Made by a program: the position numbers and the translations under genes
Shown here: positions 1 through 64,000 of the stretch, one piece after another
How the letters are laid out: each line of letters begins with the position of its first letter
How positions within the stretch are numbered: position 1 is the stretch's first letter
The notes under the pieces: generated by a model
What the model was told of the DNA's origin: nothing
What the model saw: the letters and a program-made list of their open reading frames with translations, nothing else
The model's database searches: none
DNA from: Patescibacteria group bacterium
Lineage (GTDB): Bacteria > Patescibacteriota > Minisyncoccia > Phycocordibacterales > PALSA-1337
Assembly (NCBI GenBank): GCA_018970245.1
Contig: JAGWWT010000003.1
Location: 3,519-67,518, forward strand
DNA: 64,000 bases
Direction: 5' to 3'

Positions 1-200
1 CGAGATGCCCCTGCCGGCTGATAATCAAGGAAGGCCGACGAGTCTCCGCCCGCCGTGATCGATCCTCTGGCGCGATCCTCCAATTCTTGAGCGCGCAAGC
101 CGGGCTTGACCATGGATGCCAGCTCCCGCAGGATCGCCGCATGCCTTTTGCCTCCTTCGCGGAGGATGGCGATCTCTTCCTTTGTCTTGAGGGTTATCAC
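1..200 (-). CDS. map: methionine aminopeptidase type I, N-terminal part; gene continues beyond window start
   Basis: Hand translation of the minus strand from a GTG about 10 nt after the adk stop gives VITLKTKEEIAILREGGKRHAAILRELASMVKPGLRAQELEDRA..FLDYQPAGA, a typical MAP N-terminus. The adk-map order matches the spc operon tail. Confidence 0.6.
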   Translation of the reverse strand, partial: MITLKTKEEIAILREGGKRHAAILRELASMVKPGLRAQELEDRARGSITAGGDSSAFLDYQPAGAS

Positions 201-209
201 GCGCTTACC

Positions 210-812
210 TTACTCCAATCCGATCTTTTTCACAATCTCGGCGTGGACCTCTTCGATCGGCCTCTCGCCGTCGATGTCGAGGAAATTGACGTCGGGGTTC
301 GTCTTGTACCACTCGATAGTCGGCACGATGTCTTCCTCATAGGCCTTGCGCCTTTTTTCCAAAGCCTCCGCTCCGTCGTCTTTCCGACCGCTATTAGCAG
401 ACCTCAAGGAGATCCGCTTGGCTGATTCTTCGTGCTCCACATCCAGATAGATAAGCCATGGCTTCGGGAAGCTGTAGAATGGGAAGACTCCCTGGAGCAT
501 CTTGGCTTCCAGGAGCTTCCGTGGCGTGCCGTCGAAGACAAGATGCTCCTTTCCGGTGAACTTGCCCTCGAGGATGCTCCCCCATATGTAGACGCACATG
601 AATTCAGGCATGAGATACCCCTGTTCGATGATGCTCTTGCTCAGCTTGGCCGTATAGGTCTCGCCTTGGAAGAATTTCCTGAACTCGGCGCCCGTCTCTA
701 TGTGGATGACCGGCGTGCTGTCGCGCTTCTTGAGCCTTTCGATCAAAAGGGCGGCCTGAGTGCCCTTGCCAGCGCCGTAACGTCCCATGAACACGAATGA
801 TTGTGGTTGCAT
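210..812 (-). CDS. adk: adenylate kinase
   Basis: The ORF 210..1052 contains MQPQSFVFMGRYGAGKGTQAALL with a P-loop (GxxGxGKGT). Placing the start at the internal ATG (CAT at 810-812) gives a 200-aa Adk. Confidence 0.85.
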   Translation of the reverse strand: MQPQSFVFMGRYGAGKGTQAALLIERLKKRDSTPVIHIETGAEFRKFFQGETYTAKLSKSIIEQGYLMPEFMCVYIWGSILEGKFTGKEHLVFDGTPRKLLEAKMLQGVFPFYSFPKPWLIYLDVEHEESAKRISLRSANSGRKDDGAEALEKRRKAYEEDIVPTIEWYKTNPDVNFLDIDGERPIEEVHAEIVKKIGLE

Positions 813-1284
813 GCGGGGTATTATAGCGGCTAGCGAGGACTTGCGAAAGCCCGGAGGGCTTGCGCGAAGTCCGAGCGACGACGCTTCATGGAGCAAGGCG
901 GAATATAACGCCGAGTTATAGCGCCGAGTTTTCAAGCCGTGCGGCCCGCGATGACTGGTCTCTATTCGTCGATTCATCGAAACGTCGATCTGGTCCCTCG
1001 TGTGTTGTAATTTTTCTGCCGCATGGCTAAACCAAGCCGTTGATTTTGTCATGGAAATGGATTTCCGTAAATGAAAAAATCTACCGATTCCAAGGACTTC
1101 GAACTATATCGAGAACTTCATGGGCTTGCGCGCGGCGCGGGCGCAGGCGTGACTGAGCGCGCCACGGCGTGGCGGTTAAGAACCTTAGCTGCCCGGGCGC
1201 GACAGAGGAGCGCGACAGAGGAACGCGACAGAGGAACGCGGCAGATGAGCGCGGTAGATGGGGCGCAAGCGAGCTTTTTGTAGC

Positions 1285-2568
1285 CTAGTACTCCCTCATC
1301 GCGACCTGAGCGTCGACTTTCTTCAAGAGATCGATCACAACGGAGACGACGATGAGCAGGCCAGTGCCGCCGATAGCCAGGGTCTGAGAATTATCTGGCG
1401 AGAATGTCTGGATCACAAGCGGCAAGATGGCCACTACGCCTAGGAATACCGCGCCGACGAGAGTGATGCGGGTGACGATGTTGCCCAAGTGCTGCTCGGT
1501 ATGATCGCCGGGCCTGACGCCGGGGATGAATGCACCGGTGCGCTGCAGATTCTCAGATATGAGCTTGGGATCGAAGGTGACGGCCGTGTAGAAATACGTG
1601 AAGAGGACCACCATCAAGAAATAGAGTATGCCGTATGGCCAGGAAGGCGGCGTGAGCCAGCCAGAGATGGCCTTGGAAAGGCCGGCGATCGTCGGATGGC
1701 CCGCGAGATTGCCGATGGCCCCGAAGATGATCTGCGGGAAGAGCAATATAGAAAGGGCGAAGATGATCGGAATGACGCCCGACTGGTTCAGGCGCAGAGG
1801 GAGATAGGTCGAGGATCCGCCGTAAACCTTGTTTCCCCGGACCTGCTTGGCGTAAGTGACCGGGACCGAACGTTCGGCTTCCGTCACATAGACGACGCCG
1901 GCCACAGCGAGGACCGCCACGACCAGTACGCCTAGGTAGAAAGGCAGGTTGGCCGGGTTGTACTGCGCCGAGAATTGGACCAGATCGCGAGGCAGCCTGG
2001 AGACGATACCGGCGAAAATGATGAGCGATACGCCATTGCCGATGCCAAATTCTGATATCAGCTCTCCGAGCCACATGAGCAAGATGGAGCCGGCGGTGAT
2101 GACGATCACGTTTATGGAAAATGCGGCGATGGTGATATGCGGAAGGACGGCCTGGGACTGGAGCAATATGAGGAAGCCTATGGCCTGTATGATCGCCAAA
2201 GGAGCGCCGAGGACGCGAGAATATTGCGAGAGCTTGATGCGGCCCGCCTCCCCTTCATCGTGCATGAGCGCCTTCCATGATGGGAATATCATGGTCAGAA
2301 GCTGGACGATGATAGATGCCGTTATGAAAGGGCCGACTCCGAGCATCACTATCGAGAGGTTCGAGAGACCGCCGCCCGAGAAGATGTTCAGGAAGCCGAA
2401 GAGCTGGCTCGAAGAGAGCAGCTTGGCCAGATTGGCGGCGTCCACTCCCGGTATCGGGATGGCCGCCAGGGCACGGAACGCCACCAGCATGAGAACGGTG
2501 AATCCGATCCTTTTTCTAAGGGCCGGATCCTGGAAGACGAGCATCGATTTTTGGATGAATTCATTCAT
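1285..2568 (-). CDS. secY: preprotein translocase subunit SecY
   Basis: 427-aa polytopic membrane protein with typical SecY sequence features. It sits between rplO and adk as in the spc operon. Confidence 0.95.
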   Translation of the reverse strand: MNEFIQKSMLVFQDPALRKRIGFTVLMLVAFRALAAIPIPGVDAANLAKLLSSSQLFGFLNIFSGGGLSNLSIVMLGVGPFITASIIVQLLTMIFPSWKALMHDEGEAGRIKLSQYSRVLGAPLAIIQAIGFLILLQSQAVLPHITIAAFSINVIVITAGSILLMWLGELISEFGIGNGVSLIIFAGIVSRLPRDLVQFSAQYNPANLPFYLGVLVVAVLAVAGVVYVTEAERSVPVTYAKQVRGNKVYGGSSTYLPLRLNQSGVIPIIFALSILLFPQIIFGAIGNLAGHPTIAGLSKAISGWLTPPSWPYGILYFLMVVLFTYFYTAVTFDPKLISENLQRTGAFIPGVRPGDHTEQHLGNIVTRITLVGAVFLGVVAILPLVIQTFSPDNSQTLAIGGTGLLIVVSVVIDLLKKVDAQVAMREY

Positions 2569-3022
2569 CTATTTTTCCGCGAGCCTCTATCTTTCCGCCG
2601 GCCTTCTCGATCTTGGCCTTGGCAGACTTAGAGACCGCTAATCCGGAGAGCTTCAGGGCCTTGGTGATCTCGCCATCGCCGAGGATCTTGACGGGCGGGA
2701 TGCGGCCGGATCCGGTAGAGACGACTCCCTTCTCGATGAGAGACTTCGGCGTGACCTGATCGTTGGCGGCGAAAGCCGCTTCGAGGATGCTGACATTGAC
2801 CGCTACCGCCTTTTCTTGGATCGACTTGTGCGAGTTGACGCCGCGGCCGCGAAGCTTAGGGAGCTTCTTGATGATGTCTCGCCATTCCGGTCGGCGCTTG
2901 TTGCCGGCGCGCGCGCTCTGGCCTTTGCCGCCGCGGCCGGATGTCTTGCCGCGCTTGCCGCCTCTGGCCACGATCATGCGCTTGCGGTTCGGATGGGCTC
3001 TTTTTAGGTTATTGATCTGCAT
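2561..3022 (-). CDS. rplO: 50S ribosomal protein L15
   Basis: 153 aa with a Gly/Arg/Lys-rich N-terminus (ARGGKRGKTSGRGGKGQ) and an L15 C-terminal region. Position is upstream of secY. Confidence 0.9.
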   Translation of the reverse strand: MQINNLKRAHPNRKRMIVARGGKRGKTSGRGGKGQSARAGNKRRPEWRDIIKKLPKLRGRGVNSHKSIQEKAVAVNVSILEAAFAANDQVTPKSLIEKGVVSTGSGRIPPVKILGDGEITKALKLSGLAVSKSAKAKIEKAGGKIEARGKIDE

Positions 3023-3051
3023 GGGATTGTATTAGGCCTTATGGGATTGTA

Positions 3052-3699
3052 TTAGGCCTTCGGCTTCATCTGGCTCTTCGGGATCGGCGAAAGATGCTTT
3101 AGGGCTTCGATAGCCGCTCTGGCGTTGTTGAGGCGGTTCTTGCTGCCTGACAGGAACTTGGCGCAGACGTCCTTGATGCCTGCGAGCTCCATGACCACGC
3201 GGGCCGAGCTCCCTGCCACGATGCCGCTGCCTCTCGCCGGAAAGACCTTTATGAGGACGCTGCCGTACTTGGCTTCGACGGCATGAGGGATGACCATCTG
3301 GGGCGAAAGAGGCACCTTGATCATGTTCTTCTTCGCATCGCGTGTCGCCTTTTCGACGGCTCCGGCCGTATCGCTGCCCTTGCCGAGGCCGACGCCTACG
3401 CGGCCCTTCCTATCGCCAGCCACGACCGACACGCTGAAGTTCATGCGGCGCCCGCCAGCCGTCACGCGGGTGACGCGCCGGATATCGATTATCTTGGAGT
3501 CGAACTCTGGCTTTGCGCGCTCACGGGGCTCGCCGCGGCCGCCTCCAGGTCCGCGTCCATGGCCGGCTCCGCGGCCTCCCCTCCTCGCCGTATCGCCGCG
3601 CATCCTCCTCCCAGGAGTGACCTTGTTAGGCGCAGCCGGAGCGGCTGCCGCCGGGGCCTTTGTTTCGTTATTCTGGTTCTTTATATCTTTTGGTGGCAT
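3052..3699 (-). CDS. rpsE: 30S ribosomal protein S5 with Gly/Arg-rich N-terminal extension
   Basis: S5 core VTRVTAGGRRMNFSVSVVAGDRKGRVGVGLGKG...GSGIVAGSSARVVMELAGIKDV. There is no rpmD (L30) gene between rpsE and rplO. Confidence 0.9.
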   Translation of the reverse strand: MPPKDIKNQNNETKAPAAAAPAAPNKVTPGRRMRGDTARRGGRGAGHGRGPGGGRGEPRERAKPEFDSKIIDIRRVTRVTAGGRRMNFSVSVVAGDRKGRVGVGLGKGSDTAGAVEKATRDAKKNMIKVPLSPQMVIPHAVEAKYGSVLIKVFPARGSGIVAGSSARVVMELAGIKDVCAKFLSGSKNRLNNARAAIEALKHLSPIPKSQMKPKA

Positions 3700-3704
3700 G
3701 TTGT

Positions 3705-4055
3705 TTAAAATTCTAGGCCTCCCTCTCGCGCCGCATCGGCGACCATCTTGATCTTGCCGGCATAGAGGAATCCGCCTCGGTCGAAGACGACGGTATCTAT
3801 CTTAGCGGCTTTCGCCTTCTTGGCAATCTCCAGGCCGACCTCCTTGGCCCTTTCTACGGGCGTCTTGGCTTTGGCTTTCCGGGAATCAGCGGAGACGATG
3901 GTGCAGCCCTTGTCGTCGTCGATGACCTGAGCGTAGATGTAACGATGGGACTTGAAGACGGCAAGTCGAGGGCGCTCTGCAGAGCCGCGTATCTTAGCCC
4001 GGATGCGGGCTTTCCTCCTTGCGAATATAGCTTGTTTTTTCTGGATTTTATTCAT
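3705..4055 (-). CDS. rplR: 50S ribosomal protein L18
   Basis: 116 aa, RLAVFKSHRYIYAQVIDD...VVFDRGGFLYAGKIKMVADAAREGGLEF. Confidence 0.9.
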   Translation of the reverse strand: MNKIQKKQAIFARRKARIRAKIRGSAERPRLAVFKSHRYIYAQVIDDDKGCTIVSADSRKAKAKTPVERAKEVGLEIAKKAKAAKIDTVVFDRGGFLYAGKIKMVADAAREGGLEF

Positions 4056-4069
4056 GTGATTCTTGCTCT

Positions 4070-4603
4070 CTATGCAGCCTTCTTGCCTTGCTTGCGGCGG
4101 ATGACCTCATCGGAATACCGTATGCCCTTGCCGAGGTACGGCTCCGGCTTCTTTACGGCCCGGATCTGGGCGGCGAACTGTCCGACCTTCTCGCGGTCGA
4201 TGCCTGAAACGGCGATGATGTTCTTCTCGCTCGTCACCTTCAAGTCTGCCGGGATCGGCATGACGACCTGGTGCGAGAATCCGACGGAGAGGACGAGATC
4301 CTTGCCCTTGACGTCAGCCTTGAAGCCGATGCCTTCGATGATGAGCTTCTTCTCATAAGGCTTGTTGACGCCGGCGATCATGTTCTTGATATGCGAAGCG
4401 TAGGTGCCCCAAAGCGCATTGGACTGGAGGGACTTGAACTCCTGCTCGAGGGTTATGGCGCCATTCTCTACCTTGACCTTGATGTGCGGGCGGAATCCCT
4501 TCGTGAGCGTGCCCAGAGGGCCTTTCACGGTCATAACGCCTCCCGAAAAGCTGGCTTCGGTCTTCGGCGGCAGGACGATGGGTTTTTTGGCTAGTCTGGA
4601 CAT
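4070..4603 (-). CDS. rplF: 50S ribosomal protein L6
   Basis: MSRLAKKPIVLP...two L6 repeats. Start placed at the internal ATG; the ORF extends to 4624. Confidence 0.88.
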   Translation of the reverse strand: MSRLAKKPIVLPPKTEASFSGGVMTVKGPLGTLTKGFRPHIKVKVENGAITLEQEFKSLQSNALWGTYASHIKNMIAGVNKPYEKKLIIEGIGFKADVKGKDLVLSVGFSHQVVMPIPADLKVTSEKNIIAVSGIDREKVGQFAAQIRAVKKPEPYLGKGIRYSDEVIRRKQGKKAA

Positions 4604-4631
4604 TGTTTTTATACTAAATACCAAATACTGA

Positions 4632-5024
4632 CTACCAGATACGGAACAATACCTCGCCGCCGACCTTTAGCCGCTTCGCTTCCTCGTCCGCGAGCACTCC
4701 CTTGGGCGTCGAAAGGAACGAGTTGCCGAAGCCGCTCCGGAAGACGCGTATGTCTCCATATCTCTGGTATATGCGCTTGGAAGGCTTGGAAACGCGCTCT
4801 ACCCCATGGATGCGAGGGCCTGTATCGAAATAGCGGAGGTTGATGACGAGCTCGCGGTTCAAGAGAGCGCCCTTCTTCTCGACTGACTCGACGTAGCCGG
4901 CCTTCTTGAGAGCGTGGGCGATGGAGTCCAGGAACTTCGAGTACGAGACTGCGACGTCAGGCTTACCAGCGAAGCTGGCGTTCTGGAGGCGGATTATGAA
5001 ATCTGAGACTGGGTCGGTTACCAT
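4632..5024 (-). CDS. rpsH: 30S ribosomal protein S8
   Basis: MVTDPVSDFIIRLQNA... S8 N-terminus found at the internal ATG of ORF 4632..5150. Confidence 0.88.
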   Translation of the reverse strand: MVTDPVSDFIIRLQNASFAGKPDVAVSYSKFLDSIAHALKKAGYVESVEKKGALLNRELVINLRYFDTGPRIHGVERVSKPSKRIYQRYGDIRVFRSGFGNSFLSTPKGVLADEEAKRLKVGGEVLFRIW

Positions 5025-5041
5025 GATGGTGTTGGATCGTA

Positions 5042-5227
5042 TTACCAGGATGACTTCTTGATGCCCGGGATCATGCCCTCGTTGGCGAATTCCCTGAAAC
5101 ATATGCGGCACAGGTCGAAATCGCGCATATAGCCATGCTTGCGGCCACATCGGAAGCAGCGTCGAACCACGCGCGACTTGAACTTCGGCTTCTTCTGCGA
5201 ACGGGCTATGACTGATGTTTTGGCCAT
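5042..5227 (-). CDS. rpsZ: 30S ribosomal protein S14 type Z (zinc-binding, 61 aa)
   Basis: [61 protein letters not shown] carries a CxxC...CxxC zinc ribbon. It is the internal ATG of ORF 5042..5293. Confidence 0.9.
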
Positions 5228-5363
5228 ATTGCAGTGCCCTTCGGGCAATGAAAATCGATTGGTCAGCGCCGCCCTGACGGGTTTTGCTTCCAATCCTTCG
5301 TAAATACGTGGTATTTAGCGAGTGGTTAGGATGTTACCAGAATGCGTAAATTACGCAAGTACG

Positions 5364-5392
5364 TTGACTATCTAATAGATTAATGATATAAT
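5364..5392 (+). promoter_or_regulatory. sigma70-like promoter: TTGACT - 17 bp - TATAAT, about 65 bp upstream of the LDT/CPase gene
   Basis: Read directly: ttgact(5364-5369), atctaatagattaatga (17 bp), tataat(5387-5392). It lies in an AT-rich divergent intergenic region. Confidence 0.5.
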
Positions 5393-5456
5393 ACAAAACA
5401 CCTAGGGCGGTCTTCAAGGAAGCTATGGGATTGTCGTATAATGATATCGCATCGAA

Positions 5457-6905
5457 ATGGATTCTTCCTTTGACTGGAAAGGATTTGCTTTTACCCTAAA
5501 ATTCTCAGCCTTACTGGGAATGATGATGATAGGCTGGCACTTCGGATCCGAACGCGCGCTATCATATTTCAGTTCGCCAGCATCCCTCGAATCAACGGCT
5601 GAACGATTGGCACCGTCCTTTCCTATAGCATCAGCCCAAACGTATTCAAGCACAACGCCCGAACGCATCATAGAGCAGCTGACGATACCCGAAGCTATTC
5701 CTCGACACGGGAAATTCATAGTGGCCGACTTGAGCGGCATGGATCTGCTTCTGTATCAAGACGGTACGGAGAAAGCAGAATTCCCGATCCTCACCAAAGG
5801 CCGCCCTGGAAGCTTTTTTGAGACACCGACCGGTTTCTATTCGGTTTTATCGAAGAGCAAAAATCACTTTAACGCTGGAGAAGGCGTATACATGCCCTAC
5901 TCCATGCAATTTTATGGCAATTACTTCATCCACGGATGGCCATACTACCCTGGCGACAAGCCTGTCGCCTCTACGTATTCAGGCGGGTGCATACGATTAT
6001 CTACGGATGACGCTGCTAAAGTCTATGCGTTTGCCGATCAGGGCACCCCGGTCTTCGTCTATGATGCGTCCACGACCAGAGTCACAGAGCCATTGTCGAT
6101 CGGTAATGTCCCTGGGCCCTCAATCTCAGCAGCCGCTTATCTTATAGCCGATGTGGACACAGGCACGGTCTACCTTGAACATGACGCCGAAACGCCTCGT
6201 CCTATCGCCTCGCTCACAAAGCTCATGACAGCGCTGGTCGCCAATGAGACGATAATGTTCTACAAGAACATCGAAGTCACTAAGGGTGACCTCGATCATT
6301 CACCGGCCGCTGCTGATGCTCTAGGAGAGACTTTCACCGTAGGCGACCTCTTCTATCCATTGCTTATGGAATCAAACAACGCTATCGCGGACGATCTAGC
6401 CCGATATTATGGGACGAACGGCTTCGTGGCTTGGATGGACTCAACCGCGCGGTCTTTAGATATGTCTGAATCGCGCTTTGCTGATGCGAGCGGCGTCTCC
6501 CCGCAAGACGTGTCGACACCAGACGATCTGTTCCGGTTAGCGCGATACGAGATCGATCACAAGTCATTCATATTCAGAATATCGAAGACGCCGATCAAGT
6601 CGCTGACATCGCGACAAGGAGACAAGTTCGTATTCAACAACTTCAACCTCTTCTCTGGCGACCCTGATTTTATCGGAGGAAAAGTAGGTAAAACGGGACA
6701 AGCCGGGGAGACGATGCTTTCACTTTTCTCTGTCCCAGGACAGGAAGCGACGCACCGAGTAGCCATAATCATCCTCGATTCGAAGAATTATAGGACTGAT
6801 ACGCAAAAACTGCATGACTGGATCACATCTGCCGCCGCCTCAGCGCAAAGCAGCGCTGCGTGCGCAAGCTGCTCAGTAAAACAGTACCGCACGATCGATC
6901 CGTGA
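5457..6905 (+). CDS. bifunctional peptidoglycan enzyme: N-terminal L,D-transpeptidase (YkuD) domain fused to a serine-type D-Ala-D-Ala carboxypeptidase (PBP5/S11-like) domain; N-terminal TM anchor
   Basis: LDT catalytic region HGWPYYPGDKPVASTYSGGCIRL (His...Gly-Cys). DD-CPase motifs ASLTK (SxxK), ESNN (SxN) and GKTGQ (KTG). The gene is antisense to the flanking rp genes. Confidence 0.8.
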   Translation: MDSSFDWKGFAFTLKFSALLGMMMIGWHFGSERALSYFSSPASLESTAERLAPSFPIASAQTYSSTTPERIIEQLTIPEAIPRHGKFIVADLSGMDLLLYQDGTEKAEFPILTKGRPGSFFETPTGFYSVLSKSKNHFNAGEGVYMPYSMQFYGNYFIHGWPYYPGDKPVASTYSGGCIRLSTDDAAKVYAFADQGTPVFVYDASTTRVTEPLSIGNVPGPSISAAAYLIADVDTGTVYLEHDAETPRPIASLTKLMTALVANETIMFYKNIEVTKGDLDHSPAAADALGETFTVGDLFYPLLMESNNAIADDLARYYGTNGFVAWMDSTARSLDMSESRFADASGVSPQDVSTPDDLFRLARYEIDHKSFIFRISKTPIKSLTSRQGDKFVFNNFNLFSGDPDFIGGKVGKTGQAGETMLSLFSVPGQEATHRVAIIILDSKNYRTDTQKLHDWITSAAASAQSSAACASCSVKQYRTIDP

Positions 6906-6986
6906 TCCATCGCGAAATGGGATCGTCGCGACAGACGAAAAGCCGCGCTAGGCGGCTCTTGAATTCATTTCTCGCTTTTCAACCCG

Positions 6987-7562
6987 TTAATTCTTGTTTG
7001 CGTCGGCTTTCTTGAGCGGCAATCCCAAGTGCTCCAGGAAGGCCAGCGTAGCCGCCTTGTCGTGAGAGGTCGTAACGATCGTGATGGCGAGCCCGAATAC
7101 GTCCTTGAGGTCCTCATCCGACGTCTCCGGGAAGATCGTGTGCTCCTTTATGCCCAGAGTGTAGTTGCCCATCTCGTCCACCGAATCGCGCGAGAGCCCG
7201 CGGAAGTCCTTGGTGCGAGGCAGAGCGATATGTATGAGCTTGTCCAAGAATTCGTTCATGCGCTTGCCGCGGAGCGTGATCTGGTAGCCGATCGGGTCGC
7301 CGACGCGGGTCTTGAAAGTGGCGATAGCCTTTTTGGTGACGCGGACAGCGGGCTTCTGACCGGTGATCTTGGCCAAACGGTCGGCTATGAGGTCGATCTT
7401 GCGCTTGTCTTTGACGGACCCGAAACCGCTCGAGATCACGACCTTGACCAGTTTCGGTGCCTGCATGGGATTCTCCATGTTCAAAGGGGCTTTCAGTGCC
7501 GTGAATGAATCCTTATTGAGTTGGGCGGTTGTTTTGTATGCCATGATGGTTTGATGCGTCAT
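6987..7562 (-). CDS. rplE: 50S ribosomal protein L5
   Basis: 191 aa, L5 features (KLVKVVISSGFG..., TLRGKRMNEFLDKLIHIALPR). The start may instead be the ATG at 7544. Confidence 0.9.
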   Translation of the reverse strand: MTHQTIMAYKTTAQLNKDSFTALKAPLNMENPMQAPKLVKVVISSGFGSVKDKRKIDLIADRLAKITGQKPAVRVTKKAIATFKTRVGDPIGYQITLRGKRMNEFLDKLIHIALPRTKDFRGLSRDSVDEMGNYTLGIKEHTIFPETSDEDLKDVFGLAITIVTTSHDKAATLAFLEHLGLPLKKADANKN

Positions 7563-7777
7563 ACTTTCTTCGCGACTTTCGACGCTGCTATCGGCATGGC
7601 CATTTCGATGACCTGGCCCTTCTGGCCTTCGGCCCTAGGACGCTGATGCTTCTTGGCCATGTTCACGCCTTCGACGACGACCTTGTTCTCGCGCGGAAAA
7701 GCCTTCACGACCTTGCCGGTCTTGCCTTTGTCGTCGCCTGACAGGATCACCACATTGTCGCCTTTCTTGATATGCAT
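7559..7777 (-). CDS. rplX: 50S ribosomal protein L24
   Basis: 72 aa with a KOW motif, MHIKKGDNVVILSGDDKGKTGKVV; ATG start. Confidence 0.9.
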   Translation of the reverse strand: MHIKKGDNVVILSGDDKGKTGKVVKAFPRENKVVVEGVNMAKKHQRPRAEGQKGQVIEMAMPIAASKVAKKV

Positions 7778-7780
7778 GTT

Positions 7781-7833
7781 AGTCGAAAGTCTATAAAGTC
7801 ATAAAGTCGAAAGTCTATAAAGTCCTTAAAGTC
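7781..7833 (-). repeat. GACTTT(AT) heptad direct-repeat leader element, copy 1 (rplN|rplX junction)
   Basis: mRNA sense GACUUUAAGGACUUUAUAGACUUUCGACUUUAUGACUUUAUAGACUUUCGACUAAC-AUG. A 47-nt core is identical to the copy at 9873-9923. Confidence 0.7.
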
Positions 7834-8203
7834 AAACGATCTCCGGCGCACGGGACGCGATCGTCTTAAAGCCTGCCTCGGCGATCTCGCGAGGGATCGG
7901 GCCGAAGATGCGCCCGGCTATCGGCTCCTTCTTATCCTTCTCGATGATGACCACGGCATTCTCGTCAAAGCGCACATACGACCCGTCTTTGCGGCGCTTT
8001 GGCTTGGTCTGACGGACGACGACGGCGTGGAGGACGTCTTTCTTCTTGACCGCTTTGCGCGGTTCGGCTTTCTGGACCGAAAGGACGACGACTTCGCCGA
8101 TCTCGGCATAGCGCTTCTTGGAAGCGCCGAGGACCTTGAAGATGCGGCCGATCTTGGCGCCGCTGTTATCTGCAATATTCACGATTGAACGGGGTTGGAT
8201 CAT
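7832..8203 (-). CDS. rplN: 50S ribosomal protein L14
   Basis: 123 aa, MIQPRSIVNIADNSGAK... Confidence 0.93.
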   Translation of the reverse strand: MIQPRSIVNIADNSGAKIGRIFKVLGASKKRYAEIGEVVVLSVQKAEPRKAVKKKDVLHAVVVRQTKPKRRKDGSYVRFDENAVVIIEKDKKEPIAGRIFGPIPREIAEAGFKTIASRAPEIV

Positions 8204-8208
8204 GGCGG

Positions 8209-8490
8209 TTATGCGATCACTTTGAATGCCTTATTCTTCGAGATCGGGCGGCAGGCTTCGATCGTAGCCTTGTCTCCCGTCTTCTTTGTATTCCCGGCAT
8301 CGTGGGCCATTATCTTTGTGCGGCGGAGCTGGAACTTGTGGTATTTTGCGTGCTTCACGTAGCGGCGGACCTCGACGACGGCGGTATCCTTCATCTTGTC
8401 GGATACGACCACGCCCGAGAACGTCTGGCGCTTCAAGGCCTTCTGCGGCTTTGCGGCTGTCTTTTCTGTTTTGGCGGCTGTTGCTGGCAT
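8209..8490 (-). CDS. rpsQ: 30S ribosomal protein S17
   Basis: 93 aa, QTFSGVVVSDKMKDTAVVEVRRYVKHAKYHK; position between rpmC and rplN. Confidence 0.9.
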   Translation of the reverse strand: MPATAAKTEKTAAKPQKALKRQTFSGVVVSDKMKDTAVVEVRRYVKHAKYHKFQLRRTKIMAHDAGNTKKTGDKATIEACRPISKNKAFKVIA

Positions 8491-8502
8491 GGAAATGTGA
8501 TA

Positions 8503-8688
8503 TTACTTCGCGGCGTTCATCGCTGTCAATATGCGGGCTATGTCCTTCCTGATGGCGCGGCCCTCTTTTACGTTCTTCGTCTTGGCGCCGGCGGCTCCGA
8601 AGCGGAACACGCGCAGAGCCTCGCGCTTCTCGGAAAGCATCTTGGCCAGGTCGGCTTGCGTCTTCGTCTTTATTTCCTTCGTTTTCAT
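8503..8688 (-). CDS. rpmC: 50S ribosomal protein L29
   Basis: 61 aa, MKTKEIKTKTQADLAKMLSEKREALRVFRF. Confidence 0.88.
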   Translation of the reverse strand: MKTKEIKTKTQADLAKMLSEKREALRVFRFGAAGAKTKNVKEGRAIRKDIARILTAMNAAK

Positions 8689-8706
8689 GGTGATTTGGAT
8701 ATTGGA

Positions 8707-9132
8707 TCAGGAGCGCGATACGACTTTCGTCTTGACCGGGAGCTTCGTGCCGGCTTTGCGGAGCGCTTCAGCGGCCACAGCTGCCTCGACGCCGTCGATC
8801 TCGAACATGATGCGGCCAGGCTTGACCTCGGCGATGAAGCCCTGCGGGTCGCCCTTGCCCTTCCCCATCTTGACTTCGGCCGGCTTCTGCGTGAAAGGAT
8901 GATCAGGGAAAACGCGGATCCAGACCTTGCCGGATTTGGTGGCGTAGCGGGCCATGACCTTGCGGGCGGCTTCGATCTGGTTCGAGGTCACGCGCGCATA
9001 CTTCATAGCCTTGAGACCGTATGACCCGAAAGCGAGGCCGATGCCGCGCGTCTCCGCGTGAGCAGCCTCCTTCTCGCGATGCTGTCGCATCGTGAACCAC
9101 TTCCTATGCTTTACTTTTTTGGGGAATAACAT
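8707..9132 (-). CDS. rplP: 50S ribosomal protein L16
   Basis: 141 aa, MLFPKKVKHRK...GKGKGDPQGFIAEVKPGRIMFEI. Confidence 0.93.
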   Translation of the reverse strand: MLFPKKVKHRKWFTMRQHREKEAAHAETRGIGLAFGSYGLKAMKYARVTSNQIEAARKVMARYATKSGKVWIRVFPDHPFTQKPAEVKMGKGKGDPQGFIAEVKPGRIMFEIDGVEAAVAAEALRKAGTKLPVKTKVVSRS

Positions 9133-9194
9133 GTTAGTTGCAGGTTACAAGTTACAGGTTACAGGTGTCACCTGCTACCTGCAACCTGTTACTT
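9133..9194. repeat. heptad-array palindromic element (GTTNCAR)n-(YTGNAAC)n, locus A (rpsC|rplP junction)
   Basis: gttagttgcaggttacaagttacaggttacaggtgtcacctgctacctgcaacctgttac. The two arms form a long imperfect hairpin. Confidence 0.75.
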
Positions 9195-9869
9195 TTAGGT
9201 GTTCTTCTGGTCTTTCTTGAATATCTCGCCCTTGTATATCCAAACCTTGATGCCGATATCGCCATAGGTCATATGCGCCTTCTCGCGGGCAAAATCGATG
9301 TCCGCACGGAGCGTCTGGAGCGGGATCTGGCCCTTCTTGAGCTCTTCGGTGCGGGCGATCTCGGCGCCTCCCAAACGGCCCGCCAAACGGATGCGGATGC
9401 CTTTGACTTCCTTATTGGCCATGACTTTCTCGATGGTCTGCTTCATGACGCGGCGGAAAGGCAAGCGCTTCTCCAGCGATTCAGCTACCATCATGCCGGC
9501 TATGGCCGCGTTCGACTCGGGATTCCTGACCTCTTCGATGTCTATCTTGAGCTCCTGTCCGTTCAAAGCGATGGACCTGTCATGAAGGAGCCGCATGATC
9601 TTGGCTCGGAGCTTGGTGACGCCGTCACCGGCCTTGCCTATGAGAAGACCGGGCCTGGAAGTCTTTATGATGATGCGCAGGGCCTTTTGGTTGCGCTCGA
9701 TCTCGACGCCGCCCACATAGTTGCTGCGGAGGGCCTCCGTGAGGAATTCGCGTATCACCAGATCGCCTTTCAGGGCCGAACGGTATCCTTTGTGCGAGGA
9801 GAACCAGCGGCTCTTCCAGTCGCGGATGATCCCTAGCCTATGAGAATATGGGTGGACGGTGTGGGACAT
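9195..9869 (-). CDS. rpsC: 30S ribosomal protein S3
   Basis: 224 aa with KH and S3-C domain sequence (GVEIERN...RIRLAGRLGGAEIARTE). Confidence 0.93.
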   Translation of the reverse strand: MSHTVHPYSHRLGIIRDWKSRWFSSHKGYRSALKGDLVIREFLTEALRSNYVGGVEIERNQKALRIIIKTSRPGLLIGKAGDGVTKLRAKIMRLLHDRSIALNGQELKIDIEEVRNPESNAAIAGMMVAESLEKRLPFRRVMKQTIEKVMANKEVKGIRIRLAGRLGGAEIARTEELKKGQIPLQTLRADIDFAREKAHMTYGDIGIKVWIYKGEIFKKDQKNT

Positions 9870-9872
9870 GTT

Positions 9873-9923
9873 AGTCGAAAGTCTATAAAGTCATAAAGTC
9901 GAAAGTCTATAAAGTCATAAAAT
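9873..9923 (-). repeat. GACTTT(AT) heptad direct-repeat leader element, copy 2 (rplV|rpsC junction)
   Basis: Sequence identical to 7781-7827, ending CUAAC-AUG. It begins immediately after the rplV stop codon. Confidence 0.7.
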
Positions 9924-10312
9924 CATTTTGCGGCAGCCTTCTTCTTGGCCGCGGGTTTAGCGGCCATCGCGCTCTTGGGCTGCTCGACCGGAGCAAGGAC
10001 GATGGACACGTGGCTCGTCCGCTTCTTTATCGGATGGGCTGAACCGCGCGACACCGGCATGAAGCGCTTGAGGGTGTACCCCTTATCGACCCGGATCTCC
10101 TTGATGAAAAGCATGCCCTTGTCGATGCTGTGGTTATGGGATGCGTTGGAGACTGCAGATCTCAAGAGGTCAGCCAGCGGAGACTTGGCTTTCTTCGAAG
10201 CCACGCCCAGTATGGCCTCGGCTTGCGAGACGCTCTTCCCGCGGATCATATCGGCCACAAGGCGGACCTTGCGGGGCGAGATTCGGTGGTTTTTAAGCGA
10301 GGCTGTGATCAT
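9923..10312 (-). CDS. rplV: 50S ribosomal protein L22
   Basis: 129 aa, ISPRKVRLVADMIRGKSVSQAEAIL. Confidence 0.9.
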   Translation of the reverse strand: MITASLKNHRISPRKVRLVADMIRGKSVSQAEAILGVASKKAKSPLADLLRSAVSNASHNHSIDKGMLFIKEIRVDKGYTLKRFMPVSRGSAHPIKKRTSHVSIVLAPVEQPKSAMAAKPAAKKKAAAK

Positions 10313-10318
10313 TTTCTA

Positions 10319-10669
10319 TTATTTCTTAGTTGCGGCTGTGGTCGCTGCCTCCTTGGCTGCCTTTGCGGCGTTGAGCTCGGCTTCCTTGGCCTTCATCTCG
10401 ATCTCCTTCTGCATCTTTCCGCCATGGCGGACGAACTTCCTGGTCGGCGAGAACTCGCCGAGCCTGTGGCCGACCATATCTTCGGTTACGAAAACGTCCA
10501 CATGGGACTTGCCATTATGGACGCCGAAGGTGAAACCGACCATCTCTGGAGCGATCTGGGAGCGGCGGGCCCACGTCTTTATCGTGCCCAAAGAGCCCGG
10601 CTTCTTGCCGGTGATCTTCTTCATGAGATTCTCGTCAACGTATGGGCCTTTCTTTAGGCTTCTGGACAT
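10319..10669 (-). CDS. rpsS: 30S ribosomal protein S19 (Lys/Ala-rich C-terminal tail)
   Basis: [19 protein letters not shown]...[18 protein letters not shown]. Confidence 0.92.
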
Positions 10670-10887
10670 GGATGTTTTATTTCGATCCTGGATCTCAGCT
10701 AGATGCCTCTGCGAACAGCTGCGTTTCGTAGCCGGTCAGAATAAAAAAGTGGCTCAAATGAGCGTGGTGGCATGTTAACAGAGCCGTCATTTTAAGTCAA
10801 GGAATCGGCCGCCAGCCTCCATTCAAAGCCATGGCTGCTGGTCCGAGATTTGATGCTCTCCCCCATCGGCGCTATAATCATGCGGAA

Positions 10888-11721
10888 ATGAACTACGAAA
10901 TATTGCTCAACGGCCAGGGGATCGTCTCTGGCAACCTTGTCGGCACCGGAGCTATCGCCATCATATCTATCGCCGTCCTCATAGGCGCCATCGTCGCAGC
11001 AGGCCGCAGGATCATCCGGAAGCTGCGCGAGAATGACACGCTCAAATACGAGTTCATCACTATAATAGCCCACAAATTCAGGACTCCTCTCACCAGCACG
11101 AAATGGCTCCTTGAAGGCCAGATATCGGACGAGACAGACCATACGAAGAAGGAGAGCCTGATCGAGATGAAGAACAATACCGAGAACCTCATCTCCATGA
11201 CCGGAACGCTGATAGAGATGACGGATACTGATAACGAATCGAAGTCTTCCTATGAATTCGATAAGACAGACCTTTGCGACATCGTGAAGTCTGTAGCGGA
11301 TGCCCACAAGAGCATGTTCCACGAGAAGAACCTGTTCTTCTCTGTCAGGTGCGAAGCGGAAGGCGTCATAGTGAATGCCGACAAGCCCCGCCTGGAATTC
11401 GTCCTCCAAACTCTCATGGAAAATGCCAAATCATACACGCCGCCAGGTCGGAATGTCGAGGTCATCGTGGGCAAGAATGGCAGGTTCGGGACGGTCTCAG
11501 TGATCGACAGCGGCATAGGCATAGCGCCGCAGGACATGAGGCACATCTTCACCAAGTTCTACAGGACAAAAAACGCCCAGCAGATGGATACTGAGGGCTT
11601 CGGTGTCGGGCTTTTCTTGGCCCGATCGGTCATAAAGCGCCACAAGGGCCGACTAGAAGTCAGCTCGCCCGGAATAGACCAAGGCACGACTTTCACTCTT
11701 TCCCTGCCGCTGGCCAGATAA
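10888..11721 (+). CDS. sensor histidine kinase (HisKA + HATPase_c) with one N-terminal TM segment; orphan, no response regulator nearby
   Basis: H-box IIAHKFRTPL; ATP-binding lid DSGIGIAPQDMRHIFTKFYR...GFGVGL. Start placed at the ATG MNYEILL; the ORF extends to 10831. It is antisense to rpsS and rplB. Confidence 0.75.
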   Translation: MNYEILLNGQGIVSGNLVGTGAIAIISIAVLIGAIVAAGRRIIRKLRENDTLKYEFITIIAHKFRTPLTSTKWLLEGQISDETDHTKKESLIEMKNNTENLISMTGTLIEMTDTDNESKSSYEFDKTDLCDIVKSVADAHKSMFHEKNLFFSVRCEAEGVIVNADKPRLEFVLQTLMENAKSYTPPGRNVEVIVGKNGRFGTVSVIDSGIGIAPQDMRHIFTKFYRTKNAQQMDTEGFGVGLFLARSVIKRHKGRLEVSSPGIDQGTTFTLSLPLAR

Positions 11722-11872
11722 CGGCTATTTTGGGCGCTTTTACGCCGCAGAGGCTGGCTCACTTGCCTATGATCAAGCGCACGAGCTTGGCGATCACGAA
11801 TTTAGTGGATTTTGAGAGTATGTCGTACATGCTTTTGTGGAGAATGGGCCGATTGACCGTCTGGACCAGCGC

Positions 11873-12727
11873 TTAGCTGGCTGCTCGCATGTTCTTGCCC
11901 GGCTCGCGTCTGGAGACGATGTAGACATTCGAATACTTCTTTGAGCGGCGAGTCTTCTGGCCCTTGCCGGCTGGCTTGCCCCAGCGCGTCTTCAAGCGTC
12001 TGAGACCGCGGCCTTGGCGCTGTTCGCCGCCGCCGTAAGGATGGTCGACAGGGTTCTGTGCCGTGCCGCGGACGGTCGGGCGGATGCCGAGCCAGCGTGA
12101 TCGGCCAGCCTTGCCGATGTGGACCAAGCGGTTCTCTTCGTTAGAAACGGCGCCTATGGAAGCCCAAGCGTCCTCATGGATCTTGCGGACCTCGGTCGAA
12201 GGCATCTTTATATGGGTGTAGCCGGCGTCATTGGCGATGACCTGAGCGAACGAGCCGGCCGAACGGACGAGCTTGGCGCCAGAGCCTGGTTTGACCTCGA
12301 TGTTGTAGACGAAGGTGCCGACCGGGATCTTCTTTAGCGGCAAACGGTTTCCGGTCTCGATAGGGGCGTTCTCGGACACGAGGAAGGAATTGCCGACCTT
12401 CATGGTCTTCGGCAGGAGGACATAGCGCTTGGTGCCGTCCTTGTAGTCGACGATGCCGACATAGCCGGTGCGGAACGGATCATATTCTACGGTCTTGACC
12501 GTGGCGACCATGTCTTTCTTGTCATACATGAAGTCGATCTCTCGATAGAGCTTCTTGTGGCCGGCGCCCTTGTGGCGAACGGTGACGCGGCCGTGAGCGT
12601 TGCGCCCGACATCGCGCTTGAAACCGTGAGTGAGCGGCTTGTACGGCTCCGAAGCGGTGACGTACTCCTTGAACGGGAGGACGGTCATGTGGCGGCGCGA
12701 TTTGGTATATGGTCGGTAGGATTTCAT
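11873..12727 (-). CDS. rplB: 50S ribosomal protein L2
   Basis: 284 aa, ...GRNAHGRVTVRHKGAGHKK..., GTAQNPVDHPYGGGEQRQGRG. Confidence 0.95.
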   Translation of the reverse strand: MKSYRPYTKSRRHMTVLPFKEYVTASEPYKPLTHGFKRDVGRNAHGRVTVRHKGAGHKKLYREIDFMYDKKDMVATVKTVEYDPFRTGYVGIVDYKDGTKRYVLLPKTMKVGNSFLVSENAPIETGNRLPLKKIPVGTFVYNIEVKPGSGAKLVRSAGSFAQVIANDAGYTHIKMPSTEVRKIHEDAWASIGAVSNEENRLVHIGKAGRSRWLGIRPTVRGTAQNPVDHPYGGGEQRQGRGLRRLKTRWGKPAGKGQKTRRSKKYSNVYIVSRREPGKNMRAAS

Positions 12728-12735
12728 GGAAATAT

Positions 12736-12764
12736 GGTTACAGGTTGCAAGTCGCAGGTTACAC
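12736..12764. repeat. heptad-array element, short locus B (rplW 3' end|rplB start), GTTNCAR units only
   Basis: ggttacaggttgcaagtcgcaggttacac. Overlaps the last codons and stop codon of rplW. Confidence 0.55.
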
Positions 12765-13214
12765 GAAGTCGATCTTTTCGCCAGCCTTCACGGTCACAAG
12801 CGCCTTGCGCATGCCCGCGACTGTCCCCTTCTTGCCTTTGACGAAGACGTTCTTCATGGGGGTGTTGATCATGGCCACCTTGACTGGGGTGACCTTGTAG
12901 ATGGCCTTTATGGCCTTGGCGACGCTGGCCTTGTTGGCGTCCTTGTTGACCTCGAACGTGTAGACGTTCGACTGCGAAAGAAGGCCGGATTTCTCAGTCA
13001 CGCGCGGCCGGATGACCACCGAGGCGGCAACGGTCTCTTCTACGACCTTGAGCTTCGGGACGGCAACAGCCTTGGTCTTGGATCCGGACTGGACGGCTGC
13101 CTTCTGCTTCTTGGCGCCCTTGGCCGGCGACTTCTTATCGGCGACAGCCTTGGCCGCCTCGGCGCCCTGCTCGAGCTTCTCGTCTTTGCGCTTTTTGAAA
13201 CCGAATATGGCCAT
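12759..13214 (-). CDS. rplW: 50S ribosomal protein L23 with Lys/Ala-rich N-terminal extension
   Basis: C-terminal region ...NVYTFEVNKDANKASVAKAIKAIYKVTPVKVAMIN matches L23. Confidence 0.85.
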   Translation of the reverse strand: MAIFGFKKRKDEKLEQGAEAAKAVADKKSPAKGAKKQKAAVQSGSKTKAVAVPKLKVVEETVAASVVIRPRVTEKSGLLSQSNVYTFEVNKDANKASVAKAIKAIYKVTPVKVAMINTPMKNVFVKGKKGTVAGMRKALVTVKAGEKIDFV

Positions 13215-13219
13215 GGCGG

Positions 13220-13879
13220 TTATTTCTTGGCGGTCAGAGCTTTTAGAGACTCTGCCGGATTGGCGACTATGAGGAACGTATGGTTCAGCACTGAAACGGG
13301 ATTGATGTTCCTGAATTCCTCGACGGCGACGTTCCCGAAATTGCGGAAGCTCTTCTCGACGGCCGCAGCCTTCTTGTCCAGGGCGATGATGGCGGCATTG
13401 GCCTTCTTCGTGCCCAACCTCTCATAGCCCTTTATCTTGGACAGAGAATCGAGGACGCCCTTGGCTTCCTTGGCTTTCGGCGCTTCGAACTTCACTGAAT
13501 CAAGGAATAGGATCTCGCCATCCTTGTACTTTTTAGAAAGGATCGTGAAAAGGGCCTTGGATTTGGCTTTGCGGTTGATCTTTCTGGAATAGTTCTTCTC
13601 GTTGCGAGGACCGTGCGCGACGCCGCCGCCGACCCAGATCGGCGAACGCGTCGAACCGTGGCGGGCGCGGCCTGTTCCCTTCTGCTTCCAAGGCTTCCTG
13701 CCGCCGCCGCGGACCTCACCGCGGGTCTTGGTATGGGCAACGGGCGTCCTAGAGTTTGAGTTCATGAGCCGCACGATCTCATGTACGAGATCGGCATTCC
13801 AAGGAACGTTGAAAATATCCTCGGGAAGAGAGATCTTGCCGGCTGATTTGCCCTGCTGGTTATAGACGGTCGCTTCCAT
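13220..13879 (-). CDS. rplD: 50S ribosomal protein L4
   Basis: METAVYNQQGK...KPWKQKGTGRARHGS. Start placed at the internal ATG; the ORF extends to 13924. Confidence 0.9.
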   Translation of the reverse strand: MEATVYNQQGKSAGKISLPEDIFNVPWNADLVHEIVRLMNSNSRTPVAHTKTRGEVRGGGRKPWKQKGTGRARHGSTRSPIWVGGGVAHGPRNEKNYSRKINRKAKSKALFTILSKKYKDGEILFLDSVKFEAPKAKEAKGVLDSLSKIKGYERLGTKKANAAIIALDKKAAAVEKSFRNFGNVAVEEFRNINPVSVLNHTFLIVANPAESLKALTAKK

Positions 13880-13957
13880 GGTCTCTGGATAAATAAAATA
13901 GGCTCTGTCGAGCGCGGAATGCATCTTAACAGAGCCGTCTTTTTAAGTCAACGGCTG

Positions 13958-14018
13958 GCGCGGTTTTCGCAAGGTCGAGCGCGGTTTTCGCAAGGTCGAG
14001 CGCGGTTTTCGCACGACA
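13958..14018. repeat. 21-bp tandem direct repeat, about 2.7 copies (gcgcggttttcgcaaggtcga)
   Basis: Read directly. Further small tandem duplications lie at 14264-14305 and 14306-14330. The ORF 13919..14329 (ARFSQGRARFSQGRARFS) is an artefact of these repeats. Confidence 0.8.
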
Positions 14019-14306
14019 TCTTGCTTTTTAGTGTTTTTTCACGACTAATTCATCAGAAATTTATCCCGACCATGTACAATGCGACAATGTATGCCTGGCG
14101 TGGCCGGGATGCTGCTGATGAAAAACTCTCTGTTAGCCAACTGAGACTCCGTGACAAACGACGGCTAAATATCGTACCGAATCACGGCTATAAATCGTCC
14201 GCAGTCTCAATTAGCTCACACCCCATTTTTAGACCATTGACCCTTGGATCACATAGGCCCACCCCCTTCGGCAAGCAGCCGCCCTTTGGCAAGCAGCCGC
14301 CCTTAC

Positions 14307-14684
14307 ATGACTCCTTACATGACTATTGATACCGAATACGATGATGGCCTAGATTATTTTCGGCTAGCGATCTGGGATCTGCGCCTGAAAGCCACGAGAA
14401 GCCGGCTCGCGATCCTTGAAGCGTTATATGACGAATACTCTCCACCAGAATTATCAGCGAAAGAGATCGTTGCAAAGCTTCGAACTGCTAGCCGAGCCTC
14501 GATATATCGACATCTAAGAACGTTCTTGAAGGCCTCGCTCATAGAGATCATCAGAAAAGGCCCTGACGGCTCGATCTATAGATGGTGCGATAGCAGACGC
14601 TCGATCACTCGTATCGCAAAGCCTCTATCGGGCTCTTCCGAGAGGCCTGCCGAGCTGGATAGCCGCCGAAAACCAGCCCGATGA
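14307..14684 (+). CDS. Fur-family-like winged-helix regulator, possibly truncated or degenerate (no C-terminal His/Cys metal site)
   Basis: LKATRSRLAILEALYDEYSPPELSAKEIVAKLRTASRASIYRHLRTFLKASLIE resembles the Fur N-terminal DNA-binding domain. The 3' end overlaps the convergent FtsX gene by 80 nt. Confidence 0.4.
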   Translation: MTPYMTIDTEYDDGLDYFRLAIWDLRLKATRSRLAILEALYDEYSPPELSAKEIVAKLRTASRASIYRHLRTFLKASLIEIIRKGPDGSIYRWCDSRRSITRIAKPLSGSSERPAELDSRRKPAR

Positions 14685-15846
14685 GAGCTGAGACGCCGAA
14701 ACCTAGAGCCGCGCCATCCCACGGGAAGACGAATTGCCAGCTCACATTCAGGCCCTTGGACAAGCCGATCGATATGAGATACGCGAGCGACGCGCCGAGA
14801 AGGATCCCGACCACCCCGCCGATCACCGTCAGGAGCACGGCCTCTAGGAGGAATTGCTTCAATATATCGCCGTCGCGCGCACCGAGAGATTTGCGCAAGC
14901 CGATCTCGCGGGTGCGTTCGGTCACAGCGACTAGCATTATGTTCATGATGCCGACTCCGCCTACGAATAGAGCGATCGAAGCGACGGCGACGAGGAAATA
15001 CGTGAGCGCGCTGGTGATCGTACCGAGCCTGTTCGCCAGGTCTTGTTGGGTCTGAACCGTGAAATCGTCCTTGCTAGGATCGGTGATCCCATGCGATTCG
15101 CGCAAAGTGAGCGTTATGTCGTCGGCCGTCACCGGGACATTCTGGTCGCTGTCGGCCTGGATGATGAGGCGGTTATAGTACTTCTGGCCGAGCACATAAT
15201 CCATGGCTGTCGTATAAGGCATGATTACCATGCTATCGAAATTGAAGAGCGAGCCGCCGCCCGAGGGAGGCAGGGTGCCGACGACTTTGAAATTGCGGCC
15301 ATTGAGCCTGATCTTCTGCCCTATCGGGTCCTGATTTGTGTCCGCGAAGAGATGCTCGACGACCTTGGAGCCGATGACGACGACGTCATTCTTGGACAGG
15401 ACATCGTCTGTCGTGAAGAAATCGCCGGCAGGATGGAGGTCGAATATCTGCGCCAAAAGGTCGCTGCCCCCGAAGATTGTCACCTGGTAGACGTCAGAAC
15501 CGTACGAAGCCGACGATGCGCCGATCACGGTGGGCATTATGGCCTGAAGATGCGGGACATTGGCCTTGTTCTCGAGGGCGGTCACATCCTGCGGCTTGAG
15601 GCTGTCGCTGTATAGAGCGCTCACATCAGAGGGTCCGGTCGGCTCGCGTCCAGGGATGACGGCGATGGTGTTGGTGCCTAGCCCTTGGACTTGGCCGAGA
15701 ATGAGCGCCTGCGCACCCGCGCCGAGCGATATCACCAGCATGATTGCCGTGATGCCTATGACGATGCCAAGAATGGTCAGCGCAGATCGAGAGCGGTTCG
15801 TCGAGAGCCCCGTGAGCGCCGTTTTGAATGTGTGCTTCCAGGTCAT
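14605..15846 (-). CDS. ABC transporter permease, MacB/FtsX family (periplasmic MacB domain + FtsX TM bundle)
   Basis: 413 aa with an N-terminal TM, large extracytoplasmic domain and C-terminal FtsX helices ending ...GGYPARQASRKSPIEALRYE. Confidence 0.85.
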   Translation of the reverse strand: MTWKHTFKTALTGLSTNRSRSALTILGIVIGITAIMLVISLGAGAQALILGQVQGLGTNTIAVIPGREPTGPSDVSALYSDSLKPQDVTALENKANVPHLQAIMPTVIGASSASYGSDVYQVTIFGGSDLLAQIFDLHPAGDFFTTDDVLSKNDVVVIGSKVVEHLFADTNQDPIGQKIRLNGRNFKVVGTLPPSGGGSLFNFDSMVIMPYTTAMDYVLGQKYYNRLIIQADSDQNVPVTADDITLTLRESHGITDPSKDDFTVQTQQDLANRLGTITSALTYFLVAVASIALFVGGVGIMNIMLVAVTERTREIGLRKSLGARDGDILKQFLLEAVLLTVIGGVVGILLGASLAYLISIGLSKGLNVSWQFVFPWDGAALGFGVSALIGLVFGGYPARQASRKSPIEALRYE

Positions 15847-15862
15847 CCGCCTAATTCTAGCA

Positions 15863-17164
15863 TTAATAACCAGCTGGGGGCTTTACTTTATGGCCTAACA
15901 TATCGAGATCGAGTGGATTAATTGCTGCTTTTCGAGGCAGCTTTCTGGCTATTATATACCCGATAATGATAAATATAGCCATAAGAATCGCCGCAAAGCG
16001 ATAGTTCATGGCATCAGCTTTCGGAAGATACGTCACAGCTAGTCCCCACGAAAGCGGACCCATGAAAGTGGCGAAACGTTCCATTAAAGTGTAATAAGTG
16101 AACGAACGGTTGAGGAAGCTCCTGGGTGTGAGGTGCAAAAGATACGCGCGGGTTATCGTCCAGATCGAACCGTACCACACGCCCATGACCAAGCAGGCGA
16201 TAATGAAAGCGATGAAGCCGTGAACGGCCGCGAATATCGGCAGTATCACCATCCAGCCAGCAAGATTCCAAAGCAAAACTTTCTTGAAACCGAATCTATC
16301 AGCTAGCCATCCGCTTATCGGAGCACCTATCACTCCAGCGAAGATGATAGAGATCAAGACGAGGTTTTGGGTGTTGCCGGTTATGAACATGACTTTATCC
16401 ATCCAGATCGGAAAATTATTCGAGGCCGTGGTAACGGCGTCGTTGAAAAAGAAGTACGCCAAAAGGAAGAGGCCTACTCCCGGCAGGGTGCACATTTTGA
16501 TGAATGATCCAACCACATCTCTATATTCTTTGACGATATCTATCTTCACGCAGACTTTTGTCGACTTCTCTTTGAAGAATATGAGCATCGGCAATGAAAA
16601 TATCAGGAACAAGATAGCTGCCGGCATCAAGGTGGCAGCTCGACCGTCCGGACCGATAAGGACTAGCGCGCCGCTGGCGACCGGCAAAGAGACTAGGAGC
16701 CCGAATATCTGACCGGAATAATCGCCGAACATTCCCCAACCCGATGCCAAGCCATGTTTTTCGTGAACAGCGATATCTTTGAGGAGAGGGTTGTAATAGG
16801 TATAACAGAAGAGATAAAAATATGAAGCTAGCGAAAAAGTCACGGCCGAGAGCACATAATAGGCTGGATAAATTTCAGCAATGAATCCTGTCAGAAAGAA
16901 AAAGATGAAAGAAAAGATAGTCGTCACACGCAAACCAGGCATATTCACATTGAGCTTATCAGCGACGGACCCGGCGACTGGAACAGTCAGCAAAAATAGC
17001 AGGCTAGCTCCGACAAATGTCATATTGAACCAGATGTCTGGCACGCCACGATCGACAACGAGCCATTCGGAGTAATACAAGAAGAAGACGATCAGAGCGA
17101 TAGCATGCCCAAAATTGTACATGCTCCATAGGACGAGGCGCTTGATGTCGAGGCCGGGTTTCAT
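15863..17164 (-). CDS. MFS-type transporter (12 TM)
   Basis: 433-aa highly hydrophobic protein with an MFS-like helix pattern and a central loop. Confidence 0.65.
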   Translation of the reverse strand: MKPGLDIKRLVLWSMYNFGHAIALIVFFLYYSEWLVVDRGVPDIWFNMTFVGASLLFLLTVPVAGSVADKLNVNMPGLRVTTIFSFIFFFLTGFIAEIYPAYYVLSAVTFSLASYFYLFCYTYYNPLLKDIAVHEKHGLASGWGMFGDYSGQIFGLLVSLPVASGALVLIGPDGRAATLMPAAILFLIFSLPMLIFFKEKSTKVCVKIDIVKEYRDVVGSFIKMCTLPGVGLFLLAYFFFNDAVTTASNNFPIWMDKVMFITGNTQNLVLISIIFAGVIGAPISGWLADRFGFKKVLLWNLAGWMVILPIFAAVHGFIAFIIACLVMGVWYGSIWTITRAYLLHLTPRSFLNRSFTYYTLMERFATFMGPLSWGLAVTYLPKADAMNYRFAAILMAIFIIIGYIIARKLPRKAAINPLDLDMLGHKVKPPAGY

Positions 17165-17165
17165 G

Positions 17166-17708
17166 TCACCTTAAGTGTCCAAGTCCCTCTAAAACAACTG
17201 CGTTGGCCAGACCTTTCAAGGACTCTCCTCTTGTGACGATTTTTGATTTCCTGATACCGCTACCTAGAACGACGATATCTGTGTCAACGACTGCCTTATC
17301 AATCAGCACAGGCCAATCATTTGGCAGTCCGATTCCCGTGATGCCTCCATAATCCATTTTCGTTAGTGCGACAGCTTCATCCATAGGCGCGAACGAGACT
17401 TTGCGGGCACCCAAATGCCTGCGCACCAATCCATTCACGTCTGCTTTCGTCGTCGCCAATATCATGCAGGCCGCATACCAATTCTTATCTGCTCTAGAAG
17501 CTTTTACCACGACGCAATTCACGGTCTGATTCGGCGCGATCTTATAGTATTCACAAAAGGCTGCTGTATCTGAATATTGTGGATCGATCTCGGCCACGCT
17601 GAATCCAGATGCATTTGAAAGTGACGATATAGCCGTATGGACGGTTTCAGCCAGAAGCTCGCGGTGATCGACAGCTGGTATGAGTTTTAATTCACCAAGA
17701 GAGTTCAT
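17166..17708 (-). CDS. YbaK/ProX-family aminoacyl-tRNA deacylase domain protein
   Basis: ...RKVSFAPMDEAVALTKMDYGGITGIGLPNDWPVLIDKAVVDTDIVVLGSGIRKSKI matches the YbaK/EbsC fold signature. Confidence 0.55.
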   Translation of the reverse strand: MNSLGELKLIPAVDHRELLAETVHTAISSLSNASGFSVAEIDPQYSDTAAFCEYYKIAPNQTVNCVVVKASRADKNWYAACMILATTKADVNGLVRRHLGARKVSFAPMDEAVALTKMDYGGITGIGLPNDWPVLIDKAVVDTDIVVLGSGIRKSKIVTRGESLKGLANAVVLEGLGHLR

Positions 17709-17710
17709 GT

Positions 17711-18310
17711 CTAATCAAGAATAACAGTAACTTTTTCCAGCCAATATCGCAAAGGTTTTTCATTTGTGACTAGGAATGCCCTGCCGCCAAGCTTTTCAAA
17801 GTATCCGCAGGTTGTTGGGGAATCATCTATAAGAACCGAACTCCCAATCGTCGAACCAATCCTTTCAATGACATCAAGGTAAGCTTTCCCTTCATTGTCG
17901 TTTTTTGAATTTCCACGCGAATGAGAAGACTCTATGAGATCAAAATGTTCATCCAACTTAAGAGTTGGAACGGTGAATCGCTCGAAGCAGTCCATATTAT
18001 CCGTCATAAGAACGGCTATGAATTTGCTCCTCAAAGAATCGATTGTTTTCAGGTCAGTCTCATCGACTTTCATAGTCTTGCAATCTGAAACAAATAGATT
18101 CCAGAGCATTTCATAGTCAATGCCAAGTTCCTCCGACAGAAAACGATTAATATCTTCTGAAGAATATTTATTCCTCATCCAATCGTTTACTCTCTGTTTG
18201 TCGGAAAACAGAAGTTCTTGAATTTTCACATTATTTGTCTTATCTAAGCTTCTCCAAAACCTATCGAAACAAAGCGTACCGTCGAAGTCTACGAATAAGA
18301 CCGGCTTCAT
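17711..18310 (-). CDS. HAD-superfamily hydrolase (AT-rich, likely horizontally acquired)
   Basis: Motif I, FVDFDGTLC (DxDGT). The gene is markedly AT-rich relative to its flanks. Confidence 0.6.
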   Translation of the reverse strand: MKPVLFVDFDGTLCFDRFWRSLDKTNNVKIQELLFSDKQRVNDWMRNKYSSEDINRFLSEELGIDYEMLWNLFVSDCKTMKVDETDLKTIDSLRSKFIAVLMTDNMDCFERFTVPTLKLDEHFDLIESSHSRGNSKNDNEGKAYLDVIERIGSTIGSSVLIDDSPTTCGYFEKLGGRAFLVTNEKPLRYWLEKVTVILD

Positions 18311-18355
18311 GACTTAAGCATACTATCAAGCGTCGCCATCTGCTAATATTCTCAT

Positions 18356-19516
18356 ATGAAAAGAATCCACCCTGACGTCATTAGGCTCGGCCTTGTCAGC
18401 TTCCTCACGGATGTGAGCTCCGAAGCCATATTCTCTGTCTTCGCGGTCTTCTTCACGACGATAGCTGGTGCGTCGGCGGCATTGCTCGGAGTCGTCGAAG
18501 GCTTGTCTGATTTCTCTGCGTCATCTCTGGACTATGTTTCCGGTTGGATGTCGGACAAGACAGGCAGACGTAAATCGCTAGCTGTCGTTGGCTATGGATT
18601 TTCGACTCTGGCTAAATTCTTCCTGCTCGTTGCCAACTCGATCGCTTCTCTGTCTTTGTTCAGGATAGTCGAGCGCCTCGGCAAGAGCTTCCGCGGACCG
18701 CCGCGCGACGCCTGGCTAGCGGATGTCGCCGCCGAAGCCGATCGCGGATTCTCATTCGGCGTTCATAAAGCGATGGACAAAGCCGGCGCCGTTCTGGGCC
18801 CTGTATTAGCCTTCCTGCTTTTGGCCTGGCTCGGCCAAGATCTGCACGGATTCAAGGTGCTATTCATCTGCACGGCGATCGTAGCAGTCTTCGCTGTACT
18901 TTTCCTTCTCGTCATGAAGGACCGCCCCGGCGCGCCGCACCAGCGCGACAATATCTTCAAAGCCTGGCGATTCCTGTCCCCCGGCTTCAAGCTCTACCTC
19001 ATCCCAGCCGGAATATTCTCGCTCGCCTATTTCAGCTTCGGCTTCCTGCTCCTCAAGGCCTATGAGGTTGGGTTCTCGATCGCCGACGTCATCCTTCTGT
19101 ATGCCCTTTTCAATGTGGCCTTCGTGATAGCATCGATCCCGATCGGCAGCTTAGGAGACAGGATCGGCCGTCACTGGCTGATCAAAATGGAATATGCCAT
19201 CTATGCTCTCATGTCTTTAGGCTTCATCTTCGCCACGGATAAATGGGAGATCGTCGGGCTTTTCATAATCTTCGGCGTCTTCTACTCCATAGACGAGGCT
19301 CAGACGAAGGCCTTCATCGCCGACCTAGAGCCGGAACGCCGCGGCAGCGCCATCGGCCTCTATAATTTCTTCTCCGGCATCGTCTACCTGCCGGCTTCGC
19401 TCATCGCAGGCGCGCTTTGGACTGTTGATCCGTCTTACTCGTTCGTGTTCGCTTTGATAGTCTCAGTCATCGCTCTTCTCATATTCGCCGTCATGGATAG
19501 GAGGATCCTTCGTTGA
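18356..19516 (+). CDS. MFS transporter
   Basis: 386 aa, 12 predicted TM helices, MFS loop motif GWMSDKTGRRKSL. Confidence 0.75.
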   Translation: MKRIHPDVIRLGLVSFLTDVSSEAIFSVFAVFFTTIAGASAALLGVVEGLSDFSASSLDYVSGWMSDKTGRRKSLAVVGYGFSTLAKFFLLVANSIASLSLFRIVERLGKSFRGPPRDAWLADVAAEADRGFSFGVHKAMDKAGAVLGPVLAFLLLAWLGQDLHGFKVLFICTAIVAVFAVLFLLVMKDRPGAPHQRDNIFKAWRFLSPGFKLYLIPAGIFSLAYFSFGFLLLKAYEVGFSIADVILLYALFNVAFVIASIPIGSLGDRIGRHWLIKMEYAIYALMSLGFIFATDKWEIVGLFIIFGVFYSIDEAQTKAFIADLEPERRGSAIGLYNFFSGIVYLPASLIAGALWTVDPSYSFVFALIVSVIALLIFAVMDRRILR

Positions 19517-19565
19517 CATTTTCCTGGTCCGGAGTAGTTTGTCACCAGAACAGAAAGGTCAAAAT

Positions 19566-20261
19566 ATGAGAAATGTGATCATCGCCGGAAAAGGCAACAT
19601 GGCGCAGCTCTTCACGACGGAGCTCCAACATATGGGGTACGACGTCTATGATTTCGAGCATCTTCCTGATGGCTACGTGGCCGGATTGGACAGTTCCGAA
19701 ACAGTCGGGTTGCACGTGGGAAGCGGCAAGGATCTGGACCGATTCGTGGCCAGATGCGCCGATCTCGAAATACCAGTCCTCCAAGGATCGACTGGCCAAA
19801 AGATAGACGAGGCCTGGCCTGGCTTGGTGGTCAACGCAGATAACTTCGCCTTGCCGATCCTGCGCGTGATCCAGCTCCTGTCCAAGATCGCCGGTAGCCT
19901 CGGTCCCTCGCAAGGCTTGAACATGAAAGCTGGCCTGGCCGAATCCCATCAGTGGTCAAAGAAATCTGTGCCTGGCACAGCCAAGCGGATGGCTGCTGCG
20001 ATCGGCGTCGAAGAATCGGACATAAAGTCCGTGCGCGATCCTGACCTGCAGATGGCCATGGGAGTGCCAGCCGATGCGCTAGATGCTCACGGCCACCACT
20101 TCCTGACTTGGACAGGCTTCGGAGTGCAGATCCAACTTACCACGAGGATCAACGGCCGCGGCGCCTATTTCGAAGGCGGCCTGCACTTGCTGCAGATACT
20201 GCACGACAGACGCCATGAGAGAGGGGTGCACGACGTCCTCGACTTCCTCGACCGGAAGTGA
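19566..20261 (+). CDS. dapB: 4-hydroxy-tetrahydrodipicolinate reductase-like (DapB family)
   Basis: The DapB signature region ESHQWSKKSVPGTAKRMAAAIG matches the (L/I)HHxxKxDAPSGTA block, with N-terminal NAD-binding VIIAGKGNMAQ. Start placed at the ATG MRNVIIAG; the ORF extends to 19539. Confidence 0.6.
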   Translation: MRNVIIAGKGNMAQLFTTELQHMGYDVYDFEHLPDGYVAGLDSSETVGLHVGSGKDLDRFVARCADLEIPVLQGSTGQKIDEAWPGLVVNADNFALPILRVIQLLSKIAGSLGPSQGLNMKAGLAESHQWSKKSVPGTAKRMAAAIGVEESDIKSVRDPDLQMAMGVPADALDAHGHHFLTWTGFGVQIQLTTRINGRGAYFEGGLHLLQILHDRRHERGVHDVLDFLDRK

Positions 20262-20311
20262 GGCGGGGCGCTCCAGATGACAGTTCCAAGCTCGCAGCGA
20301 TGCGGGCGTTT

Positions 20312-21043
20312 TTATTTCACAAAGAAAGTCGCTCTGACCGTCACCATGACGTTCTTTTCGATGGATGAGGTGTCGTATTGGCCGTAATCGGAGACATCTA
20401 TCGAGTTCGGCGCAAGGACCTGGACGACGCCGCTCGAAGCCGCCTTGAGAGCGCCTACCCTTGTGCCGGCGCTGCTGGCGATCTGCTCTGCCCTGTTCCT
20501 CGCATCCGTGAGCGCGGCGCCGAGGAGAGAGACGCGCAAGGCGGCCAGCTTCGAAGAGAAATACTGCGGCTGGTCGGCCATGACCAAGATACCCTTCGAA
20601 GTCAGCGCCTCGGTCGATTTCGAGAGCTTGTCTATGATCTGCGGATCGTCGGACTGGACAGTCACTCTCTGGCTCACCTCGAACTGCCTCGGTCCGCCGC
20701 TTTGGTCGGTCTTGTAGTTATACTGCTGCATCGTCATCGGCGCGGCTATGGTTATGTCAGCGTCCGGGATCCCGTTATCGGAAAGGAACTTCTTGGCTGC
20801 CGCAAGATCCGAAGCGAGCCCTGAATATGCGCCCTCCAAGTAGCCTTCCGTGGCCTGGCGCGACAGCGTGAATGACCATGAAGCATTGTCGGCTGAGACC
20901 TTTTGGGAAGCCGACCCTGTGACCACCAGGGTGTTATCGAAGCTGCGGACCGTGATAAAGGCGTAGACGCCTATGAGGGACGCGACCACGAGGGCTGCGC
21001 CCAAAATGATCGCCGGAGCGATCAAAGAGTTCTTATTTTTCAT
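20312..21043 (-). CDS. SIMPL/DUF541-family periplasmic protein (YggE-like), N-terminal TM anchor
   Basis: 243 aa with TM anchor and SIMPL-like pattern (...TVRATFFVK C-terminus). Confidence 0.5.
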   Translation of the reverse strand: MKNKNSLIAPAIILGAALVVASLIGVYAFITVRSFDNTLVVTGSASQKVSADNASWSFTLSRQATEGYLEGAYSGLASDLAAAKKFLSDNGIPDADITIAAPMTMQQYNYKTDQSGGPRQFEVSQRVTVQSDDPQIIDKLSKSTEALTSKGILVMADQPQYFSSKLAALRVSLLGAALTDARNRAEQIASSAGTRVGALKAASSGVVQVLAPNSIDVSDYGQYDTSSIEKNVMVTVRATFFVK

Positions 21044-21061
21044 GAGCAGATTGTACCACCT

Positions 21062-21802
21062 TCACTTGACGAATTCATCATCGGCAGAAAGCCGGCTATG
21101 CACACGCGTGTCGCTCTCCATCTCGCCGTCCATGAGACGGATTATGCGCTCGGCGTGGTCTGCGGTAGAGGTCTCGTGGGTGATGAGGACTATCGTCTTC
21201 CCGTGCTCCTCATTCAGGTGCTGCATGATGGCCATGACGGTCTTGCCGGATTTGCTGTCGAGATTGCCGGTCGGCTCATCCGCGAAGATGACCTCTGGAT
21301 CAGTCACCAGCGCGCGAGCGATGGCCACTCTCTGGCGCTCGCCGCCGGAGAGCTCAGACTGGCCGTGATGCATGCGATGGGCCAGACCGACCGATTCGAC
21401 TGCTTCGCGCGCGCGATCGTCCCATTCATGCTCTGGTATCTTCGAATAATAGAGAGGCAGTTTGACGTTGTCGATGACGCTCGTCCGCGGCAGAAGGTTG
21501 AAGGCCTGGAAGACGAAGCCGATTTCCCTGTTGCGCAGATCGGCAAGCTCGTCTGAAGTGTATGAGGTCACATTCTTGCCGTTGAAACGGTAGCTGCCAG
21601 AGGTCGGCTCGTCGAGAAGGCCCAAAAGGTGCAGAAGGGTCGATTTCCCGCTCCCTGATGGCCCCATGATGGCCAAGAATTGGCCGCGCGGCACGTCGAA
21701 GCTGACCTTATCCAGAGCGACAGTCGGCGTCTCGCTGCCGTCTCCGTAGGCCTTGCGGAGATTCTTGACGGAGATGACGCTTTCGGCTTCTTTGGCAGTC
21801 AT
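21062..21802 (-). CDS. ABC transporter ATP-binding protein (MacB/LolD-type)
   Basis: Walker A GPSGSGKST; signature LSGGERQRVAIARAL; Walker B IFADEPTGNLD. Confidence 0.9.
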   Translation of the reverse strand: MTAKEAESVISVKNLRKAYGDGSETPTVALDKVSFDVPRGQFLAIMGPSGSGKSTLLHLLGLLDEPTSGSYRFNGKNVTSYTSDELADLRNREIGFVFQAFNLLPRTSVIDNVKLPLYYSKIPEHEWDDRAREAVESVGLAHRMHHGQSELSGGERQRVAIARALVTDPEVIFADEPTGNLDSKSGKTVMAIMQHLNEEHGKTIVLITHETSTADHAERIIRLMDGEMESDTRVHSRLSADDEFVK

Positions 21803-22404
21803 TTGAATAGGGCTTTGATGTCTCCGGCGAGCTCGGGAAATTCCGAACCAGTGAAATGTCCTCGTCCTTCGAACTTCTTTAATATCGCATTCGGCAAGCG
21901 CTCTTTGTAAGATTCAGCATCTTTGAAGTCGACATAGGGATCATCCGTGCTGTGGTATATGGTGATCCTGCCTCCCTGTTCAGAGAGCAGATCGAGGCTT
22001 TTTGGCAGGATAAAATCTGCCATATCCTTCTCATTCGGATCGTTCGCAAATGGCGCAGCCACCAATAATACGGCCTCCAGTCTCATTTTCAATTTATTTT
22101 CCGACAGATACTTGGCTAAGAAGATGCCTCCCAATGAATGCCCCACGAGCACCGAGTTGTCTTTAATCTGCGGCACGATCTTATCGAACCAGATCTTCCA
22201 CTCGAGGTACTTGGCATTAGCACTGTTCGGCATTCTTGGCGTATATACTAGAAAGTCAGTACCTAGCAATGCTTCTAATGTTTCTCGCCACCTCTTCCTT
22301 CTGGCATCTTCAAGGTCGAATTCCTCCGCCTTCAGGTCGGCGATGTACTTCTCGTATGTTTCCGGCGTATCGCCGCCGTGGATGACGATGACTTGGCGCT
22401 TCAT
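21799..22404 (-). CDS. alpha/beta-fold serine hydrolase (RBBP9/YdeN-like)
   Basis: Nucleophile elbow GHSLGG; about 200 aa. Confidence 0.6.
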   Translation of the reverse strand: MKRQVIVIHGGDTPETYEKYIADLKAEEFDLEDARRKRWRETLEALLGTDFLVYTPRMPNSANAKYLEWKIWFDKIVPQIKDNSVLVGHSLGGIFLAKYLSENKLKMRLEAVLLVAAPFANDPNEKDMADFILPKSLDLLSEQGGRITIYHSTDDPYVDFKDAESYKERLPNAILKKFEGRGHFTGSEFPELAGDIKALFK

Positions 22405-22416
22405 GATGTCAGTATA

Positions 22417-22674
22417 TCACTTATACAATTCTGGATGCGTGCCTATCGCGACGATAAGGACACTGCCCTTCTCCTTATAATAGATCGCCCGATAGTTACC
22501 AGTGATGTTGATGCTTCGGCAGCCAGAATATGCCCGTTCGACAGAATGATTGTTCAAAATAACGTGATAGGGTTCACGCAGGAACAGTGCAATACGCTCG
22601 TCAAACTGCTCCCGAAGCCTTGGGGACAATTTCTTCAATTTCTTTTTTGCGTCGGAGTGAAGAAAAACGTGCAT
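22417..22674 (-). CDS. relE: type II toxin, RelE/ParE superfamily (YafQ-like mRNA interferase)
   Basis: 85 aa; C-terminus GCRSINITGNYRAIYYKEKGSVLIVAIGTHPELYK matches the RelE/YafQ pattern. It lies 3 nt downstream of a DinJ-like gene. Confidence 0.7.
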   Translation of the reverse strand: MHVFLHSDAKKKLKKLSPRLREQFDERIALFLREPYHVILNNHSVERAYSGCRSINITGNYRAIYYKEKGSVLIVAIGTHPELYK

Positions 22675-22677
22675 CTC

Positions 22678-22977
22678 CTAATTATCCAGCCATTTTTTCA
22701 TCTGTGCAACTGACGTGAAGGCCGGGGAGATGTTCTTACCCTTTTTGAAGTCGTTGATCGCGCGCTCTATTTGCCTTCGGGTGCGGTCATTGAAATGCTC
22801 TTCTTCGGATACGTCGACATTGAACCTCTTTTCTGCATAGGCTCTAAGGCTCAGCTTTAAAACAGCGGAAAGCGGAATGCCTTCGCTTTTGGCTCTTTTC
22901 ATTGCCTGTTCCTTGATCTTGCTATCGACATTGATGATAACAGTTGATGTCATGTTTTTGTATTTATTTTTGGCCAC
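22678..22977 (-). CDS. relB: type II antitoxin, DinJ/RelB family
   Basis: TSTVIINVDSKIKEQAMKRAKSEGIPLSAVLKLSLRAYAEKRF resembles the DinJ N-terminal RHH-like region. Start is 22977 or 22953. AT-rich. Confidence 0.65.
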   Translation of the reverse strand: MAKNKYKNMTSTVIINVDSKIKEQAMKRAKSEGIPLSAVLKLSLRAYAEKRFNVDVSEEEHFNDRTRRQIERAINDFKKGKNISPAFTSVAQMKKWLDN

Positions 22978-22986
22978 GTCTGACTA

Positions 22987-23024
22987 GACGCATATATATC
23001 TTATATATTACAAATATATATGTC
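22987..23024. promoter_or_regulatory. imperfect inverted repeat (GACGCATATATAT - N14 - ATATATATGTC) upstream of the TA operon; candidate autoregulatory operator/promoter
   Basis: Read directly at 22987-23024. It is AT-rich with TATA-like boxes and sits 10-50 bp upstream of the antitoxin start. Confidence 0.4.
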
Positions 23025-23480
23025 AATCATTCCGGCCCCTGAAGCTCAGGATGTAATCGAGCAGTTCGGACAGATTGCATCTGGCTAATCCGATCGCCGT
23101 ATCGGCCGCACCGTAATAGACATAAAGCATGTCGCCGATCACTATTGCGCCTTCAGGAAAAGTCACATTGGGCACAAGACCGGATGTTTCATATTCCGTG
23201 GCCGGCTGCAATAGATATCCTGGGACTCTTGCGATCAGTTTGTCCGGTTCATCGAGGTCGAGGAGGCTGCACCGATCGTCCAAGAGTCTGACATGGATTC
23301 ACCCGAGTAAATGAGAAGCCAGCCTTTATCGGTTCTGAACAGCATCCTAACTAGATCTTTATCCTGAACGACGGATGGGTTGAAGACGGCTTTGCCTTCC
23401 CATCCGACGTCTGGTCTTGGGATCAAAATCGGCTTAGGTTCTTCTTCGCTCGGATAACGCTCTAGATGGAATTTTTTCAC
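23023..23480 (-). pseudogene. glycoside hydrolase family 130 (mannoside phosphorylase-like) remnant, frameshifted and truncated
   Basis: Two ORFs in different frames carry the GH130 N-terminal block (KAVFNPSVV...GWLLIYSGES) and C-terminal block (LYVYYGAADTAIGLARCNLSELLDYIL). Together about 160 aa versus the roughly 300 aa expected. Confidence 0.6.
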
Positions 23481-23489
23481 GATTGAATC

Positions 23490-25013
23490 TTACTGCTTTA
23501 TGTACGTCACCACCTTGTCGCCCACATTCAAGCCGGAAGTGATCTCGGTCGTGCCGTCGGAACCCTTGAGGCCGATCGTCACGGGAACGGAAGAATATGT
23601 CTTGCCGTCGGCGGAAACTAGCCTTACTGACTTGGCGCCGTTATCGTCGGTTATAGCGCGCGATGGGACTTCAAGAACATCTGCCGCCTGGTGCGTGAGG
23701 ATATCCAGGTTTGCGGTCATCCCAGAACGGATGCGTGCATCTGGCGTGACAAAATACAGCGTGACCTTGTAGGTCGGAACTCCCTCGATGACCGTCTCTG
23801 CAGGGTCGATCATAGCTACCTGCGACGGAAAATCGGTATCGGAACCGTAAGCGTCCAGTGTCGTCGAGGCCAGATCGCCGACCGCTACTTTGGCGATGTC
23901 CGCTTCCGGGACATACGCTTCTATCTTGAATGAGCTGTTCTGGACCGCAAATCCGGAAGAGCCTGCAGCCGCGAACTCCCCTACTGACGGATCGGCTCTA
24001 GTGACGATGCCGTCGATGGGCGAAGTCAATGTATCCTGATCGAGCACGGCTTTCGCCTGAGCCACTTTGGCCGCCTGGGCCGCTATAGACTGCTCTGAAT
24101 TGCCAGAGAGCTTCAGGTTATAGTCGGATAGCGCCTGGTCATATGAAGCCTGCGCGGCAGTCAGGCTGGATTGGGCGGTCGTCACGGCGTCTATCGCGGA
24201 ATTCAGAGCTGAAAGCGCCGAGTTCATGGAAGCCACATCGGAATCGATGGCTGACTGCGATAGCCCGGAATTGCCGGTGCTCATAGCATTGACGACCCCT
24301 GAAAGGTCAAGCATGAAGGACTTGATCTTCGACAGATACCCGGCGGCGTCGGCAAGGAGGCTGGCCGCGGACGTAGATGAGGCCTGGGAGAGCTCGGACG
24401 ACCACTGATTGAATACGCTGCTCACCGCCACGCGCTCGTTGTTCAGCAGATTCTGGTGCACGGTCGAGTCGACGCGGATGTTTATGGCTGGATTGGCGCT
24501 CTGCGGATTGGAGAAGAAGATATCGGCGTAATTGACCTCTGCGCCTTGGGCTTTGGCATAGGCGTCATGGAAGGAGTTCACGGCCGCGTCTTTGGCGCTG
24601 TCCAGAGCGGTCTTGGACGAAGCTACGTCGGATTCCTGGACAGCGAGCTCTGCGGGGGTGAGAGAGCGCGACATATCCGCCAGAGTCGCCTCAGCGCTCG
24701 CCAGCGCGGCCCTGTCGGCAGAATCGTCCAACGAAGCTATCTTATCGCCTTTCTTGATTTGGTCGCCGACTTTGACATATATCTCGGATATGACGCCGCT
24801 CTTCTCGAAGGCCAAGTCCGCTTTGCCTATAGGAGATACGGATCCAGTGACGGAGACGAGCTCAGTCACGGTGCCTATCTGGGCGGAAGCCGCATCGAAG
24901 TTCGGGGGTTGATTGCTGCTCCTGACCGCGGAAATGACGACGATCAGCACGATTATGACGGCTATAGCGATGAACCACCAGCTCTTTAGGAACCTCCAGC
25001 GGGATTTTTTCAT
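23490..25013 (-). CDS. HlyD/MacA-family periplasmic adaptor (membrane fusion protein) with long coiled-coil
   Basis: N-terminal TM, biotinyl-lipoyl-like half (IASLDDS...; TLTSPIDGIV), long Ala/Ser-rich helical hairpin and a C-terminal beta domain. Start at the ATG MKKSRWRF. Confidence 0.8.
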   Translation of the reverse strand: MKKSRWRFLKSWWFIAIAVIIVLIVVISAVRSSNQPPNFDAASAQIGTVTELVSVTGSVSPIGKADLAFEKSGVISEIYVKVGDQIKKGDKIASLDDSADRAALASAEATLADMSRSLTPAELAVQESDVASSKTALDSAKDAAVNSFHDAYAKAQGAEVNYADIFFSNPQSANPAINIRVDSTVHQNLLNNERVAVSSVFNQWSSELSQASSTSAASLLADAAGYLSKIKSFMLDLSGVVNAMSTGNSGLSQSAIDSDVASMNSALSALNSAIDAVTTAQSSLTAAQASYDQALSDYNLKLSGNSEQSIAAQAAKVAQAKAVLDQDTLTSPIDGIVTRADPSVGEFAAAGSSGFAVQNSSFKIEAYVPEADIAKVAVGDLASTTLDAYGSDTDFPSQVAMIDPAETVIEGVPTYKVTLYFVTPDARIRSGMTANLDILTHQAADVLEVPSRAITDDNGAKSVRLVSADGKTYSSVPVTIGLKGSDGTTEITSGLNVGDKVVTYIKQ

Positions 25014-25040
25014 AGAAAAGTTGCATATATTGTAGCACAA

Positions 25041-25060
25041 ACGAAAAGGCCCTTGCGGGC
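25041..25060 (-). terminator. possible weak intrinsic terminator after rplC (GCCC-GCAA-GGGC hairpin + U-tract)
   Basis: Minus-strand RNA ...GCCCGCAAGGGCCUUUUCGUUUG, 40 nt downstream of the rplC stop. Confidence 0.35.
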
Positions 25061-25102
25061 TCAGCCCACAGGGTCTTTCGGATATCGCCAGGCGGCAAGA
25101 GC

Positions 25103-25708
25103 CTAGCCGACGATCTCGACGAGCGTTCCCCTTCTGCCCGGGACAGCGCCCGAAACATATAAAATATTGTCTTCAGCGTCTATGTGAGCGACTTTGAGAT
25201 TCTTTACGGTAACGCGGTCCGATCCCATGCGGCCAGCCATTCTGGTGCCTACAGGAACGCGGTTGCGCAAGCCTCCGCCGATCGAGCCCGGCTCGCGCTC
25301 GGAATGCTTCTGGCCGTGTGTGCGAGGGCCGCCACGGAAGCCGTGGCGTTTGACCACGCCCTGGAAGCCCTTGCCCTTGGAGATAGCGCTGACCTGGACA
25401 GTATCGCCGGCCTTGAATTGGTCGATGCCGACCTTGTCGCCGACTTTGAGCGTCGGAGCGTCGACCCTGAATTCCTTGAGGGAAGCGAAGCTGCCGAGCT
25501 CTTTCAGGTGCCCGCGGAGGGGCTTGTTGATCCGGCGAGGATTGCGAGCTCCCTCTCCGACCTGCACAGCCTCATATCCGTCGTTCTCCTTGGTCCGGAC
25601 CTGGGTGACGACATTGCCGCGCACAGCCACAGCAGTGACCGGCACGGCATTGCCTGCCTCGTCATAGATCTGCGTCATATTCAGTTTGCGTCCGAGGATG
25701 AATTTCAT
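25103..25708 (-). CDS. rplC: 50S ribosomal protein L3
   Basis: MKFILGRKLNMTQIYDEAGNAVPVT... Start at ATG 25708. The ORF-track start at 25729 is a GTG inside the upstream repeat. Confidence 0.92.
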   Translation of the reverse strand: MKFILGRKLNMTQIYDEAGNAVPVTAVAVRGNVVTQVRTKENDGYEAVQVGEGARNPRRINKPLRGHLKELGSFASLKEFRVDAPTLKVGDKVGIDQFKAGDTVQVSAISKGKGFQGVVKRHGFRGGPRTHGQKHSEREPGSIGGGLRNRVPVGTRMAGRMGSDRVTVKNLKVAHIDAEDNILYVSGAVPGRRGTLVEIVG

Positions 25709-25716
25709 GGGATTAA

Positions 25717-25766
25717 GGTTACAGGTCACAGGTTACAGGTGTCACCTGCTACCTGTTACTTGCTAC
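25717..25766. repeat. heptad-array palindromic element, locus C (rpsJ 3' end|rplC)
   Basis: ggttacaggtcacaggttacaggtgtcacctgctacctgttacttgctac. Overlaps the rpsJ stop codon. Confidence 0.75.
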
Positions 25767-26164
25767 ATCATTTTGACATCTATGTTGACTCCAGATGGCA
25801 GTGATAAATTTGTAAGCGCTTCGATCACTTTCGGGTTCGGGTTGATGATATCGATCAGGCGCTTGTGGACGCGCATCTCGAACTGCTCGCGCGAGTTCTT
25901 GTCGATGAATGACGAGCGGTTGACAGTGTATTTCTTGATCTCCGTCGGCAGCGGGACAGGGCCGTGGACTTCGGCATCATAACGGGCGGCCGTATCCATG
26001 ATCTGCTTCAGGCTGGCATCCAGGATCTTGTGCTCGTAGGCGCGGACGCGGATGCGCAGATGCGGAGCTTCGCCTGCCGCCTTGGCCTTCCTGGCGCGCG
26101 GAGCGGCCTTGGGCTTGACGCTTGAAGGAGTCTCTTTCTTAGCTGTGTCTTTGTGGGTTGGCAT
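25763..26164 (-). CDS. rpsJ: 30S ribosomal protein S10 with about 35-aa Lys/Ala/Pro-rich N-terminal extension
   Basis: Core LRIRVRAYEHKILDASLKQIMDTAARYDAEVHGPVPLPT; ATG at 26164. Confidence 0.88.
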   Translation of the reverse strand: MPTHKDTAKKETPSSVKPKAAPRARKAKAAGEAPHLRIRVRAYEHKILDASLKQIMDTAARYDAEVHGPVPLPTEIKKYTVNRSSFIDKNSREQFEMRVHKRLIDIINPNPKVIEALTNLSLPSGVNIDVKMM

Positions 26165-26170
26165 ATCAAT

Positions 26171-26222
26171 GGTGACAGGTTACAAGTATCAGGTTTCAAC
26201 CTGCTACCTGTCACCTGCAACT
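26171..26222. repeat. heptad-array palindromic element, locus D (tuf|rpsJ junction)
   Basis: ggtgacaggttacaagtatcaggtttcaacctgctacctgtcacctgcaac. Confidence 0.75.
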
Positions 26223-26225
26223 TCG

Positions 26226-27413
26226 TTACGCGATGACCTTCGTGACGACGCCGGCGCCGACGGTCTTGCCTCCTTCGCGGACGGCGAAGCGCTGCTTGTC
26301 TTCGAGAGCGACCGGAGCGACGAGCTTGACCTTGAAGGTCACGGTGTCGCCAGGCATGACCATCTCGACGCCCTCCTTGAGGGTGACTTCGCCGGTCACG
26401 TCGGTCGTGCGGATATAGAACTGCGGCTTGTAACCGGTGAAGAACGGGGTGTGGCGGCCGCCTTCCTCCTTCTTCAAGACATAGACTTCAGCCTCGAATT
26501 CGGTGTGCGGCTTGACGGAACCCGGCTTGGCCAAGACCTGGCCGCGAGAGACGGCATCCTTGGCCGTGCCGCGGAGGAGCAATCCGGCGTTGTCGCCAGC
26601 GATGCCTTCCTTGAGCTGCTTGTTGAACATCTCGATGCCGGTGACGACGGTCTTCGAGGTGTCCTTGAAGCCGACGATCTCGACTTCCTCGTTCAGAGTG
26701 ATCTTGCCGCGCTCGATACGGCCTGTGACGACGGTGCCGCGGCCTTCGATCGAAAAGATGTCCTCGATAGGCATGAGGAACGGCTTGTCGGTCTCGCGGA
26801 TCGGGTCTGGGATATATGTGTCGAGAGCATTCATGAGCTCGCCGATCTTGGCGACCCATTCCTCCTTGCCTTCCATGGCGCCAGTGGCTGAGCCGCGGAT
26901 GACCGGGGCATTCTTGCCGTCGTAATGATTCTTTGTGAGAAGCTCACGCACTTCCTCCTCGACGAGGTCGATGAGGTCCTTCTCCGGGACGAGGTCGCAC
27001 TTGTTAAGGAAGACGATGATCTTCGGGACGCCGACCTGGTAAGCCAGGAGGACGTGCTCGCGAGTCTGGGGCATGACGCCGTCGGTGGCGGATACCACGA
27101 GGATGGCTCCGTCCATCTGGGCGGCGCCGGTGATCATGTTCTTGATATAGTCGGCGTGGCCAGGGGCGTCGATGTGGGCGTAGTGGCGCTTGTCGGACTC
27201 GTATTCTACGTGCGACAAGGCGATCGTCACCGTCTTAGTGGCGTCGCGGACTGTTCCGCCCTTGGTAATCTCGGCGTAGGCCTTCTCTTTGGCCATGCCC
27301 TTCTTGGCCTGGACCGCGACGATCGCGGCGGTCAAGGTCGACTTGCCGTGGTCGATGTGGCCGATGGTGCCGACGTTTACGTGCGGCTTCGTGCGATTGA
27401 ATTCTGCTGCCAT
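26226..27413 (-). CDS. tuf: elongation factor Tu
   Basis: 395 aa, [21 protein letters not shown]; unmistakable. Confidence 0.98.
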
Positions 27414-27605
27414 ATTATTGATTTAGTGCTCAGCCTTTTTTTCTAACGCATGAGCCAGGCTAGAAGAAAAGGCCGAGATAAATTGTTAATAGCTTAATAA
27501 AACGCCCGAAAGAACAAGTAGGGGGCGCGTCCCGGAATGGTAGCACGCCGTCTGAAATCGCGCAAATCGGCTACAAATCGGAGGCAAAAGAGCGGTGCGG
27601 GGCGC

Positions 27606-29450
27606 CTAACGGTTCACCGTGCACGTATAGCCGGGCGGACAATATACTGGATTGGCAGGAGGATAGTACGGCACGGCTGTGCCAATGATCGTGAACGGCT
27701 GATTGCTGGCATCACAATCCGTAGTCGAGCCGGCCCTGCAGACTTGGACGGCATACTGCCCAGCGGGAATTGGGTTGTTGCTGATATCTGTGCCGACGAT
27801 CCAGCCATACCGGATGTTGGCGCTCACATTCCGGTCCAGGACATATTGTGCCTGGAATTGTGGTTTGCATGAATCGAGGTTCGGCAGGTTCGGGTTATAA
27901 GCGCATGGCGGATATAGGAGGCGGCCCAGATTGATATCCACGAGAGCGTTGGGGCTGTAATTGCTGAGGCTCCAGAGGATGTTTTGGGTCGAATTGGCCG
28001 CCCAAATCTCGCCGCCGTTCGGAGATAGTACGGTCACGGACGGGTTCTGAGAAGGCTGGCTGCTGCCGACATTGACGGTCGCGCTGGATTGGGCGGTCAG
28101 GCCTTGGCTGTCGCGCACAGTGAATCGCACGGTGTAGGTGCCCGCATATGAATAGGTGTGAGTGAAGGTGGCCGTCTGCACGAATTGCCACGCAGCCTGC
28201 GCACTGGGCGCATATCCAGGCTGGCTATCGCCCCAATCCACAGAATAGCTTAGAGCCCCGTTCTGCGGATCAGAGGCGTGGACGGTCCATGTCCCAGTCT
28301 GGCCGACTGCCAGAGCTGTCGGCGCATCTATGCCGCTTATGACCGGCGACTGACTGCCCGGCTGGCTGGCGACGATCGAGAATTCTCCAGCGCTCAAGCC
28401 GCAGATATTGCCAGACGCGTCGCAGATCTTGATCCTGTATGAGCTTCCTGGCGTGACCGGGACCGAATTCGGGCCGCCGTCTCCGGACATATTCAATGAG
28501 GTGTTCCAAGCGTAGCTGCCCGTATCATTCACGACAGCGATGCCATAGTCGGTCCAGCATCCCAACCAGCCTGCCGGGCAGTACTTCGAATCGTCATGGA
28601 GGCTGATGCTGACCTGCGACGAGCCGATATTAGCAGACTTCCAAGCGATCGTGTATGTATTTCCCAGGGTGAGCGTCTCTCCACCATTCGGATAAGTGAC
28701 CTGTATAGATGGGGACGGCGTGGCGGTCGGCGTAGGAGTGGGCGTGGGCGTCGGGCTCGAAGCTATCGTGAACTCGTTATCGCTCTCGACGCATTGGGAG
28801 CCGCTCGACGGGCAGATCTGGACTTTGTACTGGCCGTCAGAGGCCACGGTGGGATTCGAGCCATTCAGGTCTGTCACGCTGCCTACTTTCCAGGCATACG
28901 ATCCAGCCGTCAGAGGGGCTCCTTTGACGATGAGATACGGCGCTCTTACCATGATCATGCATCGGATCGGCTGTCCTGGCTGGGCGCAAGCAGGCAATGG
29001 GAATTCAAGCCGGATATCAGCTGTCTGGCCAGCCATAGCCGGCGGCACCGTCCAGGTTATGTTCTGCATAGTGCCGGTCTGCCAGACTTCTCCCCTATTC
29101 GGGGATGTGACTTGAAGGGAGCTGCCTTGGTACGCGACCCTGTGCCTATAGATCCAGCCGCGGGTCATGGGACCGAAATATCCATACGCAGGCAAGCCGA
29201 CCGAGCGCTGATAGGCTTCGAGAGCCGCCTGGGTTTGGGGTCCGAAATAACCAGGCGCGCCTCCATTCGCGATCGCCGGTATGCTGAAGCCGTTCTGAAG
29301 CAGCCAATTCTGGAGATTGGCCACATCCTCCCCTTGCGAACCCAGGGAGAGATCAGAGTTGAACGTATATCCTTGAGCCGCCTGTTGCGCTGATGCGACT
29401 GAAATAGACGCTAGAACGGCCAAGACGCTCACGATTACATATTTTTTCAT
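27606..29450 (-). CDS. secreted cell-surface protein: signal peptide, peptidoglycan-binding (PG_binding_1-like) domain, Pro/Thr linker, PKD-like domain, Cys-rich CPPGYTCT C-terminus
   Basis: PGB domain GSQGEDVANLQNWLLQNGF...GPQTQAALEAYQRSVGLPAYGYFGPMTRGWI; linker PTPTPTPTPTATPSPS; PKD-like ...FTHTYSYAGTYTVRFTVRDSQGLTA; ends ...YCPPGYTCTVNR. Confidence 0.8.
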   Translation of the reverse strand: MKKYVIVSVLAVLASISVASAQQAAQGYTFNSDLSLGSQGEDVANLQNWLLQNGFSIPAIANGGAPGYFGPQTQAALEAYQRSVGLPAYGYFGPMTRGWIYRHRVAYQGSSLQVTSPNRGEVWQTGTMQNITWTVPPAMAGQTADIRLEFPLPACAQPGQPIRCMIMVRAPYLIVKGAPLTAGSYAWKVGSVTDLNGSNPTVASDGQYKVQICPSSGSQCVESDNEFTIASSPTPTPTPTPTATPSPSIQVTYPNGGETLTLGNTYTIAWKSANIGSSQVSISLHDDSKYCPAGWLGCWTDYGIAVVNDTGSYAWNTSLNMSGDGGPNSVPVTPGSSYRIKICDASGNICGLSAGEFSIVASQPGSQSPVISGIDAPTALAVGQTGTWTVHASDPQNGALSYSVDWGDSQPGYAPSAQAAWQFVQTATFTHTYSYAGTYTVRFTVRDSQGLTAQSSATVNVGSSQPSQNPSVTVLSPNGGEIWAANSTQNILWSLSNYSPNALVDINLGRLLYPPCAYNPNLPNLDSCKPQFQAQYVLDRNVSANIRYGWIVGTDISNNPIPAGQYAVQVCRAGSTTDCDASNQPFTIIGTAVPYYPPANPVYCPPGYTCTVNR

Positions 29451-29552
29451 ATGATTGAGTGTTAGGAACTTAACGACCCTAGAATATCACCCTGTAAGAC
29501 GTTCCGCCATTGCGCGCATGACAGCTGAAAGCTCCATCAGCGTAAGACGCCT

Positions 29553-29591
29553 AAAACGAAAGAACTGGGCCAGGGATCGTTGGTCCAGTTC
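29553..29591 (-). terminator. rho-independent terminator after the 227-aa secreted protein gene
   Basis: Minus-strand RNA GAACUGGACCAACGAUCCCUGGCCCAGUUC followed by UUUCGUUUU. Confidence 0.6.
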
Positions 29592-29629
29592 CATTTCGGC
29601 TGATAGATTCGGCTGATAGTTATTCCCTA

Positions 29630-30313
29630 TCAGATCGCGGGCGTCCTCCAAGCCGTATTATTGGCCATGAAGTAGTCTAGTGTGCTCGCGTACGACGGAT
29701 TGACGGTCCATTGCACTCCCTGCATCTGGACAGCAAAGGCGTTCGGGGCCGCGTTCCGGACCAAGAAGGTCGCCGTCACGGGTATGACTATGGTCCTCCC
29801 TTGCGGGATGGTGAAGTAATATCCATCAGCCGATAGCGTGGTACTGGCCGGCTGAGAATATGCGACAGCTTGGACAGACATGGGCGACAGAACGCCATTC
29901 TTGTAGACCCCGAATGACGAAGCGCCGTATGACCAGGCCGGATGAGGAGACATGGGCAATCCCATAGTCACGGATCCGCCGACAGCTGAGACGGAGACAT
30001 AGAAGGTGGCCTGATACGTAGTCGTGCTGTTCCCGAATTGGTCGTAGATGGTCGTCATCTTGGCGATCGTCGGAGCGCTGGCTAGCGATATCGAAGGCGA
30101 TGCGGTCACGCATGGGGTCGGCGTAGGCGACGGGTACGACAGGCTTGAAGTCACCAAGGCCGAGCTCGATCCGGGATCATAGCTCGAGGCGGTCTGCATC
30201 GCAGCAGCCACCTGGGGCAAGCTGTACGACATCCAAGCTAGCGCGCCGAGAACGAGCAGGTATTTGAACTCGTTCCCGAAAAGCGGCTTTCCATCTATCA
30301 ATCTTTTTCTCAT
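29630..30313 (-). CDS. secreted protein, paralogous to a domain of the 1155-aa surface protein
   Basis: Signal/TM. The block YSQPASTTLSADGYYFTIPQGRTIVIPVTATF aligns with SYIQPPGTALSSDGTSFTIAQNQTVTIPVTLRF in ORF 30514..33978. Confidence 0.7.
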   Translation of the reverse strand: MRKRLIDGKPLFGNEFKYLLVLGALAWMSYSLPQVAAAMQTASSYDPGSSSALVTSSLSYPSPTPTPCVTASPSISLASAPTIAKMTTIYDQFGNSTTTYQATFYVSVSAVGGSVTMGLPMSPHPAWSYGASSFGVYKNGVLSPMSVQAVAYSQPASTTLSADGYYFTIPQGRTIVIPVTATFLVRNAAPNAFAVQMQGVQWTVNPSYASTLDYFMANNTAWRTPAI

Positions 30314-30513
30314 TTGATTGGTTGCTTAATCATGGGCGCATGATCATTATCGTCCATGAACTGGTAAAAACAGAAAAGACACGCCTCGACGGGCCGTGCC
30401 TTGGGTAGTGGCATCATTATATTACCTGCGGTCGCAGAGGTAAAGCGTGGTTATCCACAATGAAAAGCCGCCTTTAAGGCGGCTTTTCGAGATGTTCACC
30501 TGGACTGCGAAGA

Positions 30514-33500
30514 TCAATGGCAGTAGATACCGAGGAGCTTGCAGGCATTGATCGCGTTCTCGATCTGCTGCACGAGGCTGCTATTGCCGACGCTCGCGGT
30601 CTGATTGGCGCCGGAACAATCGTAACCGACCGGACAAGTCAGGCCGTCATAAGAGACCGGGCTGGCCATAGGCGAGGGCGAAGCGGTCGCCGTAGGCACT
30701 GGGTTCACCGTGAAGTTGATCCACTTGGTTACCGTGCCGCCGTAGCTAGGAGCCACGCCAAGCTGGTAGGTGCCGGTCTGCATATGGCTCATGAAGAAGC
30801 TGTTGATCGTGAATGTGAGCTGAGTCGGGCTGACTGACGACAGGCTGGCGCCGCCCAGGCCGCTCACGATGCCGTTATTCATGAACTCGACATAGTCAGT
30901 CGAAGCGAAGCCTGTACCGGTGACCGTCACCGTCGTTCCCAGAGTGCCGCTCGTCGGCCATACCGAAGAGATGACGGGCTGGACTGGTTGGGCCGGTTGG
31001 GTGGGTTGGACAGGAACCGGAGCTGTCATACAAGTATAGCCTGGTGGGCAATTCACATATACCGGCGTACACGTGTAGCCTGACGGGCAGGTATACGTAG
31101 CGCCTGGCGGCGTACAAATATAGCCTGTCGGACAAACGACTGTCGTCGGCTGATCCGTCTTCGGGACGGGGGTCGGAGAGGCGTAAGTGTACGGTGCGGC
31201 ATTAGCGAACATTATCGACCCTGTGTAGACATTTCCAGTATTTCCTTCCGAGGTCCCGACAATTGGGTAGATAATGACAGTTTTTATCGACTCTGGCCCT
31301 GGATAGCTAAATGTGAAGGCTGACGGTACTGTCACAGTTGTTTGCTGGCCAGCACCCAAAGACTGAACCGTTACTGTTAAGCCGTTGAGGTCAACTTGGA
31401 ACGGAGTGGTCCAATCTGTCGAGCCTGTATTTTTGACTGTAACAATCCCTGAGACCCATTGATTTACCTGAGGTTTCTCGGGTGAGAACTGCACATTTGT
31501 TATTACAATGGGCTGATTTGAGTCGGTGCTACCATTCCCGCTCGGCGAATACTGCGAAGCCGGGATGTTGCCGACGACGCGCGTGCCGTCGGTGAAGTTC
31601 ACGACGACGATGCCGCCGTAGAAGTGACCCGTTTCGACGTGGCCGTAGAGATTGAATCCGACTTTGCCAGGACCGTAGGTGCCTAGAGTCTGGTTGTATG
31701 CCGTATTGAGCTGTGCAGGATTCACCCCATCGGACAACACGACAAGCGGGAATGAGCTGCGGCCAAGATCGTCAGGTGAGGCCGTAGTCCAGCCTTCAGG
31801 ATTCGTCGCCGGGTTCGGTGCGCCGGCACCGGTATGATACACAGCGATCGACTTGATAGTTTTAGTCGAGTTCAAGCTCAAAGATATCCACCAATGCCAG
31901 TTATTCGTTGTTTGATCATTCACCCCGGAACCAGCAGTGAATACGCCCCAGCTTCCTGCATGGCCTGTGAAATCAGAGGCTGATTGCGCGACTAATGTGG
32001 ACCCGTCAGTCACCGTAGAAGCAAGGCTGGAGATCGTGCTCACGCCAGAGCTGCCTCCTCCATTAGAACCGCCGTTCTGCGTACAAGACCAACCGGCAGG
32101 GCAGACGAATCCTCCGCCTCCCGAGCTGCTACCAGACGAAGTGACTCCAGAACCGCTAGAACCGCTGCCGCTGCTTGTAAGATTAGCGTTGCACGAAGCC
32201 ATCACCGAAGCCCTGGTTAGTGAGCCGAAGTAACCCGTATGAGGCAATCCGACCGATTGCTGGTACAGGGCTAGAGCCGCAGCTGTCTGATAACCGTAAT
32301 AGCCCTTAGCTAGGCCACTCTCCAGAGCGGTGATCGTAAAGCCATTGTTCATGAGCCAAGTCTGCAAAGCTGCGACATCGTCGCCGTTCGAACCGATCGT
32401 AAGGTCTCGAGTAAAGACATAGCAATTACCGGTGCTGCCACCTCCACCTCCTCCACTGCTCGATGAGCTGAAGGAAAACACATTGTCGTTATATGGCGCA
32501 ATAAACTTTGTAGTACCGGGTTCAACAAAGTATATCTTGTATTGGCCCGTGTATGACGCAACCCGGCTAGTGATATCTGCTGGGATCGCCCATGTATAGT
32601 GGCCTTGAGCCAAGGAGATGTTGCTGGCAATTTCCGCCGTGTAATTCGCTGTCTGCGCTTCTGCCTTATGAAGGCCGAGGACGGTATCGAATGCGTCTGC
32701 AAAGATATTCTTGCTCGGTGCAAGTCCACAACCCATTGGATCACAACCGCTACTCGTAAAACCCTCAAGGAGGATATCGGCCGTAGGATGCGCTGCTAAC
32801 GTAGCAGGCGTCGCCGACCACTGAATCGTATACATGCTTCCTACCGGGATGACTGCACCAGCCGCTGGGGCGATCAGGTGTAGATTTGCGGCAGTCGATC
32901 CATACCCCGCATTCGATGTCGCCCAGTTATCTTCATTCACAAACGTGGGGATCGTATTTCCGGGGCTCAACCAGTCCACCCCATTCAAACGGACTCCATA
33001 CACATCAGTACCGAGAACCGGAACAACGAATCTCAACGTTACCGGTATCGTCACGGTCTGATTTTGAGCTATCGTGAATGACGTACCATCGCTAGAAAGC
33101 GCCGTGCCAGGAGGCTGGATGTAAGAGACGGTTGGCGAATAGTTCACGGAGCTATCAACTGCCACACCATTCTTATATATCACCCACGAGCCAAGATTAG
33201 AGCCGTATGCAGGAAACGCAGGTGTTTTTGAGCTGGGAAGGCCAAGAATAATCGGTGAGCCATCGGCCGTTACCTGAACATTGAATGTCACTACAAAAGT
33301 TGCAGCTGTCCCTCCGACAGTCACACTTTCACTTATTGTAGGAGTCCCGCTCAAGCTGAACACCGGACCTTGGCCGACTACCGTGATCTTGTTGCCAGAA
33401 GCGGATCCTTGGACCGTCACATTAGCGCTTGCGCCAGACGCAGACATAACAGTGACACCAGAGGCTACCACGCTGGCAGAGACCGAAAAGCCAGGCCCAG

Positions 33501-33978
33501 AACCGACGTTGGTGATGTCGGCTTTGACCATAAACGGAACCGTCGCATTAACCGGGATAACGGCTTGATTGCTGAGGCTCGTGAAGGTTGCAACGCCATT
33601 CTGGACCGAAGCTGAACCTAGCAACTGCGAGCCTTGATAGAGATAGGCCGCCCCGATGCTTCCAGAGCTACCGCCGATCGGCGAAGTGATATTTACCTTG
33701 ACTGTATTAAGGGCAAGATCGCCGCCTTGAGCTCTCACATCGAAGACAAGGACTGGCAAGCCTAGATACTGGCCAGTAGCCGTATTCGTGACCGCCACAG
33801 TCGAGGTCAACGGCGAAGACGGATCGAGCGAGATATTGGCGTTTAACGGCGATGGTGTGGACGAAGGCGATATCACCAAGGCGTTGGCTGACGGCGTCGA
33901 AATGACGCTGAGAACCAGCGCGCCAACGACGATAGCCGCGCCGAGAACGGAGCTGATAAAAAGAGAACGATTTTTCAT
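30514..33978 (-). CDS. giant (about 1155-aa) secreted surface protein with internal PG-binding domain, Gly/Ser linkers, repeated CPxGYxCT Cys motifs and a C-terminal IPT/TIG-like domain
   Basis: PGB GSNGDDVAALQTWLMNNGF...YGYQTAAALALYQQSVGLPHTGYFGSLTRASV; linkers SSSSSGGGGGGS; VVCPTGYICT, YTCPSGYTCT, VNCPPGYTCM; TIG-like ISSVWPTSGTLGTTVTVTGTGF. Start at ATG 33978 (MKNRSLFISS signal peptide); the ORF extends to 34104. Confidence 0.8.
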   Translation of the reverse strand: MKNRSLFISSVLGAAIVVGALVLSVISTPSANALVISPSSTPSPLNANISLDPSSPLTSTVAVTNTATGQYLGLPVLVFDVRAQGGDLALNTVKVNITSPIGGSSGSIGAAYLYQGSQLLGSASVQNGVATFTSLSNQAVIPVNATVPFMVKADITNVGSGPGFSVSASVVASGVTVMSASGASANVTVQGSASGNKITVVGQGPVFSLSGTPTISESVTVGGTAATFVVTFNVQVTADGSPIILGLPSSKTPAFPAYGSNLGSWVIYKNGVAVDSSVNYSPTVSYIQPPGTALSSDGTSFTIAQNQTVTIPVTLRFVVPVLGTDVYGVRLNGVDWLSPGNTIPTFVNEDNWATSNAGYGSTAANLHLIAPAAGAVIPVGSMYTIQWSATPATLAAHPTADILLEGFTSSGCDPMGCGLAPSKNIFADAFDTVLGLHKAEAQTANYTAEIASNISLAQGHYTWAIPADITSRVASYTGQYKIYFVEPGTTKFIAPYNDNVFSFSSSSSGGGGGGSTGNCYVFTRDLTIGSNGDDVAALQTWLMNNGFTITALESGLAKGYYGYQTAAALALYQQSVGLPHTGYFGSLTRASVMASCNANLTSSGSGSSGSGVTSSGSSSGGGGFVCPAGWSCTQNGGSNGGGSSGVSTISSLASTVTDGSTLVAQSASDFTGHAGSWGVFTAGSGVNDQTTNNWHWWISLSLNSTKTIKSIAVYHTGAGAPNPATNPEGWTTASPDDLGRSSFPLVVLSDGVNPAQLNTAYNQTLGTYGPGKVGFNLYGHVETGHFYGGIVVVNFTDGTRVVGNIPASQYSPSGNGSTDSNQPIVITNVQFSPEKPQVNQWVSGIVTVKNTGSTDWTTPFQVDLNGLTVTVQSLGAGQQTTVTVPSAFTFSYPGPESIKTVIIYPIVGTSEGNTGNVYTGSIMFANAAPYTYASPTPVPKTDQPTTVVCPTGYICTPPGATYTCPSGYTCTPVYVNCPPGYTCMTAPVPVQPTQPAQPVQPVISSVWPTSGTLGTTVTVTGTGFASTDYVEFMNNGIVSGLGGASLSSVSPTQLTFTINSFFMSHMQTGTYQLGVAPSYGGTVTKWINFTVNPVPTATASPSPMASPVSYDGLTCPVGYDCSGANQTASVGNSSLVQQIENAINACKLLGIYCH

Positions 33979-34048
33979 TGTTATTATATTAATAGTAATA
34001 ATAAAGTCGCCTATTGCTGGCCCAAGTCTAGCACCGCCGGACGAATAG

Positions 34049-34081
34049 CAAAACAGCCGATATCCACAGAGGATCGGCTGT
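34049..34081 (-). terminator. rho-independent terminator after fusA
   Basis: 9-bp stem ACAGCCGAU/AUCGGCUGU with an 11-nt loop, followed on the minus strand by UUUUGCUAUUC. Confidence 0.6.
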
Positions 34082-34110
34082 TGCATCCAATGGTCTTCCC
34101 GCAATGACGG

Positions 34111-36270
34111 CTATTTCCTCTTCTCCTTGATCTCTTCGGCGACGTTGGCCGGAACGACTTCGTAGTGATCGAACTCCATCTGGGCCGATCCTTGGCCTGA
34201 AGTCATCGAACGCAGCTGAGTCGTATATCCGAACATCTCGGCCAGCGGAACCTTGGCTAGGATGGCCACATTCTGGCCCTTCGTATTCTGGCCTTCTATG
34301 AGGCCGCGCTTCGAGGCTATCGAGCCGTTGATATCGCCGATATACTTCTCCGGCGCGACGACTTCTAGCTTCATGATCGGCTCAAGGATGACCGGCTTGG
34401 CGCGCTTGGCAGCATCCTGAAAGGCCTGCGAAGCGGCGATCTTATAGGCGATCTCCGACGAGTCCACATCGTGATACGAACCGAAAGTGAGCTCGCAGGA
34501 TACGTTGACCATCTTGTAGCCGGCGACGATGCCGCGATCCATGGCTTCATGGACGCCTTTTTCGACGGCCGGAATGAATTCATTCGGGATGACGCCACCC
34601 TTGATGGAGTCGATGAACTCGAAATCGTCGTAGCGGTGCACGTTCTTCGGGATCTTCTTCGGCTTGCCGTCATCATCGGTCGGCAACGGTTCCATAGGCT
34701 TCAGAGTGATGCGGACATGTCCGTACTGGCCCTTGCCGCCGGTCTGCTTGATGTATTTATTCTCGGCCTCGGCTGTGCCCATGATCGTCTCGCGGTAGGC
34801 TACCTGCGGCTCGCCCGTATTGGCTTCGACGCTGAACTCTCGCTTCATGCGATCCACCATGATCTCCAGCTGGAGCTCGCCGACGCCGGCGATGATAGTC
34901 TCGCCCGTCTCAGGGTTGGAGCTGACGTGGAAGGTCGGGTCCTCGATAGTGAGCTTGCGCAAAGCCATGCCCATCTTTTCCTGGTCGGCCTTGGTCTTCG
35001 GCTCGATCCTGAGCGAAACGACCGGGTCCATGAATTTGATCTGCTCCAGGACGATCGGCTTGCTTTCGTCGCAGAAAGTGTCAGAAGTGAGGGTATCCTT
35101 GAGGCCGACCGCGGCTGCGATCTCTCCAGCGAAGACTTTCTTGACCTCTTCGCGCTTATCGGCCTGAAGGCGGACGATGCGGCCCAGACGCTCTTTCTTT
35201 TGAGTGCGAGAATTGTATATGTAGGTGCCGGCCTCGATGGTGCCAGAATAGACGCGGAAGAAGGTCAAAGCGCCGACGAACGGGTCATTCTGGAGCTTGA
35301 AAGCCATGGCGCAGAACGGCTCAGCATCGGAGGTATGCCGGATGACTTCCTCGCCCGTATTCGGATCGATGCCCTTGACTGGCGGTATGTCCAATGGGGA
35401 CGGCAGGTAATCCACGACCGCATCCAGGACCAGCTGCACGCCGATGTTCTTGAGCGCCGAACCGGTGAATACCGGGAAGATCTTGTTCGCGATGACGGCC
35501 TTGCGGGTGATCGCCTTGAGCTCGTCCATAGACGGCACTTTCCCTTCGAGATACGCCGTCATGGCGGCATCGTCGTGCTCGACTATCTTTTCGACCATCT
35601 CGTTGTGGTATTTCTTGGCTTCCTCGAGCATCTCGGCCGGGATCTCCTTCTCTATTATATTTATGCCCTTTTCGCCCTCGAAATAGTAGGCCTTCATGCG
35701 CATGAGGTCGATGACGCCCTTGTGCTCCCCTTCCAGGCCGATCGGCAGCTGGAAACGGACGGCGTTCTTGTTCAAACGATCCAGGATCGACTTGAATGAG
35801 CGCTCGAATGAGGCGCCCATGCGGTCCATCTTGTTGATGAAGCAGAGGCGGGGCACGTTGCCTTCATCCGCATAGCGCCAGTTAGTCTCGGACTGAGGCT
35901 CGACGCCGGCCACGCCGTCGAAGACGACGACCGCGCCATCGAGGACTCGGAGAGAGCGCTTGACTTCCACTGTGAAGTCGATATGGCCAGGAGTGTCGAT
36001 GACATTGAAACGGACCTTCTTCGAAGCGTCGGTCGCCGGCATGTATGTAGGATTCCAGAAGCAGGTGATGGCCGCAGCCGTGATGGTGATGCCGCGCTCG
36101 CGCTCCTGCTCCATCCAGTCCGTGACCGTGTCGCCCTCATGGACCTCGCCGATCTTGTGGATCATGCCGGTATAGTAGAGGATGCGCTCCGATGTGGTGG
36201 TCTTGCCTGCGTCGATGTGAGCGATGATGCCGAAGTTGCGGACGCGTTCGAGCGGATAGTCGCGGTTCAT
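34111..36270 (-). CDS. fusA: elongation factor G
   Basis: 719 aa, [23 protein letters not shown]; canonical. Confidence 0.98.
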
Positions 36271-36324
36271 GAGATTAAGTCTATGAAGTCTATAAAGTCC
36301 GTAAAGTCCTTGAAGTCCTTAAGG
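36271..36324 (-). repeat. GACTT heptad direct-repeat leader element, copy 3 (upstream of fusA)
   Basis: mRNA sense CCUUAAGGACUUCAAGGACUUUACGGACUUUAUAGACUUCAUAGACUUAAUCUC-AUG. Confidence 0.65.
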
Positions 36325-36390
36325 CGGACATTGAATAATAAAAAAGCCGGGGGCTTAGTGGCCTAACGATACAGGAAGTACCGGGAATAA

Positions 36391-36933
36391 TCAAATCTCA
36401 AATCCGATAGCATCATGCGTCGGAGTATTAAGCGTGATCAGCTTGTTAACAGCTGCATTTATATCTGCAAGATTCTTTCCTTGCTCCTTCATCCGCTTTT
36501 CTAAGGATCCGACTCTTTTCGCCAGATCCTTATTGGTCGCCAATAATTCTCGAAGCTTCACAAATGCCCTCATTATAAATATGTTCATTTGGATAGCGCG
36601 GTCGCTATTCAGAACGGATGAAAGCATCGCGACTCCAAGCTCAGTGAAAACATATGGTAAGTTCCTACGGCCACCTCTGCCGATCTTTGAGGTGCCAATT
36701 TGGTACCTCAAAGATTCACTCTCTTGAGCCGTCAACCTGAACGAGAAATCTGAAGGAAATCGATCTATATTTCTTTGAACTGCCCTGTTCAGAGTCTTGG
36801 TTTGAATCTGATACAGCTCCGCCAGATCGCTGTCCATCATCACTTTCTTTCCCCGGATAATATAAATCCTCCGTCCGATGAATTCGGGGGTAGCCGCTAA
36901 AACAAGACTCGTTTCTTTTGAGCCCGCATGCAT
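36391..36933 (-). CDS. ORF6N-domain (KilA-N-related, phage antirepressor-like) DNA-binding protein; AT-rich, probable mobile-element remnant
   Basis: IRGKKVMMDSDLAELYQIQTKTLNRAVQRNIDRFPSDFSFRLT...GRGGRRNLPYVFTELGVAMLSSVLNSDRAIQMNIFIMRAFVKLRE matches the ORF6N pattern. Confidence 0.6.
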   Translation of the reverse strand: MHAGSKETSLVLAATPEFIGRRIYIIRGKKVMMDSDLAELYQIQTKTLNRAVQRNIDRFPSDFSFRLTAQESESLRYQIGTSKIGRGGRRNLPYVFTELGVAMLSSVLNSDRAIQMNIFIMRAFVKLRELLATNKDLAKRVGSLEKRMKEQGKNLADINAAVNKLITLNTPTHDAIGFEI

Positions 36934-37269
36934 GCCAGAATTTTATCATAAAAGTTAAACCCGCATGAGGACATGCGGGTGGGTTAACAAGGAGGGAGCA
37001 AATGAGTGGTATGAGAGCAAAAAGAGCGAAGTGAGACAGTGATGGAAGCAGAAATGGTTGATTCGAAGAATATATGCGAGAGAGCTGTTAAGCGTTGAGA
37101 GCACCTGGGGGTTGGAAGTCAAATGAAGGCTCTCGCATACCCATTTCCGTTGTCCTATGTCTCTGTAAAAGATCAATCCTTCTTACGATATATATACGAC
37201 TCGAACATCATCGGTGGCGCAAGAACGGCGCAAAGGTAATATCCTATAAAGATCCTCGTCGATTTTAAT

Positions 37270-37530
37270 ATGGCCAGCCTGATACACGCGGACATATTCT
37301 TCTTCGTAACGACGGTCTGCGTGGTGCTGCTCACGGTTCTTTGCAGCATCCTGTTCATTTACCTGTTCCGCTTCTTGGCCACTCTGCGGGCGATCGCCGA
37401 CAAAGCGAAGAGCGAAGGCGACTTCATCCTCGACGAAGTCCACGAGCTCGTCCAGCGCATCGAAAGACGGCGGTTCGGATTCAGGGCGTTGTTCAGATTC
37501 TTCAGACGCATCGTACAGCGATATTATTAG
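37270..37530 (+). CDS. hypothetical small membrane protein
   Basis: One TM helix (IFFFVTTVCVVLLTVLCSILFIYLF) then a basic tail. Co-directional with two downstream ORFs; antisense ORFs exist, so confidence is low. Confidence 0.3.
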   Translation: MASLIHADIFFFVTTVCVVLLTVLCSILFIYLFRFLATLRAIADKAKSEGDFILDEVHELVQRIERRRFGFRALFRFFRRIVQRYY

Positions 37531-37548
37531 CCGAAATAGCACAAAATC

Positions 37549-37926
37549 ATGTTCAGAAACCGATATCACCAGCATGGGCCTCCGCGATTGGTAGTAGGTC
37601 TGGTCGCAGCTTCAGTGGGAGCGGCAGCCAGCTACTTCCTCTTCGGAACCGAGACAGGCGCAGAAAAGCGCGCTAAGGCCAAAGAATGGCTCGCCGACAT
37701 GAAGGATAGCGCCACGAGCGCTTCCGGGACTTTGAGCGAGCTCGCATCCGTTGGAAAAGAGATGACTAAGGATATGGCCTCTTTGATAAAGGATCGCTAT
37801 AGCGAGCTCAAAGACCTGGATAAAGACGAGGTATCCGACCTCGCCGACCGTTTGCGCGCCCACTGGGCCGAAGCGCTTACCGAGATGAAAGGCATCCTGG
37901 ATGAAGCCGGAGATGATGAGGGTTGA
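37549..37926 (+). CDS. hypothetical protein, TM anchor + acidic coiled-coil (YtxH/DUF948-like)
   Basis: LVVGLVAASVGAAASYFLF then Lys/Glu/Asp-rich helical sequence. Confidence 0.4.
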   Translation: MFRNRYHQHGPPRLVVGLVAASVGAAASYFLFGTETGAEKRAKAKEWLADMKDSATSASGTLSELASVGKEMTKDMASLIKDRYSELKDLDKDEVSDLADRLRAHWAEALTEMKGILDEAGDDEG

Positions 37927-37967
37927 CAAATAGCCAGCTAAGATTAGCCTGAAGGTGGGATCTTTCT

Positions 37968-38348
37968 ATGAAACATATCGTCACCCTGTATGGAAAGCCG
38001 GGGCTAGTAGCAGATATGCGCGGTCATGAGATGTGGGTGTCCACCCCGGAAGCCGCCAAGCTCGGCTTGCCTGAGAAGCGATTCAACGGCATCATCGTCG
38101 AGCCTTCTTCCGGACAATTCCATCCTGTCCGCTGCGCCTTAGTCATAAAAGAAGGCTATTCGGACGAATTCGAGGTCGAAGGCGTGATCGATGCCGATCT
38201 GGCGATGGCGATCTGGAAAGGCAAGCGCCTGAAGTTCACCGCCGTCGGGCAAAATGGCCACCGAGAGCCGCTTGCGCATTTCGGCAGCAAGTCATGCCCT
38301 ACCGAATACGAGCTCTGCTTCACATTCGAGTTCGCCGACCATGGATGA
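37968..38348 (+). CDS. hypothetical protein
   Basis: 126 aa; I recognise no motifs. Confidence 0.35.
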   Translation: MKHIVTLYGKPGLVADMRGHEMWVSTPEAAKLGLPEKRFNGIIVEPSSGQFHPVRCALVIKEGYSDEFEVEGVIDADLAMAIWKGKRLKFTAVGQNGHREPLAHFGSKSCPTEYELCFTFEFADHG

Positions 38349-38424
38349 CCTCCTCTCATGCGCAAAGCGCGACCTAAACGGCCGCGCCTTTTTATCTGCA
38401 TGATCCGCGCTGTTCGCGCCTGTC

Positions 38425-38895
38425 TTACCAGGCGAAGTGGGCAAAAGCCTTGTTGGCTTCAGCCATCTTATGGACGTTCTCGCGCTTCTTTACAGCCTCG
38501 CCTTCGTTCTTGGAAGCGGCGATGATCTCCTCCGCAAGCTTCACAGCTATCGGCTTGCCTTTCTTTGAACGAGCAGCCTCGATGATCCATTTCATGGACA
38601 GCGCCTGCTTGCGTTCCGGACGGACCTCGCGGGGCACTTGGTAGTTGGCGCCTCCGACTCGGCGGGAGCGGACTTCCATGGCCGGCATCGTATTCTTGAG
38701 CGCTTCCTCGAAGACATTCAGGGGATTTTCGACTTTAGCCTGCTCTTTTATGGCCGACATGCAGTCGGAGACTATCCTTCTGGCGATATTCTTCTTGCCT
38801 GATTCCATCACGTAATTCGTGAACTTGGCGAGCTTCAGCGACTGATAGGTCATATCCGGCCGCAATTCCCTTTTGATGTTTATTTTCCTTCGCAT
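38425..38895 (-). CDS. rpsG: 30S ribosomal protein S7
   Basis: 156 aa, MRRKINIKRELRPD... Confidence 0.93.
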   Translation of the reverse strand: MRRKINIKRELRPDMTYQSLKLAKFTNYVMESGKKNIARRIVSDCMSAIKEQAKVENPLNVFEEALKNTMPAMEVRSRRVGGANYQVPREVRPERKQALSMKWIIEAARSKKGKPIAVKLAEEIIAASKNEGEAVKKRENVHKMAEANKAFAHFAW

Positions 38896-38904
38896 GAGAT
38901 TGAT

Positions 38905-38976
38905 GGTTACAAGTTCCAGGTTACAAGTTGCAAGTTACAGGTGAAGATTGTGACCTGTTACTTGTTGCTTGTTACC
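38905..38976. repeat. heptad-array palindromic element, locus E (rpsL 3' end|rpsG start)
   Basis: ggttacaagttccaggttacaagttgcaagttacaggtgaagattgtgacctgttacttgttgcttgttacc. The YTGNAAC arm encodes the rpsL C-terminal codons. Confidence 0.75.
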
Positions 38977-39380
38977 TTGGGCTTTTTGTTCCCGTATTGG
39001 CTGCGACCTTTCCTACGAGCTTCGACGCCGGCGCAATCCAAGACGCCGCGGACGACTGAATAGCGGAGGCCGACATCCTTGACGCGGCCGCCGCGCAAGA
39101 GGACGACAGAGTGCTCCTGCAGATTGTGGCCCATGCCTGGGATATAAGCGGTTACTTCCATACCGTTCGTGAGGCGGACGCGGGCGATCTTGCGGATGGC
39201 TGAGTTCGGCTTCTTCGGGGTCTTAGTGGTGACCTTCACGCAGACGCCGCGCTTGAACGGAGCCGGAAAGAATATCGGGCGGTTCTTGATCGAGTTGAAA
39301 GTGCGCGTCAAAGCGACGGACTTTGACTTCCGCTTGAAGCGCTTCCGGCTAGATTTTATAAGTTGATTTACGGTAGGCAT
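38958..39380 (-). CDS. rpsL: 30S ribosomal protein S12
   Basis: [13 protein letters not shown]...[20 protein letters not shown] at 39380; the ORF extends to 39404. Confidence 0.95.
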
Positions 39381-39470
39381 TGTGATTACAAGTGACAGTA
39401 GCAAGTGACAGGGTTACAAGTTACAGGTGACAAGTTGCATTTTTTACCTGCTACCTGTGACCTGCTACTT
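39381..39470. repeat. heptad-array palindromic element, locus F (largest, about 90 bp; immediately upstream of the rpsL ATG)
   Basis: tgtgattacaagtgacagtagcaagtgacagggttacaagttacaggtgacaagttgcattttttacctgctacctgtgacctgctactt. Confidence 0.75.
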
Positions 39471-39626
39471 CTTTCCCGTGTGTTCCTTCACCGTCTTCGG
39501 CCCGAGCGGACCTGAACGATTACTCAAACGGGGCTATTAATTGTGTTTTCGTCCCTAAAGCGATCATTAGGGCGACTGGGAGAAGATACCATGGAATTCC
39601 CCATGAAGCAATACGGAGCGGATCCT

Positions 39627-40247
39627 TCAAAAAGGTATCCCGGTCAAAAGCCTGAAGACCACCATGATGATCGGCGATATAGCCTGCCACAGGAACAAGA
39701 TGACGATGAGGATGAAGATCGGCCCCAGGCGCTCTAAGGTCATCCTCATCCGGCCATATTGATTCGGCAGCCAGGCCAGGAAGAGCTTCGACCCGTCCAA
39801 CGGCGGCAGAGGGATGAGGTTGAAGATCGCCAGGAGTATGTTTATGAGGACGATATATGAAGCGACTTCCAGGAATGGCAACATCGGAGAAGATGCCGAG
39901 GTCACGCCTGCCGCTGTGAATCTGATTATGAGCCCGAAGATGACCGCAATGGCCAGATTGGAAGCCGGGCCGGCGAGAGCGATGAGTATCTCCCCTTGGC
40001 GCTTGTTCTTGAGGTTATACGGATTGTAGATCACCGGTTTGGCCCATCCGAAGGCGAAACCGGCGAGGGACGTGACTATCGGGACTATGATAGAGCCTAT
40101 CGGATCGATGTGCTTGACCGGATTGAGGGTCAACCTCCCCTGCATTCGCGGGGTCGGATCGCCCAGCCGATCAGCCATGAGCCCATGCGAGACTTCGTGG
40201 ACGATGACTGAGAATATGAGTATGACTATGAATAAGACTGTTAGCAT
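39627..40247 (-). CDS. site-2 protease family zinc metalloprotease (peptidase M50)
   Basis: HEVSHG (HExxH) in a TM helix, later LDG motif (NLIPLPPLDGSKL); about 6 TM. Confidence 0.8.
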   Translation of the reverse strand: MLTVLFIVILIFSVIVHEVSHGLMADRLGDPTPRMQGRLTLNPVKHIDPIGSIIVPIVTSLAGFAFGWAKPVIYNPYNLKNKRQGEILIALAGPASNLAIAVIFGLIIRFTAAGVTSASSPMLPFLEVASYIVLINILLAIFNLIPLPPLDGSKLFLAWLPNQYGRMRMTLERLGPIFILIVILFLWQAISPIIMVVFRLLTGIPF

Positions 40248-40316
40248 CGTATTTCGGCTTGCCGACCACTTGAACGCCTGAGTATCCTATGTTAGCATAC
40301 GATCCTCAAAGCTTTT

Positions 40317-40559
40317 ATGGCCAAAGTATGCGAAATAACAAAGAGGGGCTCGGTCGTCGGCGGCCGTTATTCGAACCGCACCCGCGCCACCCAGTTCAAT
40401 CCTTGCGGATCGATGCGCCGGTATCCGAACCTCCAGCGCAAGCGCATCTACGTGCCCGAGCTCAAGAAGACCTTCGTGGTCAACATCTCTACGCGCGCCC
40501 TCCGCACAATCGAAAAGAACGGCGCATACCGCACCCTGAAGAAAGCCGGCCTCATCTAA
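40317..40559 (+). CDS. rpmB: 50S ribosomal protein L28
   Basis: MAKVCEITKRGSVVGGRYSNRTRATQ... Confidence 0.85.
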   Translation: MAKVCEITKRGSVVGGRYSNRTRATQFNPCGSMRRYPNLQRKRIYVPELKKTFVVNISTRALRTIEKNGAYRTLKKAGLI

Positions 40560-41520
40560 GCGGCTCTACCCTGATCTCCCCGCCATCGGACACTATCTTC
40601 ATAGTGCCCTTTTCTTTAATATTGAAACCTATTCCGGCCGGCACCGGCTGGCTCTTCGCCGTTCCGCCGGGGGCTTTCGCGTAGATGAGGTACGCGGGGC
40701 TGACCGCTTCGGTGAATTTTGCCGCCATGTTGGACTGTATAGCGCTTTGGCTGACTATGAGAACATCTGACTTCAAGACCTTAGCAGATGACGCAACGAA
40801 CTTCTGGACTTTTGGGGTGGCAGCGCCCATGAATAGCGCCGAAGTCGCGCCATACGAGATCCTGAACAGTAGCTCCGGCGAGCTGCTCTTTGAATAGGCG
40901 AACGATCCTGAAGGCGCTGGAAAGAGCGCTTCCATTCCGACACGTTCATCGAGGACGATCGAGTCTCCAGCCGCCAATCCATGGACCGGCACTTTCTTCG
41001 AAGAGGCTTCGTCCAGGAGAGCCTTATAGGTATCGTCGCCTCCCTCTGCGGTGACCGCCGGAAGATAGAGATCGCCTACGTCGTATCTTTTCAGCGCATC
41101 GACCAGTCCGACCGTCTCCTTTGCGTCCGCGCCTGTCGCTATGACCGCATCGATGCGGCGCGAATAGAATGGCAGGACAGACGATAATTCGCTCATGATA
41201 TCGCCATTGCCCCCTCCGTCCACGAGGATGCGCCGGTCATTGGGAGTCCTCAAGAGCATGGCGCGGCCGCTGGACAGGTCGAAGACGAATATCTCCAGCA
41301 CGCGCGGTCGAGATTGCTCATGCCAATAGTAGCCTGCCAGTCCGAGAGCCATCGCCGCGGCGGCGGCGGCGATCGCGGTGCCTGATGATATCCTCATAGA
41401 CGGATCATACTCTCCGGATATGAAATCCTGATGAAGAAAAGATGAAAAAAGGATAAAATCTAAAGCGAGGCCTGCGCTAGGCCAGCCTGCTGAAACTTTA
41501 ATCATATTTAACTCGTACAA
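40552..41520 (-). CDS. membrane-anchored ComEC C-terminal-like metallo-beta-lactamase-fold domain protein, apparently lacking the HxHxDH zinc motif
   Basis: LEIFVFDLSSGRAMLLRTPNDRRILVDGGGNGD resembles ComEC/Rec2 MBL domain entry. At the expected HxHxDH position the sequence is VIATGADAKET. N-terminal TM. Confidence 0.6.
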   Translation of the reverse strand: MYELNMIKVSAGWPSAGLALDFILFSSFLHQDFISGEYDPSMRISSGTAIAAAAAAMALGLAGYYWHEQSRPRVLEIFVFDLSSGRAMLLRTPNDRRILVDGGGNGDIMSELSSVLPFYSRRIDAVIATGADAKETVGLVDALKRYDVGDLYLPAVTAEGGDDTYKALLDEASSKKVPVHGLAAGDSIVLDERVGMEALFPAPSGSFAYSKSSSPELLFRISYGATSALFMGAATPKVQKFVASSAKVLKSDVLIVSQSAIQSNMAAKFTEAVSPAYLIYAKAPGGTAKSQPVPAGIGFNIKEKGTMKIVSDGGEIRVEPLR

Positions 41521-41525
41521 TCATC

Positions 41526-42134
41526 ATGCCTCGATTCACTGCCAGAACTTTCAAGATCCCCAAGATCAAGGGCATCTCCGAAAAGACCATAGAAGAGCAC
41601 CTCAAGCTATACCAGGGCTATGTCAAGAATGCCAATTCCATTCTGGAGAAGATCCCGGAATATTCGCAGTGGGCCGAGAAGGACCCGTTCGTGCCCTATT
41701 TCACCGGTGAATTGAATCGCCGCTTCAGCTTCGAGTACAACGGCATGCGCAATCATGAGATCTATTTCGCCGGCTTCGAGGGCGGACCAAAGTCGCTGGC
41801 TGATTCAAGTCCTCTCAAAAAGATGATCGCCGAAGCATGGGGATCGTTCGACGCGTGGCTCGCCAAATTCAAAGGCATGGCCGCTTCCGTGCGCGGCATC
41901 GGCTGGCAGGTCCTTTGGTATGATCCGATAGACGAGAAGCTCCTCATGTCCTGGGTCGACGAGCAGCACTATGGCGAGCTCAACGGCTGCTCCATGATCC
42001 TGGGCCTGGACATGTGGGAGCACTCATACGTCGCAGACTACCAGCCGTCAGGCAAGAAGGCTTATATCGAGGATTTCTTCGCTAACCTCAACTGGGAGAC
42101 CATCGAGAGCAATCTCGAGAGGGCAAGAGAGTAG
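41526..42134 (+). CDS. sodA: Fe/Mn superoxide dismutase
   Basis: Ligand blocks NHEIYF (NHxxYW-like) and DMWEHSYVADY (DVWEHAYY). 202 aa. Confidence 0.8.
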   Translation: MPRFTARTFKIPKIKGISEKTIEEHLKLYQGYVKNANSILEKIPEYSQWAEKDPFVPYFTGELNRRFSFEYNGMRNHEIYFAGFEGGPKSLADSSPLKKMIAEAWGSFDAWLAKFKGMAASVRGIGWQVLWYDPIDEKLLMSWVDEQHYGELNGCSMILGLDMWEHSYVADYQPSGKKAYIEDFFANLNWETIESNLERARE

Positions 42135-42136
42135 GC

Positions 42137-42166
42137 CGTCCAATGGCTCTTCATTGGGCGGTTTTC
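42137..42166 (+). terminator. rho-independent terminator after sodA
   Basis: 10-bp stem CCGUCCAAUG/CAUUGGGCGG (one G-U), loop GCUCUU, then UUUUCC. Confidence 0.55.
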
Positions 42167-42182
42167 CTAATGTGTCTTGGGG

Positions 42183-43511
42183 TCATTTAGTCTTCCTTCT
42201 ATTCATAGACCTGACTAGAAAAAAGACGGTCAGGATGACGGAATAGAACCCTGCCACCCACCAGCCCGAGAACGCCGGCACGTGGATCGCCGCGAATGGC
42301 AGGCGCGCGAGATTTTGGACTACGAATAGCTCGTAAGCGAGCAGTATGTGGCTGGCCCAGCCGAGCGCTTGCGAAGCGGCGATCGATGCCATGCCAGCGA
42401 TACCGGTCGCGAAAACGGTTAGCATCGTCACCGGTATGAACGGCAGGACGAGGATATTCGCGGCCATTCCTATCACCGACAATTGCCCCATCGTATAGAG
42501 GATGTACGGCGAGACGAAAAGCTGAGTCGACAGCGTCGCCGCCACGATGCCGCGGAGGCCGAATCGGTCGGTTATGAATGCCAGCCGCTCCTCGATCGGC
42601 GAGGCGAGCATTATGAGCCCGGCTGTGGCCAGGAATGAGAGCTGGAAGCCAGGATCATGGAAGAGCACCATGGGGCTTTGGATGACCATCACTAGTCCTG
42701 CGAACATGAGGGCGCGGATGACATCGTAATCGCGGCGGAAGAGATCGGCGGAGAGCGCTACGCCCGCCATGAAGCAGGACCGGATGACCGTCGCTCCGCC
42801 GCCCACCATGACGCCGAAAAGCGCGATGCCGATGCCGCCGACCGCGATCCCCCAGGCTCTTGGCAAGAATGAGAGGACCTTCCTGATAGCTGCGGCCACG
42901 ATAGTGATGTTGAAGCCGGACAATACGACGATATGGATGAGGCCGACTGCCCTAAAATCATCGAGCAGGCTTTTGCCTAGAGCCGCCTTCTCGCCGACGA
43001 CCAGGCCGGCGGCCAAAGCGGCGTGAGGTTCGCCCAGGACCCGATCGAGATTCTCTACGAATCGGCGTTTTATTGCGTACAAGATCGAAGTGACGCTCGG
43101 CCTAGCGGCTAGATCGTCTTTTGACGCCTCTGCGCTCCGCATCTCGTAATAGATCCCATCCTTGGCCAGATAGCCCTTATAGTCGAATTCCCGCCCTGGG
43201 TCGCTGCGAAAATTCATGGGTTCCAAAAGCTTGCCTTTGAACGATATATGGTCGCCATAGCTGAATACAGGATAGGCCTTAGCCTTCATCCTTATGAGAA
43301 AGCCTGAGCCGCATCTAGATCCGTCCACGTCGACGACCAGGACCTGGCCCGTTCCGGTCCTCTGCGGCTCTTCGGATATCGTGCCGGAGCCTTCGACGGT
43401 CTGCTTCAGGCAATCGCCTATCTGCGGAGGTTCGGCGTAGAGCGACTGCCATACGCGGAATGCCGCGGCCGCTATGAAAATGCTCCAGAAGAGCGCCGGT
43501 CCCTTCTTCAT
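42183..43511 (-). CDS. comEC: ComEC/Rec2 N-terminal part: OB-fold (DUF4131) + competence channel domain, no MBL domain
   Basis: 442 aa. Periplasmic OB-like region then polytopic domain (IHIVVLSGFNITIV... competence motif). Confidence 0.75.
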   Translation of the reverse strand: MKKGPALFWSIFIAAAAFRVWQSLYAEPPQIGDCLKQTVEGSGTISEEPQRTGTGQVLVVDVDGSRCGSGFLIRMKAKAYPVFSYGDHISFKGKLLEPMNFRSDPGREFDYKGYLAKDGIYYEMRSAEASKDDLAARPSVTSILYAIKRRFVENLDRVLGEPHAALAAGLVVGEKAALGKSLLDDFRAVGLIHIVVLSGFNITIVAAAIRKVLSFLPRAWGIAVGGIGIALFGVMVGGGATVIRSCFMAGVALSADLFRRDYDVIRALMFAGLVMVIQSPMVLFHDPGFQLSFLATAGLIMLASPIEERLAFITDRFGLRGIVAATLSTQLFVSPYILYTMGQLSVIGMAANILVLPFIPVTMLTVFATGIAGMASIAASQALGWASHILLAYELFVVQNLARLPFAAIHVPAFSGWWVAGFYSVILTVFFLVRSMNRRKTK

Positions 43512-43580
43512 GACCGCATTCTACTCGTCCGGTATGAAGGAAAGATGAAGAAAGCCTCAAAAAACGATAAACCGCGGCCG

Positions 43581-44273
43581 TTATAGAGCTTCGAATTCCT
43601 CGATGATATAGGCTTCCTCAGCAGCGCTCATGGCTTTCTTGTACTTCGCGCCCTTGGCGCCTTTAACCCTCTTTTCGCACTCAGCCCACGTAGGGTGGAC
43701 TTCTATGACGCCGCCCACAGAGCTCACATATGAATGGGGCTTTCCGCCAGATCTCGATCTGATCGGCGCCTTTTGCGAGATGTCCAATATATTCGGCAGA
43801 TCATAACCGGCGAGCGGCCCGTCATAAAGCTTCACATCCATTCCATCCGCAAAAGCAGTGGCGATGCGGTCGCAGCGCTCATTTCCGACGATGCCGATGT
43901 GCCCGCCTACATATCGCCATGAGACCGTCATCCCGCTCGCAGCCTCCGAGAGCTCGAGCCATAGGTCTTTATTCAAGACATCTTCTTTTGCCTTCGTCTT
44001 CCAGCCATTCCTTTTCCAGCCGGCGAGCCATTTAGTGATGCCGTTTATCAGATATGATGAATCCGTATGGACAGTCGCCGACAGCGCGCCTAGCTTGGCC
44101 GCCGCTTTCAGCCCATGGATGGCGGCAGATATCTCCATCCTGTTATTGGTCGTGCTGCGGACGACTCCGCCGATCTCTTTCACAGCGCTCTCGCACACGA
44201 CCACAGCCGCCCAGCCTCCCGGCCCCGGATTCCCGCGCGACGAACCATCCGTGAATATAGTCGCTTCTTTCAC
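43581..44273 (-). CDS. rnhA: ribonuclease HI with a C-terminal hybrid-binding (Cauli_VI-like) domain
   Basis: RNase H core IFTDGSSRGNPGPGGWAAV...TDSSYLINGITKWL...; C-terminus KPHSYVSSVGGVIEVHPTWAECEKRVKGAKGAKYKKAMSAAEEAYII. Likely GTG start at 44273, 2 nt after the recJ stop; the ORF extends to 44393. Confidence 0.7.
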   Translation of the reverse strand: MKEATIFTDGSSRGNPGPGGWAAVVVCESAVKEIGGVVRSTTNNRMEISAAIHGLKAAAKLGALSATVHTDSSYLINGITKWLAGWKRNGWKTKAKEDVLNKDLWLELSEAASGMTVSWRYVGGHIGIVGNERCDRIATAFADGMDVKLYDGPLAGYDLPNILDISQKAPIRSRSGGKPHSYVSSVGGVIEVHPTWAECEKRVKGAKGAKYKKAMSAAEEAYIIEEFEAL

Positions 44274-44275
44274 GC

Positions 44276-46006
44276 TCAAGAATATATCACATCGACGATC
44301 CTTAGGCGCAATTCTGGGCGCCCGCGGAACATCGACAGCTCTACCGAGGCCGCCAGGTCTATCGACATGCCCTTCCTGACGGCTTTGGCCCATGGTTCGG
44401 ATATGCCGAAGAATGCTATCGCTGGCAGCTTCGATCCGTCGGATCTCCTGAAAACGAGCTCGACATGCTCGTTGCCTTTTCCGAAGATCCTTATATCCGC
44501 TGGTTTGACAGACTTGAGCAGAAAGACGGGCTTTGGATTACCGATGCCGAACGGAGCGAGACGGTCGATCTCCTTGTACAGCCACATGTCGACCGAATCC
44601 AATGAAAGCTCGGCGTCCGCCTCTATGGCGCCGTATCCGGCATCTGATATCTGATATCTGGCATCTCGGAGCTTATCAGCTGCTTCGTTCAGCCTCTGCT
44701 CGAGAAAATGGATCTGATCGCTAGCGACAGCGAACCCGCCGGAATGCTTATGGCCGCCATACTTGGAAAAGACGCCGGCCGGCACGGCCCTCATCAATTC
44801 GACCACATGAGTGCTCCCCTCAGATCGGCAAGATCCTTTTATCTCGTTGCTGCCGTCGCGGCCCCAGAGGAAGACCGGTCTGCCGAATTCCTCTGCGCAA
44901 GAATTCGCCGCAAGGCCGAGAAGGGACGGCCGCCATTCCGGGTCGCCAAGGACGATGACGCTAGGCACCGCTTCCCCATGCCGTTCGCGGACGGTCTTCT
45001 TCACTTCTTTGACGAGCGAAGCGACCACGCCCTTGCGCTCGCTGTTTATGGAATCGAGATGGTCGGCATAGACGTTCGCATCGTCATCGGTCGAGGCCGA
45101 AAGGAGCTTGAATGCATCCATGGGAACCCCCATGCGCGAGGCCGCATTTATCCTGGGAGTGATCATGAAAGCGATGTCGTCCTCTGTCACATGCCGCTGA
45201 GCGATCTTCAGCTTATTGAAAAGGCGCATCAGGCCCTTGCGCGGGCTCTTGCGCAGGACCTGCAGGCCATATGCCGCGAAGATACGATTCTCGCCGACGA
45301 GAGGAACCATGTCCGACAGAGTCGCCATGCCGACGAGGTCGAGGAGCCACTTCTCCATCCCTTCCTTGAGGCCGAACCTCTCTATTTTCAAGACCGCCTG
45401 TATGAGCTTGTAAGCCACGCCTGAGCCGCAAAGGCCTTTGTCCGGATATGCGCAGCCTGGCTGCTTCGGATCTACTATGGCGAAAGCGGGCGGCATGAGA
45501 GGCGGCGCCTCATGATGGTCGGTTATGATCACGTCCATCCCTAGGCTGTTCGCCGCCGCCGCAGGCCCGACATCAGTGATCCCGCAATCGACAGTCATCA
45601 AGACCTTAGCGCCTTTTTCGGCCAGTTCCCTGACGGCGTTCTCATTCAGACCGAATCCTTCATCATGGCGATGCGGAATGTAAATGACATAGCCGCTGAA
45701 ACTGATCCTCTTGAAGAAGTCGTCCCATATCGCAGCGCCAGGTATGCCATCTGCGTCGTAATCGGCGAAGACGGCGATCTTCTCGCCGTTGCGGACCGCC
45801 TGCGCTATCCTTTGAGCCGCCTTCTCTGCATCCTTGAGCAAGAATGGGTCATGGACGCCAGTCTCATAATCCGGCGAGAGGAAGGCTTTGGCGGCCGCAT
45901 CGTCCATGATGCCGCGGTGGAAGAGGAGATGCGCAAGAAGGTCTGTATGCGCAGACAGCCCGGCTCTCTCGGCCGCCGAAAGCGGCTTCTTAACGGAGTA
46001 TTTCAC
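44276..46006 (-). CDS. recJ: single-stranded-DNA-specific exonuclease RecJ
   Basis: DHH motifs IAVFADYDADGIPGAA, VIITDHHEAPP; DHHA1 C-terminal domain. Start set at GTG 46006 (VKYSVKKPLSAAERAGLSAHTDLL), because the long ORF to 46333 would overlap the divergent HIT gene. Confidence 0.8.
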   Translation of the reverse strand: MKYSVKKPLSAAERAGLSAHTDLLAHLLFHRGIMDDAAAKAFLSPDYETGVHDPFLLKDAEKAAQRIAQAVRNGEKIAVFADYDADGIPGAAIWDDFFKRISFSGYVIYIPHRHDEGFGLNENAVRELAEKGAKVLMTVDCGITDVGPAAAANSLGMDVIITDHHEAPPLMPPAFAIVDPKQPGCAYPDKGLCGSGVAYKLIQAVLKIERFGLKEGMEKWLLDLVGMATLSDMVPLVGENRIFAAYGLQVLRKSPRKGLMRLFNKLKIAQRHVTEDDIAFMITPRINAASRMGVPMDAFKLLSASTDDDANVYADHLDSINSERKGVVASLVKEVKKTVRERHGEAVPSVIVLGDPEWRPSLLGLAANSCAEEFGRPVFLWGRDGSNEIKGSCRSEGSTHVVELMRAVPAGVFSKYGGHKHSGGFAVASDQIHFLEQRLNEAADKLRDARYQISDAGYGAIEADAELSLDSVDMWLYKEIDRLAPFGIGNPKPVFLLKSVKPADIRIFGKGNEHVELVFRRSDGSKLPAIAFFGISEPWAKAVRKGMSIDLAASVELSMFRGRPELRLRIVDVIYS

Positions 46007-46036
46007 AGCCGGAATTGTAGCATGTAAGATATAGGC

Positions 46037-46420
46037 ATGAACAAAGCTGCCAAGAACGACCCGTCTTGCATCTTCTGCAAGATAGTCCGCCGCGAGATAC
46101 CCGCGCACATCGTCTACGAAGACGACGCATTCCTGGCCTTCCTGGACATCCATCCGCACGCTCCAGGCCATGTCCAGGTGATCCCGAAAGAGCATGTCCG
46201 CTGGGTCTGGGATCTCCCGGATGTCGGCGCCTATTTCGAGGCCGCCAGAAAGGTCGCCTTGGCGCAACGAAAAGCCTTCGGCACCGATTGGATACTGTCT
46301 AAGATCGTCGGCGACGAGGTGCCGCATGCCCATATCTGGGTCTTCCCTAACGACAAAGTCAAAGGCGATAAGATGGATCTCGAAGGCAATAAGAGAAAGA
46401 TCTTGGCTGCGATCGGCTGA
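46037..46420 (+). CDS. HIT-family hydrolase
   Basis: [20 protein letters not shown]...HAHIWVFP histidine triad. Confidence 0.85.
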
Positions 46421-46433
46421 CCGGTAGAATAGG

Positions 46434-47189
46434 CTATGCCTTCCTCGAATCGCCTTTAATGGTAGCGATCGCTTCTTGGACTGTCGTCATGAACTGGGCC
46501 GGGAAGATGATAGTCGAATTCTTTTCTGTGGCTATCTCGGACATGGTCTGGAGGGTGCGGAGCTGGAGAGCGACTGGATGGGTGGCGATGAGATCAGCGG
46601 CTTCGCCGAGCTTCTGGGCGGCTTGGAATTCGCCTTCAGCGGCGACGATCTTCGCGCGGCGCTCGCGCTCCGCTTCGGCTTCCTTGGCCATGGCGCGCTG
46701 CATGTTGTCTGGCAAGACGATGTCCTTTATCTCGACCGCCGTGACTTGGACGCCCCAGGGTTCGGTATGCTGATCGATGACGTCCTTGATGGCGCCGTTG
46801 ATGTCAGATGTCTGTGATAGGAGCTGATCGAGCATATAGCGGCCGATGACGTTCCGGACAGTGGTCTGACTGATCTGATTGACGGCTTCATGGACATTCT
46901 CGATGGCGACTACGGACTTCATAGAATCGACGACATGGTAATAGGCCACAGCAGCGATGTCGATCGAGACGTTATCCTTGGTGATGATCTTCTGCGAAGG
47001 GATGTTCATCGTTATGGTCCGCAACGTGACCTTGGTCATGTTCTCGAAGATCGGGATGAGGATGATGAGCCCCGGACCGCGCACGCCAGTGGCTTTGCCG
47101 AGGAAGAAGATGACGCCGCGATCGTACTCCTTGACGACGCGGAGCGATATGGCGACTAGGACGATCAAGACGATTATCAGATAGATCAT
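46434..47189 (-). CDS. SPFH/band-7 (stomatin-like) membrane protein
   Basis: N-terminal TM + SPFH domain + Glu/Ala-rich coiled-coil ([22 protein letters not shown]). Confidence 0.8.
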
Positions 47190-47271
47190 GGTGATTGGCT
47201 AGATTCTTAATGCCGCAAGTATAGCGCTTCTGCATGGTTTTGCGAGCAAGAGCCGCTAACGCGCATCCATA

Positions 47272-48405
47272 TCACTTATTTCCAGCGTCCTCGAGCGCCT
47301 TGATGCCTGGCAGTGTCCCTTTGGCCAAGAAATCCAGCATCGCTCCGCCGCCAGTAGAGATGAACGTGAATCCATTGAGAAGCCCCAGAGTGTCGATGGC
47401 CGCGAGAGTGTCGCCGCCGCCGACGATCGTCGTCGCGCCGTTCTTCGTGGCGAGAGAGACGAGCTTCGCCAGATCGAGAGTCGGTCCGCGATAGCCGTCC
47501 TCGTAGATCCCGAGCGGCCCGTTCCAGAGTATGAATTTGGCGCCGGCGATCATCTTCCCTAGAGCTTCCAGCGTCTTCGGGCCCGAATCCACGATCTGGT
47601 CGCTCTTGTCGAGCTTGTCCGGATCCTTTATGGCGTTTTCCTTCGTCATGACGTCGAGCGGGATATGGAGCTTAGGATCATCCGCATACGGCGAAAGGTC
47701 TATCTTGCCCTTCGAGACGAGCGATACGCCGATCTCATAGCCCTTGGCGGCGAAGAAGTCGTTCGCCAGAGCGCCGCCGACGAAGATCGAGTCCGCGATC
47801 TGCATGAATTTTGCGAGGAGCGGCAGCTTGGTCTCGAATTTAGCGCCGCCCAGGATGAACAGGAATGGATGAGACGGATGGAATGCCTTGGAAAGGTTGG
47901 CTATCTCCTTCTCGAGCTGGAAGCCTGCATAGCTCGGCAAGTATCTAGGAACGCCGACTATCGAAGCATGCTCGCGATGCGATACGGAAAATGCATCATT
48001 GACGTATATGTCCGCCAATGAAGCCAACTCCTGGGCGAACCTGGAGGCGTTCTCCTTTTCGCCTTCGAACAGGCGGACATTCTCGAGGAGCGCGCATTCC
48101 CCGTCCTTGAGCTCCCCTATGATCTGGTTGGCGGTCCGCCAGTCCTTGACGAAGCTTATCGGCACCCCGAGGCCATTGAGATGCTCAGCGATCGGCTGCA
48201 GAGACTCATTCTTGCCGTCAGCAGATTCCAAGTGGCTGACTAGGATGATGCGCGCGCCGCTCTTGCGCAGGAAATCTATCGTCGGAAGGGTCGACTTTAT
48301 CCTGAAGCCGTCGGCAACGACGCCGTTCCTGACAGGCACATTGAAATCGGCCCTGACCATGACCTTCACTCCTTGGAGATGCGGGATGTCTTTGATGGTT
48401 TTCAT
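47272..48405 (-). CDS. pgk: phosphoglycerate kinase
   Basis: 377 aa, RADFNVPV N-terminus, GGGA C-terminal motif. Confidence 0.92.
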   Translation of the reverse strand: MKTIKDIPHLQGVKVMVRADFNVPVRNGVVADGFRIKSTLPTIDFLRKSGARIILVSHLESADGKNESLQPIAEHLNGLGVPISFVKDWRTANQIIGELKDGECALLENVRLFEGEKENASRFAQELASLADIYVNDAFSVSHREHASIVGVPRYLPSYAGFQLEKEIANLSKAFHPSHPFLFILGGAKFETKLPLLAKFMQIADSIFVGGALANDFFAAKGYEIGVSLVSKGKIDLSPYADDPKLHIPLDVMTKENAIKDPDKLDKSDQIVDSGPKTLEALGKMIAGAKFILWNGPLGIYEDGYRGPTLDLAKLVSLATKNGATTIVGGGDTLAAIDTLGLLNGFTFISTGGGAMLDFLAKGTLPGIKALEDAGNK

Positions 48406-48445
48406 CTGGGATTATTGGAAATGGCGATATCGTCCTCTGCGGCAT

Positions 48446-49219
48446 TCAAGCCTCGTCTACGGCCTTCAAGAGCTCCGCGAATCCAGAGATGCTCACGCTC
48501 TCGCGTCCGACCAGGAGGCCGTCGACTTGCCCCACCTGGATGATATCCGCCGCATTGCGGAAGTTGACCGCGCCCCCATACAGCACAGGGACCTTGAGGC
48601 CAGAATCTCCTCCGAATATGTCCGAGAAGACCTTCTTTACGAAGATCGCCATCTCGCGGATATCCTCAGGCTTCATGGGCTCCTTAGCGCCGATCGCCCA
48701 GACCGGCTCGTAGGCCAAGATCAGGTCCTTGGCGTCATTATTGCTCGTCCCGGCCAAACTCCCCTTGATCTGTTCCCTCAAGAAATCGAATTGCGAGCCG
48801 CTATCGTCGCGGACCTTCTCTCCCACGCAAAGTATCGGCTTCAGGCCTGCATCCAGAGCCATCCTGAGCCTCTTTGAGACATTCTCGTCCGTGTCGCCGG
48901 CTTGGCGCGTCTCAGAATGGCCGATGATGGCGTATTCGGCTCCGAGGTCTTTGAGCATGCCGGCGCTCACTTCTCCTGTATGTGCGCCGGATTCATGGAA
49001 CGAGAGCGATTGCGCGCCCAAATGGAAGTTCGGCGCCTCCGAACGCGAGCTCGCGCCAGTCAGGAACACGAATGGCGGGCAGATGACGACGGTGGACTTG
49101 CTCAGTCCGGCCGCCGCCTGGCGCGCTGTCTTGGCGATCTTCTTGGCTTCCGACGCGCTTTGCGGGTTCATCTTCCAATTCCCGACGATCAGGCGCTTTT
49201 CTGGCTTTTTCATGCGCAC
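48446..49219 (-). CDS. tpiA: triosephosphate isomerase
   Basis: LIVGNWKMN, IGHSETR, GGAV motifs. Confidence 0.92.
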   Translation of the reverse strand: MRMKKPEKRLIVGNWKMNPQSASEAKKIAKTARQAAAGLSKSTVVICPPFVFLTGASSRSEAPNFHLGAQSLSFHESGAHTGEVSAGMLKDLGAEYAIIGHSETRQAGDTDENVSKRLRMALDAGLKPILCVGEKVRDDSGSQFDFLREQIKGSLAGTSNNDAKDLILAYEPVWAIGAKEPMKPEDIREMAIFVKKVFSDIFGGDSGLKVPVLYGGAVNFRNAADIIQVGQVDGLLVGRESVSISGFAELLKAVDEA

Positions 49220-49282
49220 TATTGTACCCCGATACCGCCGCTTGGTACAATCTGGCTAATGTCGACCTCCCACGGAAAATCC

Positions 49283-49747
49283 ATGCGGTCCGCGCGGCAT
49301 AGCGGCTTCACCCTGATAGAGATCTTGGTTGTCATAGCCATCTTCCTCGCGCTCCTAGGCGTGAGCTTGTATTCGTATTTCAACGCGCGGTCGTCTGCGC
49401 CGATGAAGCCGATAGCCGACGGCATAGTCTTCACGCTCGAACGGGCCAAGGCAGATGCATTAGCCGGCAAGAATGGCTCGGGGGCCGGCGTATACTTCGC
49501 CAGCTCCAGCTATACGTATTTCAGCGGCGATTCGTATGATCCCAGCGCCTCCGACGATCAGACCACCACCCTGCCATCCGAATACGTCATAAACTACACC
49601 CTGCTTTCAGGCTCTTCCATAGTATTCTCCCATCTGACCGGATCCCCCAACGCTTCGACTACCATAACTGTCACCGATACCGAGAACGCCTCTAACACCA
49701 AGATCATCGGAGTGGGGACAGACGGAGACATCACCGTGATACAATAA
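49283..49747 (+). CDS. type IV pilin-like protein (prepilin leader MRSARHSG|FTLIEILVV)
   Basis: Class III signal peptide with G|FTLIE cleavage/methylation motif; Ser/Thr-rich body. Confidence 0.7.
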   Translation: MRSARHSGFTLIEILVVIAIFLALLGVSLYSYFNARSSAPMKPIADGIVFTLERAKADALAGKNGSGAGVYFASSSYTYFSGDSYDPSASDDQTTTLPSEYVINYTLLSGSSIVFSHLTGSPNASTTITVTDTENASNTKIIGVGTDGDITVIQ

Positions 49748-49753
49748 CGGTGA

Positions 49754-50266
49754 ATGACCAAACGCTTCCGAGGACATCTCCGCGCTGACGGTTTTTCTCT
49801 AGTCGAGCTCCTTATAGCTACGGCGATAGTCGTAAGCGTCGTCACGGCCGCATCAGGAGCTTGGCAGCTGTATCTCCGCCTTTCGAATCAGGCGGCGGGA
49901 ATGACCCAGGCCTCGCTCCTGGCAGAAGAAGGGGTCGAGGCCATGAATCTACTCCGGGACCAGGGGTGGGCTGCGAATATCGCGCCCCTTTCGCTGGATA
50001 CGCCCTACTATCTCTATTACAGCACTAGCACCTATAGCTACGGATTCTCTGCCTCTCCGGTCATAATACCAGGCGGCTACACCCGCACTGTCACCCTATA
50101 TGCGGTGAATCGCGATCCCACGACATACGATATCACCAGCACGTCGACTTCTTGCTCTAGCTGCGATGCAGGCACTCGAGACGCGCTCGTATCGGTCTAT
50201 GAAGGAAGCTCGACGGTCCCGGTCATGGAAGATGAGACTCTCATACACAATGTCTTCAATAATTAG
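49754..50266 (+). CDS. type IV pilin/pseudopilin-like protein
   Basis: GFSLVELLIATAIV N-terminal motif. Confidence 0.65.
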   Translation: MTKRFRGHLRADGFSLVELLIATAIVVSVVTAASGAWQLYLRLSNQAAGMTQASLLAEEGVEAMNLLRDQGWAANIAPLSLDTPYYLYYSTSTYSYGFSASPVIIPGGYTRTVTLYAVNRDPTTYDITSTSTSCSSCDAGTRDALVSVYEGSSTVPVMEDETLIHNVFNN

Positions 50267-50768
50267 AAAACCCAAGAATGGCTTCACGCTGGTCGAGGTC
50301 CTGGTATATATCTTCGGCCTGGTCCTATTGGTAGGCGCCATCTCCGGATTCCTTTACTACGTTTACGGCTGGTACAGGGCGGTGACAGTGGCTCCCAGAG
50401 CCGATCAAGTCGCCATCTCCCTCATCACGAAGCTAGAGTATGACCTGCACTCCGGCAGCACCATCTCGACGATCACTTCCGCTTCGTCGGCGCAGGGGTC
50501 GACTACCATAGTCTCGACTGTGAATTCCGTCTCGACGACTACGACCTACGCCTTGGTCGGCAACAGGATGACATGGCAGCAGAATGGGGGCCCGATAGAA
50601 TACCTCACGCCATCGGACATATCAGTGACAGGCTTCTACCTGACCAAGCTGACGACGCCTGAGTCCACAGCCGTGCGTTTCGAGATCGACCTCTCATACG
50701 ATTCCTCTCATGCCACGACGACCACCGCATATGACGGCCTGGCCATTCTGGATCAATCATACCAATGA
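50250..50768 (+). CDS. type IV pilin-like protein
   Basis: MSSIIRKPKNG|FTLVEVLV motif. ATG at 50250, 17-nt overlap with the previous pilin. Confidence 0.65.
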   Translation: MSSIIRKPKNGFTLVEVLVYIFGLVLLVGAISGFLYYVYGWYRAVTVAPRADQVAISLITKLEYDLHSGSTISTITSASSAQGSTTIVSTVNSVSTTTTYALVGNRMTWQQNGGPIEYLTPSDISVTGFYLTKLTTPESTAVRFEIDLSYDSSHATTTTAYDGLAILDQSYQ

Positions 50769-52075
50769 AGACGAGCCTCAAAAAAAGATCCGGCGGCTAC
50801 GTGATCATACTCCTGACTTTGCTGTTCATCAGCATCACGCTCGCCATCGCCATGTATGCCGGAGCGCCCATTCTCGCCCACTACTCATCTTCAGCCGGAT
50901 TCGTCGCCTCGAAACAGGCCTTCGGCGCAGCTCAAGCCGCGGCAGATGAGGCGCTGTATCGCGTGAAAACCGGGCAGAACATGCCCTCGACCGTGAACAT
51001 CTCGCTCGGGACAGGATCATCCACCATCCTCACCCAAAGCGGAGCCAATACTAAATCGATAACGATCGAGAGCAGCCAAGGAAACTACCAGAGGGACTTC
51101 CATATGGATCTCGTACTGGGCACCGGCATCTCGTTCCATTATGGGATCCAGTCCGGGAATGGCGGATTCTATCTGACGAACAGCTCTAGCGTGACCGGCA
51201 ACATCTTCTCGTCTGGGTCTGTGATCGGATCCGGTAACACGATAGCGGGCGACGTGATATCGGCCGGGGCTTCTGGCTTGATCAGCGGCATAACCGCTAC
51301 AGGGACGGCTTATGCCCACACTATCCAGAATTCCACGATCCAGAACGCCGCTCATTATATGGTCATCGATCCCAATACGACGGTCGGAGGATCGCCATGC
51401 CCCAATGCGAACTGCTACCCGAACAGCTCCGACCTGCCGACCGAGCCGCTGCCGATAAGCGATGCGCAGATAAGCCAGTGGGAAAGCGACGCAGCCGCAG
51501 GCGGGACTGCTTCGTGTTCCAGCGGCGCGTACACGATATCGTCGGATATGAGCATAGGGCCACTGAAGATACCGTGCGACCTGGCTATAAAGAACTCGAC
51601 CGTGACCATCACCGGGCCCATATGGGTGACTGGGAACATCGATATCAAGGGCTCGACGGTGCAGATGTCCAGCAGCCTGAACAGCCAGAATGTGGCCATA
51701 ATAGCTGACAATCCTTCTAACACTACCGGCAGCGGCATCATAAGCGTCGACACCAGCTCCCAATTCTATGCCGCAGGTTGCCCGAACTCGTGCGTCCCTG
51801 GCGCATATGTCTTCCTCATCTCCCAGAACAACAGCGCCGAGACTGGCGGCTCGACTGCGGCCATAACGCCTGGCCAGAGCTCTAGCGGCCTCATAACCTA
51901 CGCCTCGCACGGCCAGATAAACGTCGGGCAGAGCGTACACCTGAAGGAGGTCACCGCATACAAGATCGTCATCTCGAACACGGCGAACGTCACATATGAT
52001 TCTGGGCTTGGCAGCTCGCTCTTCGAATCCGGCCCAGGCGGCGCATATACTCTCGTGGATTGGTACGAATACTAG
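50765..52075 (+). CDS. large pilus-associated protein (PilX/minor-pilin-like N-terminal helix, Ser/Thr/Gly-rich beta-rich body)
   Basis: N-terminal hydrophobic helix GGYVIILLTLLFISITLAIAMY and a 436-aa Ser/Thr-rich body; translationally coupled to the pilin genes. Confidence 0.5.
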   Translation: MKTSLKKRSGGYVIILLTLLFISITLAIAMYAGAPILAHYSSSAGFVASKQAFGAAQAAADEALYRVKTGQNMPSTVNISLGTGSSTILTQSGANTKSITIESSQGNYQRDFHMDLVLGTGISFHYGIQSGNGGFYLTNSSSVTGNIFSSGSVIGSGNTIAGDVISAGASGLISGITATGTAYAHTIQNSTIQNAAHYMVIDPNTTVGGSPCPNANCYPNSSDLPTEPLPISDAQISQWESDAAAGGTASCSSGAYTISSDMSIGPLKIPCDLAIKNSTVTITGPIWVTGNIDIKGSTVQMSSSLNSQNVAIIADNPSNTTGSGIISVDTSSQFYAAGCPNSCVPGAYVFLISQNNSAETGGSTAAITPGQSSSGLITYASHGQINVGQSVHLKEVTAYKIVISNTANVTYDSGLGSSLFESGPGGAYTLVDWYEY

Positions 52076-52094
52076 GAACGGGCGCCGGTCGACT

Positions 52095-53318
52095 CTAGTG
52101 GATGGCGTTCACCAGCGAGTACATCGGCTCGATCATAGATACAGCGAAGAACCCGACTGCCGAGCCGATGATGATCATCAAGACCGGCTCGATGATGGTC
52201 GACATGTTCTTGGTCTTCTGGTCGACATCGTCCTCATAGTATTTGGCGACGCCCAAGAGCATGTCGGCGGTCTTGCCGGTCTCCTCTCCGACGGAGATCA
52301 TCTCTGAAAAGAAAGGCGGGTAGAGCTTCTCGTTCTGGCTGAAGATCTTGGACATGAGCTCGCCTTTGCCTATGGCTTGGCCGGCCTTCTGCAGGATCGC
52401 TTTGAAATGGACGTTCTGGACTACGCCCGCCGTTATGTTGACCGATTCGACGACATCCACTCCCGATGACAGGAGCGACGAGAGGGTCCGAGCGGTCCTG
52501 GCGGAGTTCACTTCCTGGACGAGACCGCCGATGACGGGGATCTTGAGCAGGAGAAGATGGTTCACAATCTTCCCTTTCGGCTTCTTGGACCAGTAAACGA
52601 AGGCGCCAGCCAGAACGATCAGTACGAGAGCGAGGAGGATGCCGTCATGCTGGACAAGATCGGCGACGAACAGGACTATGCGCGTAGGAAGCGGCAATTC
52701 GACGCCCATATCTGTGAACGTCTTCAAAAGGACCGGGATCACGAAGACTAGCATCAAGATAGCGATGATCACCATAGCCGTTATGATCACGCACGGATAT
52801 ATTAGGGCTCCGCGGACGCGCTTCGTCAGGGCATAGGAGTTGTCCATCTGATTGGCGATCACTTTCAGCGCGTCAGCCAATCCTCCGCTCTGCTCGCCAG
52901 CATGGACCATGGACACGAACAAGGGCGCGAATATCTTGGGGTGCTTGGCGAGCGCGTCGGAGAACGTGCTGCCTTTGTCGACATCGGCGATGAGATCCTT
53001 TATCACGCCCTTCAGGTTCTTATTGCCGCTCTGGCGCTCGAGCACGCCGAGCGCTCTCGATAGAGGCAGGCCAGCCTCTATCATGGAGCCGAGGTTCCTG
53101 GCGAATTGGATCTTGAGATCGGTCTTCACGCCGGAACCGAATGATCCGATCTTCATATTCAGATGTATGCCGCCAGCGCGCTTCTTTTCTGTGAGCGAGA
53201 TCAGCTCGTCTCCGCTGTCGTGGAGGAGCTTGTAGAGCTCATAACGGTCGGCGGCCTCTTTTTCGCCGCTGTATGTCTCGCCATTCTGGTGCTTCGCTTT
53301 GTAGATGAAATGCGACAT
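52095..53318 (-). CDS. pilC: type IV pilus/T2SS inner-membrane platform protein PilC/GspF
   Basis: 407 aa with two GspF repeats and 3 TM. Confidence 0.85.
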   Translation of the reverse strand: MSHFIYKAKHQNGETYSGEKEAADRYELYKLLHDSGDELISLTEKKRAGGIHLNMKIGSFGSGVKTDLKIQFARNLGSMIEAGLPLSRALGVLERQSGNKNLKGVIKDLIADVDKGSTFSDALAKHPKIFAPLFVSMVHAGEQSGGLADALKVIANQMDNSYALTKRVRGALIYPCVIITAMVIIAILMLVFVIPVLLKTFTDMGVELPLPTRIVLFVADLVQHDGILLALVLIVLAGAFVYWSKKPKGKIVNHLLLLKIPVIGGLVQEVNSARTARTLSSLLSSGVDVVESVNITAGVVQNVHFKAILQKAGQAIGKGELMSKIFSQNEKLYPPFFSEMISVGEETGKTADMLLGVAKYYEDDVDQKTKNMSTIIEPVLMIIIGSAVGFFAVSMIEPMYSLVNAIH

Positions 53319-53349
53319 GTTAGTGAAAAAAGATACCTGATACTGGATG

Positions 53350-55098
53350 CTACTCCGACACCACTCGCAACACTTCCTCGATCGTCGTTATCCCGGCCGC
53401 GCATTTGAATATGCCGTCTTCGAGCATGGTGAGCATGCCCTCTTTCTTGGCCTGATCTTCGATCTGCGCGGAGGTGGCATTCTTCATGATGAGGTCGCGT
53501 ATGGCCGGGGACATCTTTAGGACTTCATGCACTCCGCTCCGGCCCTTGAAACCGTCGTTGTCTCCGGCCGCCACCGGCTTCCAGAACGGGATATCGGCCC
53601 AGCCGTCTCCGGATTTGATTATCTTCTCCGCTTTCAAGGCTTCCAAGACTCGCGACAGATCCCCGAGCTTTTCGAGCTGGGCCAGCTCGGCCTTCGAAAG
53701 GGTGTATTTCTCCCTGGAATCCGTAAGCCTCCTCACGAGCCTCTGTCCGATCACGATATCTATGGTGGATGCGAGCAGGAACGGCTCGACCTTCATATCC
53801 AAGAGGCGCGGGATGGCTCCAGCGGCGGAATTGGTGTGCAAGGTCGAGAGCACTAGGTGGCCCGTGAGGGCCGCATTGACGGCCAAAGCGGCGGTCTCGT
53901 CGTCGCGGATCTCGCCGACCATGATTATGTCCGGGTCTTGTCGGACCAGAGTGCGTATGCCTTGGGCGAATGTGAAGCCGATCTCCGGCCTGACATTGGT
54001 CTGGTTGATGCGCGGCATCTGGTATTCGATCGGGTCCTCGATCGTCGAGATGTTCACGTCTGGCGTGTTCAGGATGTCGAGCATCGTATACAGCGTCGTC
54101 GTCTTTCCCGATCCGGTAGGGCCAGTGGTCAATATCATGCCTGTATCCTGCTTCAGGGCCCAATGGATGCGTTCCAGCGTCTCGCCGTGGAATGTCAGGA
54201 ATTCGAGAGTGTACCCGGAGATGGCGTCCCGCAATAGGCGCATGACGATCTTTTCGCCATAGTAAGTCGGCAGGATCGAGACGCGGAACGAGACTTTCTC
54301 ATCGGACATGTCGACTTTGAAGCGGCCGTCCTGTGGCAGGCGCTTCTCGTCGAGCTTGAGATTGGAAAGGACCTTTATGCGAGCGGAGACAGAGGGGCCG
54401 GCTTGGCGCGGCAGGACCATGGCATCGTGGAGGAGGCCATCTATGCGGTACCTGACGAGGACCTGGTCTTCCATGGGCTCGATATGGATGTCCGACGCGT
54501 TCTGGAGGATGGCGTGCTTGATCAATGTGTCGACGATGCGCACGACGGGCAGGTCTTCGGCGATCTTCTTGAGATCGGCCTCGGAAGCGGCTTCGCCCTT
54601 CTCCTCCGAAAGCATCTTGAGGGTCTCCGTCTCCTTCTGGATGATGTCGCCGAACTCCGCTTTGAGGCTCTTCTGGTACTGGACCAGCACTTCCTTTATG
54701 GAATCAGTGTCCGTGAGCCGAGGAAGGATCTTGAGGTTCACCTTCTTCTTTATGAAATCGATGGCCGAAAGGTCGTTCACGTCGAGCATGGCCACCTCGA
54801 GCGTCAGGTCCGTCTTCTTGAAAGCGACGATATTGTGGCTCCTGGCGATAGGCTCCGGGATGAGAGAAAGCGTCTCGAAAGGTATCTTCTTGTTCTTGAG
54901 GTCCACGAATGGGATGCCGAGGACATATGCCTGCATCCGCCTCAGGTTGTCAGCCGTGATCTTCCCAGCCTTGACCAGAACATCGCCAAGGCGCTTGTTC
55001 TTCTTTTCCGATTCGGCTTTGGCCGAATCCAGGTCCTCATGCGTGACCAACCCTGAATCGAGGATGAATTTGTAAAGCTGGGCGTCTTCGACGAACAT
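53350..55098 (-). CDS. pilB: type IV pilus assembly ATPase PilB/GspE
   Basis: Walker A GPTGSGKTTTLY, Asp/His boxes, N-terminal GSPII domain. Confidence 0.9.
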   Translation of the reverse strand: MFVEDAQLYKFILDSGLVTHEDLDSAKAESEKKNKRLGDVLVKAGKITADNLRRMQAYVLGIPFVDLKNKKIPFETLSLIPEPIARSHNIVAFKKTDLTLEVAMLDVNDLSAIDFIKKKVNLKILPRLTDTDSIKEVLVQYQKSLKAEFGDIIQKETETLKMLSEEKGEAASEADLKKIAEDLPVVRIVDTLIKHAILQNASDIHIEPMEDQVLVRYRIDGLLHDAMVLPRQAGPSVSARIKVLSNLKLDEKRLPQDGRFKVDMSDEKVSFRVSILPTYYGEKIVMRLLRDAISGYTLEFLTFHGETLERIHWALKQDTGMILTTGPTGSGKTTTLYTMLDILNTPDVNISTIEDPIEYQMPRINQTNVRPEIGFTFAQGIRTLVRQDPDIIMVGEIRDDETAALAVNAALTGHLVLSTLHTNSAAGAIPRLLDMKVEPFLLASTIDIVIGQRLVRRLTDSREKYTLSKAELAQLEKLGDLSRVLEALKAEKIIKSGDGWADIPFWKPVAAGDNDGFKGRSGVHEVLKMSPAIRDLIMKNATSAQIEDQAKKEGMLTMLEDGIFKCAAGITTIEEVLRVVSE

Positions 55099-55246
55099 AT
55101 CGCTCCTATTGTACCAAAATCCGCGTCAAAATGGGCATGCCCAGGCATTGTTCATAGCCGGCTTTCAGATGAAAAAACCGCGAGCCAGAGAGGCCCGCGG
55201 GCGAAGCGCTGATGAAGCAAGCTGTTATCGGGACGTCAGGCAGACA

Positions 55247-55882
55247 TCACACCGGTTCCGATCCGTGCGGATGGTTCCAGAGGACCAGCCCGCACTCCTT
55301 CGGCACCTCTAGTCGCCTGGAATACACGTGGGCATGGACTTGGAAGTCGAACCCGTCCACAGGCCGGTGTATGGCCAGTATGCTGGGGACTTTGCGCGGG
55401 TCGTCCTCGAGCGGCTTATGGAGGACCAACAGCCACTCGAATCCGAGCGATTCCAGATCCGCGTCCGAGATCAGCAGCCTTAACGGCAGGCAGACCTCTG
55501 GGAACGGCAGGCTGAATCCGAGGACATCGGCCACGGCTTCGACGCTGTCGATGTCGAGCCGATCGTTCTCCAGCATCCCTACGGCCGGGAGGACGATAAG
55601 ATCATGATGGAACCAGCGTCCCATCATCTCTTTGTTCTCCGGCGTGACCTCTCCGAAACGAGGATGCGCGAATACGGCCTTTGCTTCTGGACTGACGCTG
55701 ACGCCATTCCTTGCCGCAAGCTCCAGGAGGGCGTCCCCCCGGAGCGGCAGCAAGCCTGCCGTCGGGACGCGCACAGACCATTGCCCGCGTATCTCAGACC
55801 AAATGCGGCAATCCTGGTGCCATAACCGCGCTCCTCGCACGGCTTTGCTCTCATCTGCTTCTAATGTGCTCATGATACTCAT
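55247..55882 (-). CDS. hypothetical protein upstream of pilB
   Basis: 211 aa; I recognise no motifs. Confidence 0.4.
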   Translation of the reverse strand: MSIMSTLEADESKAVRGARLWHQDCRIWSEIRGQWSVRVPTAGLLPLRGDALLELAARNGVSVSPEAKAVFAHPRFGEVTPENKEMMGRWFHHDLIVLPAVGMLENDRLDIDSVEAVADVLGFSLPFPEVCLPLRLLISDADLESLGFEWLLVLHKPLEDDPRKVPSILAIHRPVDGFDFQVHAHVYSRRLEVPKECGLVLWNHPHGSEPV

Positions 55883-56161
55883 CGTTACCTTTCGTTCTTC
55901 AGTCCTTGTACGGCAGCGATGACTTAATCAGGTCCATTGAACTGCGCCAACAGATCCAACGGATACTGCGTATAATTCTAACAGATCTGTCAAAAAGTCA
56001 AGGCCGGCGGATGCGTGAATAAGCTGTGGTTTTCATGTGAATAGCCGAGCCGCAGCCGGACCTCTTTACAAATTTAAAATTTGTGGTAATATCCATCGCG
56101 GCCCGCCTTCATAGGCGGAAAACAAAATAACGACAGAAAGTCAGAACATTGGAAATAAAGT

Positions 56162-57175
56162 ATGAGATCGAAAATCACTTCGGTATTGACAGCGGCCGTC
56201 TTAGCCGCGTCCGTGGCCCTGGCATTTAACGCCAAAGCTGATACTAACATGCAATATGTGGCTCGTCTCCGCCCTGGCGTGAACGTCAAGATGGAATGCG
56301 CCGTGCTGGAGAATCAAGCCATCTCTGCGGGACCGACGGTATTATGCATATCAGGGCTCGCCCACAATGGCGAAACATTCCGACAGCTCGCCGAAGACCT
56401 CATGGCCAAAGGCGCGAAGCGCGCCATCCTATTCGAGCTTCCAGGCCGTGAAGGCAGCGGTTTGCCATTCGGACGGAACGATGCGCCGGAGTTCGGCGAT
56501 CTGACCGTCGAGGATTATGCCAATGCAGTCATAGACTGCTTGACCCAGTGTGAGGAGCAGGGCACCCCTGTCTCGGTCATAGTCGCCCATTCTATGGGCG
56601 GTCTGATCGTCCAGGTCGCCCAGGAAAAGCTCCTGTCGAGCGGATCCTCGCTTCATTGCGCTTACGGCGTCAATGAAGCCGTACTGCTGTCCAGCGCCCC
56701 GCCGGCGGGAGTGGTCAACCCCGTATTCGAGGCTGGAGCAGGGACCCAGTTGGTCAACGCGTTCGCCACAGATGTACCAGGTCTAGGCCACATAGTCTAC
56801 GTGCCATCCTCCTACATCCCCCTGCTATTCATGTCCTATCCTCTATATCAGCCGGTGGCCGACGCGGTCTCCCAAGACCAACTCGACGCGCTAGCTCCTT
56901 ACGAGGAATCGTATGCGGCCTCGATAGAGACCGCTGGGCCGAGCTCAGAGCGGCCGACGGTGCGCGCCGGCGCTTTCTCTTCAGCCAATGGCACTGCGCT
57001 CCAAGTGATCGTCGGATCGGAAGACGTGTTCAACACGGCTTCCGTCCAGCAGTCCTTGTCTGACTATCTCACGGGCGCTTCGCAGCCGATCACCGTCATA
57101 TCCGCCGGTTCGCCGGTCCATGATCAGTACTGGACCGAACCCGATCAAGTGGCCGCCGCTATCGATCTGAACTAA
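56162..57175 (+). CDS. secreted alpha/beta hydrolase (lipase/esterase-like)
   Basis: Signal peptide, nucleophile elbow AHSMGG. Confidence 0.7.
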   Translation: MRSKITSVLTAAVLAASVALAFNAKADTNMQYVARLRPGVNVKMECAVLENQAISAGPTVLCISGLAHNGETFRQLAEDLMAKGAKRAILFELPGREGSGLPFGRNDAPEFGDLTVEDYANAVIDCLTQCEEQGTPVSVIVAHSMGGLIVQVAQEKLLSSGSSLHCAYGVNEAVLLSSAPPAGVVNPVFEAGAGTQLVNAFATDVPGLGHIVYVPSSYIPLLFMSYPLYQPVADAVSQDQLDALAPYEESYAASIETAGPSSERPTVRAGAFSSANGTALQVIVGSEDVFNTASVQQSLSDYLTGASQPITVISAGSPVHDQYWTEPDQVAAAIDLN

Positions 57176-57206
57176 TCAGAGCGTCCTAACGCCATATCAT
57201 CCATAG

Positions 57207-57236
57207 CCCGTCTCGCTCCTCGAGACGGGTTTTTTC
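57207..57236 (+). terminator. rho-independent terminator after the lipase gene
   Basis: CCCGUCUCG-CUCCU-CGAGACGGG followed by UUUUUUCUUGCAUUUUU. Confidence 0.8.
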
Positions 57237-57310
57237 TTGCATTTTTCCATAGATATGGTATGCTTTGGTCCATCAAGCACATGTTCGCCGGAAAGCGGAC
57301 ATTTTTATTA

Positions 57311-57383
57311 GGTTACAGGTAGCAGGTAGAAAAATGCAACTTGTAACTTGTCACTTGCAACCTGCCACTTGTCGCCTGCAACT
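57311..57383. repeat. heptad-array palindromic element, locus G (upstream of nusA)
   Basis: ggttacaggtagcaggtagaaaaatgcaacttgtaacttgtcacttgcaacctgccacttgtcgcctgcaactg. Confidence 0.7.
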
Positions 57384-57422
57384 GTCGAAAATTTAATAAC
57401 AATCGAATAACAACTAAATATC

Positions 57423-58697
57423 ATGTTCGATCTAAAAGTCATCAATTCAGTAGTTGAGCAGCTCGAGGAAGAGCGCGGCATCCCGCGCGAGAAGACCCTC
57501 GAGGCCATCGCCATGGCTCTCGCGACCGCCTACAAGAAAGAGTACGGAAAGAAGGGCCAGATCGTCAGAGCGTCTTTCGACCAGAACTCCGGACAAGTCG
57601 AGTTTTGGCAGGTCAAGATCGTGGTCGACCGCGACCAGGTGATCATGGAGGGCGATGAGGAGATGGACCACACAGAGCTAAAGGACGCCAACGTCGAAGA
57701 CATAAAGATCCGCTTCAATCCCGAGCAGCACATGCTCATAGACGATGCCAAGAAGATAAAGCGCGACGCCCAGATCGGCGACGAGCTCGTCTTCCCGCTG
57801 GAGACCAAGGCTGATTTCGGCCGAATCGCCGCTCAGACAGCCAAGCAGATCATCATCCAGAAGATCCGCGAGGCCGAGAAGGTCTCGGTCATGGGCGAAT
57901 ATGGCGAAAAGGAGGGAGAGGTCGTAGCCGGCACCGTCGAGCGCGTCGAGCGCGGAACGGTCTACATAGACATGGGCCGGGCAGTGGGCATCATCCCTTA
58001 CGAAGAGCAGATCCCGAGCGAGCGCTGGAAGACCGGCGACCGCATCCGCGCCTATCTCTACGCCGTCGAAGAGACGCCGAAAGGCATCGTCCTCAAACTC
58101 TCCCGCGCTCATCCCAAATTCCTGGCCAAGCTCTTCGAGACCGAAGCGCCGGAGATCGCCGCAGGCACCGTCGAGATCAAAGCTATCGCCCGCGAGGCAG
58201 GCAGCCGCTCTAAGGTCGCCGTCGTATCTCATGATTCGCATATAGATCCTATCGGCTCCATGGTCGGCCAGCGCGGCGTCCGCGTCTCGACGGTCACGAG
58301 CGAGCTCTCCGGCGAAAAGATCGACATCGTCGAATGGAACGAAGACCCTGCTCTATTCATAGAAGAGGCCCTGTCCCCCGCTGAAGTCGTATCTCTCGAG
58401 CTCGATGAGAACGAGCATCGCGCGATCGTCACCGTCACTGAAGACGAGCAGTCGCTCGCCATCGGCAAGGGAGGCCAGAATGTGCGCCTCGCCGCCAAGC
58501 TCACCGGTTGGAAGATAGACATAAAATCCGCCGGCGATGAAGGCGAGGTGCTCGATGAAGGGGAGCCTGGAGAAGAGACGGCAGACGAAGCGGCCACGGA
58601 AGTCGTAGCCGAGATCGTAGCTGAAAAAGCTGAGAAAGCCGCGCAGGACAAAGGGCAGGCTGACGTTACGCCTCCCGCAGAAGGATCCAAGGAATAG
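57423..58697 (+). CDS. nusA: transcription termination/antitermination factor NusA (acidic C-terminal tail)
   Basis: NusA-N, S1 and two KH domains (GxxG: IGKGGQNVRLA). Confidence 0.92.
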   Translation: MFDLKVINSVVEQLEEERGIPREKTLEAIAMALATAYKKEYGKKGQIVRASFDQNSGQVEFWQVKIVVDRDQVIMEGDEEMDHTELKDANVEDIKIRFNPEQHMLIDDAKKIKRDAQIGDELVFPLETKADFGRIAAQTAKQIIIQKIREAEKVSVMGEYGEKEGEVVAGTVERVERGTVYIDMGRAVGIIPYEEQIPSERWKTGDRIRAYLYAVEETPKGIVLKLSRAHPKFLAKLFETEAPEIAAGTVEIKAIAREAGSRSKVAVVSHDSHIDPIGSMVGQRGVRVSTVTSELSGEKIDIVEWNEDPALFIEEALSPAEVVSLELDENEHRAIVTVTEDEQSLAIGKGGQNVRLAAKLTGWKIDIKSAGDEGEVLDEGEPGEETADEAATEVVAEIVAEKAEKAAQDKGQADVTPPAEGSKE

Positions 58698-58702
58698 GTC
58701 AC

Positions 58703-60673
58703 ATGGCCAGACAACCCCATTCGCACCGAAGGAAGCCTTTTATCGGCGTCATCATGACGACTGGCAAAGGACTTGGATTCATCAATGATGAAGCCCGGCC
58801 TTTTCCCGAAGACATCCTCATCGAGGCGGGCGGCCTCGAGACGGCTTTGAACGGAGATACAGTCGAGTTCACAGTCCTTCCAAGGCGGCCGGGAATGATC
58901 CGCCAGACCGGCAAGGTAATCCGCGTGGTAAAGAGAGCCAAAACAATCTTCGTCGGCACCATCCAGCTCGAAAATCGGACCGCCGGCTTCTCGCCGGACG
59001 ACAACCGCGCATATACCGATTTCTTCGTGCCCGCGAACAAGCTGGGCGGCGCTAGGCACGGCGACAAGGTCCAGGCCAAGCTGGCCTCTTGGACCGACCC
59101 GAAGCGCCTCCCAACCGCCGAAGTCATCCGCGTCCTAGGCGCCAAGGGCGAGCACAACGTGGAGATGGAATCCATCGTGCTCGACAAAGGCTTCGATACC
59201 CGATTCCCGGCTCCAGTCCTCGATGAAGCGGCCGAGATCGAGCGGCGCAAGGCCGAGATCATGGCTCACGAGATCGCCACGATAGGCAAAGCTAATGGCC
59301 GCCGCGATCTCCGCGATGCGCTGACCTTCACGATCGATCCCGTCGACGCCAAAGACTTCGATGACGCTATCTCCTTCCGGGCTTTGCCAGGATCGCTCTA
59401 TGAGATCGGCGTCCACATCGCAGATGTTTCAGAGTATGTCCGAGAAGGATCGGCCCTCGACAAGGAGGCGCTCCATCGCGGCTCTTCCGTCTACCTCGTA
59501 GACCGCACCATACCCATGCTGCCTGAAGTGCTTTCGAACGACGTCTGCAGCCTGAATCCCGGCTCTGACAAGCTGGCATTCTCGGCTATCTTCACCATGG
59601 ACGCCCATGGCAAGATCCATGGCCGCTGGTTCGGCAAGACCATCATCAATTCGAACAAGCGGTTCACGTATGAAGAGGGTCAGGAGGTTCTGGATGGCAA
59701 GAAAGAGACCTACCGCGAAGAGCTCACAGCCCTGAACAAGCTGGCCAAGATCCTTCAAAAAGAGAAATTCGCCGCTGGCGCCATAGAGTTCGAGCAGGAC
59801 GAGATAAAATTCAAGCTCGACGCCGACAACAAGCCTATCGGCGTCTATCGAAAGGTCCGGACCGACATCCACAAGCTCGTGGAAGAATTCATGCTCCTCG
59901 CCAACCGCGAAGTCGCCAAGTTCACCTTCGATTCCATAAAGAAGAACGGCAACGGCCGTCAGACTGGCGCTATCTACCGCATCCACGATGTGCCGGACAA
60001 GGACAAGATCGTCGATCTCGGGATCCTAGTCCGCGCCCTCGGCCATTATTTCCCAGAGACTGGCGACATCAGTTCCAAAGAGCTGAGCGCCATGCTGAAG
60101 AGCATCGAAGGTGCCCCGGAAGCTTCGCTCATCAAGACCGCGGCCATCCGTTCCATGTCCAAAGCCATCTATTCGACCAAGAATATCGGCCATTTCGGTC
60201 TAGCATTCCCGTTCTATACGCATTTCACCTCTCCTATCCGTCGCTATCCGGACCTTCTGGTGCATCGCATATTAGCCAATCACCTGTATGTGAAGAGATT
60301 CGGCGATCGCGATCTAGCCCGATTCGACCAGATCGCCATGCGCTCTACAGAGCGCGAGATCGCCGCCGCCGAAGCCGAGCGCGCTTCGGTCAAATACAAG
60401 CAAGTAGAGTACATGCAAAGCCGCATCGGCGCCGAATTCGAAGGCACCGTGACCGGCGTCACCGAGTGGGGCATCTACATAGAAGAGAAAGGGACTAAGT
60501 GCGAAGGCATGGTCCCTCTACGGAGCCTCGACGATTTCTACGAGCTCGACAAGAAGAACTATTGTTTGGTCGGCCAGAAGACCAAAAAACGCTACCGCCT
60601 GGGCGACAGCGTCCGTTTCAATGTCATTTCCGCCGACTTGGAACGCAAGACGCTCGATTACGCCTTGGTGTAA
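58703..60673 (+). CDS. rnr: ribonuclease R / RNase II family exoribonuclease
   Basis: Cold-shock/OB N-terminus, RNB domain (RRDLRDALTFTIDPVDAKDFDDAISF), C-terminal S1. Confidence 0.88.
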   Translation: MARQPHSHRRKPFIGVIMTTGKGLGFINDEARPFPEDILIEAGGLETALNGDTVEFTVLPRRPGMIRQTGKVIRVVKRAKTIFVGTIQLENRTAGFSPDDNRAYTDFFVPANKLGGARHGDKVQAKLASWTDPKRLPTAEVIRVLGAKGEHNVEMESIVLDKGFDTRFPAPVLDEAAEIERRKAEIMAHEIATIGKANGRRDLRDALTFTIDPVDAKDFDDAISFRALPGSLYEIGVHIADVSEYVREGSALDKEALHRGSSVYLVDRTIPMLPEVLSNDVCSLNPGSDKLAFSAIFTMDAHGKIHGRWFGKTIINSNKRFTYEEGQEVLDGKKETYREELTALNKLAKILQKEKFAAGAIEFEQDEIKFKLDADNKPIGVYRKVRTDIHKLVEEFMLLANREVAKFTFDSIKKNGNGRQTGAIYRIHDVPDKDKIVDLGILVRALGHYFPETGDISSKELSAMLKSIEGAPEASLIKTAAIRSMSKAIYSTKNIGHFGLAFPFYTHFTSPIRRYPDLLVHRILANHLYVKRFGDRDLARFDQIAMRSTEREIAAAEAERASVKYKQVEYMQSRIGAEFEGTVTGVTEWGIYIEEKGTKCEGMVPLRSLDDFYELDKKNYCLVGQKTKKRYRLGDSVRFNVISADLERKTLDYALV

Positions 60674-60743
60674 TAAAACTGAATCGATCCTCTGTCAAGC
60701 CTATCATTTGAGCCGTTTTCTGCTAGAATCGGCTTCATTACGC

Positions 60744-60773
60744 GACTTTATTAGATTTTAAGACTTTGACTTT

Positions 60774-60776
<3 letters not shown>
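60744..60776 (+). repeat. GACTTT heptad leader element, copy 4, running into the hppA start codon
   Basis: gactttattagattttaagactttgacttt-ATGACC. Confidence 0.55.
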
Positions 60777-62762
<1,986 letters not shown>

Positions 62763-62791
62763 CCTAGATCATCGATCTTGGTTATATAAAC

Positions 62792-62825
62792 AAAAAGGCC
62801 GTTCACAGAGCGGCTTTTTTGTTTT
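62792..62825 (+). terminator. rho-independent terminator after hppA
   Basis: AAAAAGGCCG-UUCACAGAG-CGGCUUUUUUGUUUU. Confidence 0.75.
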
Positions 62826-62889
62826 GGAGTTTTTATATATAATGCTTATGCCCATGATATACATGGACATTATTGACTAATCCTAAAAT

Positions 62890-63864
62890 ATGAAGAAAAG
62901 CTATCTTATATTAGGCATCGCCGCGCTGGCATTAGCTGCCATCCCAGCGATATCTAGCGCCCAAGAAGACCAGGGCGGAGAAACCGGATCATCTGCAGCC
63001 GTCTCTGAGAATGCCCCTCAGAACATCCGCCAGCAGATCCGTCAGGATTACCAGCAGCACATGGAGAACGCCCGCAACAACCAGACCAGCAGGAACGCCA
63101 TGCTCGAGGATCGCCGCTTCGCTTCAACCAGCACTTCGACCATGCTGCGCGGACGCGAAAACGGGATCATGAGGAGCGAAACAGAGGGCAACGGCTCATC
63201 GACCGAGAATGGCGCCCCCGGACGCGGCGAGCAGAACCGCATAAGGAAGGACGTCTTCGAGCACCGGCTCGGGAATCTGATCGACCAATTGAACCGGGCC
63301 TTGAACAATCTCGAACAGATCAGGAACCGCATCGCCGATCGGATCCAAACGGCGGCACAGAGCGGCCGTAACATGACCAACGCCAAGAGCCTGCTCGTCG
63401 TAGCCGATGCCAAGCTCGCAGCCGCAAAGGCGGCCGTAGCCAGCCTGTCATCTCTTTCGTCGACCCCAGTGATCTCAGCCAGCTCGACAGCCACGTCGAC
63501 CGCCTCTACAACCGGTCCGATGGTCGACCTCAGCCGCCCGCGCCAGGCCGGCGCAGCCGCCATCCAAGCCGTTAAGGATGCTCAGAGGGCTTTGGTCGCG
63601 GTCGTCATATCCATAGCGCATTCAATGGGCCTTAAGATCGGGCAAGATGGCGCCATAGAGGCTTCGCCTACGCCTTCCCCGTCCGTATCAGCGTCTCCGA
63701 GCCCGTCATCTTCGCCTTCGCCTACAGCGACGGCTTCGCCCAGCCCGTCTCCTAGCTCGTCCCCTAGCCCATCTGCCAGCCCGTCGCCGACCGATTCAGC
63801 AAGCCCATCTCCAACGGCCAGCCCGTCGCCGACCGATTCTGCCACCCCCACATCCACTCCTTAA
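62890..63864 (+). CDS. secreted protein with coiled-coil middle and Ser/Pro/Thr/Ala-rich low-complexity C-terminus
   Basis: Signal peptide MKKSYLILGIAALALAAIPAISSA; C-terminal (SPSP/ASPSP)n encoded by repetitive DNA. Confidence 0.6.
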   Translation: MKKSYLILGIAALALAAIPAISSAQEDQGGETGSSAAVSENAPQNIRQQIRQDYQQHMENARNNQTSRNAMLEDRRFASTSTSTMLRGRENGIMRSETEGNGSSTENGAPGRGEQNRIRKDVFEHRLGNLIDQLNRALNNLEQIRNRIADRIQTAAQSGRNMTNAKSLLVVADAKLAAAKAAVASLSSLSSTPVISASSTATSTASTTGPMVDLSRPRQAGAAAIQAVKDAQRALVAVVISIAHSMGLKIGQDGAIEASPTPSPSVSASPSPSSSPSPTATASPSPSPSSSPSPSASPSPTDSASPSPTASPSPTDSATPTSTP

Positions 63865-63888
63865 CCATTATCAATAAACAAAAAATCA

Positions 63889-64000
63889 ATGGAGCCAAAC
63901 CAGCAGTCACCTATTAATAGCAGCGCGCCGTCGAATATGCCGGGACAGGCCGGAGCGCCGATGGGCCACGACCACAACGGCCAGAAGAAAGTCGGCCCGA
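63889..64000 (+). CDS. hypothetical protein, 5' part only (continues beyond window)
   Basis: ATG at 63889, MEPNQQSPINSSAPSNMPGQAGAPMGHDHNGQKKVGP... Confidence 0.3.
   Translation, partial: MEPNQQSPINSSAPSNMPGQAGAPMGHDHNGQKKVGP

Follow-up and report, generated by a model that had tools for sequence, protein, structure and literature searches.

The str-S10-spc gene cluster of a Patescibacteria group bacterium (assembly GCA_018970245.1) raises the question of how an array of translation genes in canonical order came to be divided by other genes at five positions. The window analysed here is a stretch of 64,000 nucleotides (contig JAGWWT010000003.1, positions 3,519 to 67,518), in which 27 translation genes, all on the minus strand, were identified by NCBIfam equivalog models for every gene (Table 1), in agreement with the canonical order of the original prediction. 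The five interruptions also proved to be real and of the claimed sizes: rpsG/fusA (INS1, 2154 bp), fusA/tuf (INS2, 6697 bp), rplC/rplD (INS3, 11178 bp), rplB/rpsS (INS4, 1203 bp) and rplE/rpsZ (INS5, 1759 bp), while the remaining r-protein junctions in the window measure at most 62 bp each. No L30 gene was found between rpsE and rplO in the window; a missing L30 gene is a hallmark of CPR (PMC9297842).

Table 1. Modules, inserted genes and predicted signals of the cluster (positions in the window)
Feature	Position	Strand	Evidence or remark
rpsL	38958-39380	-	TIGR00981; module 1 (38425-39380)
rpsG	38425-38895	-	TIGR01029; module 1
Hairpin 3' of rpsG	~38390-38364		before convergent ORF; T-run on + strand, minus-strand tail weaker
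INS1	36271-38424	mixed	three ORFs
Hypothetical, 126 aa	37968-38348	+	INS1, convergent with rpsG
YtxH-like	37549-37926	+	INS1, Pfam YtxH 3.2e-5, under Pfam's cut-off
ORF6N DNA-binding protein	36391-36933	-	INS1, Pfam ORF6N 1.1e-31
Terminator-like site	36356-36344		3' of ORF6N gene
Tandem repeat	36277-36322		AAGTCCATA x5
fusA	34111-36270	-	TIGR00484, 1025 bits; module 2, single gene
Hairpin 3' of fusA	~34082-34052		10-bp stem, U tract
INS2	27414-34110	-	three co-oriented cell-surface proteins
Surface protein, 1154/1196 aa	30514-33978/34104	-	INS2, Pfam PG_binding_1, Kre9_KNH
Surface protein, 227 aa	29630-30313	-	INS2, native GC
Surface protein, 614 aa	27606-29450	-	INS2, Pfam PG_binding_1, PKD; native GC
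tuf promoter-like site	~27565-27537	-	TTGCGC-17-TGcTACCAT
tuf leader	~27508-27427		conserved
tuf	26226-27413	-	NCBIfam; module 3 (25103-27565)
rpsJ	25763-26164	-	NCBIfam; module 3
rplC	25103-25708	-	NCBIfam; module 3
Hairpin 3' of rplC	~25073-25050		U tract
INS3	13925-25102	mixed	MacAB-type efflux cassette interrupted by nested genes
HlyD adaptor	23490-25013		cassette, Pfam
GH130 fragment	23023-23283		nest A, Pfam
Antitoxin	22678-22977		nest A, Pfam
ParE/RelE toxin	22417-22674		nest A, Pfam
Ser-hydrolase	21799-22404		nest A, Pfam
ABC ATPase	21062-21802		cassette, Pfam
SIMPL	20312-21043		nest B, Pfam
DapB-like	19539-20261	+	nest B, Pfam
MFS1	18356-19516	+	nest B, Pfam
HAD	17711-18310		nest B, Pfam
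YbaK	17166-17708		nest B, Pfam
MFS2	15863-17164		nest B, Pfam
MacB/FtsX permease	14605-15846		cassette, Pfam
Fur/HTH regulator	14244-14684	+	INS3, Pfam
Tandem repeat	13958-14013		21 bp x2.7, perfect
rplD promoter-like site and leader	13951-13892	-	promoter scan
rplD	13220-13879/13924	-	NCBIfam; module 4 (11873-14013)
rplW	12759-13214	-	NCBIfam; module 4
rplB	11873-12727	-	NCBIfam; module 4
Sensor histidine kinase	10831-11721	+	INS4, antisense; NCBIfam kinase families ~1e-38, all under equivalog cut-offs
Kinase promoter-like site	10850-10878	+	ends 10 nt before ATG 10888
rpsS promoter-like site	10800-10770	-	TTGACT-17-TGtTAACAT, then short hairpin and U-tract leader
rpsS	10319-10669	-	NCBIfam; module 5 (6935-10800), first gene
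rplV, rpsC, rplP	between rpsS and rpmC	-	NCBIfam; module 5
rpmC	8503-8688	-	NCBIfam; module 5
rpsQ, rplN	between rpmC and rplX	-	NCBIfam; module 5
rplX	7559-7777	-	NCBIfam; module 5
rplE	6987-7562	-	NCBIfam; module 5, last gene
Hairpin 3' of rplE	~6960-6935		U tract
LDT/PBP fusion	5457-6905	+	INS5, antisense; Pfam YkuD 4.4e-17, Peptidase_S11 2e-25
LDT/PBP promoter-like site	5364-5392		11/12 matches plus TG
rpsZ promoter-like site	~5358-5331	-	TTGCGT-17-TGgTAACAT
rpsZ leader	5295-5257		GAUUGGAAGC-hairpin-GCUGACCAAUC plus U tract
rpsZ (type-Z)	5042-5227	-	NCBIfam; module 6 (210-5358), first gene
rpsH, rplF, rplR, rpsE, rplO, secY, adk	after rpsZ	-	NCBIfam; module 6
map	1-207	-	NCBIfam; N-terminus beyond window edge

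The sequence evidently derives from a metagenome-assembled genome and the GC content of the inserts differs, as might be seen if r-protein fragments had been joined chimerically to unrelated contigs during assembly or binning. However, contigs of two further assemblies (GCA_028865675.1 and GCA_028866085.1) are colinear with the window (12.7 and 10.5 kb, 98.6-98.7% identity) and span four junctions (ORF6N/fusA, fusA/insert, insert/tuf and rplC/HlyD), which contradicts misassembly there. The same junction classes occur in MAGs of many independent studies, on contigs of up to 0.7 Mb, and the promoter-like and leader elements described below are located precisely at the joins, so that an artefact is effectively refuted and seems hardly conceivable. 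The relatives used for comparison are themselves MAGs, single contigs of which may hold errors, though the pattern recurs across many studies.

Comparison with 80 related species of Ca. Taylorbacteria/Paceibacteria (L2 80-91% identical; 25 consecutive junctions) revealed breaks at all five junctions in relatives too, thus not bearing out five independent insertions peculiar to this genome. Gaps of more than 1 kb were found at the same five junctions and elsewhere only at rplP/rpmC (3/49) and secY/adk (1/5), and the interruptions are therefore largely ancestral in the lineage. With a threshold of 400 bp, breaks were counted at fusA/tuf in 14/15, rplB/rpsS in 47/56, rplE/rpsZ in 12/17, rpsG/fusA in 3/7 and rplC/rplD in 11/61 cases; outside these five they were confined to rplP/rpmC (3/49), tuf/rpsJ (2/53, below 800 bp), rplD/rplW (1/74, 438 bp) and secY/adk (1/5), with none at the other 16 junctions in the 80 species. 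When loci with the partner gene missing within at least 1.5 kb are counted, fusA/tuf is broken in 47 of 48, and relatives whose L2 identity is no more than 74-76% already show the breaks at both fusA/tuf and rplE/rpsZ.

Some of the inserted genes recur in relatives. In 13 relatives a homolog of the 614-aa surface protein is encoded immediately upstream of tuf, and comparable surface proteins precede tuf in loci L083 (faint Kre9_KNH) and L086 (PG_binding_1 and faint Kre9_KNH). A YtxH homolog is present at rpsG/fusA in L042, and ORF6N homologs are located at another border, rplE/rpsZ, in L079, L083 and L084. The original prediction of an antisense L,D-transpeptidase at rplE/rpsZ was correct as to the presence of the gene, the product being a fusion of a YkuD L,D-transpeptidase with a Peptidase_S11 DD-peptidase; it carries its own strong promoter-like site, and no homolog was found at rplE/rpsZ in relatives. 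The three genes of the MacAB-type cassette, split in the window, are contiguous or nearly so in relatives, at either rplC/rplD (7 loci) or rplB/rpsS. The ABC and permease proteins share 67-83% identity with those of 18-19 relatives irrespective of the junction; the window HlyD is 60-64% identical to rplB/rpsS-located cassettes vs 49-51% for those located at rplC/rplD.

The predicted signals at the borders, which are consensus matches, are consistent with the earlier suggestion that the fragments are separate transcription units. Folding supported the hairpins claimed after fusA and rplC, each with a U tract, and further hairpins were found after rpsG and rplE; those of fusA and rplC were absent from the output of a stricter terminator scan. 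In relatives terminator-like sites follow rplE in 35% and fusA in 31% of cases, vs about 7% expected. On the 5' side, tuf, rplD, rpsS and rpsZ each have a promoter-like element. A strict motif, TTGACT (at most one mismatch)-N13-16-TGnTAnnAT, with a background density of 1.02 per 10 kb, was sought within 200 nt upstream of the genes and found before rpsS in 56/57, rpsZ in 12/18, tuf in 17/52, rplD in 13/70 and rpmC in 2/50 cases; it was found upstream of none of 21 other genes in the related loci, including fusA (0/11) and rpsL (0/6). In the window it is matched by the rplD and rpsS sites; those of tuf and rpsZ match less well, with good agreement only in the extended -10 and with -35 boxes agreeing at 3/6 positions. 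The rpsS motif is present in all 9 uninterrupted loci, whose spacers measure only 83-282 bp, and in 3/4 more distant relatives (spacers 50-117 bp). At the other borders the motif tracks insertion: for rplD in relatives with and without an insertion at rplC/rplD (8/15 vs 2/50, p = 4.5e-5), for rpsZ (12/13 vs 0/4, p = 0.002) and for rpmC (p = 0.003).

Conserved leaders were found for rpsS, rplD, tuf and rpsZ. The tuf leader shares the boxes CGGGCGTTTTAT and CTATTAACAATTTATC with relatives, and the structured rpsZ leader, which has no match in Rfam, precedes rpsZ in the window and in 20 loci of relatives, its inner hairpin forming in 19/20 sequences despite their differing sequence. The rplD promoter-like site and leader constitute a paralog of about 60 nt of the rpsS element (local alignment score 57 vs 18.9 +/- 2.1 for shuffles); the homology begins exactly at the -35 box, and no kinase remnant was found upstream of rplD.

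Since relatives are split at the same places and the genes downstream possess promoter-like elements of their own, the splits appear to stem mainly from an old reorganisation of the cluster into separate transcription units throughout the lineage, rather than from five recent foreign insertions. We consider it quite probable that the superoperon has fissioned into autonomously promoted modules whose borders are long-lived insertion sites; the kind of process is already known. In this clade, related to Ca. Taylorbacteria (Paceibacteria), the str-S10-spc genes would no longer form one or three transcription units, and about six colinear modules may be recognised: rpsL-rpsG, fusA, tuf-rpsJ-rplC, rplD-rplW-rplB, rpsS to rplE and rpsZ to adk. 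At least four of them (tuf, rplD, rpsS, rpsZ) carry a putative promoter (sigma-70 type -35 and TG-extended -10) with a conserved leader, motifs which would be expected to fire as promoters. As each module may be expressed alone, the borders would tolerate intervening DNA and become long-lived sites of gene accumulation, turnover and movement.

The order of events can be proposed as follows. The breaks at fusA/tuf and rplE/rpsZ are probably the oldest, the internal rpsS promoter being also old. The antisense orphan histidine kinase and the MacAB-type cassette may then have entered rplB/rpsS, after which the cassette would have come to rplC/rplD in the sub-lineage to which this genome belongs, and the rplD block would have acquired its copy of the rpsS promoter with leader. 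A tandem duplication of the segment from rplD to the rpsS promoter, followed by reciprocal loss, might be the simplest route; because the placement of the window in the neighbour-joining tree, built from partial data, is weak (38% bootstrap), this route is tentative and the rplC/rplD events may be one or two. Points that weigh against the proposed reading are the HlyD identities, the start of the rplD/rpsS homology at the -35 box, the missing kinase remnant and the lack of the motif before fusA and rpsL. Recent AT-rich additions would include the ORF6N gene at rpsG/fusA, the LDT/PBP fusion at rplE/rpsZ and, nested inside the cassette, the toxin-antitoxin genes with the hydrolase and the HAD-YbaK-MFS stretch.

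Composition bears on the opposite proposal, that five independent and recent horizontal insertions (genomic islands) disrupted an otherwise canonical superoperon. Coding GC in the background amounts to 57.3 +/- 2.2% rather than the roughly 60% first estimated, and the inserts range over 50.0% (INS1), 55.0% (INS2), 52.5% (INS3, a mosaic), 52.5% (INS4) and 50.2% (INS5). Strongly AT-rich and deviant in tetranucleotides are the ORF6N gene (GC 0.446, z -5.8), the antitoxin, ParE and Ser-hydrolase genes (nest A, GC 0.469, tetranucleotide z +6.4), HAD, YbaK and MFS2 (MFS1-HAD-YbaK-MFS2 stretch, GC 0.484, z +9.9) and the LDT/PBP fusion (GC 0.511, GC3 z -3.7, tetranucleotide z +3.8). Toxin-antitoxin and ORF6N genes are, moreover, typical mobile cargo, and many insert genes of the window have no homolog at relatives' junctions. 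The atypical composition is limited to these genes, the Fur-like gene and the 1154-aa surface protein, for which low-complexity sequence may be the cause. Signs of recent acquisition are confined to nested or terminal pieces. The foreign origin suggested earlier from composition therefore stands for some of the inserted DNA, but not for the kinase, the MacAB core, SIMPL, the DapB-like gene, MFS1 and the tuf-proximal surface protein, which are native in composition; the kinase, the MacAB core and that surface protein are also conserved in place. The recurrence of the breaks, two of them in distant relatives, argues against islands as well, no integrase, transposase or tRNA was found in the window searches, and no flanking repeats were seen. 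Housekeeping genes (gyrA, alr, a lysA-like gene, an aminotransferase) are likewise present in the gaps of relatives, suggesting general rearrangement at permissive borders rather than island integration. Islands are thus largely refuted, and improbable, as the origin of the breaks, and survive only for the nested AT-rich cargo.

Another possibility is a functional regulatory design, in which envelope and sensing genes (PG-binding surface proteins, the LDT/PBP fusion, the MacAB cassette, the orphan kinase) are embedded in r-protein modules so that their expression is coupled to growth rate. The original prediction of an antisense kinase at rplB/rpsS was confirmed by Pfam and NCBIfam. Its true start is likely 10888, giving 277 aa with one TM helix followed directly by HisKA-HATPase, and the window ORFs that were scanned included no response regulator. 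Within the kinase family (n=50), 44 members are located at rplB/rpsS and 48 are antisense, and this position is kept in 44 species despite divergence to 42-53% identity; the 614-aa surface protein is likewise syntenic with tuf across the clade, and 79% of the inserted genes are co-oriented with the r-protein genes (303 vs 80). The rpsS and kinase promoter-like sites stand back to back, and no canonical terminator was found between rplB and the convergent kinase (11722-11872), so read-through is possible. If such a design existed, unterminated rplB transcription would run antisense through the kinase into rpsS, forming an excludon-like switch that would repress the kinase at high ribosome synthesis. 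However, in many relatives the kinase is missing or is separated from rpsS by other genes, the co-orientation may be mere replication-strand bias, and, apart from those few genes, the gaps vary greatly in content (258 of 565 ORFs are singletons), which makes a coordinated design unlikely compared with fission into separately promoted modules.

Two of the borders also carry tandem repeats, one just upstream of fusA and the other at the start of module 4.

The original prediction gave the translation genes of the str-S10-spc superoperon in canonical order, and all those named were confirmed by NCBIfam equivalog models as colinear on the minus strand, from rpsL to adk, with map running off the window edge after its N-terminus. 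The five interruptions (INS1-INS5) were likewise reproduced with their sizes (see the table). All remaining r-protein junctions in the window are at most 62 bp. The short-spacer contiguity expected within the str, S10 and spc units is absent, since five gaps of 1.2-11.2 kb are present, two of them occupied by antisense genes. The gene for uL30 is absent between rpsE and rplO, where the spacer is 29 bp; the lack of L30 is a documented hallmark of CPR/Patescibacteria (PMC9297842). The closest homologs of the window's ribosomal protein L2 (80-92% identity) are encoded by MAGs labelled Ca. Taylorbacteria, Paceibacterota or Parcubacteria. The remaining part of the window, 39.6-64 kb, carries among others the genes of type IV pili, ComEC, RecJ, PGK/TIM, NusA, RNase R and H+-PPase, which we take to be typical CPR core functions.

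An assembly artefact as the source of the gaps was ruled out. A sequence identical to the window's EF-Tu is present on contigs of two other NCBI assemblies (GCA_028865675.1 and GCA_028866085.1). Colinearity of these contigs with the window extends over 12.7 and 10.5 kb (98.6-98.7% nucleotide identity), which makes them independent assemblies of one and the same species. The alignments of both contigs cover the joins ORF6N/fusA, fusA/surface protein, surface protein/tuf and rplC/HlyD, as well as much of INS3.

Coordinates of the cluster, its inserts and associated elements, in the window or, after a locus handle (L004 etc.), in the locus of a relative
Feature	Position	Strand	Description
rpsL	38958-39380	minus	first gene of the cluster
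adk	210-about 800	minus	last complete gene of the cluster
rpsJ (S10)	25763-26164	minus
rplW (L23)	12759-13214	minus
rpsE (S5)	3052-3699	minus
rplO	2561-3022	minus
INS1, rpsG/fusA			2154 bp; ORF6N DNA-binding protein and two small plus-strand ORFs, one YtxH-like (Pfam/NCBIfam)
INS2, fusA/tuf			6697 bp; three co-oriented surface proteins with PG_binding_1, Kre9_KNH and PKD domains (Pfam/NCBIfam)
INS3, rplC/rplD	14605-25013		11178 bp; MacAB-type set (HlyD adaptor, ABC ATPase, MacB/FtsX permease) divided by nests A and B (Pfam/NCBIfam)
INS3, nest A			GH130 fragment, antitoxin and ParE/RelE toxin, Ser-hydrolase (Pfam/NCBIfam)
INS3, nest B			SIMPL, DapB-like, MFS, HAD, YbaK, second MFS (Pfam/NCBIfam)
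INS3, Fur/HTH regulator			divergent, adjoining rplD (Pfam/NCBIfam)
INS4, rplB/rpsS			1203 bp; antisense histidine kinase (Pfam/NCBIfam)
INS5, rplE/rpsZ			1759 bp; antisense YkuD L,D-transpeptidase fused to S11 DD-peptidase (Pfam/NCBIfam)
ORF6N gene in INS1	36391-36933
ORF6N genes in relatives	L079:14565-15092; L083:14651-15184; L084:14434-14970
GH130 fragment	23023-23283		86-aa ORF
31-nt element	13951-13921		just upstream of rplD
31-nt element	10800-10770		just upstream of rpsS
GCUC-loop-GAGC hairpin and U tract	10740-10769; 13892-13920	minus
rpsZ leader	5295-5257	minus
rpsZ leader in relatives	L004:17720-17758; L072:18999-19037; L086:15843-15887
21-bp tandem repeat	13958-14013		abuts the -35 box of the rplD promoter
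Predicted -10 box close to start codon	10850-10888		kinase
Predicted -10 box close to start codon	L083:10940-10969; L086:10950-10980		rpsS
RVT_1 ORFs in relatives	L007:18481-19491; L018:8679-9680; L060:12528-13595		in rplE/rpsZ or rplB/rpsS gaps
Tandem-repeat spacers	7781-7833; 9873-9921; 36277-36322; 38905-38939; 39402-39436; 9137-9166; 25716-25740; 3021-3060; 4611-4642		between r-protein genes

One genome per GTDB species was scanned with the window's L2, yielding 80 loci, which were taken with flanks of up to 10 kb per side as far as the contig reached; window proteins were placed on them by tblastn, and gaps were scored when longer than 400 bp. Gene order was colinear in 80 of the 80 loci, with no non-colinear case. 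Gaps recurred at fusA/tuf (14 of 15 loci, or 47 of 48 once loci lacking fusA in an upstream stretch of 1.5 kb or more before tuf are included), rplB/rpsS (47/56), rplE/rpsZ (12/17), rpsG/fusA (3/7) and rplC/rplD (11/61). They were also scored at rplP/rpmC in 3 of 49 loci, at tuf/rpsJ in 2 of 53 (both below 800 bp), at rplD/rplW in 1 of 74 (438 bp) and at secY/adk in 1 of 5 (1489 bp), and in no locus at the 16 other junctions. In four more distant relatives (L083-L086; L2 identity 74-76%) fusA/tuf and rplE/rpsZ are still interrupted: a surface protein is encoded directly upstream of tuf in L083 and L086, other genes are located there in L084, and L085 has no upstream fusA, while an antisense ORF6N or a ParA-like gene is found 3' of rplE, with full disconnection in L085. 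The rplB/rpsS junction is tight in all four (50-117 bp). By this distribution the breaks at fusA/tuf and rplE/rpsZ are the oldest and that at rplB/rpsS is intermediate, rpsG/fusA is patchy, and rplC/rplD is confined to one subclade. The interruptions seen in the original prediction are real and their interpretation is supported in part, but the view of five independent, unusual insertions of foreign DNA does not hold, since the same junctions are broken across the lineage and the interruptions are therefore largely ancestral. Fragmentation of the cluster is lineage-wide, mostly ancient and mechanistically explicable.

Promoter-like elements are situated within the classical str, S10 and spc units of the window. 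A 31-nt element, TTGACTTAAAA[A/T]GACGGCTCTGTTAA[G/C]ATGC, comprising a -35 box TTGACT, a 17-nt spacer and a TG-extended -10 box, was found by promoter scan and direct reading in exactly two copies (0 expected), before rplD and before rpsS. Reaching about 60 nt into the leader, the similarity of the two upstream regions (score 57; shuffled sequences, 18.9 +/- 2.1) begins exactly at the -35 box, so that it speaks neither for nor against a longer duplicated segment. A generalised motif, TTGACT (at most one mismatch)-N13-16-TGnTAnnAT, with a sense-strand background of 1.02 per 10 kb, was scored within 200 nt before each gene of all loci. It was present upstream of rpsS in 56 of 57 loci, rpsZ in 12 of 18, tuf in 17 of 52, rplD in 13 of 70 and rpmC in 2 of 50, and in no locus upstream of any of the 21 other genes. 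The motif upstream of rplD was found in 8 of 15 loci with an insertion and in 2 of 50 without (p = 4.5e-5); the corresponding counts were 12/13 and 0/4 for rpsZ (p = 0.002), and 2/3 and 0/46 for rpmC (p = 0.003). For rpsS the motif was present in 9 of 9 genomes without an insertion there (spacers of 83-282 bp) and in all but one of the four distant relatives, where it stands only 9-22 nt before the start codon. The predicted rpsS promoter thus occurs throughout the sampled clade, including every sampled genome without an rplB/rpsS insert, which fits, but does not prove, a promoter older than the kinase and MacAB insertions. Elsewhere, each break is accompanied by a putative promoter, recognised as a match to the consensus.

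Predicted -10 boxes upstream of the kinase gene in the window and of rpsS in L083 and L086 end about 9-10 nt before the start codon, which suggests that leaderless or near-leaderless mRNAs may occur in this clade. Upstream of rplD, a perfect 21-bp tandem repeat (GCGCGGTTTTCGCAAGGTCGA, 2.7 copies) separates the promoter from the divergent Fur/HTH regulator gene and may be an operator array.

Three conserved leaders follow the predicted promoters. That of rpsS, as well as that of rplD or rpmC when these are split off, carries a 4-6 bp GCUC/GAGC hairpin and a U tract directly 3' of the -10 box; the hairpin is kept, stem variants included, in the rpsS upstream regions of about 50 loci and could act as an attenuator or a 5' stabiliser. 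The tuf leader contains conserved boxes and a large hairpin. The third, upstream of rpsZ-rpsH in the window and in 20 loci of relatives, consists of GAUUGGAAGC, a variable hairpin, AGCUAACCAAUC and a U tract, in this order. Its outer stems are invariant, and the inner hairpin, predicted in 19 of 20 from differing sequences (mean z -2.9), was revealed by folding the sequences one by one, as MAFFT misaligned this variable part; RNAalifold on the MAFFT alignment recovered only the invariant outer stems and no covariation. This makes the rpsZ leader a candidate autoregulatory r-protein leader, for which S8 or S14 as the ligand is speculation. A scan of the whole window at the Rfam gathering threshold gave 0 matches, so the rpsZ, rpsS and tuf leaders correspond to no curated model. 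In the window, hairpins with a U tract also follow rpsG, the ORF6N gene, fusA, rplC and rplE. Those after fusA and rplC, which had been pointed out earlier, were confirmed by direct folding; the terminator scan did not list these two and gave counts at the shuffle level. In a strict scan of the relatives, terminator-like sites were found after rplE in 35% and after fusA in 31% of cases, against about 7% expected, which is a moderate enrichment.

The composition of the inserts is heterogeneous with respect to the coding reference (GC 57.3 +/- 2.2%, GC3 73.8 +/- 4.9%). Native-like genes encode the kinase, HlyD, the ABC ATPase, the permease, the SIMPL and DapB-like proteins, the first MFS transporter and proteins of 614 and 227 aa; the tetranucleotide distances of the kinase and of each cassette gene are inside the null distribution. 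Atypical GC was found for ORF6N (44.6%), the antitoxin (44.0%), ParE (45.7%), the Ser-hydrolase (48.2%), HAD (39.2%), YbaK (47.9%), the second MFS transporter (47.2%) and the transpeptidase/DD-peptidase fusion (51.1%, GC3 z -3.7), as well as atypical GC3 for the Fur-like gene (z -4.4) and for a 1154-aa protein (z -3.3), where low-complexity sequence is possibly the cause. The tetranucleotide distance reaches z +6.4 for nest A and +9.9 for the stretch from the first to the second MFS gene. The AT-rich signal, taken earlier as evidence of horizontal acquisition of the inserts, is therefore real for a subset of the genes, while the kinase, the MacAB core and others are native-like; it marks recent cargo upon old breaks, which includes a nested invasion of the MacAB operon itself. 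No integrase, recombinase or transposase was found among the Pfam matches of the insert ORFs scanned or of the rest of the window. The tRNA scan detected no tRNA gene in the window, so no tRNA-linked integration is apparent, and the tandem-repeat scan revealed short intergenic repeats only.

Several smaller features of the cargo may be mentioned. The ParE/RelE toxin gene (ParE_toxin match of 7.3e-7, above the cut-off) begins 4 bp after a 99-aa ORF without a significant match to an antitoxin family. The ORF between the HlyD gene and this pair matches just the C-terminal end of glycoside hydrolase family 130 (profile positions 249-317 of 320) and is a fragment of such a gene, also found in a relative's locus, L002. 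Genes with an ORF6N domain recur at module borders, antisense at rplE/rpsZ in three relatives and in sense orientation at rpsG/fusA in the window, where the gene is strongly AT-rich; ORF6N may be a small mobile gene preferring such borders.

Besides 258 singletons, clustering of 565 gap ORFs yielded a few recurrent families. Among the 50 members of the kinase family, 44 are located at rplB/rpsS and 48 are antisense. The three MacAB genes were found in 17-19 loci, at rplC/rplD in seven loci and the window and otherwise at rplB/rpsS; at either junction, the ABC and permease proteins share 67-83% identity with those of the window. In most relatives the three genes are contiguous, whereas in the window they are split by two partly AT-rich nests; in L073, with the cassette at rplB/rpsS, the HlyD and ATPase genes likewise have a Ser-hydrolase gene nested between them. 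Homologs of the 614-aa surface protein are encoded directly upstream of tuf in 13 loci, and an ECF sigma factor at rplE/rpsZ in nine. Other recurrent occupants are a PIF1-like helicase, OmpR-type response regulators, Orn/DAP decarboxylase, an aminotransferase and a reverse transcriptase (3 loci), together with gyrA and alanine racemase upstream of tuf, the last two identified by sequence inspection only. That housekeeping genes share the gaps with accessory ones points to general rearrangement at permissive sites rather than to island integration. Inserted genes are mostly co-oriented with the r-protein genes (79%; 303 versus 80, kinase excluded). The reverse-transcriptase (RVT_1) ORFs of the relatives lie in rplE/rpsZ or rplB/rpsS gaps, and terminator-targeting group II introns could be one entry route for DNA into the borders; no reverse-transcriptase gene was found in the window.

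The reading with the best support is that the operon has split into modules promoted autonomously (rpsL-rpsG, fusA, tuf-rpsJ-rplC, rplD-rplW-rplB, rpsS to rplE, and rpsZ to adk), and that their borders are long-lived insertion sites. A promoter-first, insertion-later route fits, as the breaks track predicted internal promoters and that of rpsS is present even without an insert. For rplC/rplD, the simplest route would be a tandem duplication of the segment from rplD to the rpsS promoter, followed by reciprocal loss, which would explain together the shift of the cassette from rplB/rpsS to rplC/rplD and the duplicated rpsS promoter and leader before rplD. Against this route, the window's HlyD is more like those of cassettes at rplB/rpsS than those at rplC/rplD. 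The window's position in a neighbour-joining tree with bootstrap was not robust, so one and two origins of the rplC/rplD arrangement are not separable.

A different explanation is a regulatory design, in which the expression of envelope genes would be coupled to growth rate and read-through from rplB would act as an excludon-like antisense against the kinase. An excludon is a long antisense transcript spanning a divergently oriented gene, and the geometry here is comparable: the kinase gene is antisense between co-oriented blocks, and no obvious terminator was found between rplB and the convergent kinase gene. A difference is that rpsS has its own predicted promoter, so read-through from rplB is not needed for its expression. 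We consider the design unlikely. In a broader reading, a family-level Paceibacteria clade would have rebuilt the cluster as autonomous promoter-leader modules, with the leaders as new regulatory RNAs: the rpsZ leader as a relocated autoregulatory site (e.g. for S8) of the rpsZ-rpsH unit, the hairpin and U tract of rpsS and rplD as an attenuator, and the orphan antisense kinase at rplB/rpsS (more than 40 species) in an excludon-like circuit inversely linking envelope sensing to ribosome synthesis. Taken as a whole, this combination seems improbable.

The kinase gene of INS4 probably starts at 10888 and encodes 277 aa, with one predicted TM helix followed directly by a kinase core that matches many HK families. 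The scanned ORFs of the window yielded no match to Response_reg, and the kinase is therefore apparently an orphan, not one half of a two-component pair with a cognate response regulator. The cassette has the components of a MacAB-type tripartite system (Pfam HlyD_D23/HlyD_3, ABC_tran, and MacB_PCD at 2.7e-42 with FtsX), their genes being separated by the nested inserts in the window. Bce-type modules combine an intramembrane-sensing kinase with an FtsX-family ABC transporter, and in about 10 relatives a minimal-sensor kinase likewise stands beside an ABC transporter with an FtsX-type permease. A Bce-like coupling of kinase and MacAB was set aside, since the kinase is predicted to have one TM helix, not two, no response regulator adjoins it, and the transporter is MacB-type with an HlyD adaptor, not BceAB; furthermore, the kinase and transporter genes are convergent, with rplD-rplW-rplB between them in the window.

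Operon fission as found here may be compared with the rearrangements reconstructed for Gammaproteobacteria and Bacilli, comprising 163 alterations of the cluster, where 65% of 115 rearrangements occurred between operons and left them intact, by "invasion-separation" involving duplications (Brandis 2021, PMC8046335). As in that model (also Brandis 2019, PMC6735719), few genes are inserted between units of translation genes with colinearity kept, the units may later separate completely, as in L085, duplication within the chromosome is implicated, and alterations are concentrated in particular lineages. In contrast to it, all five breaks of the window are inside the str, S10 and spc operons as defined in E. 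coli, the classical borders are tight (tuf/rpsJ, 61 bp in the window against a median of 70 bp in relatives; rpsQ/rplN, 5 bp against 21 bp), and predicted clade-specific internal promoters are found where the breaks are. The kind of evolutionary process is the same in both.

In the str operon of E. coli a tufA promoter is located inside the operon, an example of the secondary internal promoters of r-protein operons. Similarly, tuf would be transcribable here independently of rpsL-rpsG-fusA, which makes fusA/tuf a natural fission point. Unlike the E. coli case, further conserved promoter-like elements precede rpsS, rpsZ and sometimes rplD and rpmC; the literature searched contained no description of such elements before these four genes, nor any account, for CPR, of a fragmented r-protein cluster or of promoters inside S10/spc. 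The rplE/rpsN position is labile in other bacteria too, S14 (rpsN/rpsZ) being a hotspot of in-situ gene replacement in the spc operon (event F81, PMC8046335). In that case the coding sequence is swapped and the operon stays unbroken, whereas here rplE and rpsZ are separated by 0.6-4.7 kb of unrelated genes, and rpsZ has acquired a predicted promoter and a predicted structured leader of its own.

The r-protein cluster is a standard example of conserved gene order and the backbone of concatenated-marker phylogenies for uncultured bacteria, and yet in an entire CPR family it is interrupted at fixed positions inside its operons. This is relevant wherever "syntenic r-protein blocks" serve for marker extraction or for the quality control of binning in Patescibacteria. 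The promoter-first route complements the invasion-separation model, which was derived from Proteobacteria and Bacilli. The analysis also yields promoter consensus sequences and the three conserved leaders as candidate regulatory elements, for a group of organisms in which almost nothing is known on transcription or the regulation of r-protein synthesis.

Other peculiarities concern the r-proteins and their spacers. Compared with the family profiles, S10, L23 and S5 are extended at the N-terminus by Lys/Ala-rich stretches of about 30-65 residues, and the matches begin at residues 35, 64 and 65, respectively. Many intergenic spacers of the window consist of short tandem repeats. A 24-nt unit, AGTCGAAAGTCTATAAAGTCATAA, is common to the rplN/rplX and rplV/rpsC spacers, AAGTCCATA is repeated five times upstream of fusA, and the heptamers GTTACAA, GTTACAG and AGGTTAC occur in rpsL/rpsG, rpsC/rplP and rpsJ/rplC and upstream of rpsL. 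These repeats may be translation-initiation or spacer elements.

Follow-up and report, generated by a model that had tools for sequence, protein, structure and literature searches.

Heptad-like GACUUU leader arrays of housekeeping genes in an uncultured Parcubacterium

GACUUU arrays at four gene starts

The window, by which the whole 64-kb stretch of analysed DNA is meant, comes from the MAG of an uncultured Parcubacterium (Patescibacteria/Parcubacteria, candidate phyla radiation) and carries arrays of GACUUU units, in mRNA sense, in front of rplX, rpsC, fusA and hppA. According to NCBIfam these genes encode L24, S3, EF-G and Na+/H+-PPase, and rplN and rplV, which precede the first two, encode L14 and L22. 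All four arrays lie on the strand given in the initial annotation; at rplX and rpsC they reach further down than annotated, to 7778 and 9870 (Table 1). Each array consists of 4-7 units and ends 0-7 nt from its start codon, in the sense orientation in all four cases. The arrays had been described as heptads, but with spacings of 7, 8 or 9 nt between units and a superunit of 24 nt they are better termed heptad-like. The unit is reused at four loci of the window, in which GACTTT occurs 57 times (23.5 +/- 4.4 expected) and clusters of at least three GACTT within 12 nt are observed three times, compared to 0.017 in Markov simulations. Against a genomic GC content of 56% the arrays are rich in A and T, and none is found at surface or accessory genes in the window.

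The rplX array is composed of six exact GACTTT units and a terminal GACTAAC and fills the entire rplN-rplX spacer, its first unit overlapping the UGA stop codon of rplN. The rpsC array likewise fills the rplV-rpsC spacer and contains five exact units followed by the same end unit; TRF reports it as a 24-nt period with 2.0 copies at 100% identity. The GACUAAC unit supplies the start context that is usual in the clade (A-6, U-4, A-3, C-1). The exact 47-nt block that had been noticed before both genes is confirmed and extends to 50 nt when the start codon is included. A larger duplication including flanking coding sequence, which had been named as a refuting explanation, can be dismissed because the identical stretch is bounded by the start codon and the array edge, and the flanking coding sequences are not shared. 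The initial annotation also rightly recorded the three-codon mini-ORF AUG ACU UUA UAG, once before rplX and twice before rpsC; the fusA and hppA copies do not contain it. Upstream AUGs of this kind inside the arrays might reduce initiation at the true start instead of increasing it.

The fusA array comprises five units with a strict 9-nt period (36317-36276), ends 5 nt from the ATG and includes the two AAGGACUU units that had been pointed out. A terminator-like hairpin with a U-tract, located about 20 nt upstream of the array, ends the preceding ORF6N-domain gene. The hppA array, whose units read GACTTT, GATTTT, GACTTT and GACTTT in the DNA, abuts its ATG without a gap as previously noted. It is preceded by a putative extended -10 promoter, the motif of which also occurs in sigma70-like promoters of relatives and which is not picked up by a strict -35/-10 scan. 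If this promoter is used, the 5' UTR would be about 40 nt long and consist mostly of the array. In the sense direction, no sigma70-type -35/-10 pair with a 16-18 nt spacer is found in any of the arrays, and no GGAGG-type motif lies within 20 nt of the four start codons.

The distinction drawn between these direct repeats and a palindromic family is supported by folding. The GACUUU leaders are weakly structured (-9 to -13 kcal/mol per 91 nt, z -1 to +0.6), whereas the palindromic sister family, which precedes rplP, rplB, rplC, rpsJ, rpsG, rpsL and nusA, reaches -30.7 kcal/mol and z = -4.4 before rplP. No match to Rfam 15, including its ribosomal protein leaders, is obtained at the gathering score for the whole window and seven related loci. 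A regulatory leader peptide or uORF attenuator was rejected, as the ORFs are only three codons long, are accompanied by no significant predicted structure and are absent at fusA and hppA. For the broader uORF device suggested in the initial annotation the evidence points both ways, since the mini-ORF recurs in a distant relative (L198) and upstream AUGs are otherwise avoided in such leaders.

Table 1 Coordinates of the leader arrays and associated features in the window
Feature	Position	Strand	Remarks
rplX leader array	7778..7834	-	mRNA sense UGACUUUAAG GACUUUAUA GACUUUC GACUUUAU GACUUUAUA GACUUUC GACUAAC, then AUG; rplN stop 7832-7834, rplX ATG 7777-7775
rpsC leader array	9870..9925	-	mRNA sense UGAUUUUAU GACUUUAUA GACUUUC GACUUUAU GACUUUAUA GACUUUC GACUAAC, then AUG; rplV stop 9923-9925, rpsC ATG 9869-9867
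fusA leader array	36271..36322	-	UUAAGGACUUC AAGGACUUU ACGGACUUU AUAGACUUC AUAGACUUA AUCUC, then AUG (36270)
hppA leader array	60744..60773	+	GACUUUAUUA GAUUUUAA GACUUU GACUUU, then AUG (60774)
50-nt block, copy 1 (47 nt + rplX ATG)	7775..7824	-	identical in strains L001, L002
50-nt block, copy 2 (47 nt + rpsC ATG)	9867..9916	-	identical in strains L001, L002
Terminal degenerate unit GACUAAC	7778..7784	-	second occurrence 9870-9876
Mini-ORF AUG ACU UUA UAG, rplX	7791..7802	-	stop ends 13 nt 5' of rplX AUG
Mini-ORF AUG ACU UUA UAG, rpsC proximal	9883..9894	-	stop ends 13 nt 5' of rpsC AUG
Mini-ORF AUG ACU UUA UAG, rpsC distal	9907..9918	-	starts 4 nt after rplV stop
Terminator-like hairpin AAGCCCCCGGCUU + U-tract	36344..36356	-	ends upstream ORF6N-domain gene
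Putative extended -10 promoter TTTTCTGCTAGAAT	60716..60729	+	upstream of hppA array

Repeat leaders in related genomes

The arrays were compared with 80 related loci containing 1021 predicted gene starts. The Shine-Dalgarno (SD) signal is absent at the starts of this clade (SD 4-mers at 8% and 5-mers at 2% of the predicted starts), G drops to 5-12% from -15 to -1, and the start context is dominated by A-6 (66%), U-4 (47%), A-3 (48%) and Y-1 (79%). According to published work, no anti-SD motif can be detected in about half of the Parcubacteria (PMC9297842). The operon junctions of the relatives are normally short, with medians of 4-16 nt and a median of 4 nt for rplV-rpsC, and most relatives have no array at the junctions in question; the arrays are thus not required. 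Spacers of at least 25 nt are encountered in 12-36% of cases at nine well-sampled junctions and are mostly made of arrays. The array unit differs by lineage and a period of 7 is the commonest: among 180 non-coding arrays 54 have a period of 7 and 11 a period of 14, while coding-like arrays mostly have periods of 9 or 12. The units at orthologous junctions include AACUUUU, AAGCUAA, AAACCCU, AAAUACU and UUUCGAA, and a special conserved module is not supported. The shared leader module proposed in the initial annotation holds in so far as the arrays are translation-initiation leaders of housekeeping genes, but they represent only one of the families in a class of repeat leaders, about 7 nt in period, that is spread across the clade. 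The variety of the units, together with the many array-free relatives, also argues against the suggested array of sites for one conserved sequence-specific RNA-binding protein, and favours a role at the level of composition or structure, or no role at all.

Turnover of the arrays is evident among close relatives. Strain L001 carries a 96-nt heptad hairpin (z = -7.2) at the rplX-rplE junction that is missing from the window; it is present in this one strain and not in two others at 99.2% identity, and the final 7 nt of rplX recur as its first unit. The copy number of both GACUUU arrays, on the other hand, is unchanged across three strains. In the distant relative L198, whose S3 is 64% identical, the GACUUU superunit recurs with two differences in 36 nt before a different gene. 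Arrays are clustered in some genomes (L135, L153, L159, L127 and L198) and absent from many others; within L153 whole elements of about 110 nt have been copied between junctions, a family with the terminus CCAATATACRAATG is common to L135, L151 and L190, and L159 and L125 carry literal UUAACUUU units. Comparison shows that arrays arise and change by what appears to be replication slippage, judging from the exact internal 24-nt duplication and the predominance of 7-nt periods, and that they are copied between junctions by recombination or gene conversion, as the 50-nt block identical at two junctions indicates. It likewise shows the gain or loss of whole arrays between strains.

Outside the clade, irregular GACTTT arrays are found just 5' of ATG codons in Bacteroidota, and in other phyla an ORF start lies within 30 nt downstream of such irregular arrays in 12 sense versus three antisense cases. 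The (GACTTTT)n arrays of Cyanobacteria display no orientation bias towards starts in the sample (6 vs 4). No viral contig carrying the superunit was found. The GACUUU arrays are one family of fast-changing leaders with repeats of about 7 nt that are common in this SD-free clade and occur in a few other phyla.

The arrays look to be under selection. The G content of 62 start-proximal arrays is 8.6% compared to 23.5% overall, and in hairpin-type arrays the arm on the AUG side has less G than C in 27 cases versus five (p = 1e-4) and contains four AUGs as opposed to 21 in its complement. AUG is also depleted in array leaders as a whole (9 observed, 25.7 expected), and six of the nine belong to the GACUUU family. 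Other tests are null: arrays are positioned equally with respect to starts and stops (24 vs 24), and direct-only arrays as a group lack a G/C orientation bias (11 vs 9), GACUUU itself containing a single G and a single C. For the operon-internal copies, being close to the start is moreover trivial because these fill their spacers completely.

Proposed ribosome loading and its alternatives

The favoured reading, which is held tentatively and with somewhat less than even confidence, is that slippage and recombination have given rise to U-rich leaders of weak structure whose role is ribosome loading without an SD. The array would form the whole intercistronic spacer, or most of the 5' UTR, as a U-rich, SD-free single strand of little structure, and its end would provide the clade-preferred start context ACUAAC-AUG. 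It could offer the 30S subunit a landing or standby site for loading without an SD, either directly or through a single-strand binder with an OB fold, for instance ribosomal protein S1 or a cold-shock protein, and the housekeeping cistron 3' of the array may in this way be kept efficiently translated once tight stop-start coupling is gone. This reading draws on the position of the arrays at housekeeping genes, their weak predicted structure, the SD-less starts of the clade, the signs of selection, the origin and dynamics of the arrays and the precedents described below. Counting against it are the array-free relatives, the null position test and the trivial closeness at operon-internal copies, the missing G/C orientation bias of direct-only arrays, the upstream AUGs, and folding energies of the GACUUU leaders that are not below those of shuffled sequence (z about 0). 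Within the loading reading, too, the diversity of units speaks against any conserved sequence-specific binder.

A strong rival, possible although on the unlikely side, is that the arrays are neutral or selfish repeat DNA, i.e. slippage-prone heptamer SSRs or half-remnants of small REP/MITE-like palindromes that have spread through what little non-coding sequence a compact genome offers, with no positive function, selection only filtering out arrays that harm translation by being G-rich, AUG-rich or structured by the start. This would readily accommodate the array-free junctions of most relatives, the hairpin array confined to one of three strains at 99.2% identity, the lineage-specific units with their clustering in certain genomes, the elements copied within L153 or common to L135, L151 and L190, and the near-unchanged superunit before a different gene in L198. 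Heptanucleotides are also the commonest long simple repeats in many bacteria and arise via polymerase slippage, as far as the account of Mrazek et al. 2007 given in PMC4679880 goes. However, the GACUUU arrays lack an inverted arm as well as terminal inverted repeats and a target duplication, no transposase is associated with them, the superunit is on no viral contig, and no copy-number change has occurred in the three strains. The orientation bias of the hairpins and the AUG depletion point to selection, though pure filtering fits these as well, and near-identity of the superunit over deep divergence is hard to reconcile with neutral drift and would call for recent transfer or constraint.

Tandem sites for a sequence-specific trans factor that co-regulates translation genes are considered improbable. 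The candidates would be a Csp-like or other single-strand RNA binder, bound once per unit of about 7-8 nt, CsrA at GGA, or a complementary small RNA, and MacGregor put forward the same candidates for TAACTGA repeats (PMC4679880). One unit recurs at four genes of one genome, its 7-9-nt period corresponds to the footprint of one cold-shock domain and, being out of phase with the DNA helix, points to single-strand recognition, and GACUUU(A/C) resembles the CspB optimum GUCUUU(G/U). Yet position 2 is A where U is preferred, and the quite different and often A-rich units of relatives at the same junctions would not be followed by a conserved binder of the Csp type. Three GGA motifs 9 nt apart are present in the fusA copy and one in the rplX copy, but CsrA sites were rejected because the rpsC and hppA copies contain no GGA. 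The window has no complementary AAAGUC array, and csp and csrA genes are likewise absent from its 64 kb.

A termination-reinitiation relay is judged distinctly improbable. Here the mini-ORFs would catch ribosomes that have just terminated and release them 13 nt before the true AUG, which at the operon-internal copies would pass translational coupling over an SD-less spacer of 53 nt. The geometry at rpsC is suggestive (stop, 4 nt, mini-ORF, 12 nt, mini-ORF, 13 nt, AUG), the same AUG ACU UUA UAG is found in L198, 10 nt ahead of the rplN AUG, and in L130 a 12-codon uORF extends over the rplV-rpsC spacer from 5 nt after the stop to 5 nt before the AUG. Array leaders otherwise contain few upstream AUGs, and the context GACUUU-AUG-AC can initiate since the hppA start itself uses it. 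Against this, the fusA copy has no AUG and the hppA copy none besides its start. Placing an 8-nt next to a 9-nt unit by itself creates the mini-ORF, its occurrences are not independent owing to shared descent, and short uORFs are to be expected because stop codons are frequent in A/U-rich sequence. A DNA-level element, i.e. an internal promoter, UP-like element or array of transcription factor sites that boosts downstream transcription, is very improbable indeed. It would suit the low GC content of the arrays and the situation at fusA, which needs a promoter within about 70 nt, array included, because of the terminator-like hairpin just upstream. The arrays nevertheless contain no sense sigma70-like -35/-10 pair while relatives have clear TTGAC-N17-TAGNAT promoters elsewhere, the likely hppA promoter is upstream of the array, a spacing of 7-9 bp would place successive sites on different faces of the helix, and the operon-internal copies stand where relatives have only short spacers.

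Relation to known repeats and leaders

The closest precedent for the arrays, by analogy, is found in the TAACTGA direct repeats of marine Beggiatoaceae and some Cyanobacteria and Bacteroidetes (MacGregor 2015, Front Microbiol 6:1397, PMC4679880). These heptamers occur directly 5' of start codons including those of fusA and operon-internal ribosomal protein genes, where SD sequences are rare, and S1 and Csp have been suggested to bind them with a role in translation (PMC4679880). Both systems consist of short intergenic tandem direct repeats in gene sense, a few nucleotides from start codons and in place of an SD, and both are present at fusA and at operon-internal ribosomal protein genes; a unit is shared by many genes of a genome in the TAACTGA case and by four loci of the window here. 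Like such leaders, the GACUUU arrays are direct repeats, start-proximal in sense orientation, and without an SD. Unlike the strict TAACTGA heptamer they combine GACUUU with 1-3 variable nucleotides, and include mini-ORFs, and many arrays of relatives are paired with an inverted arm. The hosts differ as well, a CPR bacterium of an SD-free clade as opposed to Beggiatoaceae that retain the anti-SD and have an SD at about 25% of genes.

SD-independent initiation in Bacteroidia is associated with a 'Kozak-like' A-3/A-6 and depletion of AUG near starts (Baez et al. 2019, NAR 47:10477, PMC6847099). The clade shares with it the missing SD, A at -3 and -6, low structure and avoidance of upstream AUGs; the Bacteroidia, however, retain but sequester the anti-SD, whereas published data suggest its loss in many Parcubacteria, and the Bacteroidia model does not involve repeat arrays. 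The heptanucleotide bound by B. subtilis CspB has the consensus GTCTTT(G/T) with a preference for C3 and T2, T4 and T6 (PMC1904285), and GACUUU(A/C) fits it at C3, U4 and U6 but has A at position 2.

A (A/G)ACUUUA core is shared with the 'epsilon' translational enhancer of phage T7 gene 10, UUAACUUUA, which Olins and Rangwala reportedly described in 1989, and AU/U-rich, S1-dependent leader enhancers are said to have been reported by Boni et al. in 1991. Here too a U-rich single strand lies just 5' of the initiation region, and pairing-independent enhancement of the S1 type has been proposed. T7 epsilon nevertheless occurs singly and works together with an SD in E. coli, in contrast to 4-7 tandem copies without one. 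Heptanucleotide repeats known as STRR were reportedly described in Cyanobacteria by Mazel et al. in 1990. With these and other long simple repeats the arrays have in common a period of about 7 nt, an intergenic location, lineage-specific units and a presumed slippage origin. STRRs, however, are scattered, long and strictly tandem repeats that need not be linked to starts, and the assignment was rejected since the arrays are short, compound in spacing with the 24-nt superunit, and start-abutting. Heptamer repeats of Nostoc also lie near start codons, and some arrays that overlap these codons affect reporter expression (bioRxiv 10.1101/2022.06.06.494920).

REP, BIME and MITE elements resemble the arrays as high-copy short intra-operon elements with presence/absence polymorphism between strains and families common to several junctions and genomes. 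A REP/MITE-like element was rejected for the GACUUU leaders, which are non-palindromic with no stable hairpin and whose block edges coincide with the array edges; no RAYT or other transposase is seen near the arrays. A 7-nt internal period is not a feature of REP elements. The relatives L130 and L198 do carry an inverted AAAGUC arm.

The GACUUU leaders and their genomic setting

The four GACUUU arrays that the initial annotation had placed before rplX, rpsC, fusA and hppA were recovered by site reading and a unit search (see the table), and the names of the genes they precede were confirmed by NCBIfam. GACTTT occurs 57 times in the window against 23.5 ± 4.4 expected, and three clusters of at least three units are present where simulations gave 0.017. 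Before rplX and rpsC the array takes up everything between the preceding stop codon and the AUG, and its terminal unit, GACUAAC, reproduces the clade's common ACUAAC-AUG ending. The fusA array has five units, recurring strictly every 9 nt, and stops 5 nt short of the AUG; the hppA array has four units with the AUG immediately 3'. The repeats are real but the label "heptad" is only approximate, since the units are spaced by 7, 8 or 9 nt. The rplX leader contains one copy of the mini-ORF AUG ACU UUA UAG and the rpsC leader two, as had been described.

The GACUUU leaders are direct repeats and, as first noted, unlike the palindromic family of the same window: their predicted folding is weak, at -9 to -13 kcal/mol per 91 nt with z from -1 to +0.6, whereas the palindromic rplP leader folds strongly (-30.7 kcal/mol, z = -4.4). 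Comparison with shuffled sequences ruled out that the GACUUU leaders conceal a palindrome or fold stably as RNA. Rfam gave no match for a known RNA family or r-protein leader, and no tRNA or tmRNA genes were found in the search for known RNA genes. A sigma70 promoter inside the arrays was likewise rejected, no sigma70-like promoter being present in sense in any of them. A terminator-like hairpin lies just upstream of the fusA array, and TTTTCTGCTAGAAT upstream of hppA matches the -10 element of clear TTGAC-N17-TAGNAT promoters in relatives; if this putative promoter is used, the array would make up most of a ~40-nt 5' UTR. Sigma70-like promoters also occur inside the r-protein cluster of relatives, in rplB-rpsS spacers (TTGACN-17-TAGGAT, TAAGAT or TAGTAT, often with TTTTCTGCTA).

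The S3 protein of the window is identical to proteins that NCBI names Patescibacteria group bacterium, and its close homologues are named Paceibacterota or Parcubacteria. Two MAG contigs from close strains, L001 and L002, match the window at 99.2% and 99.8% identity, and the rplX and rpsC arrays are base-for-base the same in all three strains. CPR-type traits of the window are a 72-aa L24, the absence of L30 between S5 and L15, and foreign opposite-strand genes inserted inside the r-protein operon.

Coordinates of the repeat arrays and associated features (window positions unless a locus is named)
Feature	Position	Strand	Detail
rplX leader	7778-7834	-	rplN-rplX spacer, mRNA strand: UGA-CUUUAAG GACUUUAUA GACUUUC GACUUUAU GACUUUAUA GACUUUC GACUAAC AUG
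rpsC leader	9870-9925	-	rplV-rpsC spacer, mRNA strand: UGA-UUUUAU GACUUUAUA GACUUUC GACUUUAU GACUUUAUA GACUUUC GACUAAC AUG
fusA array	36271-36322	-	GACUUU units
hppA array	60744-60773	+	GACUUU units
Identical block	7775-7824 = 9867-9916		rplX and rpsC
Terminator-like hairpin	36356-36344		fusA
TTTTCTGCTAGAAT	60716-60729		hppA
Palindromic array	9133-9192		before rplP
Palindromic array	12728-12775		before rplB
Palindromic array	25716-25766		before rplC
Palindromic array	26165-26225		before rpsJ
Palindromic array	38896-38975		before rpsG
Palindromic array	39386-39468		before rpsL
Palindromic array	57335-57387		before nusA
(GUAUNNN)n array	4611-4642	-	third repeat family
Exact tandem repeat	13958-14013		21-nt unit x2.7, upstream of rplD
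Exact tandem repeat	3021-3060		20-nt unit x2.0, between rpsE and rplO
Exact tandem repeat	1197-1253		13-nt unit x4.4, near secY
Non-ribosomal gene	5457-6905	+	within S10/spc operon
Non-ribosomal gene	10831-11721	+	within S10/spc operon
Candidate csp ORF	36955-37176		73 aa
Heptad hairpin	L001:12306-12401		rplX-rplE
CCAATATACRAATG hairpin arrays	L135:2646; L151:1001/2906/4041; L190:9650		conserved 5' terminus

Start signals and repeat leaders in related loci

A metagenome scan with S3 gave 80 related loci (L123-L202) with S3 identities of 62-83%. Across these loci and the window, no Shine-Dalgarno (SD) signal was found at 1021 ORF-based predicted starts, of which 8% have a 4-mer of the SD core between -20 and -4 and 2% a 5-mer. 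Such an absence fits reports that many Parcubacteria have lost the anti-SD motif, which Tsurumaki et al. 2022 could detect in no more than 48% of the group (PMC9297842). A 16S rRNA gene with which the units might pair is absent from the window and from all 202 loci. Between -15 and -1, G makes up only 5-12%, and the preferred context of the start comprises A-6 (66%), U-4 (47%), A-3 (48%) and a pyrimidine at -1 (79%), the U-4/A-3 signal being partly due to upstream UAA stop codons of tightly coupled genes. The commonest hexamer before the start is ACUACC-AUG. An analogous A-3/A-6 context and AUG depletion are known from the SD-blind Bacteroidia (Baez et al. 2019, PMC6847099).

Conservation in relatives is partial, in that repeat leaders recur but the unit differs by lineage and most spacers are short. 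The spacer upstream of rpsC is 4-10 nt in most relatives, typically AAAUAAC-AUG, and reaches at least 25 nt in 13 of the 71 loci measured, where it consists of short direct repeats of a lineage-specific unit, for example GACUUU (L130), AACUUUU (L125 and L159), AAGCUAA (L151), AAACCCU (L185), AAAUACU (L194), UUUCGAA (L133) or AUUUUGC (L198). The 13 junctions between rplW-rplB and rplO-secY inclusive, with rplB-rpsS left out, have median spacers of 4-16 nt; spacers are longer at rplB-rpsS, rpsJ-rplC, tuf-rpsJ and fusA-tuf. Spacers of 25 nt or longer, mostly arrays, account for 12-36% at the nine junctions with 25 or more loci sampled, and are concentrated in certain genomes (L135, L153, L159, L127, L198, L194 and L124). 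Orthologous leaders were compared by spacer length, as strict periodicity scoring at an 80% threshold missed degenerate arrays. The tblastn matches for fusA orthologues in the related loci were EF-Tu cross-matches.

TRF identified 180 non-coding arrays in 743 kb, period 7 being the commonest (54 arrays; period 14 accounts for another 11); in coding-like arrays periods of 9 or 12 prevail. Thirty-three of the 62 start-proximal arrays are hairpin-capable, with a complementary arm upstream, which is the type of the window's palindromic family, and the remainder are direct-only like GACUUU. Arrays adjoining starts obey clear rules in being G-poor, AUG-poor and ending in ACUA(A/C)C-AUG. Their G content is 8.6% in the 62 start-proximal arrays against 23.5% in the loci overall, and array leaders contain 9 AUG where 25.7 are expected, six of the nine belonging to the GACUUU family. 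Among hairpin-type arrays the AUG-adjoining arm is poorer in G than in C 27 times against 5 (p = 1e-4) and holds 4 AUG against 21 in its complement, which shows that these elements are not oriented randomly relative to the start. Direct-only arrays as a group have no G/C bias (11 vs 9), and their count in relatives of 24 start-proximal against 24 stop-proximal is uninformative because arrays fill the spacers and wrong-strand ORF calls add noise.

Origin, parallels and possible function

The 47 nt reported as common to the rplX and rpsC leaders are indeed identical together with the AUG. A recent segmental duplication is rejected as the source, since this 50-nt block ends exactly at the AUG on one side and at the array edge on the other, with no flanking coding sequence included. 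As the junctions are 2 kb apart and their flanks unlike, the block points to copying between them, probably by gene conversion; the exact 24-nt duplication before rpsC (x 2.0 by TRF) points to slippage. Turnover is visible between strains: L001 carries at rplX-rplE a 96-nt heptad hairpin of AGTATGA-type units (MFE -35.5 kcal/mol, z = -7.2) at a position that is only 8 nt long in the window (cf. 7545-7562) and L002. Its first unit repeats the last 7 nt of rplX, AGUAUGA with the stop codon included, suggesting local seeding.

The pattern GACTTT-N1-3 x3 is found in at least 120 genome stretches from many phyla; among the matches listed, Cyanobacteria have mostly (GACTTTT)n, Bacteroidota irregular arrays and Acidobacteriota (GACTTTG)n, and several CPR groups are also represented. 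Among these listed matches, irregular non-coding arrays are followed within 30 nt by an ATG-ORF in 12 sense and 3 antisense cases, against 6 and 4 for simple arrays, which show no bias. Flavobacterium and Bacteroidales genomes (Bacteroidota contigs L006, L023, L043, L084, L096, L097 and L113) have irregular GACTTT(A/C/N) arrays that lie 8-24 nt before an ATG and are often preceded by an inverted AAAGTC arm, which makes them a close parallel in another SD-blind phylum. Start-proximal heptamer direct repeats (TAACTGA) have been described in Beggiatoaceae, Cyanobacteria and Bacteroidetes, where SD motifs are rare and the repeats lie a few nucleotides from start codons, internally in r-protein operons and before fusA (MacGregor 2015, PMC4679880). 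An excess of heptanucleotide repeats, with polymerase slippage proposed, is attributed there to Mrazek et al. 2007 (as cited in PMC4679880). The window arrays are a member of this start-proximal class, new in CPR but of a kind already known.

The observation behind the proposed leader module stands and its interpretation is partly supported. On the most likely reading, the arrays would be U-rich, weakly structured, SD-free landing or standby leaders for SD-independent initiation, on which ribosomes might load via S1 or a cold-shock protein and whose shape would reflect selection against G, AUG and structure beside the start. The cold-shock protein CspB binds a single heptanucleotide, GTCTTT(G/T), and prefers C3, T2, T4 and T6 (PMC1904285), of which GACUUU(A/C) fits three; the variety of units in related genomes speaks against a binder that is strictly sequence-specific. 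The strongest rival is that they may be neutral or selfish repeats, merely filtered by selection. Neutral drift is hard to reconcile with the superunit, the 24-nt compound of GACUUU units, being kept in related genomes, which implies constraint or transfer: L198 (S3 64% identical) has ACUUUAUAGACUUUGAACUUUAUGACUUUAUAGACU before rplN with 2 differences in 36 nt from the superunit of the window, L130 has GACUUU units before rpsC and, among the matches listed, the Zambryskibacteria contig L014 carries GACTTTATGACTTTATAGACTT. A phage origin was rejected, the superunit being absent from viral contigs.

It is rather improbable that, in Parcubacteria lacking the anti-SD, the arrays work in start-site selection by OB-fold coating or a mini-ORF relay, substituting for SD pairing and tight stop-start coupling. 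By the former route each 7-9-nt unit would be bound by a single OB-fold domain (Csp or S1), and the single strand coated with protein in this way would bring the 30S subunit to the ACUAAC-AUG context. The candidate csp ORF in the window was rejected as it has no Pfam match. The relay is an attractive, weakly supported special case in which the three-codon mini-ORFs of the operon-internal GACUUU copies would hand on ribosomes that have just terminated, in steps of 4, 12 and 13 nt that bridge the long spacer.

The arrays bear on how start codons are found without SD pairing, as in Bacteroidia, many Cyanobacteria and about half of Parcubacteria (published rRNA surveys). In the window and the 80 related loci, an SD-free CPR clade repeatedly makes intercistronic spacers and 5' UTRs from ~7-nt repeat arrays that turn over on a strain time scale yet keep rules beside the start codon, which links the heptanucleotide excess and the TAACTGA repeats to SD-independent initiation and provides concrete short sequences testable in reporters. 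If neutral, the arrays would still flag junctions within operons at which start codons are misplaced by automatic gene calling, and would be fast-evolving markers for strain typing of CPR populations.

Other repeat families and operon insertions

The palindromic heptad family has the form (AGCAGGU)n followed by (ACCUGUA/ACUUGUA)n, the G-poor arm always adjoining the AUG. The third family, (GUAUNNN)n, extends as far as the probable start codon of rplF (ATG 4603); the TTG at 4624 that is listed as its start is probably incorrect. For rplE, a start at 7544 is more likely than 7562 because of the L001 gene call. The non-ribosomal genes within the S10/spc operon lie on the opposite strand and, going by Pfam calls in L001, are of YkuD/peptidase S11 and HATPase_c type. 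Unrelated genes likewise interrupt the str and S10 clusters.

A conserved structured element of ~170 nt (...GAGAACCCCCTCACCAATTTTAC...GGTGAGGGGGTGATGATTTTG...AAAATC-ATG), without an Rfam match, occupies intercistronic spacers at differing r-protein junctions in L159, L194, L165, L178 and L185. The hairpin arrays with the 5' terminus CCAATATACRAATG are common to three distantly related genomes and lie at gene junctions, always in operon sense, which suggests spreading elements.

Follow-up and report, generated by a model that had tools for sequence, protein, structure and literature searches.

The window (the entire stretch of 64,000 nucleotides that was analyzed) contains seven loci, A to G, at which 7-nt units are repeated in front of a gene. 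A preliminary description had presented them as a family of palindromic elements at start codons. We asked whether these repeats are an unusual aid to starting translation or simply repeat growth that the genome tolerates.

Seven heptad loci in front of translation genes

The seven loci are real, far beyond chance. When we scanned both strands for three CYTGYNA units followed by CYTG, with up to two mismatches, all 23 matches in the window fell inside the seven loci, and 100 dinucleotide shuffles gave no matches (0 expected). In an independent check, TRF listed arrays of period 7 at five loci (A, C, E, F, and G) and none at B and D. Read as mRNA, the elements have (RGTNRCA)n as their 5' arm and (CYTGYNA)n as the arm adjoining the ATG.

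The genes 3' of the seven loci (on the minus strand for A to F) encode L16, L2, L3, S10, S7, S12, and NusA, which are all translation genes; all gene names were confirmed by Pfam. In the window, heptad elements precede 7 of 25 translation genes and 0 of 33 others (p = 0.0016). If any periodic leader is counted, the numbers are 10 of 25 and 2 of 33. The elements thus lie in transcribed spacers and leaders of translation genes and, as the preliminary description had expected, are not randomly placed. It also put every copy within 10 nt of an ATG. This holds for rplP, rplB, rplC, rpsJ, rpsG, and rpsL (0, 8, 8, 6, 9, and 0 nt, respectively, from the element ends as drawn there), but not for nusA: element G has about three units in its 5' arm and seven in its 3' arm, followed by an A-rich spacer of 39 nt before the ATG. 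Elements B, C, and E do overlap the upstream stop codon, as claimed for several copies: in C, the rpsJ stop (TAG) is within the foot of the 5' arm, and in E, the 5' arm encodes the end of rpsL (...VTSNK*).

Table 1. Repeat elements and related features in the window (folding energies in kcal/mol; z relative to shuffled sequences)
Feature	Position	Strand	Location	Remarks
Heptad hairpin A	9133..9194	-	fills whole rpsC-rplP spacer	dG -30.5, z -6.0; Pfam S3, L16
Direct-only heptad array B	12736..12764	-	overlaps rplW stop; end 8 nt from rplB ATG	dG -3.2, z +1.5
Heptad hairpin C	25709..25766	-	fills rpsJ-rplC spacer	dG -21.7, z -3.6
Heptad hairpin D	26165..26225	-	fills tuf-rpsJ spacer	dG -31.3, z -4.9
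Heptad hairpin E	38896..38976	-	between rpsL and rpsG	dG -25.0, z -5.0
Heptad element F	39381..39470	-	rpsL 5' leader, ends at ATG	dG -30.1, z -3.0
Heptad element G	57311..57383	+	nusA 5' leader	dG -26.6, z -2.1; Pfam NusA
Second-family direct array	7778..7834	-	overlaps rplN stop, ends CGACTAAC-ATG of rplX	unstructured, z +1.2
Second-family direct array	9870..9926	-	between rplV and rpsC, ends CGACTAAC-ATG	z +0.3
Second-family direct array	36271..36322	-	fusA leader	GGACTTCAA GGACTTTAC GGACTTTATA GACTTCATA GACTTAATCTC
Exact 20-nt duplication, AAGGCCTAATACAATCCCAT twice	3021..3060	-	covers rpsE stop and rplO start codon	100% match
Short periodic leader, GGTAGTCAGTATTTGGTATTTAGTAT...	4604..4642	-	5' of rplF	period 7, score 0.79; weak class member
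Degenerate second-family leader, GACTTTATTAGATTTTAAGACTTTGACTTT-ATG	60740..60773	+	5' of H+-pyrophosphatase gene	

Folding and the Shine-Dalgarno-less context

The loci had been said to share a hairpin architecture. On the mRNA strand, six of the seven do form hairpins (dG between -21.7 and -31.3 kcal/mol; z between -2.1 and -6.0 relative to shuffled sequences), but locus B does not, even with 180 nt of context folded (z 0.09): it has units of the start-proximal type alone (CCTGCGA CTTGCAA CCTGTAA), without a complementary arm. In hairpin A, the 5' arm AAGTAAC AGGTTGC AGGTAGC AGGTGAC faces the 3' arm CCTGTAA CCTGTAA CTTGTAA CCTGCAA, which is followed by CTAAC-ATG; A and C have 28 identical nt in common. 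In the predicted fold of D, the rpsJ start codon is inside the outer helix. The 3' arm of E has five units and leaves about 20 nt unpaired 5' of the rpsG ATG. The symmetric hairpins in the window (A, C, D, and E) are all intercistronic, and the 5' UTR copies are asymmetric, with 3 versus 7-8 units (about three and about eight in F).

The clade is Shine-Dalgarno (SD)-less. SD-like 4-mers precede 12 of 58 starts in the window, which is not enriched over the background of 0.26, and SD-like motifs occur in just 12 of 465 r-protein leaders across relatives. The anti-SD motif is missing in about half of Parcubacteria (PMC9297842). The preliminary description was therefore right about the genome, but the idea that its AGGU-rich units are SD-like found no support.

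Relatives have other units at the same junctions

The heptad palindrome is only one member of a wider class of short tandem repeats that evolve fast. Within the window, a second family of GACTTTAT arrays, with units of 8-9 nt, precedes rplX, rpsC, and fusA; none of these arrays forms a hairpin. The rplX array reads GACTTTAAG GACTTTATA GACTTTC GACTTTAT ...; it and the rpsC copy have 50 identical nt in common.

In related Paceibacteria, which we sampled around r-protein clusters, arrays or hairpins of other 6-10-nt units occupy the same junctions. Long leaders were periodic in 81 of 281 cases versus 15 of 281 shuffles, and 7 was the commonest period (38 of 81). TRF listed 114 arrays outside long ORFs in 738 kb of relatives' loci, and 90 of them are upstream of r-protein or elongation factor (EF) starts; judged by eye, 0 of 26 non-translation genes within the relatives' r-protein clusters had an array. 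The rplW-rplB junction has direct-only arrays in at least six genomes, with other units in L123, L125, L129, L134, and L152, and hairpins of differing units recur at tuf-rpsJ and rpsJ-rplC. Across 47 intercistronic hairpins of about 26 pairs, pairing begins a median of 0 nt past the stop codon (IQR -4.5 to 3.5) and ends a median of 7 nt 5' of the ATG (IQR 5 to 10.5).

From this anatomy, the positions, the gene association, the SD-less context, and the strand bias and turnover described below, we infer ribosome melting, coupling, and a standby function: tentatively, we favor the reading that these are mRNA leader elements for SD-independent initiation and translational coupling. The elements would be transcribed leader or intercistronic parts of translation-gene mRNAs in a Parcubacteria/Paceibacteria lineage that does without SD pairing. 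The G-poor array adjoining the start, (CYUGYNA)n here and other 6-10-nt units elsewhere, may be an unstructured landing or standby stretch that receives the 30S subunit or S1 independently of an SD sequence. In intercistronic copies, an inverted array of the same units upstream would pair with this array along the whole spacer (50-100 nt), giving an imperfect hairpin (about 26 bp) whose 5' foot is at the upstream stop and whose 3' foot is about 7 nt short of the next ATG. On reaching the end of the upstream gene, a ribosome would melt the foot and expose the landing stretch beside itself, so that the downstream gene would be translated by coupling or re-initiation; otherwise the stretch would be partly occluded. 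In the first-cistron leaders of rpsL and nusA, the start-proximal array is far longer than its complement, so several units would stay single-stranded.

Turnover, and whether the repeats are simply tolerated

Differences between strains are of whole units. Hairpin A is unchanged in one sister assembly, D is identical in L001 and L002, and the fusA array is identical in L210; E differs from sister strains by a few substitutions, and C has one additional GGTAACA unit in sister strain L002. In L210 and L211, element F is wholly remodeled between identical flanks, with the layout of 3-4 versus 8 units retained. Under the favored reading, replication slippage and recombination would grow, shrink, and homogenize the arrays, which would make them strain-variable tuning elements and not fixed signals.

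The same turnover, with its whole-unit indels and complete remodeling, would also be expected of simple-sequence repeats without any function of their own. By this account, which we consider somewhat unlikely, the G-poor leaders of highly expressed genes are prone to slippage; arrays expand in some genomes, a second arm arises as a copy of the first through quasi-palindrome (template-switch) mutation, and the survivors either fold away, which keeps stop and start effectively close, or stay unstructured. The units are unrelated from genome to genome, and the distribution is patchy: periodic leaders number 5-8 in certain genomes and are absent from others, yet all are SD-less. Many equally SD-less relatives have plain spacers of 2-30 nt at the same junctions, and some genomes are without any arrays, so the element is dispensable and is not required for initiation. 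Also, CYTGYNA heptamer arrays are found in many phyla, before genes with no common function (in a scan of public genomes), which matches the sporadic, heptamer-dominated character of long simple sequence repeats. Because so many SD-less relatives lack the elements, and because we found no compensatory pairing (see below), tolerated repeats are a serious rival. However, they would not readily explain the strong restriction to translation-gene leaders in mixed gene neighborhoods, the recurrence of junction-specific architecture with different units (at rplW-rplB, tuf-rpsJ, and rpsJ-rplC), or the 3-versus-8 layout of the rpsL leader, which survives replacement of its sequence. The tight stop/start geometry also argues against them, although a survival filter would yield the same geometry.

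Does the RNA matter?

The suggestion of a cis-acting RNA element held up in part. On the negative side, when the units of the 3' arm were put in other orders, no compensatory arrangement of variable positions emerged: permuted orders were never less stable for A, C, and D, and average values were obtained for E, for G, and for F as it stands in L210. Nor did we find a G-U folding advantage for the sense strand (the window was mixed; in relatives, 46 favored sense versus 37 antisense). As sense and antisense folds are equally stable, nothing shows that pairing was selected in RNA instead of being a by-product of inverted arrays. On the positive side, direct-only arrays contain little G in the mRNA (7% G; G<C in 30 versus 9), and this strand-specific depletion is a sign of constraint at the transcript level. 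Similarly, hairpins tend to have their G-rich arm on the 5' side and their G-poor arm adjoining the ATG (57 versus 21 overall; 30 versus 7 for periodic hairpins).

The strand bias of direct-only arrays relative to the gene also argues against a role in DNA, whether as promoters, as pause or cruciform elements, or as arrays of operators to which a regulator binds. In favor of such a role, palindromes are the same on both strands, sense and antisense fold equally, and some regulators are described as binding heptamer direct repeats (SARP-LAL is an example). But the elements lie within operons, from stop to start; their hypervariability among strains and the diversity of units speak against specific operators; and we saw no match to a promoter or terminator consensus inside F and G, or by eye at the other five loci. 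We consider a DNA-level role very improbable.

If the hairpins act in RNA, they might instead be sites for RNase III-type cleavage or barriers to 3' exonucleases, with imperfect stems of 20-30 bp. Long r-protein transcripts would be cut into stable segments, possibly with very short downstream leaders. The stems of about 26 bp are intercistronic, and the lack of a U-tract means that they are not intrinsic terminators; with the foot about 7 nt from the ATG, cleavage there would yield near-leaderless mRNAs. Leaderless mRNAs need no SD pairing. Yet direct-only arrays at equivalent positions could not act in this way, and there is no conserved loop, cleavage motif, or covariation, so processing seems unlikely.

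Unit length might instead reflect a single-strand RNA-binding protein with a unit-sized site, for which the arrays would be a multi-site platform; the protein would be a chaperone or recruiter, and the unit would co-evolve with it. Such a protein could be of the cold-shock-domain type (about 7 nt per domain), a KH protein, or S1, which in CPR has 3-4 domains (PMC9297842). The predominance of period 7, the pyrimidine/A-rich, G-poor arrays, and the long stretches shared by A and C and by two second-family copies agree with a platform, as does the finding that loci of one genome often share one or two unit types that differ between genomes. S1- and Csp-type candidates have already been proposed for TAACTGA repeats (PMC4679880). 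Against this, two or three unrelated unit types coexist within one genome (the window; L123), and units differ between strains with identical proteins, which makes the idea quite improbable.

Comparison with known systems

The closest precedent is the TAACTGA heptamer. These direct repeats are found in marine Beggiatoaceae and some Cyanobacteria and Bacteroidetes (MacGregor 2015, PMC4679880), where they replace SD sequences directly upstream of starts, including in r-protein operons; they were proposed to act in translation through S1, Csp, or CsrA (PMC4679880). Both systems have tandem heptamers of variable copy number a few nucleotides 5' of start codons that lack an SD sequence, at positions internal to ribosomal-protein operons (there, fusA, L3, S4, and S1) (PMC4679880). 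However, the unit here is CYTGYNA, among many others; the phylum is Patescibacteria; the link to translation genes is strong, whereas TAACTGA repeats have no overall functional pattern; and most copies are paired with an inverted array in a stop-to-start hairpin, whereas TAACTGA has 169 direct sets and one inverted.

Translational coupling via RNA structure operates in E. coli r-protein operons and in RNA phage MS2, and gives stoichiometric synthesis. If the favored reading holds, here too a ribosome translating the upstream gene would open a structure over the downstream initiation region. In those cases the sequences are unique and an SD site is used, whereas here the stem consists of tandem units, takes up the whole spacer, evolves fast, and, if it works at all, would be SD-independent. 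There is also a purely functional analogy to ribosome shunting, or termination and re-initiation, in eukaryotic viruses (the CaMV 35S leader): a stable stem has a stop immediately ahead of its foot and a start or landing site immediately beyond, and so draws the two close to each other. That system has no sequence or evolutionary relation to ours, and in our reading the ribosome would melt the stem, not bypass it.

REP/BIME elements and MITEs are also imperfect intergenic palindromes with several copies per genome. The REP consensus, of about 35 nt, is fixed and has a GTAG head; REPs are found mostly downstream of genes and are associated with RAYT transposases. MITEs are of constant length, with terminal inverted repeats and target duplications. 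We rejected both identities: the elements here vary in the number of 7-nt units, lack fixed ends, and abut start codons. We found no match of the elements to CRISPR, REPs, MITEs, or terminators, and no Rfam family, in agreement with the preliminary description for CRISPR and REPs.

Finally, long simple sequence repeats are sporadic and dominated by heptamers (Mrazek 2007, as cited in PMC4679880), and cyanobacteria have heptamer repeats (STRR), such as TTTTGAA near start codons in Nostoc (bioRxiv 10.1101/2022.06.06.494920). Our elements resemble these in the dominance of heptamers, sporadic phylogeny, intergenic location, and slippage-driven change, but no gene class or stop/start geometry is consistent among those repeats. 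Where CYTGYNA arrays occur in other phyla, the genes that they precede are unrelated to translation. Within the window, the clearest non-translation gene with second-family units encodes the H+-pyrophosphatase.

Heptad Repeats in the Window

The window, from a Patescibacteria (Paceibacterota/Parcubacteria) genome, has a G+C content of 55%. It carries a str/S10/spc ribosomal-protein cluster, split by unrelated genes, on the minus strand, with nusA on the plus strand. The preliminary description reported hairpin-forming palindromes of 7-nt units at the start codons of seven highly expressed genes. All seven loci exist, and our reading of their sequence matches that description: in the sense of the mRNA, an element consists of (RGTNRCA)n and then (CYTGYNA)n. 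When we searched the window with a degenerate pattern of 3.5 CYTGYNA units, allowing up to two mismatches, all 23 matches fell within the seven loci, and 100 shuffled sequences gave no match.

Two parts of the description need qualification. First, six of the elements end 0 to 9 nt from the ATG (those of rplP, rplB, rplC, rpsJ, rpsG, and rpsL), but the nusA copy is 39 nt away. Second, six of the loci do fold into imperfect hairpins (dG of -21.7 to -31.3 kcal/mol, z of -2.1 to -6.0), but the rplB copy (locus B) has the start-proximal array only and forms no hairpin. We looked for a hidden 5' arm of locus B inside rplW, and found just a 9-bp pairing at chance level (z = 0.09).

The heptads are one form of a larger class of periodic leaders. 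Direct arrays of 8- to 9-nt units (GACTTTAT, GACTTTATA, or GACTTTC), ending in CGACTAAC-ATG, precede rplX, rpsC, and fusA; folding predicts that these are unstructured. They contain mini-ORFs (ATG ACT TTA TAG), which we dismissed because the equivalent arrays in one of the relatives (L129) lack them. Weaker periodic leaders precede rplF and the gene for an H+-pyrophosphatase, and an exact duplication of 20 nt spans the rpsE stop codon and the rplO start codon. Across the window, heptads precede 7 of 25 translation genes and none of 33 other genes (P = 0.0016); for periodic leaders of any kind, the counts are 10 of 25 and 2 of 33 (P = 0.0025).

The Same Junctions in Related Genomes

We then considered S10 neighborhoods in sister assemblies and on 80 metagenome contigs, whose S10 proteins are 65 to 98% identical. 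The equivalent junctions in these relatives have analogous elements with very different units, including GACTTTAN, CTGATTA, ATTCGTNN, TTACTNN, CCTTTNA, AGCTAAC, and CTAGGTA. We collected 465 distinct leaders of ribosomal-protein and elongation-factor genes, 281 of which are at least 30 nt long. Of these 281 leaders, 81 are periodic, as compared to 15 after shuffling, and the most common period is 7. Significant hairpins are found in 88 leaders, and 39 are both periodic and hairpin forming. In the 47 hairpins that lie between cistrons, which have about 26 pairs, the first paired base follows the upstream stop codon at a median of 0 nt, and the last paired base precedes the ATG by a median of 7 nt, so the hairpin fills the entire spacer and draws the stop and start codons together. 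At the rplW-rplB junction, at least six genomes have direct-only arrays, with differing units.

The association with translation genes was also seen in an unbiased analysis: TRF found 151 arrays in 738 kb of the relatives' loci, of which 37 are within long ORFs, and 90 of the other 114 are upstream of ribosomal-protein or elongation-factor starts. None of the 26 non-translation genes inside the relatives' ribosomal-protein clusters has such a leader. In two relatives (L137 and L141), the rpsJ-rplC spacer holds a long, nonrepetitive, multistem structure (GAATGGTAGCG...CGCTACCATTC) where others have hairpins of tandem units.

Turnover between Strains and Loci

The element between rpsJ and rplC (locus C) has one additional 7-nt unit in a sister strain (L002), while the flanking DNA and the proteins are identical. 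The rpsL leader (locus F) is wholly rewritten in two other sister strains (L210 and L211), with its layout of 3 to 4 units versus about 8 being kept. Other copies are identical between strains. Variation in unit number between close strains is the behavior of long simple sequence repeats of the contingency type. It bears on the main rival to a functional reading, namely that the repeats are generated by slippage and are tolerated only where they are unstructured or folded out of the way; we judge this to be somewhat unlikely. Loci A and C (the rplP and rplC leaders) have 28 identical nucleotides in common, and two of the 8- to 9-nt arrays have 50; the shared sequence may have arisen by copying or gene conversion from one locus to another.

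In a single metagenome-assembled genome (GCA_028865675.1), the rpsL-rpsG element is present as two alleles (L210 versus L212), one of which is identical to the window's. This indicates a mixture of strains in that bin.

Comparison to Known Elements

The elements had been described as neither CRISPR repeats nor standard REP elements, and their anatomy bears this out. CRISPR arrays have repeats of 24 to 48 nt and unique spacers of similar size, whereas the 7-nt units are contiguous, without spacers. REP elements and BIMEs are palindromes of fixed length with a conserved head and are mostly 3' of genes, whereas these elements vary in unit number, lack a common terminal motif, and are 5' of start codons. 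By eye, the copies in the window have no flanking duplications that would indicate MITEs, and all of them are in leaders of translation genes. Intrinsic terminators, with a GC-rich stem and a U-tract, were excluded: the stems precede CTAAC-ATG and similar sequences, and no T run follows. Terminator scans, which covered the surroundings of loci F and G (the rpsL and nusA leaders), flagged other hairpins there and not these elements. Promoters were rejected given the anatomy and consensus scans around the same two loci. Rfam gave no match at any of the loci, either at the gathering score or at E ≤ 1; at E ≤ 1 there were just two weak and unrelated matches elsewhere in the window. No tRNA or tmRNA genes were found in the window.

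The nearest parallel is the TAACTGA heptamer direct repeats that MacGregor described in the Beggiatoaceae. These lie a few nucleotides upstream of start codons, in place of SD sites, and also occur inside ribosomal-protein operons; a role in translation has been proposed for them (PMC4679880). The general class behind them is long simple sequence repeats dominated by heptamers. The Beggiatoaceae repeats and those of the window are both contiguous 7-nt units close to start codons, and a canonical ribosome-binding site is rare at both. The units differ, however (CYTGYNA/RGTNRCA and GACTTTAT in the window), and CTAACTA-like units are present in only one relative, in the rplW leader of L129. Also, locus B and the 8- to 9-nt arrays are direct, but each of the other six heptad loci includes an inverted arm. 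Nostoc has been reported to have heptamer repeats close to start codons as well (bioRxiv 10.1101/2022.06.06.494920).

A scan of public genomes found CYTGYNA arrays in many phyla, with a modest preference for sites just upstream of ORFs in the sense orientation (14 versus 4 within 15 nt). The genes that follow these arrays have nothing to do with translation and no common function, so the link to translation genes does not generalize. Inverted CYTGYNA arrays were seen in Acidobacteriota, Chloroflexota, Cyanobacteria, Bacteroidota, Proteobacteria, and others. A nonexhaustive keyword search of the literature found no prior description of a hairpin-bridged, junction-conserved, sequence-fluid form in ribosomal-protein operons of Patescibacteria.

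Relation to Shine-Dalgarno Sites

The anti-SD motif is missing in about half of Parcubacteria, and S1 proteins of the CPR have only 3 to 4 domains (PMC9297842). In the window, SD-like motifs are not enriched (12 of 58 starts, against a background of 0.26), and none of the 10 genes led by heptads or by 8- to 9-nt arrays has an SD-like 4-mer. In the relatives, 12 of 465 leaders have SD-like motifs. The relatives offer no contrast in SD usage against which to compare the presence of arrays, as the sampled clade is entirely SD-less. The distribution of arrays across these SD-less genomes is patchy, so initiation does not require them.

We also considered whether AGGT in the 5' arm might act as an SD-like site or whether the units might pair with the 3' end of 16S rRNA. 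Judging from the sequences, this is unlikely because the units are diverse both within and between genomes. Neither the window nor the fetched loci contain rRNA. Another reading, in which these diverse units would serve as platforms for protein binding, strikes us as improbable.

Strand and Pairing Tests

On the mRNA strand, direct-only arrays are strongly depleted in G (7% G, with G less common than C in 30 versus 9), and this is the sole strand-specific signal. In hairpins, the arm beside the ATG tends to be the G-poor one, with the G-rich arm on its 5' side (57 versus 21), and CYTGYNA palindromes in other phyla have the same polarity (27 versus 2). Because a palindrome reads alike on both strands, this shows only a preferred polarity and not selection on the mRNA strand. 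Among the 88 hairpins from relatives, folding of the sense and antisense strands gave no bias (46 versus 37), and the results in the window were mixed, so this test of G-U pairing cannot separate a role in RNA from one in DNA. We consider roles at the DNA level to be highly improbable.

When we permuted the order of the units, the hairpins at loci A, C, and D (the rplP, rplC, and rpsJ leaders) were never weakened, and the native order was the least stable of all. Neither this test nor the comparison of strands gave the signature of a structured RNA under selection for pairing. Thus, the pairing is due to the constant part of the units and not to compensatory fitting. Hairpins that act in RNA processing or stability seem quite unlikely.

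Possible Roles in Translation

The elements bear on how translation starts in Parcubacteria that lack the anti-SD, above all on internal ribosomal-protein cistrons. They occupy the exact position of an SD site, turn up throughout the clade at equivalent junctions with other sequences, and link stop codon, hairpin, and start codon in a precise geometry. We tentatively favor a role in the mRNA, at somewhat less than even odds, in which a landing stretch and a hairpin lock give translational coupling. The ribosome would land, independently of an SD site, on the G-poor, start-proximal array; the inverted array would be a lock that is opened by the ribosome terminating on the upstream gene; and in the asymmetric versions in 5' untranslated regions, some of the array would stay exposed.

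A more specific proposal, which we view as unlikely, is a dedicated device for SD-independent reinitiation in anti-SD-less Parcubacteria. The stem would re-pair in shifted registers, holding the stop and start codons a few nucleotides apart so that the ribosome is handed over directly, and the units might also be read by a single-strand RNA-binding protein (CSD or S1) with a 7-nt footprint. Such a hand-over would be the bacterial counterpart of termination-reinitiation or shunting.

If the elements are functional, then they would represent a new way of coupling translation and would supply a function for the heptamer repeats of bacteria, which have long been a puzzle. If they are neutral, then they are a clean case of structure-filtered repeat expansion within essential operons. 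They would also be useful for telling strains apart, and would give rise to errors in the assembly and annotation of CPR genomes.

Neighboring Features

Other features of the window
Feature	Position	Strand	Remarks
13-nt repeat, 4.4 copies	1197-1253		Downstream of secY; unlike the leader arrays
L15, N-terminal extension	2561-3022	minus	35-75 residues before Pfam domain
S5, N-terminal extension	3052-3699	minus	35-75 residues before Pfam domain
Promoter-like motif TTGACTT-N9/10-GGCTCTGTTAA(C/G)ATG	10775-10805, 13925-13955	minus	Before rplD and rpsS
L23, N-terminal extension	12759-13214	minus	35-75 residues before Pfam domain
Perfect 21-nt tandem repeat, 2.7 copies	13958-14013		Directly upstream of the rplD promoter-like site; unlike the leader arrays
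Interruptions of S10/str cluster	14605-25040, 27606-34104, 36391-38348		Inserted genes include a MacB/FtsX ABC system, PG-binding/PKD proteins, and a ParE-like toxin
S10, N-terminal extension	25763-26164	minus	35-75 residues before Pfam domain
tuf leader	27414-27520	minus	No tandem array; stem GGCTC...GAGCC, then AGCACTAAATCAATAAT-ATG
rpsL 5' untranslated region upstream of locus F	39480-39560	minus	GAGTAATCG...GGCTCGCTCGAGCC-like stem
Terminator-like hairpin with T-run	57281-57302	plus	In the nusA leader, directly before locus G
Gene after nusA	58703-60673	plus	RNase R/II-type exoribonuclease (RNB, CSD, and S1 domains), not infB

The promoter-like motif is also found in two relatives (L123 and L125), which suggests that copies of one promoter restart the fragmented ribosomal-protein cluster. 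Relatives have other insertions at the points where the S10/str cluster is broken. The hairpin in the nusA leader might attenuate the nusA transcript. The rpsL 5' untranslated region is conserved with L123 (about 1210-1290 of that locus), and its stem may be that of a structured leader of the S12/S7 operon with no relation to the heptads. The stem of the tuf leader is kept in L123, L125, and L129.
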